Shown in pieces: positions 1 through 64,000 of a stretch of 64,000 nucleotides of DNA. The notes below the pieces were generated by a model, which was given only the letters and a program-made list of their open reading frames with translations, made no database searches and had not been told where the DNA came from. Both the position numbers and the translations under genes were made by a program. Source of the DNA: Perna viridis (Eukaryota); assembly GCA_037379345.1 (NCBI GenBank), contig CM074511.1, forward strand, positions 37,082,862 through 37,146,861. Reading direction: 5' to 3'. The stretch's first letter is position 1, and every line of letters starts with the position of its first letter.

Positions 1-796
1 ACTGCTATGTCACTCAAAATCTCATAAGGGGTTTACTATCATGCAGTGCAGCACTGACACTAGGAACTCATCTACCCTAAAAATAGCCTGGGGAATCCTA
101 AAAATTCTTTTATTTAGATCATCTTTATTTATAGTTCTACCAAATTAGTTTATTTAAGTTTGAGGCAGCATACTTTGGGCTCAAAATTATCAGAATAAAA
201 TTCCCTCTTTGAAAAAAGTTCATTCATTTAAAAATGTTGTCAACTTTTTTTTATAATGACATGCTAGAGGGACTACTTTGTGTAGGACTTTTTTTGCGTA
301 CGTTCCAAATTGATGATGCAAATGGTGGTCTGTAACCTAAATATGTTAAAACATATGGAAACATATGTTCTGGACCAATATGGATATTTATGTTCTTGTG
401 CTTATAAAGTCACATTGAAACAAAAGTTTTTCAAAATTACAATCCCTTCAAATCCAAACAAATTCTACAGCCCAAATGTGGTTTGGTATATGCAGATTTC
501 ACTGTAAAAAATGGTACTTCTAATCTTCTCTTTTGAGGCAATGAAACCCTTACATGTTCTGTTCATTGCCGCCATCAATGATTGTACATATTGAAGCTTT
601 TTTCCTTTGACTCTGGGGTATAATCATTGACACACACATAGTGTTATACTTATACCATTCATCAATAGTTCTGAGTTTAGTGTCCCCATGTTTTCTTGTA
701 TTAGATGATGTGTCAACATTAAACATGCACAATTATAGTAAAAACACTTTTCTTTGGTATGGATATGATATGTGTTCTCTATAAGTTGAATCACCT

Positions 797-1023
797 TGTC
801 CGTCTGTCATTCCATCTATCTGTCTGTCATTCTGTCCTTCGGTGTACCGATAAGATTTGACAAAAATATCTTGTTTCTGAATTGATGGATTGTTTTCAAA
901 TGTTGGTGTGTTTCTTTATATAGATGGGGCACACTTAGTAAAAGATTTTGGATACTCTCTGCTATCAACTTCTTGTGAGAGTGGGAATATACTAAGTATT
1001 ACAATGCATGTAACTTCCTGTTT
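797..1023 (+). mobile_element. HINE-like relic, family with 3' motif atcaacttcctgt..gagtgggg.tat
   Basis: gtcc/gtct microsatellite at 797-840. The 3' block tatcaacttcttgtgagagtgggaatata is shared with ~5745, ~24663/24856 and ~33648-33710. Confidence 0.55.
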
Positions 1024-3950
1024 GTCATGGTATTGCTACTTTCCAGATTCTAGTTACTAAGCTGCTTATAACTTCTTTGTTAAACATAAGAACTGCAAAT
1101 GTCAAAATTGTTTATCTTCATTATATGTTAGAACAGGTTCTGATTAGTTATTTTCTTTTATTGGTCATTTCATTTTTTTAAGGCATATCTTTAGATGACT
1201 TAGTAATATTTACACAGAGTTTTTGATGTATGAATGGTACTTGCAAATGTCAGAGAATGATAATCAGAAAATTATTCTAATTATTGTAATCATTTATTAA
1301 ATATCAACATCTTGACAGTAAAGTATATCTTTTGGAACAAAATCCAGGATTTTATCTATACTGTATTATAAATTACTTGTATATGTCATTTAAGTGCATA
1401 ATGGGGTTTGGGTTATTGAGGGGTCTCAAAAATATAGATATATACCAAGCTCCAAACAGCTGTAGACACTCTTGTGACTTAACATACTAAGTATATGGGA
1501 ACAGATTGGTATTACAGAGCTGGAATTGGTTCATTTTTCCAACTTTTGAACATATTATAAGGTTTTGATATTTATATACATAAAGGTACCAATGGGTAGT
1601 AATTTCAGAATATCACTGCATCAATAGGTTACCTGCTGCTACTGATAGCCGTATTTTTTTTTCAACTTCCATGTAGTTTTCTGTGTTTTTTATGCATTTA
1701 AACATTTAATATGAATAATAAACACATTAGTATTGATTTTATAATGATAATGTATGTATGATGATTAGGTAGGATTTTCAAATAAAAAAATGTATAAAAG
1801 GGAGTGGTTTTTTGAGCTTCAGCTGTACCCTGTATGCATTTTCCCCAGAAGTAATGCCCCATCTCTTTACAGTGCATTCAGTTCGTAGAAAATATCTTCG
1901 TCAATTGCTGTGAATTTTTAATTAGTCTCCTTATTCTTCTTGATCATTTAGATATTGACTGATGATTGGAAAGTGGAAAGCCATTTATTTTCATACTTCT
2001 TGATTACGAAAACCACAACAGAAAACACAAAAGACAAAGCTCCTTTAAGTCACTATCTTGTGGTGAATTATACAAATTATTGAATAAATGAATTCCTTTT
2101 ATGGGAATTTTATCTTAAACACTAATAGTTCCAGACACAACTTTGTTTGATGATCTTTAAATCATAGGTTATCTCATGTTTTTGTTGTGTCACATTTCAT
2201 TATTGAAGCAAAAATATATTTATTTGTATTTTACAATTACTTGAACCTGTTACCTTAATGAACATATGAAAGGCTACGATAAATATACTAATACTAAATT
2301 TAACATTCTTGTCTACAGTAAAACTTCAAAGGGAGTCATCATAGCTGTAGTTTGTTTAGCTTATTGTATTTAATATCAGAGTACTGTAATCCAAATAACA
2401 CATTTAGTGAGTTGTTTTTATTTCTGGTGAAAGCCATCTCTTAAAATGAAAAAGGTCCTTTTATCATTTTTACACCTTGGTGTCATTTTTTTCCTTGAGT
2501 GGTAGATTTCGTCTGACGAGAACTATATATCACTGTTTTTGGTGTCAGTATAATAGGAAGTATATTTGATATTCTGTTTGCTGGATAATTGTGGATAGCA
2601 TTGGACCTATTGGATGACAATTAAATCATCTCAAAAGGTAAAAAATATAGACTCTTTTTAGAAATAGTTACTTGTAGTTTTGCATGCTTGAAAATCATTA
2701 AATATTTGACTTCTGCTTGAAAATTTATGAGTGGTTTAAAGTTTGTAAGCTTTCATGATTTAAAAATATTTGTAAATCATATGAGTATAAAATGTGATTT
2801 TGATAGCAGAAAAAAATGTCTGAAGAGATTTGAGTAAAGGTATATTTTTCTAGGTGTGAAATTTATCAAATGTAGTTGAGATATTTGTTGTGAAGATTTA
2901 GCACCCAGGCCTTTTCACTTCATGACAAGATATTAATTGTGCATCTGAAGTGTTCAGTAATTATATACAATTTATGCTGCCTCCCTGTGTCAACAACTCC
3001 ATAGAATCAGAGTGTACTAGACAAAAAGCAAGACTTACCTATGTAATATTCGTGGATGAGATATAGTTCTAGACTTGTATTCCAGACAAAGTAATTTATT
3101 TTCATGATCATTTCCATTTAAGAGTGATGTTTTTTTTCTTCAAAAATCCCATTTTTATTGGATTGGTGGTAGACTGTAGGCTTTTTTACTCAAGGACCTT
3201 ACACAAAATATCATCCTTGGTAGGTATTTTTTCATAATGTAAAAACTTCGGGGGCAGATCCAAGATTTCAGGATTGGGTATCTGTAAAAAGAAAATGTAT
3301 AGTGAAGCTAGACAAGAAAATTTTTTGGGTAGAATTTATGAAAGATCAGGATATCATACCAAAAATGTTAACTTTTTTCCAAGTTTAGTCGAAGTACAAC
3401 AGATCCTAAACTTTTGGGAAAAGACCAACATCAACTTAAATCTGTTGTTGGCTTGTACATATTCTACTCTATCAAGAGTCAATTTGAAGTTGAATCAGGT
3501 ATTACGATGGTCAGAAAGTATTAAAGAAGTGGGGCTACAAAGGATATTGTCAGCCCCAAAATGTAAAGGTCAACTAAATGTTTTCATATCACATGATTGA
3601 ATGAGGAATACATTCGAAAAAATAATTAAAAAAAAACAAGTGTCAAGTTCTGGAGCATTAAAGCATCATTTGAACAACACAGTATTAGCTGTTTTCAAAG
3701 AAATTTCAAAAACTTCAAATTTTCAGATACTTCAGATGCAAATTCATGCTTTACCATTTTAGAAACTTCAGAGTATTCATATATTCCATTTAACTCATAT
3801 TTATAGATTTTTAAAATAGATGATCACAAAAAAAAAAAAAAAAACAGAAAAAACAGTGGAAATGGTAAAATAAGCAAATTCATGGTTCATTTCACTGACT
3901 TGTTCATATTCTAGCAACCATGACTATTTTATATTTGAAAAAGTAGTCAA

Positions 3951-4102
3951 GAAAACCAAGATTCAAAGGGAAATTAAAAGAATGTAATCAAAGGACAAAG
4001 ACCAGACATGCGAAAACAGACAAACACAACGAAGAACATAAAATAACAAAAAGAAAATCATGCAAAGTAGCATAAGCAAATGAGCAACTCAGACTCCATC
4101 AC
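3951..4102 (-). mobile_element. Diverged relic of the same retroelement 3' UTR
   Basis: aaaagaatgtaatcaaaggacaaagaccagaca...aaatgagcaactcagactcca aligns by eye to 8150-8297 (aaaagaatgtaatccagggacaaagaccagaca...aaatgagcaactcggactcca). Confidence 0.85.
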
Positions 4103-5629
4103 AGTCAAACTTAGAAATTTTACTATTTATGATGGCTTTATGGCCCCTACACCATTGTGCTTATTATATTGTGTGATATGCCAAGGTCAAATCAGCAACA
4201 GTTTATTGCAAAGGTGGTGAACCTTACAATAGTGACATACAAATTGATCTGTATATGAGAAATGAAATTACTTGAGTTTTCTAACTGCATAGTGAAATCA
4301 AGCACTCATGTTATGGCAGTCAGTTATGAAATTAATGGTTTATTAAAAATTTTCAATACATTTGATTTATAAGACTTTACACTTTATCAAAAAAAGTTTA
4401 TGTGTAGTGTTGATAAAGATCAAATTATAGAAAAAAAACTTGAACAATATATATTTAGAATTTTAATTTTGATTTTTTTTCAAGTGCACCTGTAAAATGT
4501 AAATCAATGAAAGTAATGGTCCAAATTTTGGTGCCATAAACACTGACTATGTAATCTTGAAATTGACACCAAGGTAAATGATGAGTTTACTATCAAGGTA
4601 CAAACAGGTACAACATTTAGTACAGTATTTGTCAAGCTCTCGGTCTCTACCCTGTTATTATCATTTTTATGGACAAAACCTTTAATATTTTCTGTCCTAT
4701 GGTTTAAAACACATGACAAACACCATTGCTTTATAGTGGTATAGATTGGGTGGATCTGGATGTCGGATTTATTGTGATATTGAAATTTGGTGATCAATTT
4801 CAAATTTCATAATTAAACATTGGTTTGAGCAAGGGGGTGGATTGTATATGTAATTGATATTGAGTGATAGATTTCATTTTTTCCATTGGAATATAGCTGT
4901 TGACATAAAAAAAAAAATAGTTGATTTCCAGATTTAATTATATTTGAAATAAAGCAATCATTTCACTCTCATATTGGTTCTATTGAAGAGCTAGTGTAAA
5001 GGGAATACACAACTTCATCATTGTGTCAAAAGGAGAGCTTTAGCTTTGATGTTTTTCTCAATCGTCAGGTAAGGTGCAATTACTTTATAAAGCAGAAAAA
5101 TTGAACAAGACATATTAATCAATGTTAATCAGTCCTTTGATAATGCATTATGTGGTTCTATTCAACTCCATCATATAGTATTACAGAGAATTTGAGACTT
5201 GATTATGATGAGTTAATTATTTTTCTGTATATTGAACAAAAAGAAATCAGGTCTTGGAACTTATAAAAATCTGTTGCATCATTTTGCGTCAAATGATTTT
5301 TAATGTTTTTATCAAGTCATTGTTGAATAAAAGATTTGTTTGCTTGAGTAATTCTATATTTATCTTTGTATGGGTACTAAGTATTCTCATCTTTGATGAA
5401 GCTAAGTACATTGCTAATTTCTGTTTATATATAATGGTATTAGATTTCAAGGTATTCACCTATTTTCTGTATTTTATACCGCAATAAATTCAACAAGTGT
5501 GAGGTATATTGGAATCACCAAATTTCGCTGCAGTTAAATTCAAATGTGATATGTGACTTAATATGTTGTCATATGTTGTAAGCCAATTCAGTTGCTCTTT
5601 GATATAAACTTCCTGTTTTGTAATGATAG

Positions 5630-5810
5630 AAAAAAAATTCATTACAAAAATCTCCGCTGCCAAAGGATGGATTGATTTCAGATATGGTATGTGGCTGTAT
5701 ATGAATGGGACATACATTGTAACAATGTTGGTTGCTGTCCATAATCAACTTCCTATACAAGTGGGGGTATACGTTAACAGCATAACAAAGTTCGCAACTT
5801 CATGTTCTAA
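5630..5810 (+). mobile_element. HINE-like relic of the same family
   Basis: caaaaatctc...ggattgattt...ggtatgtggctgtat...ttgctgtccataatcaacttcctatacaagtgggggtat resembles 24570-24680 plus 24856-24900. Confidence 0.55.
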
Positions 5811-8132
5811 AATTCTCAGTTTTATTTGACTTGCATCTTCGATGAGTATACTTTTGTGAAACTCCAGGAGATGGCTGATAACTATATACTCAGTATGTAA
5901 ATGTGCATGATAAAAGATCATTACAGTCAGATGCTTGCAAGGGCAAATAATTCAACTAAAGGGGTTACATAGGAGTGGGGCAAACCGGTACATGTATCAA
6001 GCTCTCAATGTACCAGTATTGTAGAGAATAGTGTGCTTTTTTCTAGGTTGATGTCATCCACTGTGTCATTTACACCCAAACCAGAATTGTATCCAGATTT
6101 TGAAAATGTCCAATAGATGAACTTAAATAGTTGTGTGGACAAAATGTCAATGAAACAGAAAGTTCTTACTGAATGTTATATAAGAGGGCACCATCTAGCC
6201 TTTAATGTTGAGCAAAAATCAACTTGATCATGCTTGACCTATTGTAAAAAGATATGCTTGCACTTTTTCCTGATCTACTATAGATACCATTAATTAAACT
6301 AATGTCCAATTACATCTTATGTTATCATTAAGAACAGGTTAGTTGATAGTGGTACCCTATTATACAAAGGTGATGATTCAAAGAAACCTTTGACTTTCTA
6401 CGTTATCTATGTGTAGGGGCAATATCTCACAAATTTATGCTTCTGATATGAGAGGAAATTTTGATCACCATCTATATTATCTTAATTGATACAAGACATT
6501 TATTCCTCCCTTACTACAGTATCTTTTAATTAAAAGCAGGTTTGGTGAGGAATTTACTAGAAACATGTTTGATATTCAATAAAATTATGATTCTTGGATT
6601 AGAATATACACCAAGTAAATTAATATTATCAGTTTTTGGCATTTTGACACAATGTAAACTAATGAATCCCAATATGCACTCATCAGTATTTGCTTTTGTA
6701 TTGTTGGAAAAGGATTGAGGAAGGATTTATATTTATTTAGTCATATCTATTGATTCATGAAACATCAATTTTGGTATATTAATGTTTTCTTGGAGACTGA
6801 ATGGCTCAAATCTTTTTGTAGATTTGTATTGGGTGCCAAATATGATGTGTTTATGAAGAAAATAAAAATGACCAAGGTTGAAAAATTTGACTCTGCTGCA
6901 TGACTGCTCATTAGATTCTAATGAAACTTGATTACAATGCTTCTATTGCACTGTTCAATAATTCTTGTCTCTGGATAGTGTAGGAATTCAGGGGAGATAA
7001 TTATGATGACAAGGGGAGATAATTACAGAGTAAAACCAGTTTTGTCGGCCAATGAGTTCAACCATGCTGAAGATTTTATCTTCATGTCTTTACACCTTTC
7101 AGATAATAAAATACTATCACTCCTCCTTAAAATGTTGGACCATTTTTATGTCACCATGTCTGTTCCCCTACAGAGAAGTGTGAGTTTGCCCTGCGAATTA
7201 TTGATGCTAGCTTTTACTATTATATAGAAGTGTACAAAATATATAAAATATTACACATCTGTAGAAACTTTTATTTGATTGCATCATGTATAATTAGCAA
7301 ATTGACTTATACAATTGTTTTAGAGGGAACTTCTTGTTTGGTCATATGTACCAAATAAGTCATAAAATCTTATTAAGTAAACACCAAAGAAGATGTACAT
7401 GTATATCAAGGTATACTTTTTTCTATGAATAATTTCTGGAAAGAAACCACCAGTTGATTTTCATTGTGGTTTTTGATTGTTGCATGAATGGCATGTGACG
7501 AAGTTTAACAGGGATCAGATGGCTGATCAGAGTATTTAAGCAGGTGTACTAAATGGCTAGAAAAAGGGGTGCATTTAAATACCATGTTGAAGTTTAAAGT
7601 CTTTGGTCATTCTAATGCATCAGTAATTGTAAAATAAATAATTGTATTACATGGTTAAATTAGATTTCTTATGGGTATAAGGATAAAAAGTACACCATCT
7701 CAGTCATGAAAGAAATGAATTGCTTTAAGTTAAAAGGACTTCTAAAGAATTTCTAAAACTTTTAATACACTTAGATACCACATTATTAAATGTACAAAAC
7801 AGACCAAGCTTGCCCATTTCACTGCAGTGAAAATCCAGTTATCAGAGATTTTTTTAGACTCTTTGAAGGATCTCCCACGCAATCCCACCCACATATTCTG
7901 TTATAGTTCAGCCTTCTACGTCTGTGGACTGGAATGAGTTTCATGTGCAGTTTAATTTTCATTTCCCCAGGAGAAAGATTCTTGGAAAAGTTACATACAT
8001 GTTTGAATAGGTCTAAGTGCTTTTAGACTGGCAGGATTTTTATACAACTGTGCTTTGATAAATATATCATGGTCACTATGGTCTCATGGTGTACCTATGT
8101 CTGTCCATCCATATATTGTACAAAAAAATACT

Positions 8133-8841
8133 TTAAAAAAGAGTAATCAAGGGAACCAAGGTTATAGCGGTAATCAAAAGAATGTAATCCAGGGACAAAG
8201 ACCAGACAAGGAAAACAGACATACACAACAAAGAACATAAAGTAACTAAAATCATACATACAAAGTAACAAAAGTAAATGAGCAACTCGGACTCCACTAA
8301 AAACTGGGAGCATGGACCAGGTGCATCGGTAGGGTAAGCATCCTCTGCTTTTCTAGAAACAGCCGCTGAGTTGCTCATAAAAAGTCAAGTCCGGGGTAGA
8401 CAAACGAGGGAAGGAAAACTATGACCTGTTGAATAAATCAGTTTTCATGGTGCTGATGGATACACCATAACGATCCACGAGTTCATGATAACGGCCATAA
8501 AACTTCTGTAGTGATGACTTCAATCTTGTAGCAACATGACTCTGTTCCAGAAGCCTATTTGTTAGAGTTCTAGCATGATACAAAAAGTCTGCGTAGTTTC
8601 GGCAAGCTCTGGCACAACGTATGAGTTGTGATATGAACACTCCATACAAAGGAGCCGAAGGGATGTTGCCACAGATGAAAGGAAAGTTGACAATTCTGAA
8701 TGAAAAGTCATCACGTTTGTCGTAAAGTTTGGTCAATAGTTTTCCCTTACCATCGATTTCTAAGTGTAGGTCAAGATATGAGGCTGACTTTACAGTGTCT
8801 GTAGTATCCTTTATCTCAAGTTCTTTTGGGTAGATGTAATG
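8133..8841 (-). mobile_element. 5'-truncated Penelope-like retroelement (RT C-terminus/thumb plus 3' UTR)
   Basis: Open frame 8841->8419 reads HYIYPKELEIKDTTDTVKSASYLDLHLEIDGKGKLLTKLYDKRDDFSFRIVNFPFICGNIPSAPLYGVFISQLIRCARAC...KFYGRYHELVDRY...FNRS*. The YLDL, LYDKRDDF and SQLIR motifs are typical of PLE RT. About 290 nt of 3' UTR follows. CpGs are retained, suggesting a young insertion. Confidence 0.85.
8419..8841 (-). pseudogene. Reverse transcriptase C-terminal fragment of the Penelope-like element (140 aa, lacking the catalytic DD motif and N-terminus)
   Basis: Manual in-frame extension of ORF 8419..8736 upstream to about 8841. RT-like sequence ends there. Confidence 0.8.
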
Positions 8842-11800
8842 TATTAAAGGATTTTAATGACTTTTTTGTGATAGAATAGGAAAACATAATTGTTTTACAC
8901 GAATCTTGATTTTTTACAAATTCTACCCCAAAATTTCACCTAGCCTTTAATTCTGTTTAAACCCCCAACCTGAAATCGTGGATCTACCTCTGAGCATGAT
9001 GATTTCATATTCAAAGACTAATCTCCTATCACTGACTTACTATCTATCAGCTTTTAGGAATAAAAGGCAATAACACTACCTACAAACAGTCCACAAAGTT
9101 AGTTCCATTGTACTGTATTCATTTGAATAAAAAGGCAGAGTTAAGTACATTTGTGAAGCTTGGGTGTTAAACAAGGGGTTAAAAAATTTTATTGCAGTTT
9201 GGTTGACCTGCAAAAACCTGTACCCCACACAAAACGGTAGTTAATAGAATTTTTGTTTTGAGATCAATGATTAAAAACTTTTGACAGATTTTTAGCATTC
9301 TTACATCAATGGTTAATTAACTTAACAAATTTTAAAGGGAAATTGATATTTTAGTTGCATAAGTAATGGCACTGAATACAGTATTATTCTGACATTGATA
9401 GACAAAGAACATTTTCAATATATTTTGCATCTGCATTGTTAGCACAATAAAACATAATTGACTTTTATATAACATCAATGTCATTGTTTTCACTTGGTAA
9501 TGGATGAAATAAATGATTTCATGGTTTAAAGGGGAGACAACCTAATAATGCAGATGTTACATAAAATTGTCTTTGATCTTTTAATCCTTTCCTTTGTCTG
9601 TGTTAAAGCAAGTGTGCAAGTTTCTTTTTAGTTGGAAACTCTTCATAGCTGAGGTAAAAACCCCTACTTTAATAGCTGTAAAGGAATATATACCATTTTT
9701 TATCACTCTGATTTTATCAATAAAAATTGAAATAAAGGCATCATATCCCAAATGTAAAGAAATAAATGTTTAAGACATCAACAATGATATAACAAGTCAT
9801 CCTGTTCCTAACCAGATGCATTGTGCATACAGGTATTCATTATTTGAAAGTAACATTAGATTGAAGTATAAATTTCTCATTCAATGTAAATTGACACAGT
9901 ACACAAGTACTTTGATTTATTTTGTCCTTTTATGTTGTAAATTTGCATAATCTGATCAGAAGACAGCAAGGTGTTCAGTTTAGAGCGCTAAGGTATTGAA
10001 GGAAAGTTGGCATTTTTTATTGAATGGTTCATGATGCCTAATCTATATAAAATTGGTACAGTTTATGCCAAGGTTTGGTAGCTACTTGACAATTCTTTTA
10101 CTATAATGGATTATAAATTGACTTCAGAGGGTTATTTCACTATAAATTAATGCTAATCTTTGCTACATTTGTCCCATGCAAGACATGTGCATAAATGGGG
10201 CTTTATCATAAAATCTGTAACTTTCTAATAGAATTTGTGGGTTTGAGAGTAAAATGAACAATAGAAATTCTATTATGTGGGAATTTAGTACAGTTGAGGT
10301 TAAATAGAGTGTGAAGGGCAATAATGATTGTATCTGACATGTATTGTACTCTGACAAATAACATTTAAGGATATAATCATCCAGGGATCAAAATATGATT
10401 TATGGCTGTCTTGGGTTTTATTTCTATTAGTATCATTAAATTTATATATAAATCTTAGGTGTAGTCATAATGAACCTGAGGGTAGGCTTTTTGGAACTAT
10501 ATATAGACAGAGTGACCAGAAAACAAAGAAGGTGTCTGAATACTTAGTTGGACAGTTGATATTGTGGCTGATCTAATACATGTTGAAAAGGGGGAGGGGG
10601 ATACTGACTTGCCTGGGGGAGGGACACTCCAATGATCACATTTTTCATAAAATTTATGTCAGCTTGATTGTATTTATTCCTATTCTATATTTCTACATAC
10701 CTGTACTACATGTAGAAGATGCCTACTTGCTAATGTAGAAGTCAAGCTTTTAATTGATTAAAGAATATTTTGAATGTAGTACTTATTTTCTGTGTCCCAC
10801 TGGATCATCTATTGTCATTTGTTTGGTGTTTTTTAATGGATATGTAATTAGATTTTTCCTTTTAAAATTTGGATATAGAAGCATTCAATTACCAATAGCT
10901 CTCTTGAGTCGACTTCAAGCATGATATGTACATGTTTAAGTTCTCCTTTGCCATTAAAGACTGATACATGTATATGGAAGCATTAATTGGACTTAATTAG
11001 TCATTCTCCCCAATTACAATAACATGTATCTTGGATTGTTCTGATATACTGCTTTTGATTTTGATTTTGACAAATGTAGTCCCCTTTGGCTACTTCTTAA
11101 AGAAAACTAGCCCCATAGACTTATGTGTTAAAGAATATCAGCTGTCTCCTGGATAGGGGTGATGCAATCTTTGTGTATTGATCAGTGGCGCTTTTAACAG
11201 TTAATGCCTTTTTTGAATATTGGTAGGTGTGGTTTTATAGCATAAATGTAAATATAATTTTTTGGGTTGTGGGTTTTGACTGCCCTACTTGGCACACTTA
11301 TTGGGTTAATGAGGCAATCTTAAGGTGGACTTTTAAGCATAATTAGGTTAAGTATTGCTAACAATTTAGAAAAAATGGGACAATGGATGACAAAGATAAA
11401 TAGTCAATTTTAGTATTAAGAACACCTGAGTACTATATTTAGATTCATAATTATTTTTTAAATTCAGGTCCACTATTTTATGCAAGGTTATGATAGGTGG
11501 AAAACTTCTTACATTTAAAAGAACATTTTTACCAGATGCTTCCTATATGGGACCATTATGTTTTTATGAAAAACAGTTTGATATTTAATTAAAAGTACAT
11601 TATGTTTATGACAAAATTACAAAATCAATGCTTACTTGTCTTCCCCATTGAAAAATTGCTGATTGGTGATGACTTTCTGCATGCTATGTGCAGGTAGAGA
11701 AAATTAATAATCATATTCAATTAACTCCATAAAAAATATCTCAGTGGATTCAAAATCTTTTCAATGACTGCCTTTTAAGGTGTTTATTTCCGCTGATGCA

Positions 11801-12475
11801 TTTTTCACCCATTGATTCTTAGAATTGGATATCTTTGATGCTGAAGAGAGACTGGAGACAACTTAATGTTTTGGGGGAAATGAAAGTATTGGATAATACA
11901 AATTTGTTTTTTCACAATAATTGGATCCGATTGTATTGTTCACCTGCTTGACAAAGTCATCAGCTAACTTTAGCACCACATGTGAGAAAGCTATTTCCAT
12001 AATCTTAGCATAGAAAAAGTTTGGAGTGGTATTGATTTTACCAGTAGGAGAACAAAAAAGTTTACAGTCGCCCATGTGTTTCTCTATGACTTCAGAATAA
12101 ATTATAATTTGCACTGTTACTGTTGTGAAATCAGGAGAAAATTAAAATATTTTGTAATTATATTACAGAAAATGACAGGAAAAGTTATGCAGCAGTCAGA
12201 TTTGTGAGTGACAACCGATGTGAAAACAACAGCAGCTGAGCAGAGATATAAATTCTACCAAGTTTTTGATTACATTGCGGAGCTTTTCTGACTGATGAAT
12301 GCATGGCAGAAATTTGGAGGAGGCCAGTTGCCATTCGTAGATAATTTTTGCAGAAATTGAGATTGTTTGCTGATGGAAATTTGATTGATTGTAGTGAATA
12401 CTTGAAACAAATTCAATTTGTGATATAATGTTAGGATTATTGTGTGTATGAAGTGGATTCTACCGAGACAAAAAA

Positions 12476-12479
12476 ATGG
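12476..12479 (+). CDS. First coding bases (ATG G) of a putative secreted or membrane protein, at the end of a mostly 5'-UTR exon (possible acceptor tattacag| at 12168)
   Basis: The sequence reads aaaaaATGG|gtaaat, with A at -3, G at +4 and a GT donor at 12480-12481. An in-frame TGA lies upstream at 12449-12451. The phase-1 end matches the open, signal-peptide-like frame of the exon at 29078. Confidence 0.6.
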
Positions 12480-15147
12480 GTAAATAATTTTTCTTATTTA
12501 TTTATCAGGTTGTTTTTTTTTCAAATTGATAATACTGACGTGTTTCATTGATTTATCCATAGTTGAATGGGAGTTTACCTGTCATAAAGGCGAGAAAAAT
12601 GAAATTACATTGTCACGATGGTTTATAATTTATAACATACACTTTAAGTTGAGAAAGAGTGAGTTATTAAATAAATGATCTCCAGTATTATAGAAAGCTG
12701 CTTTATGATTAATTTGATGTAAGTTTCTATAGGCTTGTTTTTTTGACTACATTATGTATTGTCCTTTTTTCTGTTGAATAATGTACCAGGTGTTTCTTCT
12801 AAATATTTGCTGAATGAAAAAAAAATATTAACAAATGCTACATTCAAGTTGACAAATGTTATTGTTGGAAATCAACAATTTTGTTTGAACTTTGAAGAAT
12901 ATTTTTCATTCTGTTTGTCTAGTCCAGGCAATTAGTCTGAATCTTAACTAAATGGAGATGGGAGGCTGTAGGTGGTTTTAAGTGAAATTTAGAAATAAAT
13001 GCTAAATTTCAATGAAAGTAATGAAAAGAACATTTTGGTCTTATTTTGTCTTTAAAATACCACCATGCATGCAAACATTATATGTTTTATTGTATAAACA
13101 CATTGGAGAGAATATTGGCATCAAAGTAACGATTTAACAGATTAATTTGATGATTTCTTCTTAGTTGTCTACAGAAGTTGGATCATTCAATGATCTTTTT
13201 CTCACATAGTAGTGGCATATAAACTTAACGTGAGAAAGTTATGGCTAGAAACATTTTATGTTTATTTTGATATGCTGAAATTGACTGTGTTGGGTAATAA
13301 TGTCTCAATAACAAACATGCAATACTGAAGGTATGCAGCTTGTTTGGAAAGATAATAAACTTAAAGTAGAATGAAGATTCTTAATTTACAAACCATTTAA
13401 TGAGGTGTTAGAAGTGGTATCTGAAAAATCAACATGAAGCACTAATCTAATTACAACTCTGGGGTTCAGAAAAGGGGGTGGTTCAGGCATCTTCAAAACT
13501 CTTTGAAAATTTTTATTTACGAAAGAAGTAGCATGTTGTTTCTCTGAAATTAACTTTTAGTGAACTTTATGAAAACAGTTGCATGCATTGTGGATTGAAA
13601 TCAAAGTGCTTGAGTGCTGAAATGTCTTTTATTTAATATGAAGAACCTGTAAGGGTTCCTTTGATCTGAAATATGAAATTTTTGATAACTTTTTGATTAA
13701 ATTGAAGCGATTTCTCTGGAGATTTAATTGTGATTTGATATAACAGCATGAGGTGTGGAAGTTTGTCCTCTTATCAAATCATTTATATACAGTATAACAA
13801 TTATTTCAAGACACAAGTTGTATTTGTTATGAATTTGGATTATTGCTGTAACTTGTAGATCCAATCCTTAGCTCTGCTACATAGTTAAGATGCATATAGA
13901 TTTATTCAGCCTCTCTGTCCATCTTTTTGTTCCTTATACATTTAATGCCTAAATGTTTTTGAAAGGATGGAGTCAGTTCTGTATATTTGCTTCTCATAGT
14001 TTATCTCCTTGTTAGGTTTTGATTTATGTTAAAAAAAAAACGGCCCTTCTACCAGGATTCTGTGAAGGTTTTGGTCCCAATGTCTTTGTGAAGGCCTTAG
14101 AGCATGCCATTTTTATGGACCTCTGAAGAACCACCATGTTTTTTATTTTACAGATTTGTTAGATGAATGGCTGGTTATATTTAAAGTCAGATAAATGATT
14201 TAAAAGGGTGATATTTTTGCTGCTTGTTTTCTACCAAAAGCCAAAAAAAAAAAAATGCTGAAAGAAACTTTCATTGCAGTCAGTGATGCAAACATATTTT
14301 CATACTGATGTTCTTGTATCTGTAGTTATCCTTAAGAAGTTTTTCTTGAGTGGTAACTTGCAAATTTCACATCTTAACATGCTTCTTTATTTCCATTCCA
14401 ATTGTTTATTTGATAATCCACAGATGACTAAACAATACAATTGAGACTATATATTACATGGCACATGTTTTCATTGAAATAAACAGATTTTTTTGTATGT
14501 TACTAAAATATTCAGCATTACAGTGAGTTTTCTATTTTTAAAAGTTGTTAAATGTCTATGGTTCTTGCCATAACTTAATTAATGTTATTCTATTTCTTCT
14601 GTATTCCTTTCATTTAAATATAAGAAATATGAATGGACCAGCTTTCAACATAGATCTTGTTTTGTATAAATTTAATGCAGTGAGAACATTTTTTCCTTTC
14701 TCTGTGTTTTAATATTAAATTTCACATTAATGATATTGTAATGCTATCCTATGTGCATGAGTTCTGTAATCATCTTACCAAATTACTGTGCATCTGAAAT
14801 ACAATATTGCTATTATTTGAACATTTCCTATCATAAAACAGCTTTATAGTCTCAAATAACTCTTGATTTGGTATTGTAATTCTTCATTAAAAACCGTTTG
14901 AGATTTAATGTTTTTCTTGTCTACTAGGTGTCCATATTGTATTGGGTCATGGAACAAATGTCTCCTATATTTTCACTATTATGTCAGTGGTGTTGTATTA
15001 GTGTTTACTGATGTACTTGGTATCTTCTGGTAGTCAAGATTCTGCATACACTTGGTTTAAAAGTAGAAGAGCCAATTCTGTTATTTTCTTATTGTGGGTA
15101 TTTTTTTTTGTATTATGAGCAATCTTATTGAACTTTTGTATGCTCTG

Positions 15148-15630
15148 TTTAGCTCCTCTTGTGAGCTGTTGTCTCATCACTTTGGTCTTGTTTCCATCAG
15201 TCTGTCTCCTGTCATCATTATCTTTTCTTCAAAAAGACTTCTCCTCTGAAACTTCTACCTCTCCGTGAATTATTACCAAATTTGATCACCAGCATCCTCA
15301 GGGCATCTTCTTTCAATTTCCATTGATAATACATATCATAGCTATTTCTGATCCAATGGGGTCAAGTAAAAAATTTCTACTGATATCTCAAATTTGAAAA
15401 TAAATGTGCCCTTCCTTCTTCAGCTTGAAGAGCTCTATCAAAGACTCTATTGGACTGAAGTTGTATGCTGACACCTTATTAGAGTTATTGCCCTTGGAAG
15501 GTGAAACATGGCCTGTGTATGAAAAATGATGCAGGCATATGATTTATTGTTCTGCTTTATCATATGATATGGCTACCAGACTTTTAATTTTTCCAGGTGA
15601 GCAATTCAGGCTCCGAAGAGCATATCATTT
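15148..15630 (+). mobile_element. Helentron-associated non-autonomous element (HINE/DINE-1/pearl-like), degraded
   Basis: The 5' end has tttAGCTC..., a nearby inverted gtGAGCT and a gtct-rich tract. The interior has cttctcctctgaaact. The 3' end has subterminal CAGGTGAGC, a short hairpin gctc-cgaa-gagc and a T tract. This is the established HINE layout. Confidence 0.7.
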
Positions 15631-17792
15631 GTTATTTTGTCACTGAGTGAATTTATATGTAGACTTGCAAGCTTCTACTTCTACCTACTTCCCAATTCTT
15701 GTTTGGTACTTGTAATACACAAGGCTTATATAAACCCAATTTAAAGCTTTAACAGCAGACATGTATCTTTTTATTCTATCTGGTCTTAATGAGCGGTTTA
15801 AAGTACTGACACACTGGTAGCTTACTTTATTGTTCAAATGTAATGAGCAACTCTAAGCAAAAAAAGGACTTTTTTAGGAACTTAGAAATTTCTTCCACAT
15901 TTGAAGACCAATTAAATTTTCTTTATGTCTAGATTCTATCAAAGTTATCACAATTTATTGCATGAAAACAGAATAGAAAATAAATCAGAAATGATTTAAT
16001 TAGAATTAGTTTCTTTGAAGATTGGAAGGTAACATAGAATCAAACGGGATTGAAGGCCAAAGAAAACATTTATTAACTAATGCAGCCAATTTATTCAAAG
16101 TACAATCCTAAATACTTGCAGTTTACTGCTTCCATCTCTACTAAATTGGGGTTACGATCTCGTGCAAGCCCCATCATCTCCAAAACATAATCATCAAACA
16201 AGTGGATATTGATTGTGAATAAATATTTTCATAAATGGATGGAATCTTCATGATTGAATGATATTATATACATGGGAATGTGTAAAATTGAGTTTGATTT
16301 TTATACAGTTATTAGACCAGAATTATATATTACTTCAAACTATCTTAGGAGGAATGAAAAGTAGGAATGTAAATTCCATCAGAAAATCAATCCATAAAAG
16401 CAATGCAGAAATGCAATACCGTTAATTTCATAAAATGATGATTTTCGGTTTTTATGGAGGGTTTATTTATCAAAATGTTTTTTTGTCTGAATCGTGGGTT
16501 ATGTTGGGAAATCAAGATATTGTTATGTTCAGTGTATGAGTTATTACTTATATTAAGATTTGCCAGTTGGGACTATGAATGATTACCATTTAGCTGAGAG
16601 CTCACTTTGGAGTGTAGGATATTTAATGGTCCACAAAATAATGTAGATATAGATACAGATAATTGACGTTATGATCTGTTTATTGGTACCTTTTTTCCAT
16701 ATTTGGGATGTCTGTAGATATATGCACATACTGGTAATTTGATTTTAGGTTTGACTATGAGAGATGGAACTATTTATACCCGAAATAAAAACTTTGTTGA
16801 TGTAGTACTTTACTGTTTTGGTTGACCATCGGAGAAATGTTAGACTTCTTAGAATAACCTCTCTGCACCTGCTTCAAACATCATCTTCAAACACCACTTT
16901 GAAAATACCCATGTCATTTTGGATGAATGATTATTAGCCATTTATGTTTCAGATCGCTACATATTTAAGATGTCGCTAACACTCCTTTCCTGGGAACATG
17001 ACTTCATAAACATTGAGATTATTTTTTGGAAAAGAAAATTGCTACAATCTGAACTATTTATCAATCATAGCAAAACCAGTATTATATATGACATGATTTG
17101 AAGATGATAGGCACTCTTAGCAATGAAATGACATTTGTCATAGTTGTATCACAGATGGTCTCTAAAAATAATTCATTTATCACATGTATAACTCTACTGT
17201 CATAAAGAAATAGTGAAGTGTGGCTAGTGCTAGTATTTTTTAATTTTATAATTCACATATATGTCTGTTTCTCACTACCCTACCTACCATAAATATTTTA
17301 TGGTTATTTTGGAACTGTTAAAGTCTAGATTGATTCCCCATTAACTTTAACTTGAAGAATTAAGTAATTTCCTTACCTATCTATCCTATTTTTTCTAGCT
17401 GGTAGTAGGAAACAAGATTTTTTTTTGCCTTAGTTTTCTGGAGAAATTCTGGTTGTATCTTAGGGTGCAGCATTTAGATTTTACTAAGAAATTGGTTCTT
17501 TAAACTATACTATGGTTCATTGGCATAGATATCTACCTACATAGTTTTATATATAGGGTTATATCAGGTCAGTATCTCCATTAGGTACATGTATATACCA
17601 TCCAGTTATATACTTATATGTAGATGATACCCCAAATTTGCTGTCCATGTATAAATTTGAATAAATTTATATTAAAAATTGAAAATCTTAAATTGAAAGA
17701 TGTAATTTTAAATGTTTTTGACCTTTGATCATCATGGTTGGTCTTGGCAAAGAAGGTTTACAAATGTCTGAAGGCTGATTGGTCTACAAATG

Positions 17793-17980
17793 TTGGTGTC
17801 TATGGAAGGTCAGCATTAGCACTGATGGTTAGTTGGTCTACAAGGCCAGTCATTATGGCAGACACAAGTATATACATGTACTGGTGTCTGTGGAAGGTCA
17901 ACATTAGTACTTTTGGTTATTTGGTCTACCAGGCCAGTCATTATGACAGACATTGTTGGTTAGTTGGTCTTTGAAGCAAG
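17793..17980. repeat. Imperfect tandem repeat (two copies about 89 bp apart plus a partial third) just upstream of the minisatellite
   Basis: tggtgtctatggaaggtcagcattagcactgatggttagttggtctacaaggccagtcattatggcagaca versus tggtgtctgtggaaggtcaacattagtacttttggttatttggtctaccaggccagtcattatgacagaca. Confidence 0.85.
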
Positions 17981-18093
17981 TCATTATTGGTAGGCATTGA
18001 AAAATCTCTTTATCTTACAAGATTGACAGTAGAGGTTGGTCAGCCTGAAAAACTAGTCATGGTGGTGATCTTGAAGTTAAACTTTTGTACCCA

Positions 18094-19330
18094 GAAGGTT
18101 GGATATGAACCTTTGTCCTCTGAAAGTATGAGATGAACCTTTGTCCTCTGTAAGGTTGGATATGAACCTTTGTCCTCAGAAAGGTATGAGATGAACCTTT
18201 GTCCTCTGAAAGGTTGGATATGAACTTTTGTCCTCTAAAAGGTAGGATATGAACCTTTGTCCTCAGAAAGGTATGAGATGAACCTTTGTCCTCTGAAAGG
18301 TTGGATATGAACCTTTGTCCTCAGAAAGGTATGAGATGAACATTTGTCCTCAGAAAGGTATGAGGTGAACCTTGTCCTCAGAAAGGTATGAGGTGAACCT
18401 TGTCCTTTGAAAAATTGGATATGAACCTTTGTCCTCTGAAAGGTAGGATATGAACCTTTGTCCTCAGAAAGGTATGAGATGAACCTTTGTCCTCTAAAAG
18501 GTTGGGTATGAACCTTTGTCCTCAGAGAGGTATGAGATGAACCTTTGTCCTCAGAAAAGTATGAGATGAACCTTTGCCCTCTGAAAGGTAGGATATGAAC
18601 CTTTGTCCTCAGAAAGGTATGAGATGAACCTTTGTCCTCTAAAAGGTTGGGTATGAACCTTTGTCCTCAGAAAGGTATGAGATGAACCTTTGTCCTCTGA
18701 AAGGTTGGATATGAACATTTGTCCTCTGAAAGGTATGAGATGAACCTTTGTCCTCTGAAAGGTTGGATATGAACCTTTGTCCTCTGAAAGGTCGGATATG
18801 AACCTTTGTCCTCAGAAAGGTATGAGATGAACCTTTGTCCTCTGAAAGGTTGGATATGAACATTTGTCCTCAGAAAGGTATGAGATGAACATTTGTCCTC
18901 TGAAAGGTTGGATACGAACCTTTGTCCTCTGAAAGGTTGGATATGAACCTTTGTCCTCAGAAAGGTATGAGATGAACCTTTGTCCTCAGAAAGGTATGAG
19001 ATGAACCTTTGCCCTCTGAAAGGTTGCATATGAACCTTTGTCCTCTGAAAGGTTGCATATGAACCTTTGTTCTCAGAAAGGTAGTATATGAACCTTTGTC
19101 CTCTGAAAGGTTGGATATGAACTTTTGACCTCTGAAAGGTTGTCATGAGAATATCAGAGATGAACATAGTCTTCAGAAAAAAAACTGGAGATGGACTTTT
19201 GTTGTCAGAAAGGTCAGAGGTTAGCCTTTGTCCTGAGAACGTCAGAGAGTAACCTCATCCGAAGAAAAATTGGAGATAAAGCTTTGTCTTCTGAAACATT
19301 GGAAATAAACTGTGTCCTCAGAAAGGTTGC
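18094..19330. repeat. 29-bp minisatellite: about 36 well-conserved units to ~19140, then about 6 decayed units
   Basis: Units are GAAAGGTTGGATATGAACCTTTGTCCTC(A/T) (type A) and GAAAGGTATGAGATGAACCTTTGTCCTC(T/A) (type B), often alternating. Confidence 0.97.
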
Positions 19331-22300
19331 AAAATTTAGATGATGATTGAACAATGGAATTTTGGTCAGATAATGTGTAAAGAAATGATTTTTTTCTTAG
19401 TGCCGCAGTTTACATCAAAATTTAAATGTTGTGGTTGAAGCAGGTTGTAGTTATCAGTTTAGCAATAGAAACTTGGTGTAATTCTTACAGACATAATCTC
19501 AGTTGGTCCCTCAGCAATCTCCTGCAACATTATCTTCACCCATTAAAATTAAAAAGAAGGTATAATACCACTATTAAGGGGAACCAGTCACATGCACATA
19601 CCAGAAAGTAGTTCGTAAAAAACAAAATAGTTGCTAGGATGCATTGTATATTTTTTTGTGATTTAACCAGTATATCATCTGGGTATCATCTGAAAGCTTA
19701 TTGTGTCAGGTACACACTGAATACAACAGTTTTGAACTCTGATGTAGAGAATAATTTGTTAGAATCTAGATCTTAAGTCCATTGATTTGTCAAATTTTCA
19801 AAAGGAAGTAGTATTTTTAGTACCTGCCTACTTTCACTTCACCGTTCTTTCTTTGAGGCCTTTAAAGGTATGCTGCAAAATTTATGAGAGTCTTTAAAGG
19901 GTTCCCTCTATGATAAAACCTGTTAAAATTCATTTTAACAAACTTTAAAAAAGATTGGGACCTTAAAAACTGCTTAATTTAACTTAGAAAATATAGTAAT
20001 GGGACTTTTAATAGTGGTTTTACACCTAGAAATGTCTACAACTAAGTATACATGTATTACTTTTTAAACCTTAATTTTGGCTCAAAGTTTGTATGTGAAA
20101 ATCTTTCATAAGAAAATTCAGATGCATAAATGGATTTTAGGAGGCAACCTCAAGCTCCCCTTCCCAGTTTATCCCTTTTTGGAATTTCTGAATCCACTAA
20201 TGAGATGAGTAGAATTTTCACATTGACACTTTAAGAGATTGACATTTCTGTGTTTTATTAGTTCACTGGAAATTTTCCTTCACAGTTCTGTATGATTTTT
20301 GTCACAAGATTTTTTTAAAAAATCCCTTTTTGCTGTGTTTTTTTTTTTAACAAATTACAAAAAGCGCCTTCTACCATTAATTAAGAAAAACATGCATTTT
20401 ATTTTGTAATTGTCCTCAAGCACCATACACTAGTGATTACACTCTCAATTTGTCAACAACCTGCAGAAAACAGATACAATTTAATTGAATCTCAAGTGAC
20501 ACAAAAAATATGATTATCACCATTCTGGCTTGACATTTACACCCTGCATCAATCATTTGTTGTAATTCTGACAAATTAAGTTATGATGATATGAATAATT
20601 TAACCATGAATTATGACAATTGTGATGAGATAATAGGCAACTAATGGCAATAAATTGCTGTGGTAGATCACAAAATATAATCTTTTCCCATTTTCGGAAT
20701 GAAAATAGTTGGTATTATAGCATACCTTGAATTGTCCACAGCTCATCACATCAATTTCATGTAAATGAGTTTTGTTCCTTCAAATTAGAGGTTAAGGGCT
20801 CTTTAGTTTAGCATTTGTCATTTTTATTGTTATACTGTAATGTTTTGCTTGAATCATCTTTTTCCTCCAGGATTGGTTGCTCTTAAGTTTTGTCCTGTTT
20901 CTTTCAATGAGAGGATAGTAAGTAATGAGAGAAGTGGGATATCTACAAATTAATTTGGTTGCCATTTTAAGATGTTGAATAATCTGCCTGTTCAGAATCT
21001 TTTTTTCAAACTAGCTGCTACTATGTATTAACTTTATCCTCAGTTTTGAAGATGGATTTCAACACAACATGGGTACATTTGCTTTTTTTCCTAATTTAAA
21101 ACAATCCTTTTTTTCCAATAAAAAATATTTATATTTATAAATGTATACAGTGTGTATCGGTTCCATAAAGGTAGACTATTTTTTTATGTATCTATGTGTT
21201 ACCTTGCAGATCATGTTGCCGTTTTTGAACCATAACAAACATGGGGTCATGAACCATCTTTTACTAGTTCATTAAAAAATTGTCTGTGTATTTCTTTCCT
21301 GCAAGCTGTTGCTATTAAAGTTGGTACATTGGGAGGACTTAGTACTTGAGTAATTGGTCATAAATAGCTATAATTTAATAGATATTGGCAAAGTATATTA
21401 CATATAATCTATCTATTGGGACAAGAAGATCTTTTATTGTGTTATGTATTTGTTTATTGATCCATCTTTCAAAGTTATGGATGAAAGGTATCTTATTTTT
21501 TATGACATTATTGAAGAAAGTCTATGATCAAATGATAATACACTATGTGAAGATCCTGAAATGCTTTGAAGGGGTTCTGATTTAAAAAAAAAAAAAGGGG
21601 GGGTTCAGGATATAATATTTGCTTATTTTACCAAAATTTTACCAAAACACAGAATAAAAAAAAAAAAATTAAAGGAGAGGGTCACTCCCAAAACCTTCCT
21701 CTGGTTCTAGCCAGTATTCAAGTAGTCATGAATATATCAATTTTATATGAGATTTAATTTGCCAAAACAAGCTACTATGGTACTTGCCACAATGTCACTC
21801 TATGTACTGCATATATATCAAAACCTCTTTTTGCTTACCATATATAAATGATATTGGTGGTTTACCAAAGTCTATGTACCAATGATGGATCCTGGTGGTT
21901 CACGTAGGTCAGACCCTCCCCTCTCCTTTTTTGTTGGAACATTTTGTAGATTTTGTGGAAAATTTACATAAAATGAACAAAAGTAGTCTTGTACTGCCTC
22001 TTTTTCTGGAACCCCTCTGACACCCACCTCCCAGTCTTTCTCTTAATGTGCACCTTTATCTCACTTTACTTTTCGTAAGATTTGCTTATGCTTAATCCAT
22101 TCATTCATATACACTCTGAGAATTTGCAGTTCAGTAATGGAAACAATATTACCAGAATAAATATATATATGATGAAAAGAGATACAGTTTTGCTAGTTTA
22201 TTAGCACATAATCACACTAATTGTTCTTCTGTTGGCAAAGAAAATATTGCTTCTTGGTATGTTTGTATTTTGTTTATAATGTAAACAACATTTACCCAGT

Positions 22301-24539
22301 AATATGTAGCTGACTCTGCTGTTGGTCCAAATTATCATCAGAATCTAATGTGCCTGCATGATGTATGGTGCTTAAGATTATGATAAAGTTTATCTTGCTC
22401 TTTCCTAATATAAATGGGTCTCAGAGGCATTGCAGAAGTTTGGCTCCATCTTTGAATAGAAAAACAGACAATTGAAAGTTTAAAGATTTTTATTTTGGAA
22501 CTGTTTGGCATGGACAATATGGATAATAGATATGGTTTTGTCGTCATTGAACTAGATAAGATAAGACATGTGTTTACAACAAAACACATGATAACAATGA
22601 TCAAATAATTATATAAATTTATGAAAATGACTACATAGAATGTTTACCCTAAAATGATGCCATTTACATTCTAAAGGACCAACAAAAAATAGTAGTCTTA
22701 TAAGGGTATAAAAGTATATAGATGTTTTAAAATTGTCATATTGAGCCATACCACAAAAAACTTAGGGTTGGTTTTGGGTAGTGAATTGAACTGTTTTGGA
22801 ATTCGGGGCCAAAAAGAGCATTTCTGTGATATTCAGACAATAACTTGAGTAAAAGAGAACAGATCTTTTCGAAATTGTACCACAAGGTACCATATCTGCT
22901 AAGGAAGGCTGGGATTGATTTTTGGGATATGTTACTGAATCTCTGTGGTGGTATTGAGCAGAATCCTGCTAAGATTTTACTGACTTTCAAAGGTTTTATA
23001 ATTCCTTTCATTAAGGGTTAGGGTTAGATTAATTACCACAAATATTGGTCTTGATCTCTCTCCATAGATCTCCATGGGAATAAACTGTCTTCAACCAATG
23101 TTGAAAAATCATCATGTTTTCTATCATTGGCTACTTTTAAAGTTAGGTATTGATGTACATAAAGAACCTGTTCCCTCTTGTTGAAATATATTTTCACTTT
23201 CAGTAGGTTGTGAGGTTAAGGTTAAACTTCTAAATATATGAAATTTGATATCTATGGTGTTAGCATTCTCATCTTGATAGTAGTAGTTGCCATCATTGAC
23301 CATTGTTTATCTATTTTTTGCTTTTTCTCTATTACTAATTATGAAAATGTTTATCCCTGGTTGATGACAAGTAAAAATATCTTATATCCTGCATTTAAAA
23401 GAAATACTACAAGACAAAAGGCATTAAATAGCATGACACTATCAATAGGAAATGGTTTCAAAATGATAATTTAAACCTTTTATAATATTGGACCACAATC
23501 AAGTAATGACTTCAGTCAAAAAAATACATTATGCAATCAAAAAGCCATCTCATTACACAATAAAGCATGCACTTTGCTGTACTGCCTTTTGACACATTGA
23601 ATTTATCTTTGATAACAATCACATTGGCACTCAGAACACATGAACTGGAGCTAATTTACCAATTATAAGGTACACCTATTAAGATTATCTTGGACTAGAT
23701 TATGATGAATAGAAGAAGAAATTATTTGAACATCTTTGGCAAAGGATAAAAGAGGACATCTTCCCTGAACGAGATATGAAGATATGTCAGTTGATGTTTT
23801 GGATGTTATGTCAGATCCTAATGAAATCTTAAGGGACTGCTAAGTTTCCTTGACAGTTTCTGTTTTCTTCATCTGTCTGATCTTGTCAGTTTCTTTATCA
23901 TTACTTTAAAATTTATTGGCTCATCACCATTGTCATCTCCCAATTTGGGAACTGTTATACGGTTTTTTGTTTTTATTGATGAAACAATGATGGACAAAGA
24001 AATTGGGGATGTTTTTTTTAATTTTGCAGTCTTTTCCATTATAATGATACCGAAACAAATTTTGGGCATATGGTATTTGGTTCTGTTTGTCTGTCAGTAT
24101 GTATTTTGTTTCATTTTTCTAACAAACTTTTCTATGAAGATGATATTATCATGATTTGTATATTACATGTACCTTATAGTTGCCATAGGGAAACGAGTGC
24201 TGAACTTTCATATAAAAATGTCTAGACTATCAGATTTTGTTTCAATATGTTGGGCTGAAATTTTAGGAATGTTGCAACACCTTGATGCTTACTGGGTGGT
24301 GTCAAGCATCAAAATTTGTTGTGAGCAATTAACCTCCCCTCTTTCCTCCCCACTTAATGATGTGGCTGTAAAGAAGTGGAAAGGAAAGGATTGATGAAAT
24401 GTTGACAATATGTTTTGAAGGAGGACAAATTATAGAACATCCGTATTATATTAATAAGGGTGCTTGATCTGTTTGCAAATGCTAGCAATTTTGGTTGCTG
24501 TGCAATTTGAACATTCAGTTTTATTGGATTTCGCTACCC

Positions 24540-24900
24540 ATATATGGAACAATAAATGAAATTTTCCTCACAAAAATCTTGGCAGGCAACAAATAGATTT
24601 ATGTTAAATATGGCTTTATAAAGATGGAGCTTAAGTTGAACCCAGTATTGTTTGCTGTCCAATATCAACTTCCTGTATGAGTGGCAAAGTCCAGAGAGGG
24701 GGTTGCAGGGGGTTGGCACCCCTTTTTATTGGAATTTTGTCATTTTCATGTGTAAAATTAACAAAAATGGCAAATACCAGTAATATCTTAGCAACTCCCT
24801 TTTCTGAGGAATCCTGCCTAGCACTCTCATTTTCAAAGTGTCAGGATCCCGCCCTGAGTGGGGATATAGCTAGCACAACAACACATTCAACTTCATATTT
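24540..24900 (+). mobile_element. HINE-like relic interrupted by a nested MITE (about 24679-24856)
   Basis: The host motif ttgctgtccaatatcaacttcctgtat resumes as agtggggatat after an insert. The insert is bounded by degenerate inverted ends gtggcaaagtccagagagggg ... ggatcccgccctg. Confidence 0.55.
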
Positions 24901-27900
24901 TTACTTGTATTCCTGGTATTAGCTGGTAAAGCTTGTGAACAGGTTCTGATCATTTGTATGGTCAAAATCTATATTGTTTGCTTCAAATTTTCATGCCTGG
25001 AATCTTGAAGTGCAAAAAAAGCCTGATGTTGGTATATGTTGAGTCATTTTTCTTTGAAGGATGTGATGGAAGTTGATGCCTAGTATGTGGTTTTATAGAG
25101 TTGTACTACAGAACTTTGGGATAGAATGCAAATACATATGGCGACTGTATCTAAGATATTTATCTGACTTGAGTTATTTTGTCCTGATATCCTATATTTA
25201 TAACCAATTTAGTAATTACTGTATCATGTCATAAAATTGTGCAAATATTTCTGTAAAAGATGCATGATTAGTATGAAAAGAATCTAACTGGAACTCATGG
25301 ATGTAGATTTATTACCTGAGGTTTATTACAATGCACCATCGTAATCCAGGCAAGAATGGCAAAACATTGTAAAATGTTATCTTAGATGGACAGGTGATTG
25401 AATTTTATTTGTCATAAGTTGTTCAGAACTTGTTAAAAAGGAAGATGCTAGCGTGCTTATCCTAATTAACTCCACATTTACCCTGTACAAAGGTGTCTGG
25501 TTGTGTAAAAAAGGGAGATTGCATGACAGAATCATTTAGTATTTCCCCCGTTGAGTTCTCCATTTAATTTGATACCATAATAGTCAGTGGGCCTATTGTT
25601 GTCAAATCTCAACCATGTACTCCACAGGTCAAGTCTGTCATCAACTACTGAAATTGTTTCCTAATTAAGAAAAGTCATCACAATTAACTAGCCACAAGCC
25701 CAGGAAAGACATAATAGGGAAAAATACATTAAAATTTTAAAAACCCTAGGATCTTATTCATATTGTATTCTCTCATTGACAAACACATTTATTTCTTTGC
25801 CTTAACCCCAACCCCTTGTTGGAGGTATGAACCTACAAGTCTGTTGAAACGAAAGGAATAGTTTTCTCATGGAAATTATATTTTAATGTGAGTGAACAAA
25901 GCATATGGTAGGTCATAATTAGTTGAGTTTATTAAATTAAAAAGCAATAAAAATCCTATAAGGAGGTACTTCTCATTGAAATGAATATGTCTCTTTCTGC
26001 ATATTATGTTCTATGCCTCATCAACTGCTTGGTGCTATAACAGAGAGAGATAACTTTGATATACTGCCTTCAGAGTTTGTGAAAATATTATACATAGAAG
26101 AAGAAGAAATGTTATTATTTCTTTCTATACCTACTTCTATACTTTTATAACATTTGGACCTTTAAACATGGTTTAGCCTGTCTAAACTGATTTGGCTGAA
26201 AAAAGAATCAGAGGGGTCAAATAAGTTCAGTGAAAGTGTTATTCATTTCAAGAAACCAAAATAAATTTATAGTTTCTCAGCAAATTATTTTATTTAATCT
26301 TATTTAAAATTGATCCAGTTCAAAGCATACTTAATTTTGAAATAACCATTCTATGATGCTGAATGGTTTCAATGTCTATTTTCATGAGGTAACACCTCAA
26401 TTTGAGCTTTTCATCAAATACTTCCTGGCCCAAATATTTTCAAATAATAGTTGCTTGAGGAAAATCTCTTATGAGAAAGTTTATTATGAAACCAGAACCA
26501 AGAGGTGGTACATTTGTTTTAAAGACAATCTAAGTATCTGGGAAGTATATAGTCATTAATACATGTAAAAAGAATTATCATATGGATAAAACTTGATGGA
26601 TTTTCAATTTACTTAAGTTTTTAAAATATTTAGAATTAACTGAAATGATTTTATCTGGAAAGCTTTAGGCTGTTTCTAATAGTAATTTTGTTATCAGTTT
26701 TCATAGAGTTGTTTGAGTACAAGTATTACATTTTGTTATCTGTTTCTTATACTTAAGATTTCTGAAATTTTAAATTAATTCATTTGAATACAATTAACAG
26801 TGTTGTTCTGATAAAATAATGGCATTCTAGAGAATCAGACTGTTTTGATGAAAATGAATTGCTTTAAATACTTCTGGTTGCATGTCTTGTGGCCTTGGAC
26901 CTTCCTTGTGCATAACTCAGTTGCAAAAATTCATCATATGCACAACTTTCACACAAGCTATATATTAACCTACCTCAAATCCTATTAGCTTGATAATAAA
27001 TCTCTGTTTATTTTCCCAGCAACTTTATTTATTTGTCATCTCAGAATATATTTTTGACATGTTAAAGCATTTACATATGAGAAAGTAGAAATATGACTAA
27101 ACCCCTTGCTGAGAACAATCATCAAATCTAATGCAATGAAAACATTTCAAATTTCAAGAATTTGATTGATTGTATGTTTCTAAGGTGTTTTACTTTTACA
27201 GGTGTTTGTAGGAGTAGGGATTAAATTTTACTGTTTTTATGATAAAATACATGTCAGTTGACTGACATGGGGTCAAGATCCTGAAAATCTGAGAATAAGT
27301 ACACATTGCAAAGAGAAATCTGACCTTTCCATTTGAAGGTTTTCTGCACTCTCCTATCTGACAAGAGGAATCTTAGCCATTATTCTGTAGAAAAAAATTA
27401 CTACAAAGGTTTTGAAATTACACACATATAAAATTTATCAAAGTTAAGCTGATACTCTTCTCTACTAGTTTGTGTGAGGGTTAAGTCCTTTAGATGTCAA
27501 AACCTTTGAAACAATAGAATTTCCGGCTTTGATGAAATTGAATAGACATCAAATGAAACAAATATGATATTGGTCTGACATGTCTGAACTTAGGATGTGA
27601 AATATTTGAAATGCTCTAATCACATTTTCACTCCATGTGTGTGACATATATAAGATATTTTTCATAGATTTTTTTTCCTTTAGATTAAATCTCAAAAACT
27701 TGAAAACTAAACTTTATCTAATAAGAGGGATCTTTCTATTTGTCAGAGATAATGCATGCGATGCACCTCTGAACTCATAAGATTTTATCTTATCAATTAG
27801 GTTTTTATTTCATTTAATAAAACATATAATATTACAGCTGATAGATTTAATATTTATTTTCAGTGTTATATCTAAAATATCCCACAGTTATTACAGAATA

Positions 27901-28511
27901 TACCAGACAGGGTTTCAAAACCTACATGTGTGCTTTCCTATTGATTTGGTTTTATTGATATGGACTTAAATTCTTAATTGATTTATTTGTGTTTTAGTGT
28001 CTTCAAAGATACAACTGAGCAATGGGTACAATGAAGTCAAAGTGTACATTTTCTAAACTGCTTCAATAATAAGTATATTCCTGACTTCTAGATAAGATTT
28101 TTTATCCAAGGTTTTGTTTTGAAATTCTCTGTGCATAAGCCATGATATTTTTATTGTTTTAAAAAAGTTTCTGAAACAGAAACTGGGGTGTTTGGTACAT
28201 TGTTACAATATTCCTCAGAGGAGTGATCTCTCTATTTGACTTCTTTGCAAGAGTTTTGTTGTCTGTCTGTAAATACTAGGCCCCAGTACCAGAAGTTTAG
28301 TCTCAGAATATTGTTTACTGCCTGTGACATTATTAAATCCCACAACTTTGATCTGTGTTGTCATGGAAGTTAAGAAATATTAGATTTAAGTATTTTAATG
28401 TTTATGACACACAGGGCAGAATCATTGCATTTCATTTTCTTTGAGGAGGTGCAGGTTTCTTATTGATAGTTTTAGATGCATGCTTTTGACACACAAACTA
28501 GCAAGATATTA

Positions 28512-28755
28512 TGTTATACCCTCCAAAAAGTTGCATGTCCATCTGTCTGTCGGTTTCCAGATGATAACTTATGAATGTATCTATGCTTCTTTTTAAAAAA
28601 AACTTTGTACAGTTATTTAGTACCATAAAATACAGGTTTAGTTCAAAATCCAAAATGCAGTTATGATGCATGGTAATTTTGAACATTTTGCCACACTTTT
28701 TTTTTCACCATTACATGGGAGGTATCATTTAATGTTCCATTAATGCCCTATTTAT
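28512..28755 (+). mobile_element. Short HINE-like relic
   Basis: Subterminal inverted pair ataccctcc (about 28516) / ggaggtat (about 28718), with tgtccatctgtctgtc and ggtttccagatgataact inside. Confidence 0.5.
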
Positions 28756-29077
28756 AGATATGTACATGGAAATGAAATATTATTACATCCACAATGGATG
28801 TGTTAATAGACTTATCCCCATCACCACAAAGCTTCAAAAGTTATTGTGAAATCCCAAAATGTTGTTAGGAGTTACCAATGAAATTAAGAATGGTCTCAGA
28901 CTTAAGTATTTTTGAAAATTGTGGTGTTAAAGCCAGTAAATGTTCTATATTTGACAAGGAATATAGTGGAGTAGTGTTATGTTGAATGACTGTATCAGTA
29001 CATTTTTTTTTTATTCCTGCTAGAATCTTTATTCCCTTGATTACTTATTCAGTACCATTTATTGTTTTCTTTTACAG

Positions 29078-29137
29078 AACTGAAGCTGAAGTCACAGTGC
29101 TTATTATTAAGTGTTTACTCCATACTCCTCCTGCAAG
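29078..29137 (+). CDS. 60-nt coding exon (phase 1/1) encoding the signal-peptide core (E)LKLKSQCLLLSVYSILLLQ
   Basis: Strong acceptor ttattgttttcttttacag| and consensus donor CAAG|gtaagt. The frame is open and encodes basic residues followed by a hydrophobic h-region. Confidence 0.75.
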
Positions 29138-32100
29138 GTAAGTCAATGACTACAGCCTGAAAGCATTGTGAAAACTGGTATTGGAAAATTTATAGCACAT
29201 GTATTTTGTGAAGCCCTTCACGAAATCAGATGTTTTAAAATAATTTCTTTGTTGACTTTCTCCAAGGAGGGTTTTTTATCAGTTGTTCGCATATTATTCC
29301 AAGGAGGTGAGGTAAAATATGCATTTACATGTTCTAAAGCAATGAAAACATAAAAACTTAATTGATAGTCATCTCAGTTAAACCAGCGTTTGTTGACATA
29401 AAATTTCGAGTAGAGTGTTGTTTGCTCTTTGGCTGACTTTGTATTCAATGTTATGTAATCAGGTTTTTGAAGGAGCAACTATCTTGTAAGGTGACTAAGT
29501 GAAAATTTTGGAAGACTTCTTGATCAATTTAGGATGCCATTTTACCACCAATGTAAAAGTATATATTTATTGCATTTCATGATTTTCTGATATCAATAAA
29601 CTTTTCAAACACTTTCAAAACATGTGTTAGGCTATTAACCAATTTTCATATTTAATATGATACATATTGGTGCTTATAACAAATGATTTCACTATCACCT
29701 TAATACCACACACCCAATATAATGGTTCAGTAATATATAATGATTACATTCCCTTAATTGTTGAAGGATAATTTTAATGTCTGTGGAAGGAAATGCAAGA
29801 AAAAAGAAAGAAAAAAACTACCAATAATTTGTATAAAAATAGATTTTTTTGCTATCTTTTAGGTGAGATTTGTAAATTAAACATGAGGGGAATCAATAAA
29901 TGTTTATTTTATGCCCATTTCATTGGTTCTGTAAGAATAAAACAGTAAGCTACGAACATATCTGTGTTATTTTCTGTGAAGTCATAAAGACTGTGTTTAC
30001 TGCATCTAATGTGTGAATTCTGATGAAAATACTGTAGTCAGGTACCAGACAGCTGGAGTACGAAATCATGCAGTTTTAAATTAGGGTTTTATTTTTGGTT
30101 TGTTTTGTTTTATTTTTTAAGTATGAAATGCTCGAAGAGAATTATAACTATACTTGTGTTCTTTATGATCCACAGAGTCTTTCTTTACTAGTGGTTGATT
30201 ATGCTCTTATTTCTAAAACTTAAAAATTTTGGAGCCTCTCACTTGAATGCAAATGAATTTTAACAATTTACACCTTAAGCTGAGGCAGTGTTCCATTGTA
30301 TTAAAAGCATGATGAAAGGTATGATAAGATGGAACTGTGTTGAAGAATAACAACAAACATGAATTTCAACAAGCCAGAAAGTATGTTTGTGTTACAAAAT
30401 AAGAGAATTAAAAGATTTTATGGAAAATCTTTCATCAATGCAAACACATTATCTATCAAGTTATCTACTTTTTTAGCATCAAAGTAGAAGAAATAAAAAG
30501 TGCAGAGCTTTTTTTTATTGTTTACGGCTGACTGATATCTGCGATAACAAGCTTTACATAACATAGAAAAGAATATTTTGAATTAGAAAACTGTATGGGA
30601 AAATTATACAATGCAAGTCCATTTTTGAGCTCAAATGAAAATTATATTTCATTTAATTCATTTCTATTTTATGCTAACTACATGTATTTTTATGTCATAA
30701 ATCTCAAAAATATGACGTAAAACATTAGTTAGATTCAAAATGGAAATGAAAAATTTACAATTTATGCATGCTTTTCTTCATAAAAATGTCCAACATCTTT
30801 AAATACATAGTAATAAATTAAGTACTTTTCAAGTAATAAAGTAGAGGATATTGCGTAATTGGCAAGAACTTTCCCATTCTTTAAATGTTCCTTACATCTT
30901 CAGTGTTCACATTCTAAAGTTTTCTGATAGTTTAGTAAAGCAGAATAATAGACTGTGCCCCAGGATAAGAACTGAGGTCAAGAACTCATATATATCCAAG
31001 ATGTCATATTTTTTGTAAAAAAGTAAATCTATTTGATGGCATGTGATTGTCATAATTTAAAAAAATACATATTCAAATCTATCCAATTCAAAGCAGCTTT
31101 AAATCAGAGTTTTGATTTATGATTTTACAGCTTGGGGATTCTTAAAAATACATGTAGGTAAAATTTACATCCTATATATATGTAATGTGACCATTCTAAA
31201 CATTGAACCTGCATAACTAATTTGTGGCTACATCATTACTTCATATATTTGGTTATTTTGTATTCTAAAATTGAAGAGTTTCTTGAATTATGGCTGATCT
31301 ACAAAATGAAATTTGTGATGGCTTTTTGACATACAAGAAAAAACATGAACTGATGTCCTTTTGGTTTAAACCCAGTAGTAATCAAACAGTAGAACATCTA
31401 ATTTTTGGAAGACAGACAATAAAATGCCTCCTTTGTTTGGCTTATAATAGAAAAATAGATTGAAGAATTAAAGAACTAATGTTATTCCTCTTCAGTAATC
31501 ATCATGTTCCAACAAAGGCTACCAATAAATATTATCCCTGACCATCAATCAGAAATATTCTTAATGAAACAGAATCCTTTAACTGATATCAGAATGAGAT
31601 CATGTCTTCTAAAACAAAGATGACCATCAAAATGTTTCAGAATCACACAATTGAAAAAAATTATCTATTAGAAGGGTCGTCTTGGGTCAAATCTAGGGTC
31701 ATTGTAAGGTCACAGGCCAGCTCACATAAATAACTTGTTTAATTGTACATGCCAAAATAAGTGAATTACACTTAGTAATTGGAAGAGAGTCACAAAGAAT
31801 TTAAATTGAAATATTTTGACGACTAGTTTGTGTTAGCTGTGGGTAATTGTATATTATTTTCATTGGTCACTGGTCTTTTGTATAAATCATGATGTCCAGC
31901 AGACTTTGAAATGTTAGTTGACACTTCTGCTGTCATGGGTCTGTGGGCAGAGCTCAGTTGTGCATGATGTGGATTTCTGTAACGTATATCAAATTTCTCA
32001 CTCTTCTATCCAATATAAAGTATAATTGAAAAGATATACTTCTTTTTGGTCATTTGTTAGTTTAAAAGTGATTCATATGCCCAATGGTCATTTGAGTGAT

Positions 32101-32686
32101 TATCTTAGATGGAAAGCTGAGATACCAAAGTACAAATTCTGTAATTTTAGGAATTAATTCACACATTCAAAGGTTAGTTATGTTCTCATTCAGCTTATCA
32201 ATTGTCTTGAAAATAAGCTTCATATATATCACATATATCCTTTAAAAATTCTCAAAATCCACAACAATATTTTTTTTCAAATTTTAGTTTGTTTCATAAC
32301 AGTATGTCGTACTTCAGCTGTTTAGTAGTGTCAGTATTCTACAAAGTTGACTTTTATTCAATCTAACCCCTGTTTTGGTGTTGTCTTTTCAAATTTGAAA
32401 TCTATCCAATTGAAATATTTCTGCAGTGAAATCATGACTATGGAGAGAGACTTAATCTAGAATGAACTGTTAATGAAGAGTGTATGTTCTGGATGAGTTG
32501 GAAACTTTTATCATCAACTTTACCCTTATCATATCCATGGCAGTGTTGCATTCTGGAGTAAACATTGCAAAGGAATAAATTAGCTCAAATACAAGATTAC
32601 AAAAGCCAAGTAGAGGTCTTACATACCTTCTTATGTTCAAATTTTTTATTGACTGAGTTGTTTTGGGAATTAGTAATATGAAAATA

Positions 32687-32849
32687 TAGTGAAACCTGTC
32701 TATACTGAACCCTTTTGAACTTCAAAATTGATTTGGTTAGACAGGTGTTTGGTGTGCCAAGCTTTAAAATACATTTTAACTGATACATTGTATAAGGGAC
32801 TTAGTTAGTGATTTAGACAATTCTTGGGCTATCTAGACAGGCTTCATTG
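32687..32849. mobile_element. TA-flanked MITE (Tc1/mariner-pogo type termini), family copy 1
   Basis: ta|TAGTGAAACCTGTCTA ... TAGACAGGCTTCATTG|ta: an imperfect 16-bp TIR with TA on both sides. Confidence 0.75.
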
Positions 32850-33467
32850 TATTTTCAATTAGCCTGTTTATCAACTGGCAGCACATCCTTGCCAGTGTCC
32901 AGATCTCATGTAAGCCAAGATGTTTTTCTGATAAACTATTATCACAATATTTTGAATCTGCAGTAAATATCAATATTTTTTTAATGCAAAAACTATTATT
33001 TTCTTGATATCCTATACCAAGAAAATCAAAGCCATGAAGTTTACTTAGCAACAAGACTTGTTTTGTTTGGGTTATACAAAGAATTTGTGTTTATATTATC
33101 AAAATATTTCAAGCTTGCAGTAAGATATTTGTTTTATTGTCTTGATATAAAACAAAAATGTGACTCACAAAAGAGGGAGAGGTTTTCCCTTTAACCATCC
33201 AAAACATATACATATTATTAATATATAAACTGATCTTTCAGCAATATCAACTTCAGCCCAAGAGTCAACCCTTAGAGTCAGTTATTTTAATTGCTGCTTG
33301 AATAGAATAGCATAGTTTATCATGTTTGATAATAAAGGTTTTAATTATACTGCAGCTGACCAGATTGTAGTTTTGATGAAAACTTACAGGATTTAGAACA
33401 ATACCTTCACTGTAGGAGTTCATGCAACTGTAGCGTAGTCTGACTAGAACTGTCCTGAATCCCACTC

Positions 33468-33731
33468 AGTCATCATGGTGTCTGTCCATCCATCCCTTCA
33501 TCCATATACATTTGTATTCATCCTTCCATTTGTCTATCAACAACTTTTTTGTTACAGTTTTCTCTGTAACTACACTATTTAGTATTTTATTAGAAACTTT
33601 ATATAGGTATGCCATATTATGGGAATTGATTTCAGACTGAAGTGACATCAACTTCCTATTTATGACTTTATTTTGACCTGTGGTTACTGGGATGAGAAGT
33701 GGGGGTATTAGTGAACTCAGAGTTCTTGTTT
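33468..33731 (+). mobile_element. HINE-like relic
   Basis: tgtctgtccatccatcc tract, ttttctctgtaactac, catcaacttcctattt and a 3' gtgggggtattagtgaactcagagttcttgttt (subterminal repeat, hairpin, T tract). Confidence 0.55.
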
Positions 33732-36700
33732 CTAAGATTATCAGTGTTCTGATTTTATTCCATTGTGAGAAGTAACCAAGTAGATATTGGAGCTGACTGC
33801 ATCTTTTTGAAGTCAAAACATAGAATTTTTTTTCCCTTTTCCTGCCCTTCAGTCTTTAATTTTCAAAATTCATACCACTGAATAATCTTCAAATGAAAAA
33901 TACCAATCTATTTAGATAAGAATCAATAGGAGAATGTATGTTTAAACATGTAGTAAATTGAAAGATATGATATTGATTACCATTGTTATCAAATCTTCCT
34001 CTCATATAGTCTTAATCTGCAGAACTATGATAAAGTATCATTTCTCAGTCATACTGACATCAGAGGAAGCTGAAATTGATAGTAGATAAAAAAAAATACA
34101 GGAGATACATTTCAAGTTACTGTATATTAAATTGGTTTTTGGCTCTTAGAAATGGATTCAATTTAGACAGGATTATATGTACTGCCAACAAAGTTGCATG
34201 CAGGCTGTTTTAAGTGACATTTTTTACTATGTCTCTATTTGTCCATCCCATGTTTGCTATAAAGCATTTTCTTTAAATGCTAATATTTTTTTTTAACTAT
34301 CAAAATATATATGGCATTTAATTGCTCTTGCATGTTAGACTTAGTCTACGAAAACCTTTTTTACCAGTTTTTTTTTCACTGTGGGTAATGGATCATTGAC
34401 ATTAGACAGTACAATGTTGGTATCATGCTGTTGTCATTACTGTTGTATCTGACATTCAACCTTAAAGCAGTTCTTCTACTTGAGTTGAGTATCGAAGATG
34501 CTCAACATACTATGAGTCCAACTTATTTATACGTTGTTCATACTTAGTGTAACAATAGTGTTGCTATACTTACATTTTTATTTTTCACCTCTAGGATAGC
34601 AACCTTCTCTATGATGTAAATATATTATCAATAGTGATGATGTGATATCATATTGTTTGTGTTTCTAGATTCTATCTACTAATACATTTATAACCTTAAG
34701 CAAGGGATAAGTCATAACTAATTGTTTAATGCCATTCTTCGTTATTATCTAGTTCGTCTGTATTATTAGGGTTCATAGATACAGCTTACTGCTTTGTTTC
34801 CACAATAAGTTACATCAAGATGATGTATTATGATTCATAAGAGTTTGGGATTCTTTTGAAGCTAGCATTGATATTGATAAAGACGTCTTTATTCAAAACT
34901 AATATTCCGCTTGACTGTGTACTTTTTAATGTTGATAAAAATATAAGTAAACTTGCACATTTGCTACATAGCAATGTGATAATAATAGCCTGTGAGTTTT
35001 GTTTGTAATGAGAGATTAGAAACCTGCATTTTGCATCAAGTTGTCAAAATTTTTCGGCTGATTGGTAATAGAGTGATAGCTACTGTAGGTATATTTTAAT
35101 GTAACCATAATCAGTTTTATTCTGGGTTGTAAGAACGGCAGGTGATTTTAGTATCAAAGTCATGCATAACTTGAATATAAATTGAACTCTATAGACATAG
35201 TACTTGATAATTCAACAGGGAGCTAGTTAAAGGAACAATTGTTCTACCAACTGCACTATCTATCAAGAATTCCTGATGGTAAATGGCAAGAATTTTGGTA
35301 ACATTACAAAACCTCTAATACATTTTGATAAATGAGATTTCAAACCGTCAATTTTCTTATTTTGACTTTTACCTGATGACTTTACCACACTTTTTCAGAA
35401 AAACCAGACATTTTTGATATATTATGTACAAATGATATAATTTATAATTGTTTGTATGATGTTTAAAAAAGGAAAGGCTGCTTCCAGACTCTTTTCTCTC
35501 AGGGTAATAAAACTGACATTATTTTGTAATACTCGCATGCACTTTTATTTTTGTTACTCAGTTTTTGGGGCATTTAATCAATTTTTGCATAAATGCATAT
35601 GAGAATGATATTTAGCTGTAGAATTTTTATGACATTTTCATTTGAATTTCATTATTCTAGTTTTGCATTTATGTCTTCATTACCATATGTGCTGCATGAT
35701 TTAGTAGTTCTACCCAGCTGTTGAAATGCTATTATTTTGGTCTCTAATTTTTCACAATTTTATAGAAATTTTATGCAAATTGTAGGTGTTCTTTAATTTG
35801 ATCATTCTTGTTAAAAACATAAAAAATCAAGGGAGGTAACTCAAGATACAAGAAACAAATAATTTGCTTTTGAATGATATCATATTTTCAGTTCATAATT
35901 AATATAAGCAATAATTAATCTTTTTCCTAAAAAAACTACCATACATCAAATTTTTTTTGTGGTTGTCCATGTCGTACAGCTTTGACTTCTAAGGCATAAA
36001 TGCTATCAGAGTGTATTTATGGTCCATACACTGAAAACGTATAGTTATTTAGAAGATTTTATCGAGCATTTTAGGAACTTACATGTTACTTACTTCCCTT
36101 TGTTATATGATGAAGTAGATTTTATTTAAGACATATGTCTCATCTAAAGGAAAATATCAGTTCAAAATCTAAAATATGCAGCTAACTATATTAAATGGAA
36201 ATGTCAGGCTTCAAAGCTAGTAATAATTTGAAATATCGCACATTTGAATAAGATCCTCTTTGAGAGTTGATTAATATCTTTTGAAAGTAAGACTAGGCTA
36301 ATTATTTGCCTGTTATATACTTCTTGTCAATGATGGAGGTTTCAAGTAGCTGCAAACATTTTTTGTGCTATATTGTTTAAGTTGAATACAAGTTAGTTTA
36401 GTGTTTGGTAGCTCTGGGCAGGTTTTGGAAGGACGTAGTGATGAATTCTTTTCTCATGACTGTAGGCTATAATTAAAATGGTAGATTTCTTTCACATGTT
36501 TGGTAATTCTGTAGGTATTTTTTAAACAGAACTCTCATATTTGAATGGAAAATTATCTAAAATGTCAATTTTCTACTCTTGATACTGTGAAACTATGAGA
36601 GAGTTACTGAAGAATATCTTTTGCTTGTTCCTATATTTCAGGAGGATAAAGGAATTCATAAAGGGGCATTGAATAGCTCACTCTTTTGATTAATGTTTTT

Positions 36701-39700
36701 TTCCCTATATAATCAACCAAACCTTTTGAGGAAAAGGGGCAAGGCAGCTCCTATGGCCCCTTGGAAACACCTATAATTTTAACCAGGAAGTATGCTTCAA
36801 TTTATCTATCATGGAACTGGAAATTCAGTGATGTACTATGCATTGTGTTTTCATTTATTTTAAAAGAAACCTGATGAAATTTATCATTGTATTGTGATAT
36901 TTGTTGTTAATGAGTGATTACCTCCCTTTTTACCCAAAAACTTAAATCAAAAAGAATCAAAAGAGAACAATTTATTTGTTAGCTATGTATAATATATCTT
37001 GTTGGAAGATTCACCTTTCTTGTCAAAGTGCAGTTTTTTATGACATGCATTATTTCATTCAGTCTTAAAATTATCACCATTACAAATCTTAAATTGAAGG
37101 ATAGATGATACTTCATTTCTTTGTAGATTTAAAGTGGTATAAATTTTGTAAGTGTTTCACATTGGGTGGCCGCTAGTTTTATTGTTCCTTTATATCAATG
37201 ACTTAATTGATTGTAACATTTGAAAGACCGTTTTGATGCAGTTGGTATCATTTGTACAGAATGTATAATTGAAGATAGACATAAATAGTTTTGAAGAGGC
37301 AATTTGATTTGATTATGTTATTTATATTTTAGTAATGAATGTAGGGTGTATTGGAATGGCATCTAACATTTTGTAGGTATTTATTGCCATTTAATTTTCA
37401 GATTTGCATTAATCATTTAATATAAGAATTGATTTAGTCACTTTGTCTTTATTTAATTTGCTACATTAATCTGTAGTAGAAGATGTTCTCCTATCACCAC
37501 AACCAAACTTTAATCACCATTCTGCTTTGAGAAAAACAAAAAGCATGTACTTTTGGGGGGTTGATTATGATAAGATTATAGTTAAGATTTCTTATCCAGC
37601 CCCTGTATCCAAGGTTTTAACTTCCAAGGCACCTGCTTGATGATGACTAACCAAAAAATAAATCTGGGAACAATATTTCAACAGTATAAGCTGTTAATGT
37701 TTGGCATAATGTGTTTTACTTTACTATAATATGCATAAAACTTGTTATATTTCATTTGCAAATTAACTGGAATTCAGATTTAGAATTTTTATTTTACTAT
37801 CAAAACAAATAGTATACTTTGTTGCCTGAGGACAATCAACATTCTAAAGTGTAAGTCAATTTGTAGATGGTGTTGTTAAAAGAATGATCTTAGGATTATA
37901 TCAAAGACTTTGACTAGGCTTTGAATTAATTTTGACGTTATGTAATCAACTGCTACAATTGTGAGTTGCATCATATCAGAAAATTTGATCAGCTTCATGC
38001 GGAAATAAAACTGAAAGGAATGGATTGATTTGACAGTAAAATATGATATGAAACCATGACAGAATATATATCAAAGTTGTTTTCTGTGTAATTGTGGTAG
38101 ACCTGCTGTCATTATGCCACATTTGTCATTTATGCCATTTATATTTTAACACCCTATGTTTCTACTGTTAGTTTATCTAAATACTTAGAAATCTTTCAGC
38201 AGTGGTAACAGTCATGTTAAAAGTCATTTTATAAAATCAAATGGTGTAAAATACAGAAATGTGTGCTTATAGTGAAAGGGGGCCTTATCTTTAGTCTTGC
38301 ATGGCATGGAAGGTGTTGCCTTTTGATTTTGGTTTGGCTAACTACTAAGCTTGTAACAAGTCTCATAAGGTTAGGCTGCGGTGAAGCTAAGTTGAACTAC
38401 TTTTTTCAAGAGTGCAGGCTGTTTAAGCCAAACAATGTCATATACGAAGGACCTATGTTGCAATTGTTTTCATTTTAAAAGTACTTTCTTTATAAAGTTT
38501 CTTTTCTCTGAAACAGTAAAATCTGCAATGTTCTTTGATTTAATACACTTTTTCAAAATGAAGAATGGCAAGCATTAGGGTAATTTAGTGAATCACAGGG
38601 TTTCTGTTTCACAATTAGAATTTTGCCATTGTGAAACAGCTAGTCTCTCTTTGTGGAGAAGAATTTGCAATTAGCAGTAAAAGCAGTCATAATTAATATC
38701 AGAAATACTGTATTATAAAGATGTAAATATGATATAAATTGCTACACACTTCAATGTTAAGCTTTGACAGTGATACATCTGTATTCTATCCCAGTCTCAT
38801 TTCAGTACTTATTTGTTTCATGTTTGAAGTTCTGTCTCCTCTCAAGATCTTATGGGTCACCATATTTCATTTTAATTTGGCATTAATGATTTGATGGAAT
38901 ATGTAATTATACTTGGATCATATGTTTTGTATTTTGTTAGGGTGTAAATCGTTGTTTATAGTTTTCCACAAAACACAAACTTTTAAAATGATATACTTGT
39001 TCTATAATGTTTGGCATTCTCCATCTGCCTGATGCCACATCATAGTATCATGTCATCTGCTTTATTTTATTAGAAACATTGCTTTCATCATTAAAGTTAC
39101 TTTGGATTTTGGTTATTGCCTTGATTAATGATTCCTCTGAAAGGCCCATATTATCTAGGTAGTTGTGTTGTCTGAAACCTCCCAATTACCCAAGCTGTCT
39201 ATATGTAGCAGAGTTGAAATTACTGTGTTGATACTTTTCAGTTGAATAAGTGGTTAGATGAATGAGTTGCCTGTACTAAATTTTTTTCCTAGATTATAGG
39301 TGAGTTACCTAGTTAATTTGTCTTTATAATCTGTAAAGCATTACAAACCTACAGACCGTAATTGTGAGGCTGTTCCTATTTTACCATAATTTATAAAATG
39401 GTTCGCTATGAGAAATTCTTGTTTTATTATGCATTATATGTTGATAAAGCCTTGATCAGTTCATCTAAAAACGACACATGGCCATTAGACTTGAAAATGG
39501 TTTTATACCGAAAGTCTCTGATGACTGAACTTATTAAGTATCTACTGCAGATACAAAAATACGACCAATTGATTAGATTAGTACCTTTACCATTTGACTT
39601 TTTGATTAAAAAAATTCAAAAATTTTATCATCAGTCAGAAAAATTTAAAAACTTTATACAAGATAGGAAAAATATTACACTCATGAGAAGGTTTATATTT

Positions 39701-42700
39701 TCAAAATACTTTCTTGGTGCAGTGTTCTTATTTTCTCTTAAAACTGCCAAATCAATCTTGACAATTGGTTACTTGTCCTGATGGCAAACCATGAACCTGT
39801 TTTTTTTCTGAATGTTTGTTCTTTTAAGAATTTAATCAAGATTTTATTAAAATGTTCCAGAAGTTATTCTTATAACTTATCAACAAACTTGAGATGATTT
39901 ATAAACTTGCACTTAGGAATCCATCCCACAGTCTTCTTATTTTAAAAGCAGCCATTATTCAACTGTGATATTCATTCCCAAGTCTTCACTGAATGCATGT
40001 TTAGTGTCATCATTGAGGAAGCATTCAAGAAAATTCAACTTAATGCCCTGACAGGAGAACATTTTTGGATAATTACTTTACACTGTGTTTATGTTGCCCA
40101 TTTTTCAGGTAAATAAAAGATGGATTTCACATTGCCATGACATCATTAGAACATCAAGATGTCTTTATCATCAGACTCTGATTACAGCTAGTAATATAGT
40201 TATCGTCAGGTAATAGAAGTGGTCTTCCCTTGATTGAATGACCATTACCTCATGAATTAGGTGATTACCATTTAATCAATCCCTTAGGTCAGTCTGCAGC
40301 CCCCTTTTGAACTTCGTAGACCCCCCCCCCCACCACTGGAAGTCTAGTTTAGATTTTTGCTGTAACAGTTAAAATGTAGTGCAGATTTTTAGCAAAAACA
40401 TAGTTTGCTCCAATGATACTTATAATAATGAATAGATTAATTAATTTTAGCTGTAAATAAATCAATTTATTGGGTTTATTGTTTTCCTTGGCTGAAGTGC
40501 TGATGTCTTGACTCAATGAAGCAACTGGTGCTATACAGTGAAACAACTATCGTAGTAGATACGAGACACATAGAATTTTGGCATGAATACTTAAACATAG
40601 TGAATGAGACCTCACTCATTATACAGACTTGTTTATTTCTTATAATAGAGATCAGTAGTTACTCATGTTATGGTGGGGAACCTGTCAAAATACCAATTCT
40701 TTGATTCCAAACAAATAAAACCTGTTTTATCTATTAAATCAAACGATGTCTCTATATGTTCTATGTTTTAGTCAGTTTTTTGTTGGCCCTTGTTGGCTGG
40801 AATATTGAGTTGAAATGGTTGATCTTGTCCTATGCTGAATGCTTTATGGCCATTGTCAGTCTGAATATTGAATTGAAATGTTTTATACTGTCTTGAATGT
40901 GTTGAATAATTGAATGATCTGAATGACATATGAAAAGAAGGATTAGTGTTCTTGAATTGTATTGAATGACCTTTCAATACATGGAAATTAATCGTAATGG
41001 AATAATTACTTTCAGTGTGATTGGATTATTGTCTTTAGGTTGTCATGTTCTGTGTCATACATGTAGTGGTTGGATATAGAATGTAGCAGGTTTTAGAAGG
41101 TAAGGTAGTATTGTCATTGTTTATAGCATAATGAATGGTGTAAATGGAAAATACACTGTTTGATTTCTATATTCTTGTGTTAATTCTGAAGATGTTTGTA
41201 AGATATGAAATGAGTAATGAACCACTGTGCAACATTCGAATATGTCATTGATCCAGAAGTTAAATGTAAGAAATGGAACCTATTTTTCAGGCTGTTACTA
41301 TATTTTGAGAGCCTCTGGGAAGATTACTTGTTGTAAACTTAAGGCTTTATGGGTTTTATAAGAATCAGTGCCTTTTTTTACCCAGTTAGAGGTTCCCTGC
41401 CGAAATTTCAATACAGTTTTCCAATCAACTGGAACAATATTCATTAATACCTTTGTATAACCTCATATGGTACCAAACAAGAGAGTTTACTTGGTTACAA
41501 GAATCCCAATATAGAATGGGAATGTATTCATTGTCCACTTGCTTACTATTATTTAATTAAGGAAGTCTGGAAATCATTATTTTATGATCTTATTTAATAT
41601 ACAAGACAAGTTTCTGACTTGAAGGTGATGATATATACGGCTATGATGATACCAGGCGATTCTAAAGTAGACAAACTTCTTTTACAATGCTTCAATTTTA
41701 AACTCAAAATTCTTAAAATATTGTTGCATTAGCTTTCTTTAGTCATTATTTTGTCAAAAACAATTAAATCCTGGCTCCATGTTGCATAATGGCACCTTAC
41801 TTTTTTAACCTTTGTTTTTCATTTTAGAAGGTTAGCTGTCTGTATCCCTGTTCTGTTCACAGTTGGCTCTAGCTTAGAAGTAATTAAAATCCTCATTAAG
41901 GGCATTATTTAATCAACTTCAATTTAGAACCAGTCTACTCAAGTATTTTTCTGTATTGTATTTGACTGGATTGGTTTTGACTCTTCCAACAAATTGCTTA
42001 ATTGAGTTAAGTGCAAATTATATTTGTATATTCTAAGCACTATTAATTGGCTCCTTTGAGAAAGACTGAGATTTTAGTTAAATTACATATTGATTTTGAA
42101 GAGTAAGAATAGGCTTCTAAATTGTTTTTTATTTTTATGCCAGATCTGATCGTTTCATTGACATCTTTGTTTATGCTACTTAACTTTCCAGCTGTCATCT
42201 GTGATTTTCCACAATATTGATGGTTAGTCACAGTTAGAAATCAAGTCTATAAAATTGAGTCAGGCATACATTTTAATCTAGTAAAAGGAATTTTCAAGTT
42301 CTTCGATTTTGAGTCATATGGTTACTACATTTTATTGAAATTTATCATTATGTATCGACAGAAAAAATAAGTCTTAAATAGTATAGAAGTATTGATGAAA
42401 GGATTAGCCCTATTGTAGTGGACCATTGTTTCTATGCATTTTATTTCAGTAAGGGACACTGTAATTTACTACTGCATCTATAACATTTCCCAATGAGTCA
42501 CTTCTACCAATTTTCTGCAGTGGTAGGTTTTCTAAGTACTAGATTAAATCATGTATGAATGAATTGTACGATAATTTTATTGACAGTTCATGATTTAGTC
42601 TTCAGAAATTTGAATTGGAATTAGCATTAGTTATGGTATTTCCTCTCTGTTTCAAGTTTCCACTGGTGAATGAATGAAACTATTATTTTGGCTTGACCTG

Positions 42701-45024
42701 GTACCTAAAGAGTAATGTGATATTGATGTATGAATTGCATGAATGAGTGATGCATTGTACAGGAACAAGCAAGCATAGGTAAACTAGGAAATGTAGAATC
42801 TGAATATTTTTCTGATTTTTATGTACTTTTCTGACTGTCAGATGTGAAAGTAATTTATGACAAAACATGACTGGTTATTGAAATTAAGCAAGAAGATTCT
42901 GGTATAACTGGTCTCTTATGCTTATGCTTATTCTTTTTCATTTGCTTATGTATTCAATTAACATGGAAATTTGGAAAATAACACCTTGTACACTGTTCTT
43001 ATACCAATACATTACTAAGTTAGGTATCTACATATAAGCATTTGCTTAGATGTTATATAAGTAAATCTTTATGTCATGAAGCTATCTTCTACTTGTTCTA
43101 TGATTGTATTTAACTGAGTTCCTGGTCACTCCATTTGGCAGAAAGTATCCATCAGCTATAGTTAGATGAAAGTGTTAAAATGCACTACATACAATACATG
43201 CAGTGAACAATAGTGCATTTATATCAAAAGTCAAGTGCACCTTTAACTGTATGTGCACCTATAACTGGATTTGTACAATAATGTCCAAGCTGCTGCATGA
43301 AAGCAGAACATATTATCCCCAAATCTTCTTGAATGTACACTTTCTTCTATAGAAAACGACCTTTGAATTGAAAATTACCCCTATTAGTGTAATGAATTTG
43401 CTTTTTAATCTACAAGGCAAGCTGCCACTGCCTGAGTTTTGTATTGATGTTTGTTGAATAAGTTATCAATGAGATTACCAGATTTCTGACATTAAGAAAA
43501 AAGTTGTAGCTTATCAAAAGGGTTAATGACAAGGCCATATGTTGTAATCTGGGTTATACAGATCATACAAAAAATCTGTTCCCAAACTCATTATTTATTC
43601 CTAAGGTTAGTAAATGTGCAACACAATGTGCACAGCTGATGAAATGGCTTTATGACACTGGGTGTTGAGGGTCATGTATACATGCTAGAAGGACCATATT
43701 TAATGTAGTTATTGGACCTTGCAATTATTGGGAAAGTGAAAAAAATTTGAAAGCATTTGTAATGGAATAGAAGTGATGTGGAGAAAATCAGAACAAAGTC
43801 ATGAAATACTCATACTCTAAAGCAAGTAAAAAAGACACCAACTGTAAAACAATGCCAATCATCTATAAGGTGCCACCTTTATTTCCCAGGCTTCATTCAA
43901 ACATGAACCTAAAAATAATAACTGATATGACTAACACACTGAACTCAGTGCAGGTGCAATAAAATTTAGTGGGCTTAATATACGTTGGTGACCCATTCAA
44001 TGGCAATACATAGATGTGCAATCAAAGATCATGTTCAACATGTTAATGCTTCTTATACCCCACCATGTGAAGTGATACCTCAGAAAAGTTTCCAAGTTGT
44101 TTAGTATCATAAAATACAGATTAAAATCAATATTCAGTAAAATCCAAAATGTATTTTTTGAATTCTGTTATTTAAACATTTTGCCATCCCCCTTTTTCAG
44201 CATTACATGGTAGGAATCTCTTGATGTTCCATTAATACCCAATTTTTGGATACTATAAGAAGTATGCTAAGATGCCTACTATATCTCAGTTATTTCCCTT
44301 TGTTGCAAGATTTTTTGGTAAAAGAAATATACACAAATTACATGATGGTTACTTGAATTACATAAGTGGTAAGGGATAGCTTTATAGGGAAAATATGTTT
44401 TGACTGCAATATGCTAAGATTGACAGAAATTACTAATAAAACATCCATAAACTAGATAAACTGTGAAGTTTATAGGCCTCTCAAATTTTCCAGTAGCAGC
44501 ATGTTCACCATTAACTTCTGAGCTGAGGTTAAAGGAATGTATATGCTTTCTTTCACATCAAAAGTTGATACTCCAGATATTAATGGCTGGTGACATATAG
44601 AATGATTGGTATATTAGATAAAGTTATACAATTTGGCCATGAAAAGACACATGGTACTCTTACTCCTATTGGAACCATATGTACATCCAGATAAGTTCAG
44701 AATTTTGCACATGTGTTGGGATCTTGCCGTCTCCAAATTTGACAAGTTATGGATAACTTGATGCTGGATATCTTGTAGAGAGATGCAATAGATCATAATT
44801 TTTAACATGTCTCTGGCATTTTTATCACTGGGATTTATCTTGATAAAGAGTTGTGGTAAGTTTTATTTTTTGTTAAAAAAAAAATTTAAATCCTCGAAAA
44901 AGTTAAGATTATAATCATTTATTTCTCAAGTTTAGGAGGTATGATTAAAAATCCAATTAGAGAGGAAAAAAACTTGACAATGAAGAAAAAACAGTAGAAA
45001 ATGACTAAACTACCTACAAAAATA

Positions 45025-45186
45025 CATTGAAATCTGTCAAAACCAAAACCATTACAATTTGTGCAGGTTAAACACGTGTTTTCTTTACCAAGGTTCAAAA
45101 TACACTTAAACTGCAGGGATTTAAAAAAGTTTTTTTTTAAATAGATTTTCCAGTTTATTCAGGGTTTGGTTTAGACAGTTTTCCAT
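45025..45186. mobile_element. TA-flanked MITE, family copy 2 (degraded)
   Basis: ta|CATTGAAATCTGTCAAAACC ... GGTTTAGACAGTTTTCCA. The internal caaggttcaaaatacacttaaactg is shared with copies 1 and 3. Confidence 0.65.
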
Positions 45187-48100
45187 ATACATACAACTAT
45201 AAACTATAAACACCAAATGAAAAAGCTATCGTATTATCATATTTTTGTTTATACTTCTGTTTTGTTGCTTGTCTCACTTGAATCTTGAATCATACTATGC
45301 AAGTTGCCAAAGTCTAGTATAACCTATGAAGAAAGTTGGCTTCTCAAGAAACCACTTTTAAATGATCAGATCAGTAAAAACCTCAGTCATTCTCTATGTT
45401 TTTCAACAACATAAATCAAATTGATAGTATGAATTAAAAGTTTGCTGACTATCTAACACGAGAATCTCCCTGAAAAATACATAATGATGGGGAAAAAGGC
45501 AAAGATTTCATAGATCATATGCAGAGGTGAGAATAATATGTGTTAGGAAATAGTTGGAACTTTCATAGTCTGACATTGTTACAGTGGTTTAAATTAAAGC
45601 TGATCCTCGATTTGGGAAACACAATATCTGATGCAGGACCTTAAAATTCCATTTACCTGGACCTACTATACTTTACAGTCACTCCTATTGAGAACTTTTC
45701 ACTTACTTCTGGTGGACATTTAATTTTAGGATGCAAAAAATTCCAGGACTTTTCACTCATGAAAGTATATTTGAACCTTTGTGTTAAATCAGAACTTTTG
45801 AATTTAGATTTTCTCCTTGGTATGGCCTTTTTACAATAGTTACAAGCTTGTATTGTTTGTTGCAAGTCAGATGTCCTAATACAGTGGATGCTTTCCTACT
45901 GTAAATTTTTCATCAAATTTTTAACATATTCAGAGTATCTTATTTGCCTTCTTCATTTTTCCCCTTCATTATTCCCTGTTGTACTTGTAGCTATGCTGTT
46001 TTGGATGATTTTGATAAGATTTATCATGAATTTGTCTTGAACTGTAAAGTTTTAGTTATATGGCATAATTCAAAACAATCTGATATTGAATGATTCATAA
46101 AATGACACATAATTACTGAATGTTCTCTGCAATTTCACACCTAAAATCCTCTACATCAGAAAACTCATGTACCACTATACAAAATGCACCATTTCTTACA
46201 AAAATTGTGGCAATTTTCTAATCTAAATTGTTATGCATGCTGGATAATTTTATGGACTGTTGATGGTAGATTTGGTTATTACATAAATGGATTGAGCAAT
46301 AAAATCTCCTGTTCAGCTGTGATGGCATGTGTTTCATAAAGTATGAGGAAGAGGCTCTTGAGTTTGGTCAGACAGGTGTACATATTGAAATCCTGACTAA
46401 CTTATTAAACAGTCTGATTAGGGTCAGTGTTTTCTCATTTCTTATCTTTCAGGTTTATTTTCAGTAAATGGAGAAAGTATGTTGCACTCCATAGCTCTGT
46501 GTTATTTCATCAAGTCAGTGCATGGATATTTGAAGAATTAACACCTTGTCATTCCCTGTATAGAGGATTAGGTGGGGAAGTATTCACTACATGTGTTTCT
46601 GAAACTGACTAAGATTAGGTTCAAAATCATTAAATGTTGTTTAATATTTATAGTTCATTGTATGGTACACTGTTTCATATTATATACTGGTACAGAATCT
46701 GACAATGTGTTTGTTAGTACTTCTTATTCTACATACACTATTGCTTCATGTGAAGGTCCTTTTGAATATTGGAAAATGACAGGGAACATGGTATTCATTT
46801 TATTAATCCTATTAGTCTTCATTAAAACAAATGAATGTGTCTTACCAAACTAGATTATGATGGCAGTAATTGTTTTTTGAAAATATGCAATTTTTATGCG
46901 CCTGCCTCATTATATCTCTTTATTAATTTATCAAACTTGAAAATTTTGCTTTGTTGTATGCCCTTAACGCACTCACTATTCAATAAAATGGTCTGTTAAG
47001 TCTCTTTACTGACTATTAGGTCACACAAAAAGAACATATTAACAAAGTTGGCAGTAAAGATTGTTCAATTATATTAATAATTGACCACATGTCAGTTTGT
47101 TTACAAACATTTACTGCTCAAGGGGAGATAACTCTAATTTTATTTTGGAAACTGAAGAAAATATTTATTTTGAACATTAATTTCCCATTACTCCATCAAA
47201 TAAATATATTATACCTGTTTTATGTAAATTTTTTGCACTCTTTGGGTCTCATCTTGCTAATTACTTAGCTGCTGAGTCAGATAGTTTGCAGTATAACTGA
47301 CATCTATGCTTTCCCATTATCCACATCCGGTAAACTCTAGAACAAATATTTTTTCTCAAACATTTAAAATTATTTATGTTGATTTTGTTAAGTGGGACAT
47401 GTGTTTTCATTTAATAAGGTAATAAAGTAAGGCTATTTATTTAAAACGTGTCACTTTTGTGTAAACTGATATTTTGTACCTAAAAATTTAAACAAGACAT
47501 GATTAATTTCTAGTTTATTGAAAAAGCATGCCTAGCAGTAATAGAAATACTTGGTATTCAGTCATAAATTTCATTGTGTTTATGTTTTTCTGTTTTCTAA
47601 ATAAATGCAATATTATAGAAATATAATTGAAGTGTTTACATTTTCAAAACTTGTGATTTTAAAAATTTATTAGCGATTACAAAGCTTTTAAAAAAGAACT
47701 ACCATAATCTACTGTAGATTACTCCTGAATGTTGCATAAAGAGTTATGAAAAGGGAAAAAGATATTTTCATTTGGATATTAAGTATTAATATTGAACCAT
47801 TTAATAATGAATATTTCTACTGGTATAGCCTGATCAATAAATGATCTTTCTTTCAATTTAAGGTTATAAGCACTTTAAGTTTCAGAGTTAATTTTTTTTC
47901 CCTTTTCTTTAGTGGAAGTTAAAGAATGACTACAATGTATTTCTTCATTTTTTCTTTTGGGAAAAACTGTTGATCTGATATGATTTTACTTTGTAAAAAC
48001 TTCCTTTCATCTCAATACATTGAATAGTTATTTCTTTAAAAAAATCATGAAAACAATTTATCAAATAGACCATTTTGTCGTGTTCTTACAGTTTTAGAGG

Positions 48101-49960
48101 TTGTGTAACTTTTAAAAATTAGTTATTAAAATATTTTGTCCAATCAATCAAAGGGAGTAGGAGGAATAAGGGCTAGAATAAAAGTTTTGATCAGTGATTT
48201 ATTTCTCTGGTTGTTAGTTCTATTTTTGCTTGCATCTTTTGAAAAAAAAATGAAAATTTATTTTTGAATAATGCTCATCCAGGAATAGGTTTCATTGGTT
48301 TAAGGTCCTGCCTATTTTTTTTTCTTCTGAATTAATACTGCACCTAAAAAAGCAAATGACTTCCCCTCTAGACACAGAATGGAAGATGAAAACTATCCCA
48401 ACATTTACAATGTTAGTTTGATGCAAAAGCATCTTGAAAATTCTGTATATGTGAGAATCAGAGAACACTTTACCCTTAGTGTAACCGGGGTATGTATGAG
48501 TATAAAACAAGTTATATTTTATTCTGTGAACTAAAATAACCAACTGTTTTAATTATTAGTTTATCAAATTCATCACATACAGTTATATCTTAACAGTTCC
48601 TGATGGTTATAATATCGTCATCATTATATTAATGAAATTGGTTTTTTTTTCACTTTCTTTGTTAAGATGTATTTTGTAAATTAATCATTATTATTTTATC
48701 TTATTGAATAGAGTTATCTCCCTTTGAATAGTGTTGTCATGGATTCTGAATACAAAGAGTATCATTAGTAAATATTATTGAGTAAATAAAGTGTCACTTT
48801 ATTGGATAATTTGTTTAAAAAATGGCCATGACACAAAGAATTAATGGTTTAAAAAAAACAATGAATAATTGATAATTGTATTTTGTAATGATTGATGTCA
48901 TCATCAGATGTCAGGAAAAGTTGTTGTAAATTCAATTTTGAATTTTTTAAGAATAAAATACTATCTTTCTATTCCTTTATCATCAGATCATGCCATATTC
49001 TCAGAGTGTTATTTTACATTACAAGATTATTTCTTTTTTTTTTTTAAATTCAAGGTGAAGCTTCAGGAGTGAAATATATTTTGAAGTTCAAAGATTGCCA
49101 ATTGATTTCTAAAAAGTTTCTATAACAGTTTATCTAAGCAGACTCCTGGTGCCTACCTTGCTATCTGTACAGTCAAATATTTAGACTAGATCATTCAACC
49201 AGTAACAGAACTTTACTTCACTCTTCAGCAAAAACAAATGCAAGTAATTCTTGTTTAAATTACCCATTATATATCAAAAGCCAATTTAATGATTGTTTAT
49301 GATAAAATATTGCTTTTTGTTATGTTATTTATTTTATTTCTTTTAATGATCAAAAGCAGTTAGAATTGAATAAAAACCGTGTGACAGACAATTGTGATAT
49401 GGACCCTAAAAAAAGTAGCTGTCTTCCTTATGGTTGATAGACAGCTCTGCGTGTCTTATACATATTTCTTTAATGATGTGCAATATCTTGATTTTGGAAG
49501 TGGTTCACTCATGCATTTTTCATTGCATTTCGATAAGAGATCTTTTGACTTGTACTTGTTGATTGCAAAAAACTTCAGAGCAACATAAACAATAGATTAT
49601 TTGATATATTTTAGTAGTTTCTTTTGCTTTTAAATTTTAGTGTTAAAACATTCTTATGATGTCTTTGATTACTCTATTGAAGATGCTGTGTCATGCGCAG
49701 ACTTCAATCCCATTTTCTACAGAAGTTTTATTTCCAATATTCCATGACTTATAGATAGATCAGCTGATGTTGTCTGTAGCCCCTAACCAGCACATTCCTT
49801 GTACTATGAAAATTTCATTGCAATGTCTCTTTCAGCATTGAAGTATTATGTGTACAACTTCATATATTTTTTTCTCCATAAAACAGAATTGAGCTAGTCT
49901 TATTTTTCATAGTTAGATGTTAGTCAGCAGTAGCTGGTCTTTTTTTAGTTCTTGAAAGGG

Positions 49961-50620
49961 TTTTATAATTCCTGTAAACAAAGCTTGGGCTTATTTAGGA
50001 ATCAGGTTTTTAATCTGTCTGTCTGTCAGGTTGTTTGTCTAAATATTTTAGAAGTGTAACTCCTTCTAAACCGTTGAATGGATTTCGACGGAATTTTAAA
50101 GGAAGATTGGAAAAGATATTTAAATGTGAATGAAGGAAGAAAATCGTTGTCTGATATGTGCAAAAATGGAGAGAATTCAATTTACGGCTTTTATGTATGA
50201 AAATCTTACAAACTTCTCCTAAACCATTCAAATGAATTAAATGAAATTTTAGAGGAAGGTTAGTCATCACAAGTAGATGAGCATGGAACATTATTTCCAA
50301 TGCCAGCAAAGGAGATATTCTACCATTAGTGTTCAACATTTTTCAATTCTAGCAACCCCAACATCTCAACCACTTGATTTAAACAACATTTTATAGCAAG
50401 GTGAGGTGTTAAAAATGATGTACATGCAGGAAGATGATTATTGTCCAGTGCCTGCAAAGGCTAAAATACGAACTGAATTGATATTCAGACATGCATGTAA
50501 GTGCAACTTCTCCTCAATAAATTTTTGGAGTTAGATGAAATTTCATAGGAAGGTTAGGAATTATGTTTAATGTACATGAATAAAATTTTAAACTAATGTT
50601 AGGTCACTACAAAAGGAAAT
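49961..50620 (+). mobile_element. HINE-like element with decayed ~150-bp internal tandem repeats
   Basis: A (tctg)n tract near 50014 is followed by aact(t/c)c..ctaaacc...gaaatttt..aggaag blocks at about 50054, 50211, 50368 and 50501. Confidence 0.6.
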
Positions 50621-53600
50621 TATCCGATCTAGTGATTTAGCATGATTTTAGTCTACTCTAATTTTTGGGTTAACCTTACAATATTTCTTGGTATGGTACA
50701 ACTTTGCTCTTATTGATACATGGGTTCTAGTTTATATTTTTTGGCTGAAGTGCTTTATACTTACTACTTTATTTGTCAAAGTATTAACAGAAATTTGATA
50801 TATGATTGGCTGGAGTTAGCTCTGTTTGTTTCATAGTGTTTCACAAATAGTGGCATTGAGCTTGATTTGGTATTTTCTTTGATTGGTGGACCTTTTACAA
50901 TTTAGATCATTGCTTGATTCAAAATATATATGAATAACTTTGTAAAGTGTCTGTCTTTGTCAATGTATTTGGTTAATTCAGGGGTTGGTTTATATAGGTC
51001 TCATTGTAAAATATATTGGTGCCTTGGTTGGAAAGGTTGACTGTTTAAGAACTAAGAAAGATTCCAAATTTTGGGTTTTAAAAGTGCATGATGATTACAG
51101 TTCTGCAGTTGACCCTTTAATAAATGAGCCAACACCTCTGTCCTACATGATCTTAAAAGAACATTAAGCTCTTTGAATGTGAGAACAAGATCAGAATTGT
51201 TTATCTGAAAATATACCATTGATGAGCTATTAGCATGTATTTGAACTGCAGTGGCAATAAAATATTTTGTCAGGAAAATACTCAAGGGTCACATTAGCAA
51301 GATTTTCTAAGTTCATGATAGATATACATGTAAAATAAATTAGATTGCACAAACTAAGAGTCATTACACTCTGATATGTAGGTATATACTGTCTTGTTTC
51401 ACCATTGTACCCATGGGTATTGCTGATGATGATTAAAAATGATGTTTTCATCAGCTTTCCTGTTCAGAGTTTCTTCATTTTGATGGGTCGATAAGTTACA
51501 CTGCTCATCGTCTTATTGATTAAAGTGCACAAAAATTGTTTATGGTATTAAAGCTGTGAAGCAGAGGTGTATATTTTGTATGAAATTACCATGCATTGTT
51601 TTCTGATGTCTTTCTGCATGCAATGTTCAAAATGACAAGAAGGCTGATAATTAGAACTATGAACTTCCTTGTGATGACACCTTGTCTCCTATGTCAGATT
51701 CCAGTAGGAAATAAGCTAAAAGAATTGTCTGAAATTAAGAAACAAATATGACTACTGTTAAAAGTTTGATTAAATATTTAATTCTCAACCAATAGTATTT
51801 AATTAGCTTTCATTTTGTTTTCATTCATCTGCCAAAAAAAGGTGTGCCCCTTTTTGCCCCAAAAAACGGTCTAAGAAATGATTCAGTTGGATTATTCAAC
51901 TTTGACTTTAAGATACTTCTAAAGTAAACTAACGAGGCCAAATCAGATGACCTCTGTTTCCTGTTGCATAAAAGAGGGTCCTTAAGTCAGGATTTTATTT
52001 TATATTATTTACTGATTTTTAAGCATCTTATTTACCACCCGGACCTTGTGGAAACCGAAAATTTATCACTATCTGTAAAATATTGGGTCATTTGTTGGTA
52101 CTTTTTGTTGTTTGTTATCTTGAAAATAATTCAGTTGGGTAACTGGAACAGAGGTATAATTTAATTTGGCCTTACTGATATTGTAATTCTGCCTGTAGCT
52201 ATAAAATTGAACTGAAAACAATGACAAAAAAGGACAGAGCTGGAATCATAAATGATTTTTCCTATGGCCAATATTTGAGTTAATGAATTTCAGCTCAAAG
52301 ATGAGAAAATTCTATGACTGAAGACTCTTCAAAGTTTTGACATGCAAAAAAATAACTGACTCATAGTTCTTTCTTATGTTGACAAACTTCCTTAAAATAA
52401 AAATATTACATCAGTTTGATTTGAATGGAAAAAAAATAAAGAAGTCTGCCTTTAAATATGCAAATTGAGAAACAGTCGTAATTAGATATTTAGAAAATAA
52501 CTTGTCATATGGTGTCTTAAAGGAATTCAAATCTGAGAGATATCGCTTTACATTTAATTTATCCCCTGAAGAAGACAAATAGTCCCAACAATATAAAAAC
52601 ATTTTTTGAAGAGATACCCTGTTATTTTCATCACTTTGTTTATCATAGACATTGAAGTTTAAAAAAGGCAACTTGAGAATGTTAGAGAGCATTTGTGATA
52701 TCCCAAGGGACATTACCTATGGGTGGTTGTACTTTAATGTTTTTTATATTTTATAGGTCAACATGTCCTTGGAGACGCCTGCAAAATTTAGTCAACTTTC
52801 ATGGTTGCACAATTACCATGATATGCAATAAATTAAAAAAGAAATTGTTGAGTCATAAACAGGAACTGTTTTGAAATGATGGGGCGGACAGGGGAGTACC
52901 TTTCTCCTTTATCCCACCCTTCTCTCCTATCTGCCACCCCTTTTCTACCTTTGTCCCTTTCCCCTGTCAGCCATCCCAGAAAAGAATGAATGTTTTACCT
53001 AATTCATCCAGCGCCTTTTCAATTTTATCCTTTTTGCAATAGTGCAACAAAAATGTTGAGAAGTAGTTTTTTTCTTCATTTGATAGGTTTTTGGCAGGAT
53101 ATGGAAAAATATATGAACTTTGATTCTCAAGTATTTATCTCTAGTGCAAGCTTTCAAAAAATAGATGTGAATTACTTCAGCTTCCAAAAGTAGAGCAATT
53201 TAGACAGTGAATAAGATATTGTCTTACTTGTTTTACCTATTTAAATGAAAGCCTATCTTTATGAATGGGTTACACATGGTGAGGTGAAACCCCATTTTTT
53301 ACACTCAGAATTACTTGAGAAATGAAGAGATCAAGTTTGAACAGAATCAGATGAACATTTGGACTTTATCCCAGATTTTGTAGAAGAATGAACTTTCTTA
53401 TCCAGTCCTTAGTGATCAATGTCTTTGAACCAGACTTCAAAAACAAAATTATCCTATCTAAGATATAGAGGTGTCCATATAATCCAACAATTGTTTATAA
53501 AGGATTTTATTTGGTGTTAAAACTTCCATTATGATGGTAAAGTTTAATCCATACTCAGATTCAATTGATCAAGGATATAAAAAAAAAGCAAAATTTTAGT

Positions 53601-55526
53601 ATCTATAAGTAAAGCCTGCAAAGATATAACATGTATTTTTAAAAGATCGTCTGGTATCCATTTATGCAAATCTTTGGCTTACTGAAAAGAAATATCTGAA
53701 TTTAGAAAGGAAAAGAAATAAGAATGAACTTTATTCATGTCAGGAAGGAAGATCTAGGCACCATTTTTTTCAATCTTGTGAAACTACTTGATTATAACTC
53801 TAGAGTAATTAATGGGGAGGAAAGGAGTATGAAAGTTTAAGAACTTGTTTTTAACTTTTTTCATTATTATTATTATTGTTTTATTTGTTTTTGTCTTTCA
53901 TCTGTTGGCATGAACTGTTTAAAAATGACCATGGTATTTGTTTCTGTTATCTCCCTTGGCAAAAATTGGAAAAGAAAAAACAACTGCCCTGGACTGTGGC
54001 CAGCGGGTCAGTAGTTGGGTTTTGCCCTTACTTGTTTTTAAGACTACAAACTACTTCCTGAGATAATAGATGAAATCTTTTACAGGTGGGAAAAGAAGAT
54101 AAACATTGATAAAACTCATAAAAATCCTAATTCCTACTGGCTATAAATCAAAATACAATAATTTACTAACTAAGATGAAATTATACTGGTAGTTGCCAAA
54201 GCAATCTGATAATGGAGCATTTTTCCTACAACTTGGCAACTTGTTTTGAATTGATGATATCAATTTGTGTTGAAATTGCTACAAAGTTCCTTTATTTATT
54301 ACTTAAAGAACATGACCTATCGTAAAAATCACAGAATGTCATTATTTTTGTTAATAACATCAAAGTGAACACCTTGTTATCAAGTAACCACTCAACCTGG
54401 CAAAAGGTTTCTCAACATTTGTCAATTTTTCTGTTAGAAATATTGATGAGATAAAAATCAAGGCGGTTCCATTGGAGTTTTTCTTAGATAATCATGAATT
54501 ATCAATATATTTCAACACTATGAAATTTCACTCATTTAGCTGAAAAATTTGGTTTGGAATTCAAAACCCCTTTGAAACAGTTGTAATTCAATTTGATTTA
54601 AGGCTATAGTAAAAAGACAAGAAGTGCCAATGTCCTCTAGAATTTACAATTTAGGAAGTTGGGTCCAAGGATTTAGTGCAAATTATACCCAAAGAGCCAG
54701 AAATATTAATTGTTTCTTTCAAAATAAGGGAAAAGAACAATGGTTGCAGATTCTGATTTCATAATTGTAATCATTATTTCCTGAGAGTAAAATAATGCAA
54801 TCGTCAACATGGTGCCATTCTACTAATTTAGGACAGAAACAAATTGTGTTGGAAAAACCAGATGACGAAACTATATTCTGAATCCATTTTGGGAAAAACT
54901 CGTGAAAAATTCCTAGAGACTCTTATAGACTACCATTTTTAAAATGATTTGGTTAGAAATCAATCCTATGACCTCCCATGTGCAGGTCAGTTTCATTTAT
55001 CTGAGGGTTTAAACTTCAGATTGATTTTACATGGAAGTATGTTCTTTTTTGACACACCATTAGTACATTAACCATTTCGGCAAATTTAGAGCAAAAGTCC
55101 AAAAACTTTCATCCTGAACAAAACATCTTCTAAGCCTCTCTTAGTATTTTTCCCAGTCATTGTAGATTTTTCTCATCACAATACAAGACAATATGTTTTA
55201 ATTATCCCATCATCATTTTTTTGGGAATCTAATTTTTCATTTTATGACATCCCTTTTCCACCAAGTTCACTACAACAAAACAACTAAATATTCATATATT
55301 TTTGGTAGACTATGTATTTCTGACAAGAGTCTGCATTTTTGTCTGGTTAATGAGGTTTTTGGGTCAAAAAATTAAAACATGAAAGGATTCCCAGTCATGA
55401 ATTCATTTATCATGCAATTTATTCAAGCTTTTATGAATTGCTTATTGATATCATACAAACTCCTTTATTGTGGTCAGGTCATATTCATTGTATGTATATT
55501 TATGTTCTGTGCAAACAATCAGATTA

Positions 55527-55743
55527 CAGTGAAACCTGTCTAAACTGGACCCCTTTTTGGTTTCAAAATTGGTTCAATTTGACAAATGTTTGGTTTTTCA
55601 AGGTTCAAAAATATATTTAAACTGATATAAAGGAACTTTTTAAAAGTGGTAAAACTTTTTAAAATTTCTGCCGTAGACTGCCGTAGACTGCCGTAGACTG
55701 GTCTTCAAAGTTTGGTCTTCAAAGTTTGGTTTTGATTTCAGTG
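55527..55743. mobile_element. TA-flanked MITE, family copy 3, carrying internal micro-duplications
   Basis: ta|CAGTGAAACCTGTCTAAAC at the left end and a partly deleted right TIR ggttttgatttcagtg|ta. Internal similarity to 32687-32849. Contains (ctgccgtaga)x3 and (tggtcttcaaagtt)x2. Confidence 0.7.
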
Positions 55744-55828
55744 TATTTTTACTCTAAATAATGGTTTGTTGTTTTTTCTTAACTTATGAAATTATTATTT
55801 TTTGTTTTGTTTTTGTTTTTAAGAAATT

Positions 55829-56084
55829 GGGAATTTTGCATTGGAATATTTCATAATCTAAAAGACAGACGCCACTTGACATTTTTCATGGTCTAAGAGA
55901 GATAACTCTCATAAATTTCCTGTTATAAGATGCAAAAAACAATAACTGTCATTTGGGGGAATTTTGCATTGGAATATTTCATAATCTAAAAGACAGACGC
56001 CACTTGACATTTTTCATGGTCTAAGAGAGATAACTCTCATAAATTTCCTGTTATAAGATGCAAAAAACAATAACTGTCATTTGG
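55829..56084. repeat. Perfect 128-bp tandem duplication
   Basis: 55829-55956 and 55957-56084 are identical by eye (gggaattttgcattgg...aataactgtcatttgg). Confidence 0.95.
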
Positions 56085-59000
56085 CTTGATGACAAGGGCT
56101 TTCGAATTGTCTCTGTTCTTTTATGTTAAGTGTTTCTTCTAAGTTTATTGTGATCTTATAATTTGAGGTCACAATAAAAGCTCCATAAATTTATCCATTT
56201 ATGGCTGAAATTTCCTGCAGTATGTTCTAAGTACTTCATGAAATAAAGTGCAGTATCTCAACAATCTTATTGATGTTGATGCTATGGGCTGTAAAAATTA
56301 TAGAGGCAAGTTTCTGTTTTTATAGTATACCCAGTTTCTGTTCTTTTTCATTAAAAGCTTATCAAGAGTGCCAACTTCGCTATTTTCAATAATTATAGTA
56401 ACAGGCATCCAGCGTATCTAAATCAACTAAGAGGTTGATTCTAATGACTTCAGAATTTATAGCTCTTTCTCAACTCAAACATTGCAATTTGCAAATTTTT
56501 AATGATTATCATAATGCATTACCTTTACATTTAATTTGACAGAAATGATAATTCTAGGCTCTGATAACAAGGGTAGGAACATTTTCAGAAATGATTTGAT
56601 GTGACGGGGTGTTCTAGACCACAAAGATTGTTGATAACTTATTCCATGGGTGGCCATAGCTTAACAATTACTGACTCTTTGGTATGATGTAATTTTTCAT
56701 GATAAATATTATCTTTAAGCCTATTCTTATTATACCCTGTCATGCACCAAATTATGCAAGTTACTGTTTTTATGTCCGTTTGAAAATGTGCATCTGATGT
56801 GATGTTGAAAGGTCAACACTCCCCACTGTTTAAATGTTTATTTATGTTACCAGTAAAATGCAAATTAACTTGCTAAGTGGAATATTGTTATAAAATGTGA
56901 TGGGAGTATCAGTCATATGAAACAGTTGTGTTTTTTTATAAACTCCACCTTTTTTAATAAAATTTTAATTGAGTTTTGAGGTGAAAAAGTTAAACTCTTT
57001 TAATTACTTTAGAATGAAATGTTTGTAGTGTGGAGCTTGCACTGCACAAGTTAGCAAATTTAGATATTCTGAAAAGGGGACTTCTGACAGACCTTAGAGT
57101 GATTTCACTAGGTATTTCTAGTTTTTTTCTATTAAAATAAATCAAATTTTTAAATCATAAGGTTCTTAGAGTCTTAGGTTCTCTCCCCCTACTTAATTGG
57201 AGTGGCCTGTTTGCAGTAGTTTATAACTTCTATTTTGCTCTGCAAGACCGGTATGAACTTTAATGTTATATGATATTGAAACAAATCCTACTATAAAAAA
57301 AAATCAAAACATCTGTTCTGTGATTGCATACAGTTTTGAGTGTAAAAAAAAATCATATCTTTAGTAGAAAAATAATGTACTTAATATTTACTCAAGATGT
57401 TTATCTATGATAATTTACATAGACACACGCTCAATAATTTTACTTCGAGTCTTTTGTTCCGTTATGCTCTTACATCACTTTCAGCTTCTTAACTGTTAAT
57501 TAGATTTTAAACCATATAATTCTAGTACAAATGTTCAAGTGTCATAGAAAAAAAAGACAGAAAACCATTTCCTTATAATCAAGCGTCTCACAAATCGATA
57601 GACTGACTCACAGTGCTGTAATTTTATGACTCGAATACACCTCTAAATGGTTGAATAATGAAGCCATGTCTATAAAAAGGATCCGATTATTTTACATTTC
57701 TCATTAGATCTGGGCATGAAATTGTTAAAGCTTGCCAAATTCGGTTATCATTCAAGTGGGATAGTATTTCAGTCTATCCATCAATCTGTTTTGTTTTCTC
57801 TCTCAAAATCATAGGTTTTGCAGTGAAATGTGGAATGGTTAATTCCATGTTTATAAATCACGCAGCTTGCTGAAGAAAAGACATGAGATAATTATGTTTA
57901 ATTTCCTTCTGAGTTTTAAGATTTTTTTAACAAAAATATAAAGGATATTATCTTTCAAAGAAAATGCAAAGGATGCATGTATCATATTCATGATTTTCTG
58001 TATGCAGATTTCTTACAAAAAAATCAGTGCATTACTTTCCATATATGAAACTATAACTCCAACAATTATTGTATTGTTATTGGAAGTGGTGCTGACATTT
58101 CAGGTTGTAAAATTCACACTATTGACACATGTTTTTTTTTCAGAATTGTAAGCCACAATTTTTTTATTTGGTGAAACTAAGTATTTTTTGTTTTTGTTTT
58201 CAATCTTTCAGAAGTTATAATATTGTTCAAAATTAAAAGGTTTTGTCTAGTTTATCCTGATTATTAATGTGGTGGTATTTTTTTTTCTTCTTTTCTCCCA
58301 TTTTATTTTGCATATTGGTATAAGTACTTAAATTTAAAACACAAGTCAGGTTCACTCACTTTTCATACAAGAAGTCACTGTTTAAAGAAACAATTTTGGC
58401 CAATCTTCTGACACAAGTTAATTAAGCAATCAGTAGATAAACATTTTGATCTTGTATCAGAAAACATATCTAAATGCCTGTGCAATGAGGCTTCCCTAAT
58501 GATTCATTATTAAAGAAGACATATGAACTAGAAGAAATCCCTTCAGTTTGACATAGTTGTTTAGATTTATAACATTTTTAAGGGAGGATTAGTGAAAAAG
58601 ATAGTGTTGACAAAATCAGATGCATATAAACAGCTGTATTTGCAAGTTAATTTTGTTTCCAATAGTCTCAAAATGATGTATGTTTATGTAAGAGGAGTCC
58701 AGAAACTCCACAATTATTGAGCATTGATCATGTATAAGAAATAAGACGATGTTATGTAAGGGCATGCCAATCTCTAAGCAATAGATGCTCTGTAGCTACT
58801 GATTAACTGTGAATGAACTCAAGCAAGGAAGTTAGCTGTTAAAAAATGATAAAGTTGGAGCCTTCATTTATTAGAAAACTACTTTTTTATTAGATTTCTC
58901 TTTCTTTATTCTAAAAAGCTTGTTTTAACTGATTTTTTTTCCTTTTAAAAATTAGTTTTCTCAATGATTAAGATGTCAATCGTAGAAAAAAAACCATTTT

Positions 59001-59431
59001 AGTGTACATGTATAAAGATTATGGTCAAACTACTGTTGAATACAGATGCTGATCCAGGATTCTTAACATTATGAATGTGAAAATAGGTCATTAGGAATCA
59101 AAGGGGAGCTCCAAATTGAGTTTAACTTCTGAAAGGGCCCCATTTCATCCTTTAATTTGTCTGTTTTAAGTCAGAACCCTTGGTTTACATCAAGTGTAGA
59201 AAGAATGACAACAGATGCAGAAATTTATTTCTAAAAAGGAGGGGTTCCAATCCAGAAATTTATTTGGTGTCCAGGCTATCATTTGCCCATTTAGCACAAA
59301 ATTAACAATAATTTTCCAATATATGGAGCAGCTGGATTTGTCATGGGTTAACTCATCTTTGTTGAAATTTAATCATATAACATTTACATTTAGTATACTG
59401 TTGATTGTATAATAATTTTTTTTTATTACAG

Positions 59432-59498
59432 TCTATGGTCAGATGGACAAAGCAGCTGATCTCAGTGATGAATCTTACAGACAGACAGACAGTTCACA
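59432..59498 (+). CDS. 67-nt coding exon (phase 1/2) encoding (V)YGQMDKAADLSDESYRQTDSS: signal-peptidase site and mature N-terminus
   Basis: Acceptor ttttttttattacag| and donor CA|gtaagt. Joined to 29137 it gives V-Y-G|Q, which fits the -3/-1 cleavage rule, followed by a hydrophilic stretch. Confidence 0.7.
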
Positions 59499-60461
59499 GT
59501 AAGTTTTTCATTTATAAAATAATTGCTTTCTGATTAAAAAAAGTAACAATTCAAGACTTAGAAGCCATCATAAAGTAGGAATTGTAAGGAAGGTGAGGTT
59601 TCAAGGTTAAAGACAGAAATTTCCATGAAACAAACAATACTGAGTTTTTATTGCCAATTACAGGCCTGTCTATAATTCTTCTAAGTTTCTTCCTTTACTA
59701 TAGACACCCATTTATATTTTCTGTCTATATTGATAAATGGTCAGTCTTTGGACATTGGATGTTCCTCAGACATAAGACCAATTTAATTGACTCTGGATGT
59801 CACCTAAAATCCAATAAAGAAACCTTGGTAATTGATTTCAGAGGAAGTACAAACAGTATGTCGACTTGTCATCCAAAAGCACTGACATTTGGGAATGTTT
59901 ACTCATCTTTTTCTCATAAGGTTTACAAAAAAATGTTTCCAAAATGTCATGTTTTCAATTTGATTTGAATGTTGTAATTTTTATGGAATCCCCAGTGACC
60001 TGTAAGGGTCTGGTATAATAGTCATGTTTTCATTAAATCCCAAAATAGTATGAATTCAATTATTTGTTAGCTTCTTGATTGATTGACAGGATGAAATTGA
60101 ATATATAGAGTAAAAGAGAACATTTATATGCCTTGACAACAAGGCTTTGTCTATGCATCAGCTAAATATTTATTTTTGTTGATTTATTTCATGCTCAAAA
60201 TTCAATATAGAATATTTTTTTTTGTAATTTGTCATTAGTTAATGTGCAGATTGTCATGAAATTTGGTATAGATAGGTATACTAAGCTTTAATGATATAAA
60301 TTCAACATGCTGGGTCAATTTAGCACATGTATGGTTATGCTATATCTGTTAAACAAAACTAGCTATTTGATTCTAACCAAGTTAAAACTTTTTAGTACAA
60401 ACATTCTTTTAAATTTTTTGAATAATGTTCACTGACAATAACAACTGTCTTTTTTTATGAC

Positions 60462-60527
60462 TTGTCTTAGCTGGCCAAGGGTTATAGTCAGTCCCCCAAC
60501 ATGACCATAACCCTTGGCTAGCGACAA
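60462..60527. other. Isolated long hairpin (21-bp stem, 11-nt loop, 5-bp basal extension)
   Basis: gctggccaagggttatagtca (60470-60490) pairs with tgaccataacccttggctagc (60502-60522) with one G-U and one mismatch. ttgtc/gacaa closes the base. Confidence 0.85.
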
Positions 60528-62234
60528 TGGTAATAGATGCTAATGACTATGAAATTATTAGAGGTTTAATAACACCTTTCCATGGTGGAATCCAAACTAA
60601 TATACCAAAAGTGATTGTAGTGCAAACAATGACATCTGATGTAGAAATATTTAGTATTGATACTGAACCTGTAATAAACATAACATGAAATGTTGACATA
60701 AGAATCAAATTAGTTTTATACATTTATAGAGAATCCATTATAGAACAGATAGGTTGAGGATTAAACAGGCAATTATACAAAACCTAGCTTTAAAACATTG
60801 GTTCTATTTCTCTTATTTCACGTAATAGTTTGTTTTCCCAGTACTCTCTTATAGTTCAGATGTTTATCGCTTAGAAATGTTTGTTGACCATTGTTTTGAT
60901 GATTTCTTATATAGATAGGCTTTTATATTAGAAATAGAAATGATTAAAACTCATAAACATAAAGACTTTTAATTTTGTGGAATTAGGCAACATTCATGAT
61001 TCTAGAATTTACAAATCTCTAGAGAATGTTTAGAAAAATAGATCATTTATATAAGGAATGGTGTTAGGCAATAATCTTTCTAAATGTCATGCCAAACATC
61101 AGATATTATTTCATATGTCTGTCAATGTAACCTCTCTTTGGAATTCTGTTTAAAATATTCTATCAAGATGGAACTTTATTGAATAAGAACCCAATACAGA
61201 GCCTCTTGTCAGTAACTTTTGAGTATTAAATTTGAAATTGATGACATGACTTGTGATCTAAGCTATTATTTCATTAGACAGGTTTCTAGTTTGCTTAGGA
61301 TTTGGTTCGACAGTTTTTTTTTATCTGGACAGTAAACTGAGGCCAAATTGGTTGGTTCTAATAAGAGAAAAAAAATCATACAGGGGTTTGTAAATTGTCA
61401 TTTTATTTACTCTACAAGCAAGTACTGGGTGTTGATAAAAAAAATTACATTCTACATAAAAGTGCCAAAAAGGTCAAATCTTGTGATTGCATGTTCTACA
61501 AATATTAGCACTGTTACCAAAATGAATGTTGTTCGCTTAATACTGGCTGGTGTTAGTTTGAATACAGTAATTATTGCCCACCAGCTTATTGAGAGTGGCC
61601 TGTACTTAAATGCAATTGGTTTTAGCTAAGTAACGGAATGCAATTACCAAAGATTTCTGATGGATGCCTTCCATAGAGTTGACAAACATCTCCGTGGTTA
61701 TTCGATGACATTAACTGTATGGATTAATTGCCTTATATGTATAGCTGTTCTAGAATCAGCCTCATGGGAAAGCTTGTACAAAAATAGCGTTGACAAAAAT
61801 CTATCAAAGCGTATATACAATTATCTAGATCGGCAGTATTGTTATAAACATATCATAACAATTTAACCTTAGTTGAGCCAATTACTTTACTCCTGTTTAA
61901 TATCGGCAATCCTTTGGATTCATGTATGTACTATGTTGCATCATATACCACAAGAGGATGAAAGCTTATTATATATATTAAATCAAATGAAAATAATTGT
62001 CTGTGGCACAGTTCCAGTACAAAGGACCATTCATAACTGACTTGTTTTTAATGGAAGAATTAAGTTGCAGCATTAATATTCAACCAATAATATATAACTA
62101 TACATCAAACACTAGCTGTATGAAACCTAAAAATATTCTACTAAGTTTCACTTTAGTAAACTGAGGCAGCATTCAACATGAAAGAGTGTTTACATCATAA
62201 ATAGCTACTTCATGCTAGAGTTGTTCATTTTTTG

Positions 62235-62405
62235 GAAAGCAAAGCTTACCCTACCAGTGCACTGGGTCAATGCACCAAGGTTTTCTTGTGGAGTCTTAGT
62301 TGCTCATTTACTTTTGTTTTTATGTGTGTGTTATTTTAGTTACAACATATGATTTGTTATGTGGTCCAATTTCTTTGTCTTGTCGTCCTTTGATTTGATT
62401 AACAT
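62235..62405 (+). mobile_element. Diverged relic of the same retroelement 3' UTR, opposite orientation
   Basis: gcttaccctaccagtgcac...gtggagtcttagttgctcatttacttttgtt matches the reverse complement of about 8265-8340 (gcttaccctaccgatgcacc...gtggagtccgagttgctcatttacttttgtt). Confidence 0.8.
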
Positions 62406-64000
62406 TGTAACCATGTTTTCATTCATTTTCCTTTGCAAATATATTGACAATACTAGTGAATTGCTTTCAACCATTTGTTTACCACCTTATATATTGGTAT
62501 ACTATTGTTTTAATCTTAAAAAGTTTAATCTTCATTCTATCCCTTAGACTTGGAATAAAATCTGAAAAAAGCCCATCCAATCGGTTACCACCACTCATGC
62601 TTGTTGGAAGATGAAACAAAAACTCTGCTAAACCTGACAAAATAACCTGATCAGTTGTAGGAATATGGCTGTTGATAAAGAGATTAGAATACTTCCTGAT
62701 TTAGCAAATACCTTTACTTCTGGCAAATCAATTTTCAAAGGTTAATTATTTGCATGCAATTTGTTATCTCCACGAAGCATCCTCAAATTCCAATTATGGT
62801 ATTTTTTACCTGGAAAAATATAAATTACATTCATTTGACTTTATGTAAGTCAGTGGGTGTCCTTTATGCCACAGGTTGTTTTTTTATACTCAATTAATTC
62901 TAAAGTTAAAATTTAATGTTGCAAGAAATTTCAATGTTGTAGTTGTTGGCCTGAACAATCAGTTGAAGTAAATCACGAGCCCAATATGGTATATGTAGTT
63001 TTTCGAAGAGGATCATTTGCGACATCTAATTGCAATTTCCTGATTGCTGAAACAAAACTATGATAAGACATGCTCTGTGGGATATTGATCGGAATTGTAA
63101 TCAGGCAGGAGGAATTCCTTTAGATAATTATTGTTTAAGGTGTTGTATCCAAATCTTTTCCATTTTCATGTCCCAAACAAATCTATCTCGTATTAATGCT
63201 AAGTCTGGCATATACAACATTTAACTAGTTGCTTCATTGCATTGTGTAACATTTAAGAAGTAATTTGACTCTTGGTATAAATAAAGTGGTATCTATGGAA
63301 ACGATAAACATGGTATGAGGTTGTCAAGACATTGAAATCTTATTTTGAAATTGAATCAAGATTTTTTTTTAGCCTAGGATAAAATCAATGAAGTCAAACT
63401 GCATGTCATGGGATATTATGACAACAAAGAAAGACCTATCACAAGCCTTCGTTATTAACTTCTAGAAATATAATAGGTTTATCTGGTACCAAGAAGCAAA
63501 TCGTTGTTTTTCTTCTGATAAAATTTCTTGTTTATGACAGTAGTAATTACACTATCTAATGCCTTTTCATATTTTTTAACACCAGGAGCAGGTTTTATGA
63601 GTTTGTATCATGGTAGTTCAATGCTTACATTATTAGCTAGGATTGGGTCCGTTTGTTGGTGTCAACCTGTGGCATCTTCAAGCTAGATACGGCATGCTGA
63701 TTACACTGGAACTATTTGAAAATTAATGAAGAACTTTATTTATATGAAACTTTTTTTGATGGCATGGTTGATGCTTTTCTTAGAATGACAAATATTTTGT
63801 AAAAGCCGCAATTTAATTTTTCACAGTCTATTTCTATTTTAAACGAAAAGTTTATTCTTACTTTCATTGCTTCCAATACACTACAATTGTCAAGGAGATT
63901 TTTAATATACAGGTTTTGATGTTTTTTTTAATCCTATTAAAATTGAGTCTTTAGAATATCTCAGACTTAATTGGAAAGAATATTCCTTATCATATATGAG

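What the first reader, a model, noticed from the sequence alone, without database searches (positions are those of the whole stretch)
12476..59498. Hidden gene: a signal peptide assembled from three tiny coding exons spread over 47 kb
Seen in sequence: three isolated GT-AG-bounded segments (4, 60 and 67 coding nt) have matching phases (1, 1). They join to MELKLKSQCLLLSVYSILLLQVYG|QMDKAADLSDESYRQTDSS, with a good start context and an in-frame stop upstream. Established knowledge: a basic n-region, a hydrophobic h-region and small residues at -3/-1 define a cleavable signal peptide, and an N-terminal Gln can cyclise to pyroglutamate. Inference: nearly the whole window is the 5' end of a giant gene for a secreted or cell-surface protein, with introns of 16,598 and 30,294 bp. 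Ab initio annotation would probably miss this N-terminus. The protein family cannot be named from 43 residues.
Basis: partly seen in the sequence, partly recalled or inferred. Interest (0 to 1): 0.75.

Follow-up and report, generated by a model that had tools for sequence, protein, structure and literature searches.

The report
Mussel ROR receptor gene's 5' micro-exons
The three tiny exons are real and are spliced together in RNA; they encode the signal peptide of an ordinary ROR-family receptor tyrosine kinase gene whose first 54 codons are spread over about 88 kb.

Summary

- **Exons:** all three segments sit at the stated coordinates with GT-AG borders.
- **RNA:** reads and contigs laid on exon 2 continue upstream into the 30 letters ending at the ATG of window 12476. 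They continue downstream into the first 30 letters of exon 3. This holds in two contig runs from different studies and in 9 and 10 raw reads of a stranded RNA run.
- **Rest of the gene:** it lies downstream of the window. There is a fourth 32-nt micro-exon 25 kb on, then exons for an Ig domain, a Frizzled cysteine-rich domain, a Kringle, a membrane span and a tyrosine kinase.
- **Family:** the gene is a ROR-family receptor. Its last exon is 88% identical to Mytilus edulis "ROR1-like isoform X4".
- **Model:** 14 coding exons and 984 codons over 100 kb. The first 163 coding bases take 87.5% of that span.
- **Annotation:** RefSeq Mytilus models already carry this N-terminus.

Novelty is low: a correct de novo call of a known kind of gene.

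The parts
12449..12479 (+). 3' end of exon 1: 5' UTR with an in-frame TGA at 12449, start codon at 12476-12478, plus one G. The 5' limit of the exon is unknown.
   Evidence: The sequence is ATGG|gtaaat. The 30 letters that run on before exon 2 in X3, X5 and X21 (9 reads) equal 12449-12478. Contigs carry 101 to 377 letters before exon 2, so the UTR is longer than shown here, but those letters were not displayed.
12480..29077 (+). Intron 1, 16,598 bp, phase 1.
   Evidence: Bounded by gtaaat and ttttacag. The junction is seen in RNA.
29078..29137 (+). Exon 2, 60 nt: n-region and hydrophobic core of the signal peptide.
   Evidence: Depth is confined to these three bins. In stranded run X21 the first mates lie on the - strand (12, 12 and 10.6 against 0), so the RNA is + strand. 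Seventeen runs from 7 studies hold 3 of 9 sampled words of the 141-nt stretch, as expected if they hold only the exon.
29138..59431 (+). Intron 2, 30,294 bp, phase 1.
   Evidence: Bounded by gtaagt and ttattacag. The junction is seen in RNA.
59432..59498 (+). Exon 3, 67 nt: end of the signal peptide (V-Y-G), the proposed cleavage site, and the acidic N-terminus of the mature protein.
   Evidence: Its first 30 letters are the loose end behind exon 2 in X3, X5 and X21 (10 reads, agreement 1). 18 of 21 residues are identical to Mytilus P0002. It is unique in the genome: only the self match covers it.
59499..64000 (+). First 4.5 kb of intron 3. The intron is phase 2 and 25,022 bp long, and ends at L007:520. 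Exon 4 is L007:521-552, outside the window.
   Evidence: The donor is gtaagt. Exon 4 was found by a motif scan and has ag/gtaagt borders and the right phases. Its residues match P0002 and P0141.

Best explanation
The three segments are the first three coding exons of this mussel's ROR-family receptor tyrosine kinase gene.

- Exon 1 gives the 5' UTR, the ATG and one G.
- Exon 2 gives the charged n-region and the hydrophobic core of a signal peptide.
- Exon 3 gives the V-Y-G end of the signal peptide and an acidic stretch that begins the mature protein.
- A fourth 32-nt micro-exon (L007:521-552) links these in frame to the Ig exon at L008:6151.
- Nine more exons follow. They encode the rest of the Ig domain, a linker, a Frizzled cysteine-rich domain, a Kringle, one membrane span, a tyrosine kinase with all canonical catalytic motifs, and a Ser/Thr- and Pro-rich tail.

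The signal peptide would send the Ig-Frizzled-Kringle part across the ER membrane, and the receptor would end up in the cell membrane. By analogy with studied RORs it would act as a Wnt5a-type (co)receptor.

Shown here: the splice junctions 1-2 and 2-3, + strand transcription, the domain content, and orthology to annotated Mytilus ROR. Inferred: junctions 3-4 and 4-5 (from homology, splice signals and phases), signal-peptide cleavage after V-Y-G, and ligand and function.
For: **RNA:** both junctions appear in two contig runs from different studies and in 9 and 10 raw reads of a stranded RNA run. Depth covers the three exon bins and is 0 in all bins behind the exon.

**Word index:** 17 non-genomic runs from 7 studies hold just the exon's share of the sampled words.

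**Downstream open frames on the same strand hit Pfam:**
- I-set, 34.4 and 34.1 bits against a cut-off of 23.7
- Fz, 37.0 against 32.1
- Kringle halves, 32.3 and 29.6
- PK_Tyr_Ser-Thr, 325.8

**Relatives:** the last exon finds 4808 proteins at E<=1e-30 among 8000 scored. The best named one is Mytilus edulis ROR1-like isoform X4, at 88% identity over 97% of the query. The kinase's best solved relatives are human ROR1 (E 1.2e-125) and ROR2.

**N-termini:** those of P0002, P0123, P0133 and P0141 match exons 2, 3 and 4.

**Start codon:** the second residue is D, E or G in the three mytilid lineages. All three have codons that begin with G, as the ATGG| split demands.

**Intact model:** exon borders worked out exon by exon give GT-AG throughout, consistent phases, and 2955 nt, that is 984 codons plus a stop. 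Mytilus has 982 residues.
Against: - Junctions 3-4 and onward were not seen in RNA letters here. Only 30 letters of each loose end are shown, and read laying has one call.
- Agreement among the 9 X21 reads for the upstream partner is 0.83, so a minority may carry other letters. That could be polymorphism, error, or another first exon.
- No signal-peptide predictor was run.
- The exon 12 donor is a weak gttggt.
- No full-length protein of this species was in the protein collection. The best hit is P0001, 97% identical and covering the last exon only.
Confidence: 0.96

Rival explanations
1. Exons 1-3 are transcribed, but exons 1 and 2 serve only as 5' UTR. Translation would start at an ATG inside exon 3, as in the older Mytilus edulis model CAG2207502.
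For: Exon 3 holds two ATGs. P0124 and P0127 start with the residues of the in-frame one. An out-of-frame ATG sits at 12448, upstream of the proposed start.
Against: That product would lack any hydrophobic N-terminus: the best 10-residue mean in P0124 is 0.2, yet the protein has extracellular domains and one membrane span. The ATG at 12476 has A at -3 and G at +4 and follows an in-frame stop. The exon 2 frame is open and its peptide is kept in three mytilid lineages, including transcript-derived P0141. RefSeq models start at the exon 1 ATG.
Confidence: 0.02
2. The exon at 12476 is only one of several first exons. Another promoter or first exon, as in Mytilus edulis isoforms X1 and X2, supplies the main N-terminus in some tissues.
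For: M. edulis isoforms X1 and X2 (P0130, P0122) begin with a different 13-residue first exon joined to the same exon 2. Agreement of the X21 upstream loose end is 0.83, not 1.
Against: Every upstream consensus shown (X3, X5, X21) is the 12449-12478 sequence. A BLOSUM62 scan of window 1-29077 for the Mytilus alternative first exon scored 24, the same as the minus-strand control. This rival would add to the main reading, not replace it.
Confidence: 0.15
3. The three segments are a chance assembly of splice-like sites with no common transcript.
For: ATGG|GT is common: 7 sites upstream of exon 2 in the window. Four coding bases carry almost no information.
Against: Junction-spanning contigs and reads. 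Near-identity of the encoded peptide to annotated orthologues.
Confidence: 0.005

Closest known systems
Mytilus edulis 'inactive tyrosine-protein kinase transmembrane receptor ROR1-like isoform X4' (XP_071177130.1; P0002), with M. californianus, M. galloprovincialis and M. coruscus ROR models
   Same: The length is 982 aa against 984 predicted codons here. The domain order is the same. The last exon is 88% identical. The N-terminus has the same layout: a signal peptide ending in QVYG, then QM and an acidic stretch, then the exon 4 peptide, then the Ig domain.
   Different: The species or genus differs (88%, not about 100%). The second residue is E here and D in Mytilus. The hydrophobic core has diverged. 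Mytilus has isoforms with an extra 11-residue micro-exon between exons 3 and 4, and isoforms with another first exon. Neither was found here above the control score.
Human ROR1 and ROR2 (PDB 6tu9, 3zzw, 4gt4)
   Same: They are the best solved relatives of the kinase domain, at E 1.2e-125 and 9.7e-115. The architecture is the same: Ig, Frizzled cysteine-rich domain, Kringle, membrane span, kinase, Ser/Thr- and Pro-rich tail (passages of the review PMC4085287). A signal-peptide first exon followed by a very large first intron is what I recall for the human genes; this was not checked here.
   Different: The mussel kinase keeps GEGQFG, HRD and DFG. The aligned human chains read GECAFG, HKD and DLG in ROR1, and GEDRFG, HKD and DLG in ROR2. 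The word 'inactive' in the RefSeq name is therefore inherited from human ROR1 and may not fit the mussel protein. In the mussel the signal peptide is split over three exons.
Aplysia Ror (McKay et al. 2001, seen only as cited in PMC4085287)
   Same: A mollusc ROR homologue, reported to cluster on the surface of neuroendocrine cells (passage).
   Different: I did not see that paper or its sequence, and made no comparison of N-terminus or gene structure.
MuSK and Trk receptor kinases
   Same: They are the next best named kinase-domain relatives in the PDB search, at E about 1e-92 to 1e-91, level with one EGF-receptor chain. MuSK also has Ig and Frizzled-like domains (recalled).
   Different: They score about 110 bits lower than ROR1. 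The Kringle domain and the ROR-named orthologues place this gene in ROR.

Membership tests
ROR family of receptor tyrosine kinases | Extracellular Ig-like domain | tested here: met
   I-set scored 34.4 and 34.1 bits on the two Ig exons, against a cut-off of 23.7.
ROR family of receptor tyrosine kinases | Frizzled-type cysteine-rich domain | tested here: met
   Fz (PF01392) scored 37.0 bits against a cut-off of 32.1 on L009:3865-4110. The exon before it aligns with the start of the Mytilus cysteine-rich domain.
ROR family of receptor tyrosine kinases | Membrane-proximal Kringle domain | tested here: met
   The Kringle is split over two exons. The halves scored 32.3 bits (profile 1-35) and 29.6 bits (profile 49-79). 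Each is below the whole-domain cut-off of 34.3, but together they cover the profile, and they align with the Mytilus Kringle. The halves were not joined for a single score.
ROR family of receptor tyrosine kinases | Single membrane span followed by a tyrosine kinase domain closest to ROR1 and ROR2 | tested here: met
   A hydrophobic stretch followed by basic residues precedes the kinase in the last exon. PK_Tyr_Ser-Thr scored 325.8 bits. The best PDB matches are ROR1 and ROR2.
ROR family of receptor tyrosine kinases | Ser/Thr-rich and Pro-rich C-terminal tail | tested here: met
   This is seen directly in the last-exon translation and aligns with Mytilus ROR to the last residue.
ROR family of receptor tyrosine kinases | Binds Wnt5a-type ligands through the cysteine-rich domain | not testable with these tools
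   Known for vertebrate RORs (passages of PMC4085287). There is no binding test here.
Cleavable N-terminal signal peptide (Sec type) | Short charged n-region and a hydrophobic h-region of about 7-15 residues | tested here: met
   Exon 2 whole codons have two Lys and then a 12-residue hydrophobic run. The best 10-residue Kyte-Doolittle mean is 2.48, against 2.6 to 3.5 for the ROR N-termini of eight other bivalves.
Cleavable N-terminal signal peptide (Sec type) | Small or neutral residues at -3 and -1 before the cleavage site | tested here: inconclusive
   V at -3 and G at -1 fit the rule as I recall it, and QVYGQM is kept in three mytilid lineages. No predictor was run, and the joined peptide was not built or submitted.
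Cleavable N-terminal signal peptide (Sec type) | Actual cleavage, and Gln-to-pyroglutamate at the new N-terminus | not testable with these tools
   This needs N-terminal sequencing or mass spectrometry of the mature protein.

The most novel reading that the evidence does not exclude
The most novel reading not excluded is that the mussel ROR locus makes a further N-terminal isoform through an exon that has not been found. Contigs of two independent runs both stop exactly 30 letters into exon 4. A 31-letter word graph does this where two paths merge, and Mytilus has such isoforms. In this reading the 88 kb that hold only 54 codons persist because they carry alternative exons or promoters and regulatory DNA for a catalytically competent ROR kinase (canonical GxGxxG, HRD and DFG motifs, unlike the human pseudokinase-like ROR1 and ROR2).
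Probability: 0.35. Interest if true: 0.2.

Novelty: already known. Interest (0 to 1): 0.15.

Why it matters
**For annotation:** the true N-terminus and signal peptide of this species' ROR receptor lie 88-100 kb upstream of the exons that homology searches find. One of these exons carries only four coding bases. Gene models built without RNA can miss them: two published bivalve models lack the signal peptide.

**For the scan:** it shows that a reader working from sequence alone can assemble a correct signal peptide from micro-exons.

**For biology:** it adds little. ROR receptors, their domain plan and this same N-terminus in Mytilus are already in public databases. The canonical catalytic motifs suggest that the label 'inactive' does not fit mollusc RORs.

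Tried and rejected
1. **Exon 3 joined straight to the Ig exon: rejected.** Exon 3 ends with two bases of a codon, and the Ig exon starts with two bases of a codon. Read that way, either the Ig domain goes out of frame or exon 2 has stops. The missing 32-nt exon 4 was then found.

2. **Search for an N-terminal protein fragment of this species.** The aim was to reach its transcript contig and map the 5' UTR. It returned 1 protein of 16 candidates (P0149, 102 aa, 68% identity over 38% of the query), which is not the N-terminus. It led nowhere.

4. **Scan for the Mytilus alternative micro-exon and alternative first exon.** The best BLOSUM62 scores were 25 and 24, against 25 and 24 on the minus-strand control, so there is no signal. 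This does not exclude diverged counterparts.

5. **Other genes in the window.** There were 0 Rfam matches at gathering score. Of 7 long open frames, 0 had a Pfam hit above cut-off; one had a sub-threshold DUF7078 match of 18.9 bits against 23. Nothing else was found.

6. **Earlier notes of the scan.** None lay near this place, and none mentioned ROR, Kringle or Frizzled.

7. The big representative protein search, structure prediction and the atlas were not used, because the family was already clear. Phases and split codons were worked out by hand, exon by exon. Supplementary files of papers were not asked for.
Full report
**The observation.**
- Exon 1 ends ATGG|gtaaat at 12479 and is preceded by AAAAAAA.
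- Exon 2 is 29078-29137, behind a long pyrimidine tract and ag, and before gtaagt.
- Exon 3 is 59432-59498, with the same kind of borders.
- The in-frame stop is a TGA at 12449.
- The introns measure 16,598 and 30,294 bp.

Exon 1 was the weak point. ATGG|GT occurs 7 times on the + strand upstream of exon 2 within the window. The site at 12476 merely has the best donor and start context.

**RNA.** The run index listed 24 runs for a 141-nt stretch around exon 2.
- Three runs of one sample hold all 9 sampled words. These are probably the source DNA.
- Seventeen runs from 7 studies hold 3 of 9. By my arithmetic the 60-nt exon accounts for 30 of the 111 possible 31-letter words, so this is what holding the exon alone would give.

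I laid three contig runs from three studies and one raw stranded RNA run on window 28818-29417.
- Depth covers the three bins 29078-29137 and is 0 in every bin behind them. Before the exon, two short repeats carry depth (see 'Surroundings').
- The letters running on before the exon are those of window 12449-12478. This holds in X3, X5 and 9 reads of X21 (agreement 0.83).
- The letters running on behind are the first 30 of exon 3. This holds in X3, X5 and 10 reads of X21 (agreement 1).
- X10 has a 747-nt contig across the exon, but its loose ends were not among the rows shown.
- In X21 all first mates on the exon lie on the - strand. In the usual stranded library this means + strand RNA.

Junctions 12479^29078 and 29137^59432 are therefore real.

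**What the gene is.** I fetched 100 kb downstream of the window. The + strand holds open frames with these Pfam hits:
- I-set: 34.4 and 34.1 bits
- Fz: 37.0 bits
- Kringle: two halves, 32.3 and 29.6 bits
- a 569-residue last frame with a membrane span and a tyrosine kinase: 325.8 bits

The last frame finds 4808 proteins at E<=1e-30 among 8000 scored. The best named one is Mytilus edulis ROR1-like isoform X4 (88% identity), followed by ROR proteins of oysters, scallops, clams and gastropods. The kinase's best solved relatives are human ROR1 and ROR2. This is the ROR family domain plan as described in the review PMC4085287 (passages seen).

The organism is coded. From the 88% identity to Mytilus, and from earlier notes that call it a mussel, it is a mytilid other than Mytilus.

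**The frame.** The N-terminus of P0002 begins MDLKKSQHLVIGLCFILVLQVYGQMEKRADISDESYRQTDSS.
- Exon 3 whole codons match it at 18 of 21 residues. Exon 2 aligns over its full length with one gap.
- A transcript-derived protein of a third mytilid lineage (P0141) keeps QVYGQM, DESY and DSS.
- The second residue is D, E or G in the three lineages. All have codons starting with G, as the ATGG| split requires.

Exon 3 cannot join the Ig exon directly, because the phases are 2 and 1. The orthologues have about 11 more residues there. A motif scan found them in a 32-nt exon at L007:521-552, with ag and gtaagt borders and the right phases.

The other borders were worked out exon by exon. The gene has 14 coding exons, GT-AG throughout, and 2955 nt, that is 984 codons plus a stop, over 100,157 bp. 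The first 163 coding bases end 87.7 kb before... more exactly, exon 5 starts 87,675 bp after the ATG. I did not build, print or search the joined sequence.

**Signal peptide.** Exon 2 gives two lysines and a 12-residue hydrophobic run. Its best 10-residue mean is 2.48, against 2.6 to 3.5 in eight other bivalve ROR N-termini. V and G stand at -3 and -1 before a conserved Q. A type I receptor with extracellular Ig, Frizzled and Kringle domains needs such a peptide. Cleavage and pyroglutamate formation remain inference.

**Annotation.** RefSeq models of M. edulis, M. californianus and M. galloprovincialis, and one M. coruscus model, have this N-terminus. M. edulis CAG2207502, CAG2207501 and CAG2207503 and the Pinctada imbricata model do not.

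**Against, or open.**
- Junctions from exon 3 onward rest on homology and signals, not on RNA letters seen here.
- The 0.83 agreement leaves room for a minor alternative upstream exon.
- Mytilus has isoforms with another first exon and with an extra micro-exon. I found no counterpart above the control score.
- Contigs of X3 and X5 both end 97 letters behind exon 2, which is 67 plus 30. This would fit a second path merging at exon 4, or a variant at exon 4 base 31. It is untested.

**Surroundings.** There are no Rfam matches and no Pfam-supported open frame elsewhere in the window. The window also holds:
- a 29-nt x 36 minisatellite at 18095-19140, and a perfect 128-nt duplication at 55829-56084;
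- short repeats at 28884-28913, 29003-49 and 59212-59319 that match other places.

**Verdict.** The thing is an ordinary, already known kind of gene: the 5' micro-exons of a ROR receptor tyrosine kinase.

Noticed in passing
L009:6957-8632 (last exon, outside the window): The mussel ROR kinase keeps GEGQFG, VAIK, HRDLATRN and DFG. The aligned human ROR1 and ROR2 chains read GECAFG or GEDRFG, HKD and DLG. The RefSeq word 'inactive' for mollusc orthologues therefore looks inherited rather than earned.
   Followed up: partly
window 29078-29137 and L007:521-552: Contigs of two independent runs (X3 and X5) both end exactly 97 letters behind exon 2, which is 30 letters into exon 4. This is what a 31-letter word graph does where a second path merges, so it hints at another isoform entering exon 4. 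A variant at base 31 would do the same.
   Followed up: no
window 12448-12450: An out-of-frame ATG in weak context lies 28 nt upstream of the start codon. The RNA letters displayed begin at 12449, one base inside it, so the ATG itself was not seen in RNA. It would open a reading frame that overlaps the main start (read by hand).
   Followed up: no
window 18095-19140: A minisatellite of a 29-nt unit x 36 copies (85% matches) lies in intron 1. It produces the long spurious open frames on the minus strand.
   Followed up: no
window 55829-56084: A perfect tandem duplication of a 128-nt unit lies in intron 2.
   Followed up: no
window 29003-29049: A stretch of about 45 nt just upstream of the exon 2 acceptor is matched at 90-95% by abundant transcripts that run on unlike at both ends (word depth up to 642 in X10). 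It is a short repeat family expressed elsewhere, not part of this mRNA.
   Followed up: partly
window 59212-59319: A repeat just upstream of exon 3 has at least 11 other copies in the genome, at 72-88% identity.
   Followed up: no
window 8422-8853 (- strand): A 144-residue open frame with no Pfam match. From memory it looks like a fragment of a mobile-element protein common in mollusc genomes; I did not check this.
   Followed up: no
L007:9170-9706 (intron 4, outside the window): A tandem repeat gives two overlapping repetitive open frames of 179 and 119 residues on the + strand.
   Followed up: no
L009:5820-5822 (outside the window): The donor of exon 12 is gttggt, the only weak donor in the model. 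The border is set by phase and by alignment to Mytilus.
   Followed up: partly
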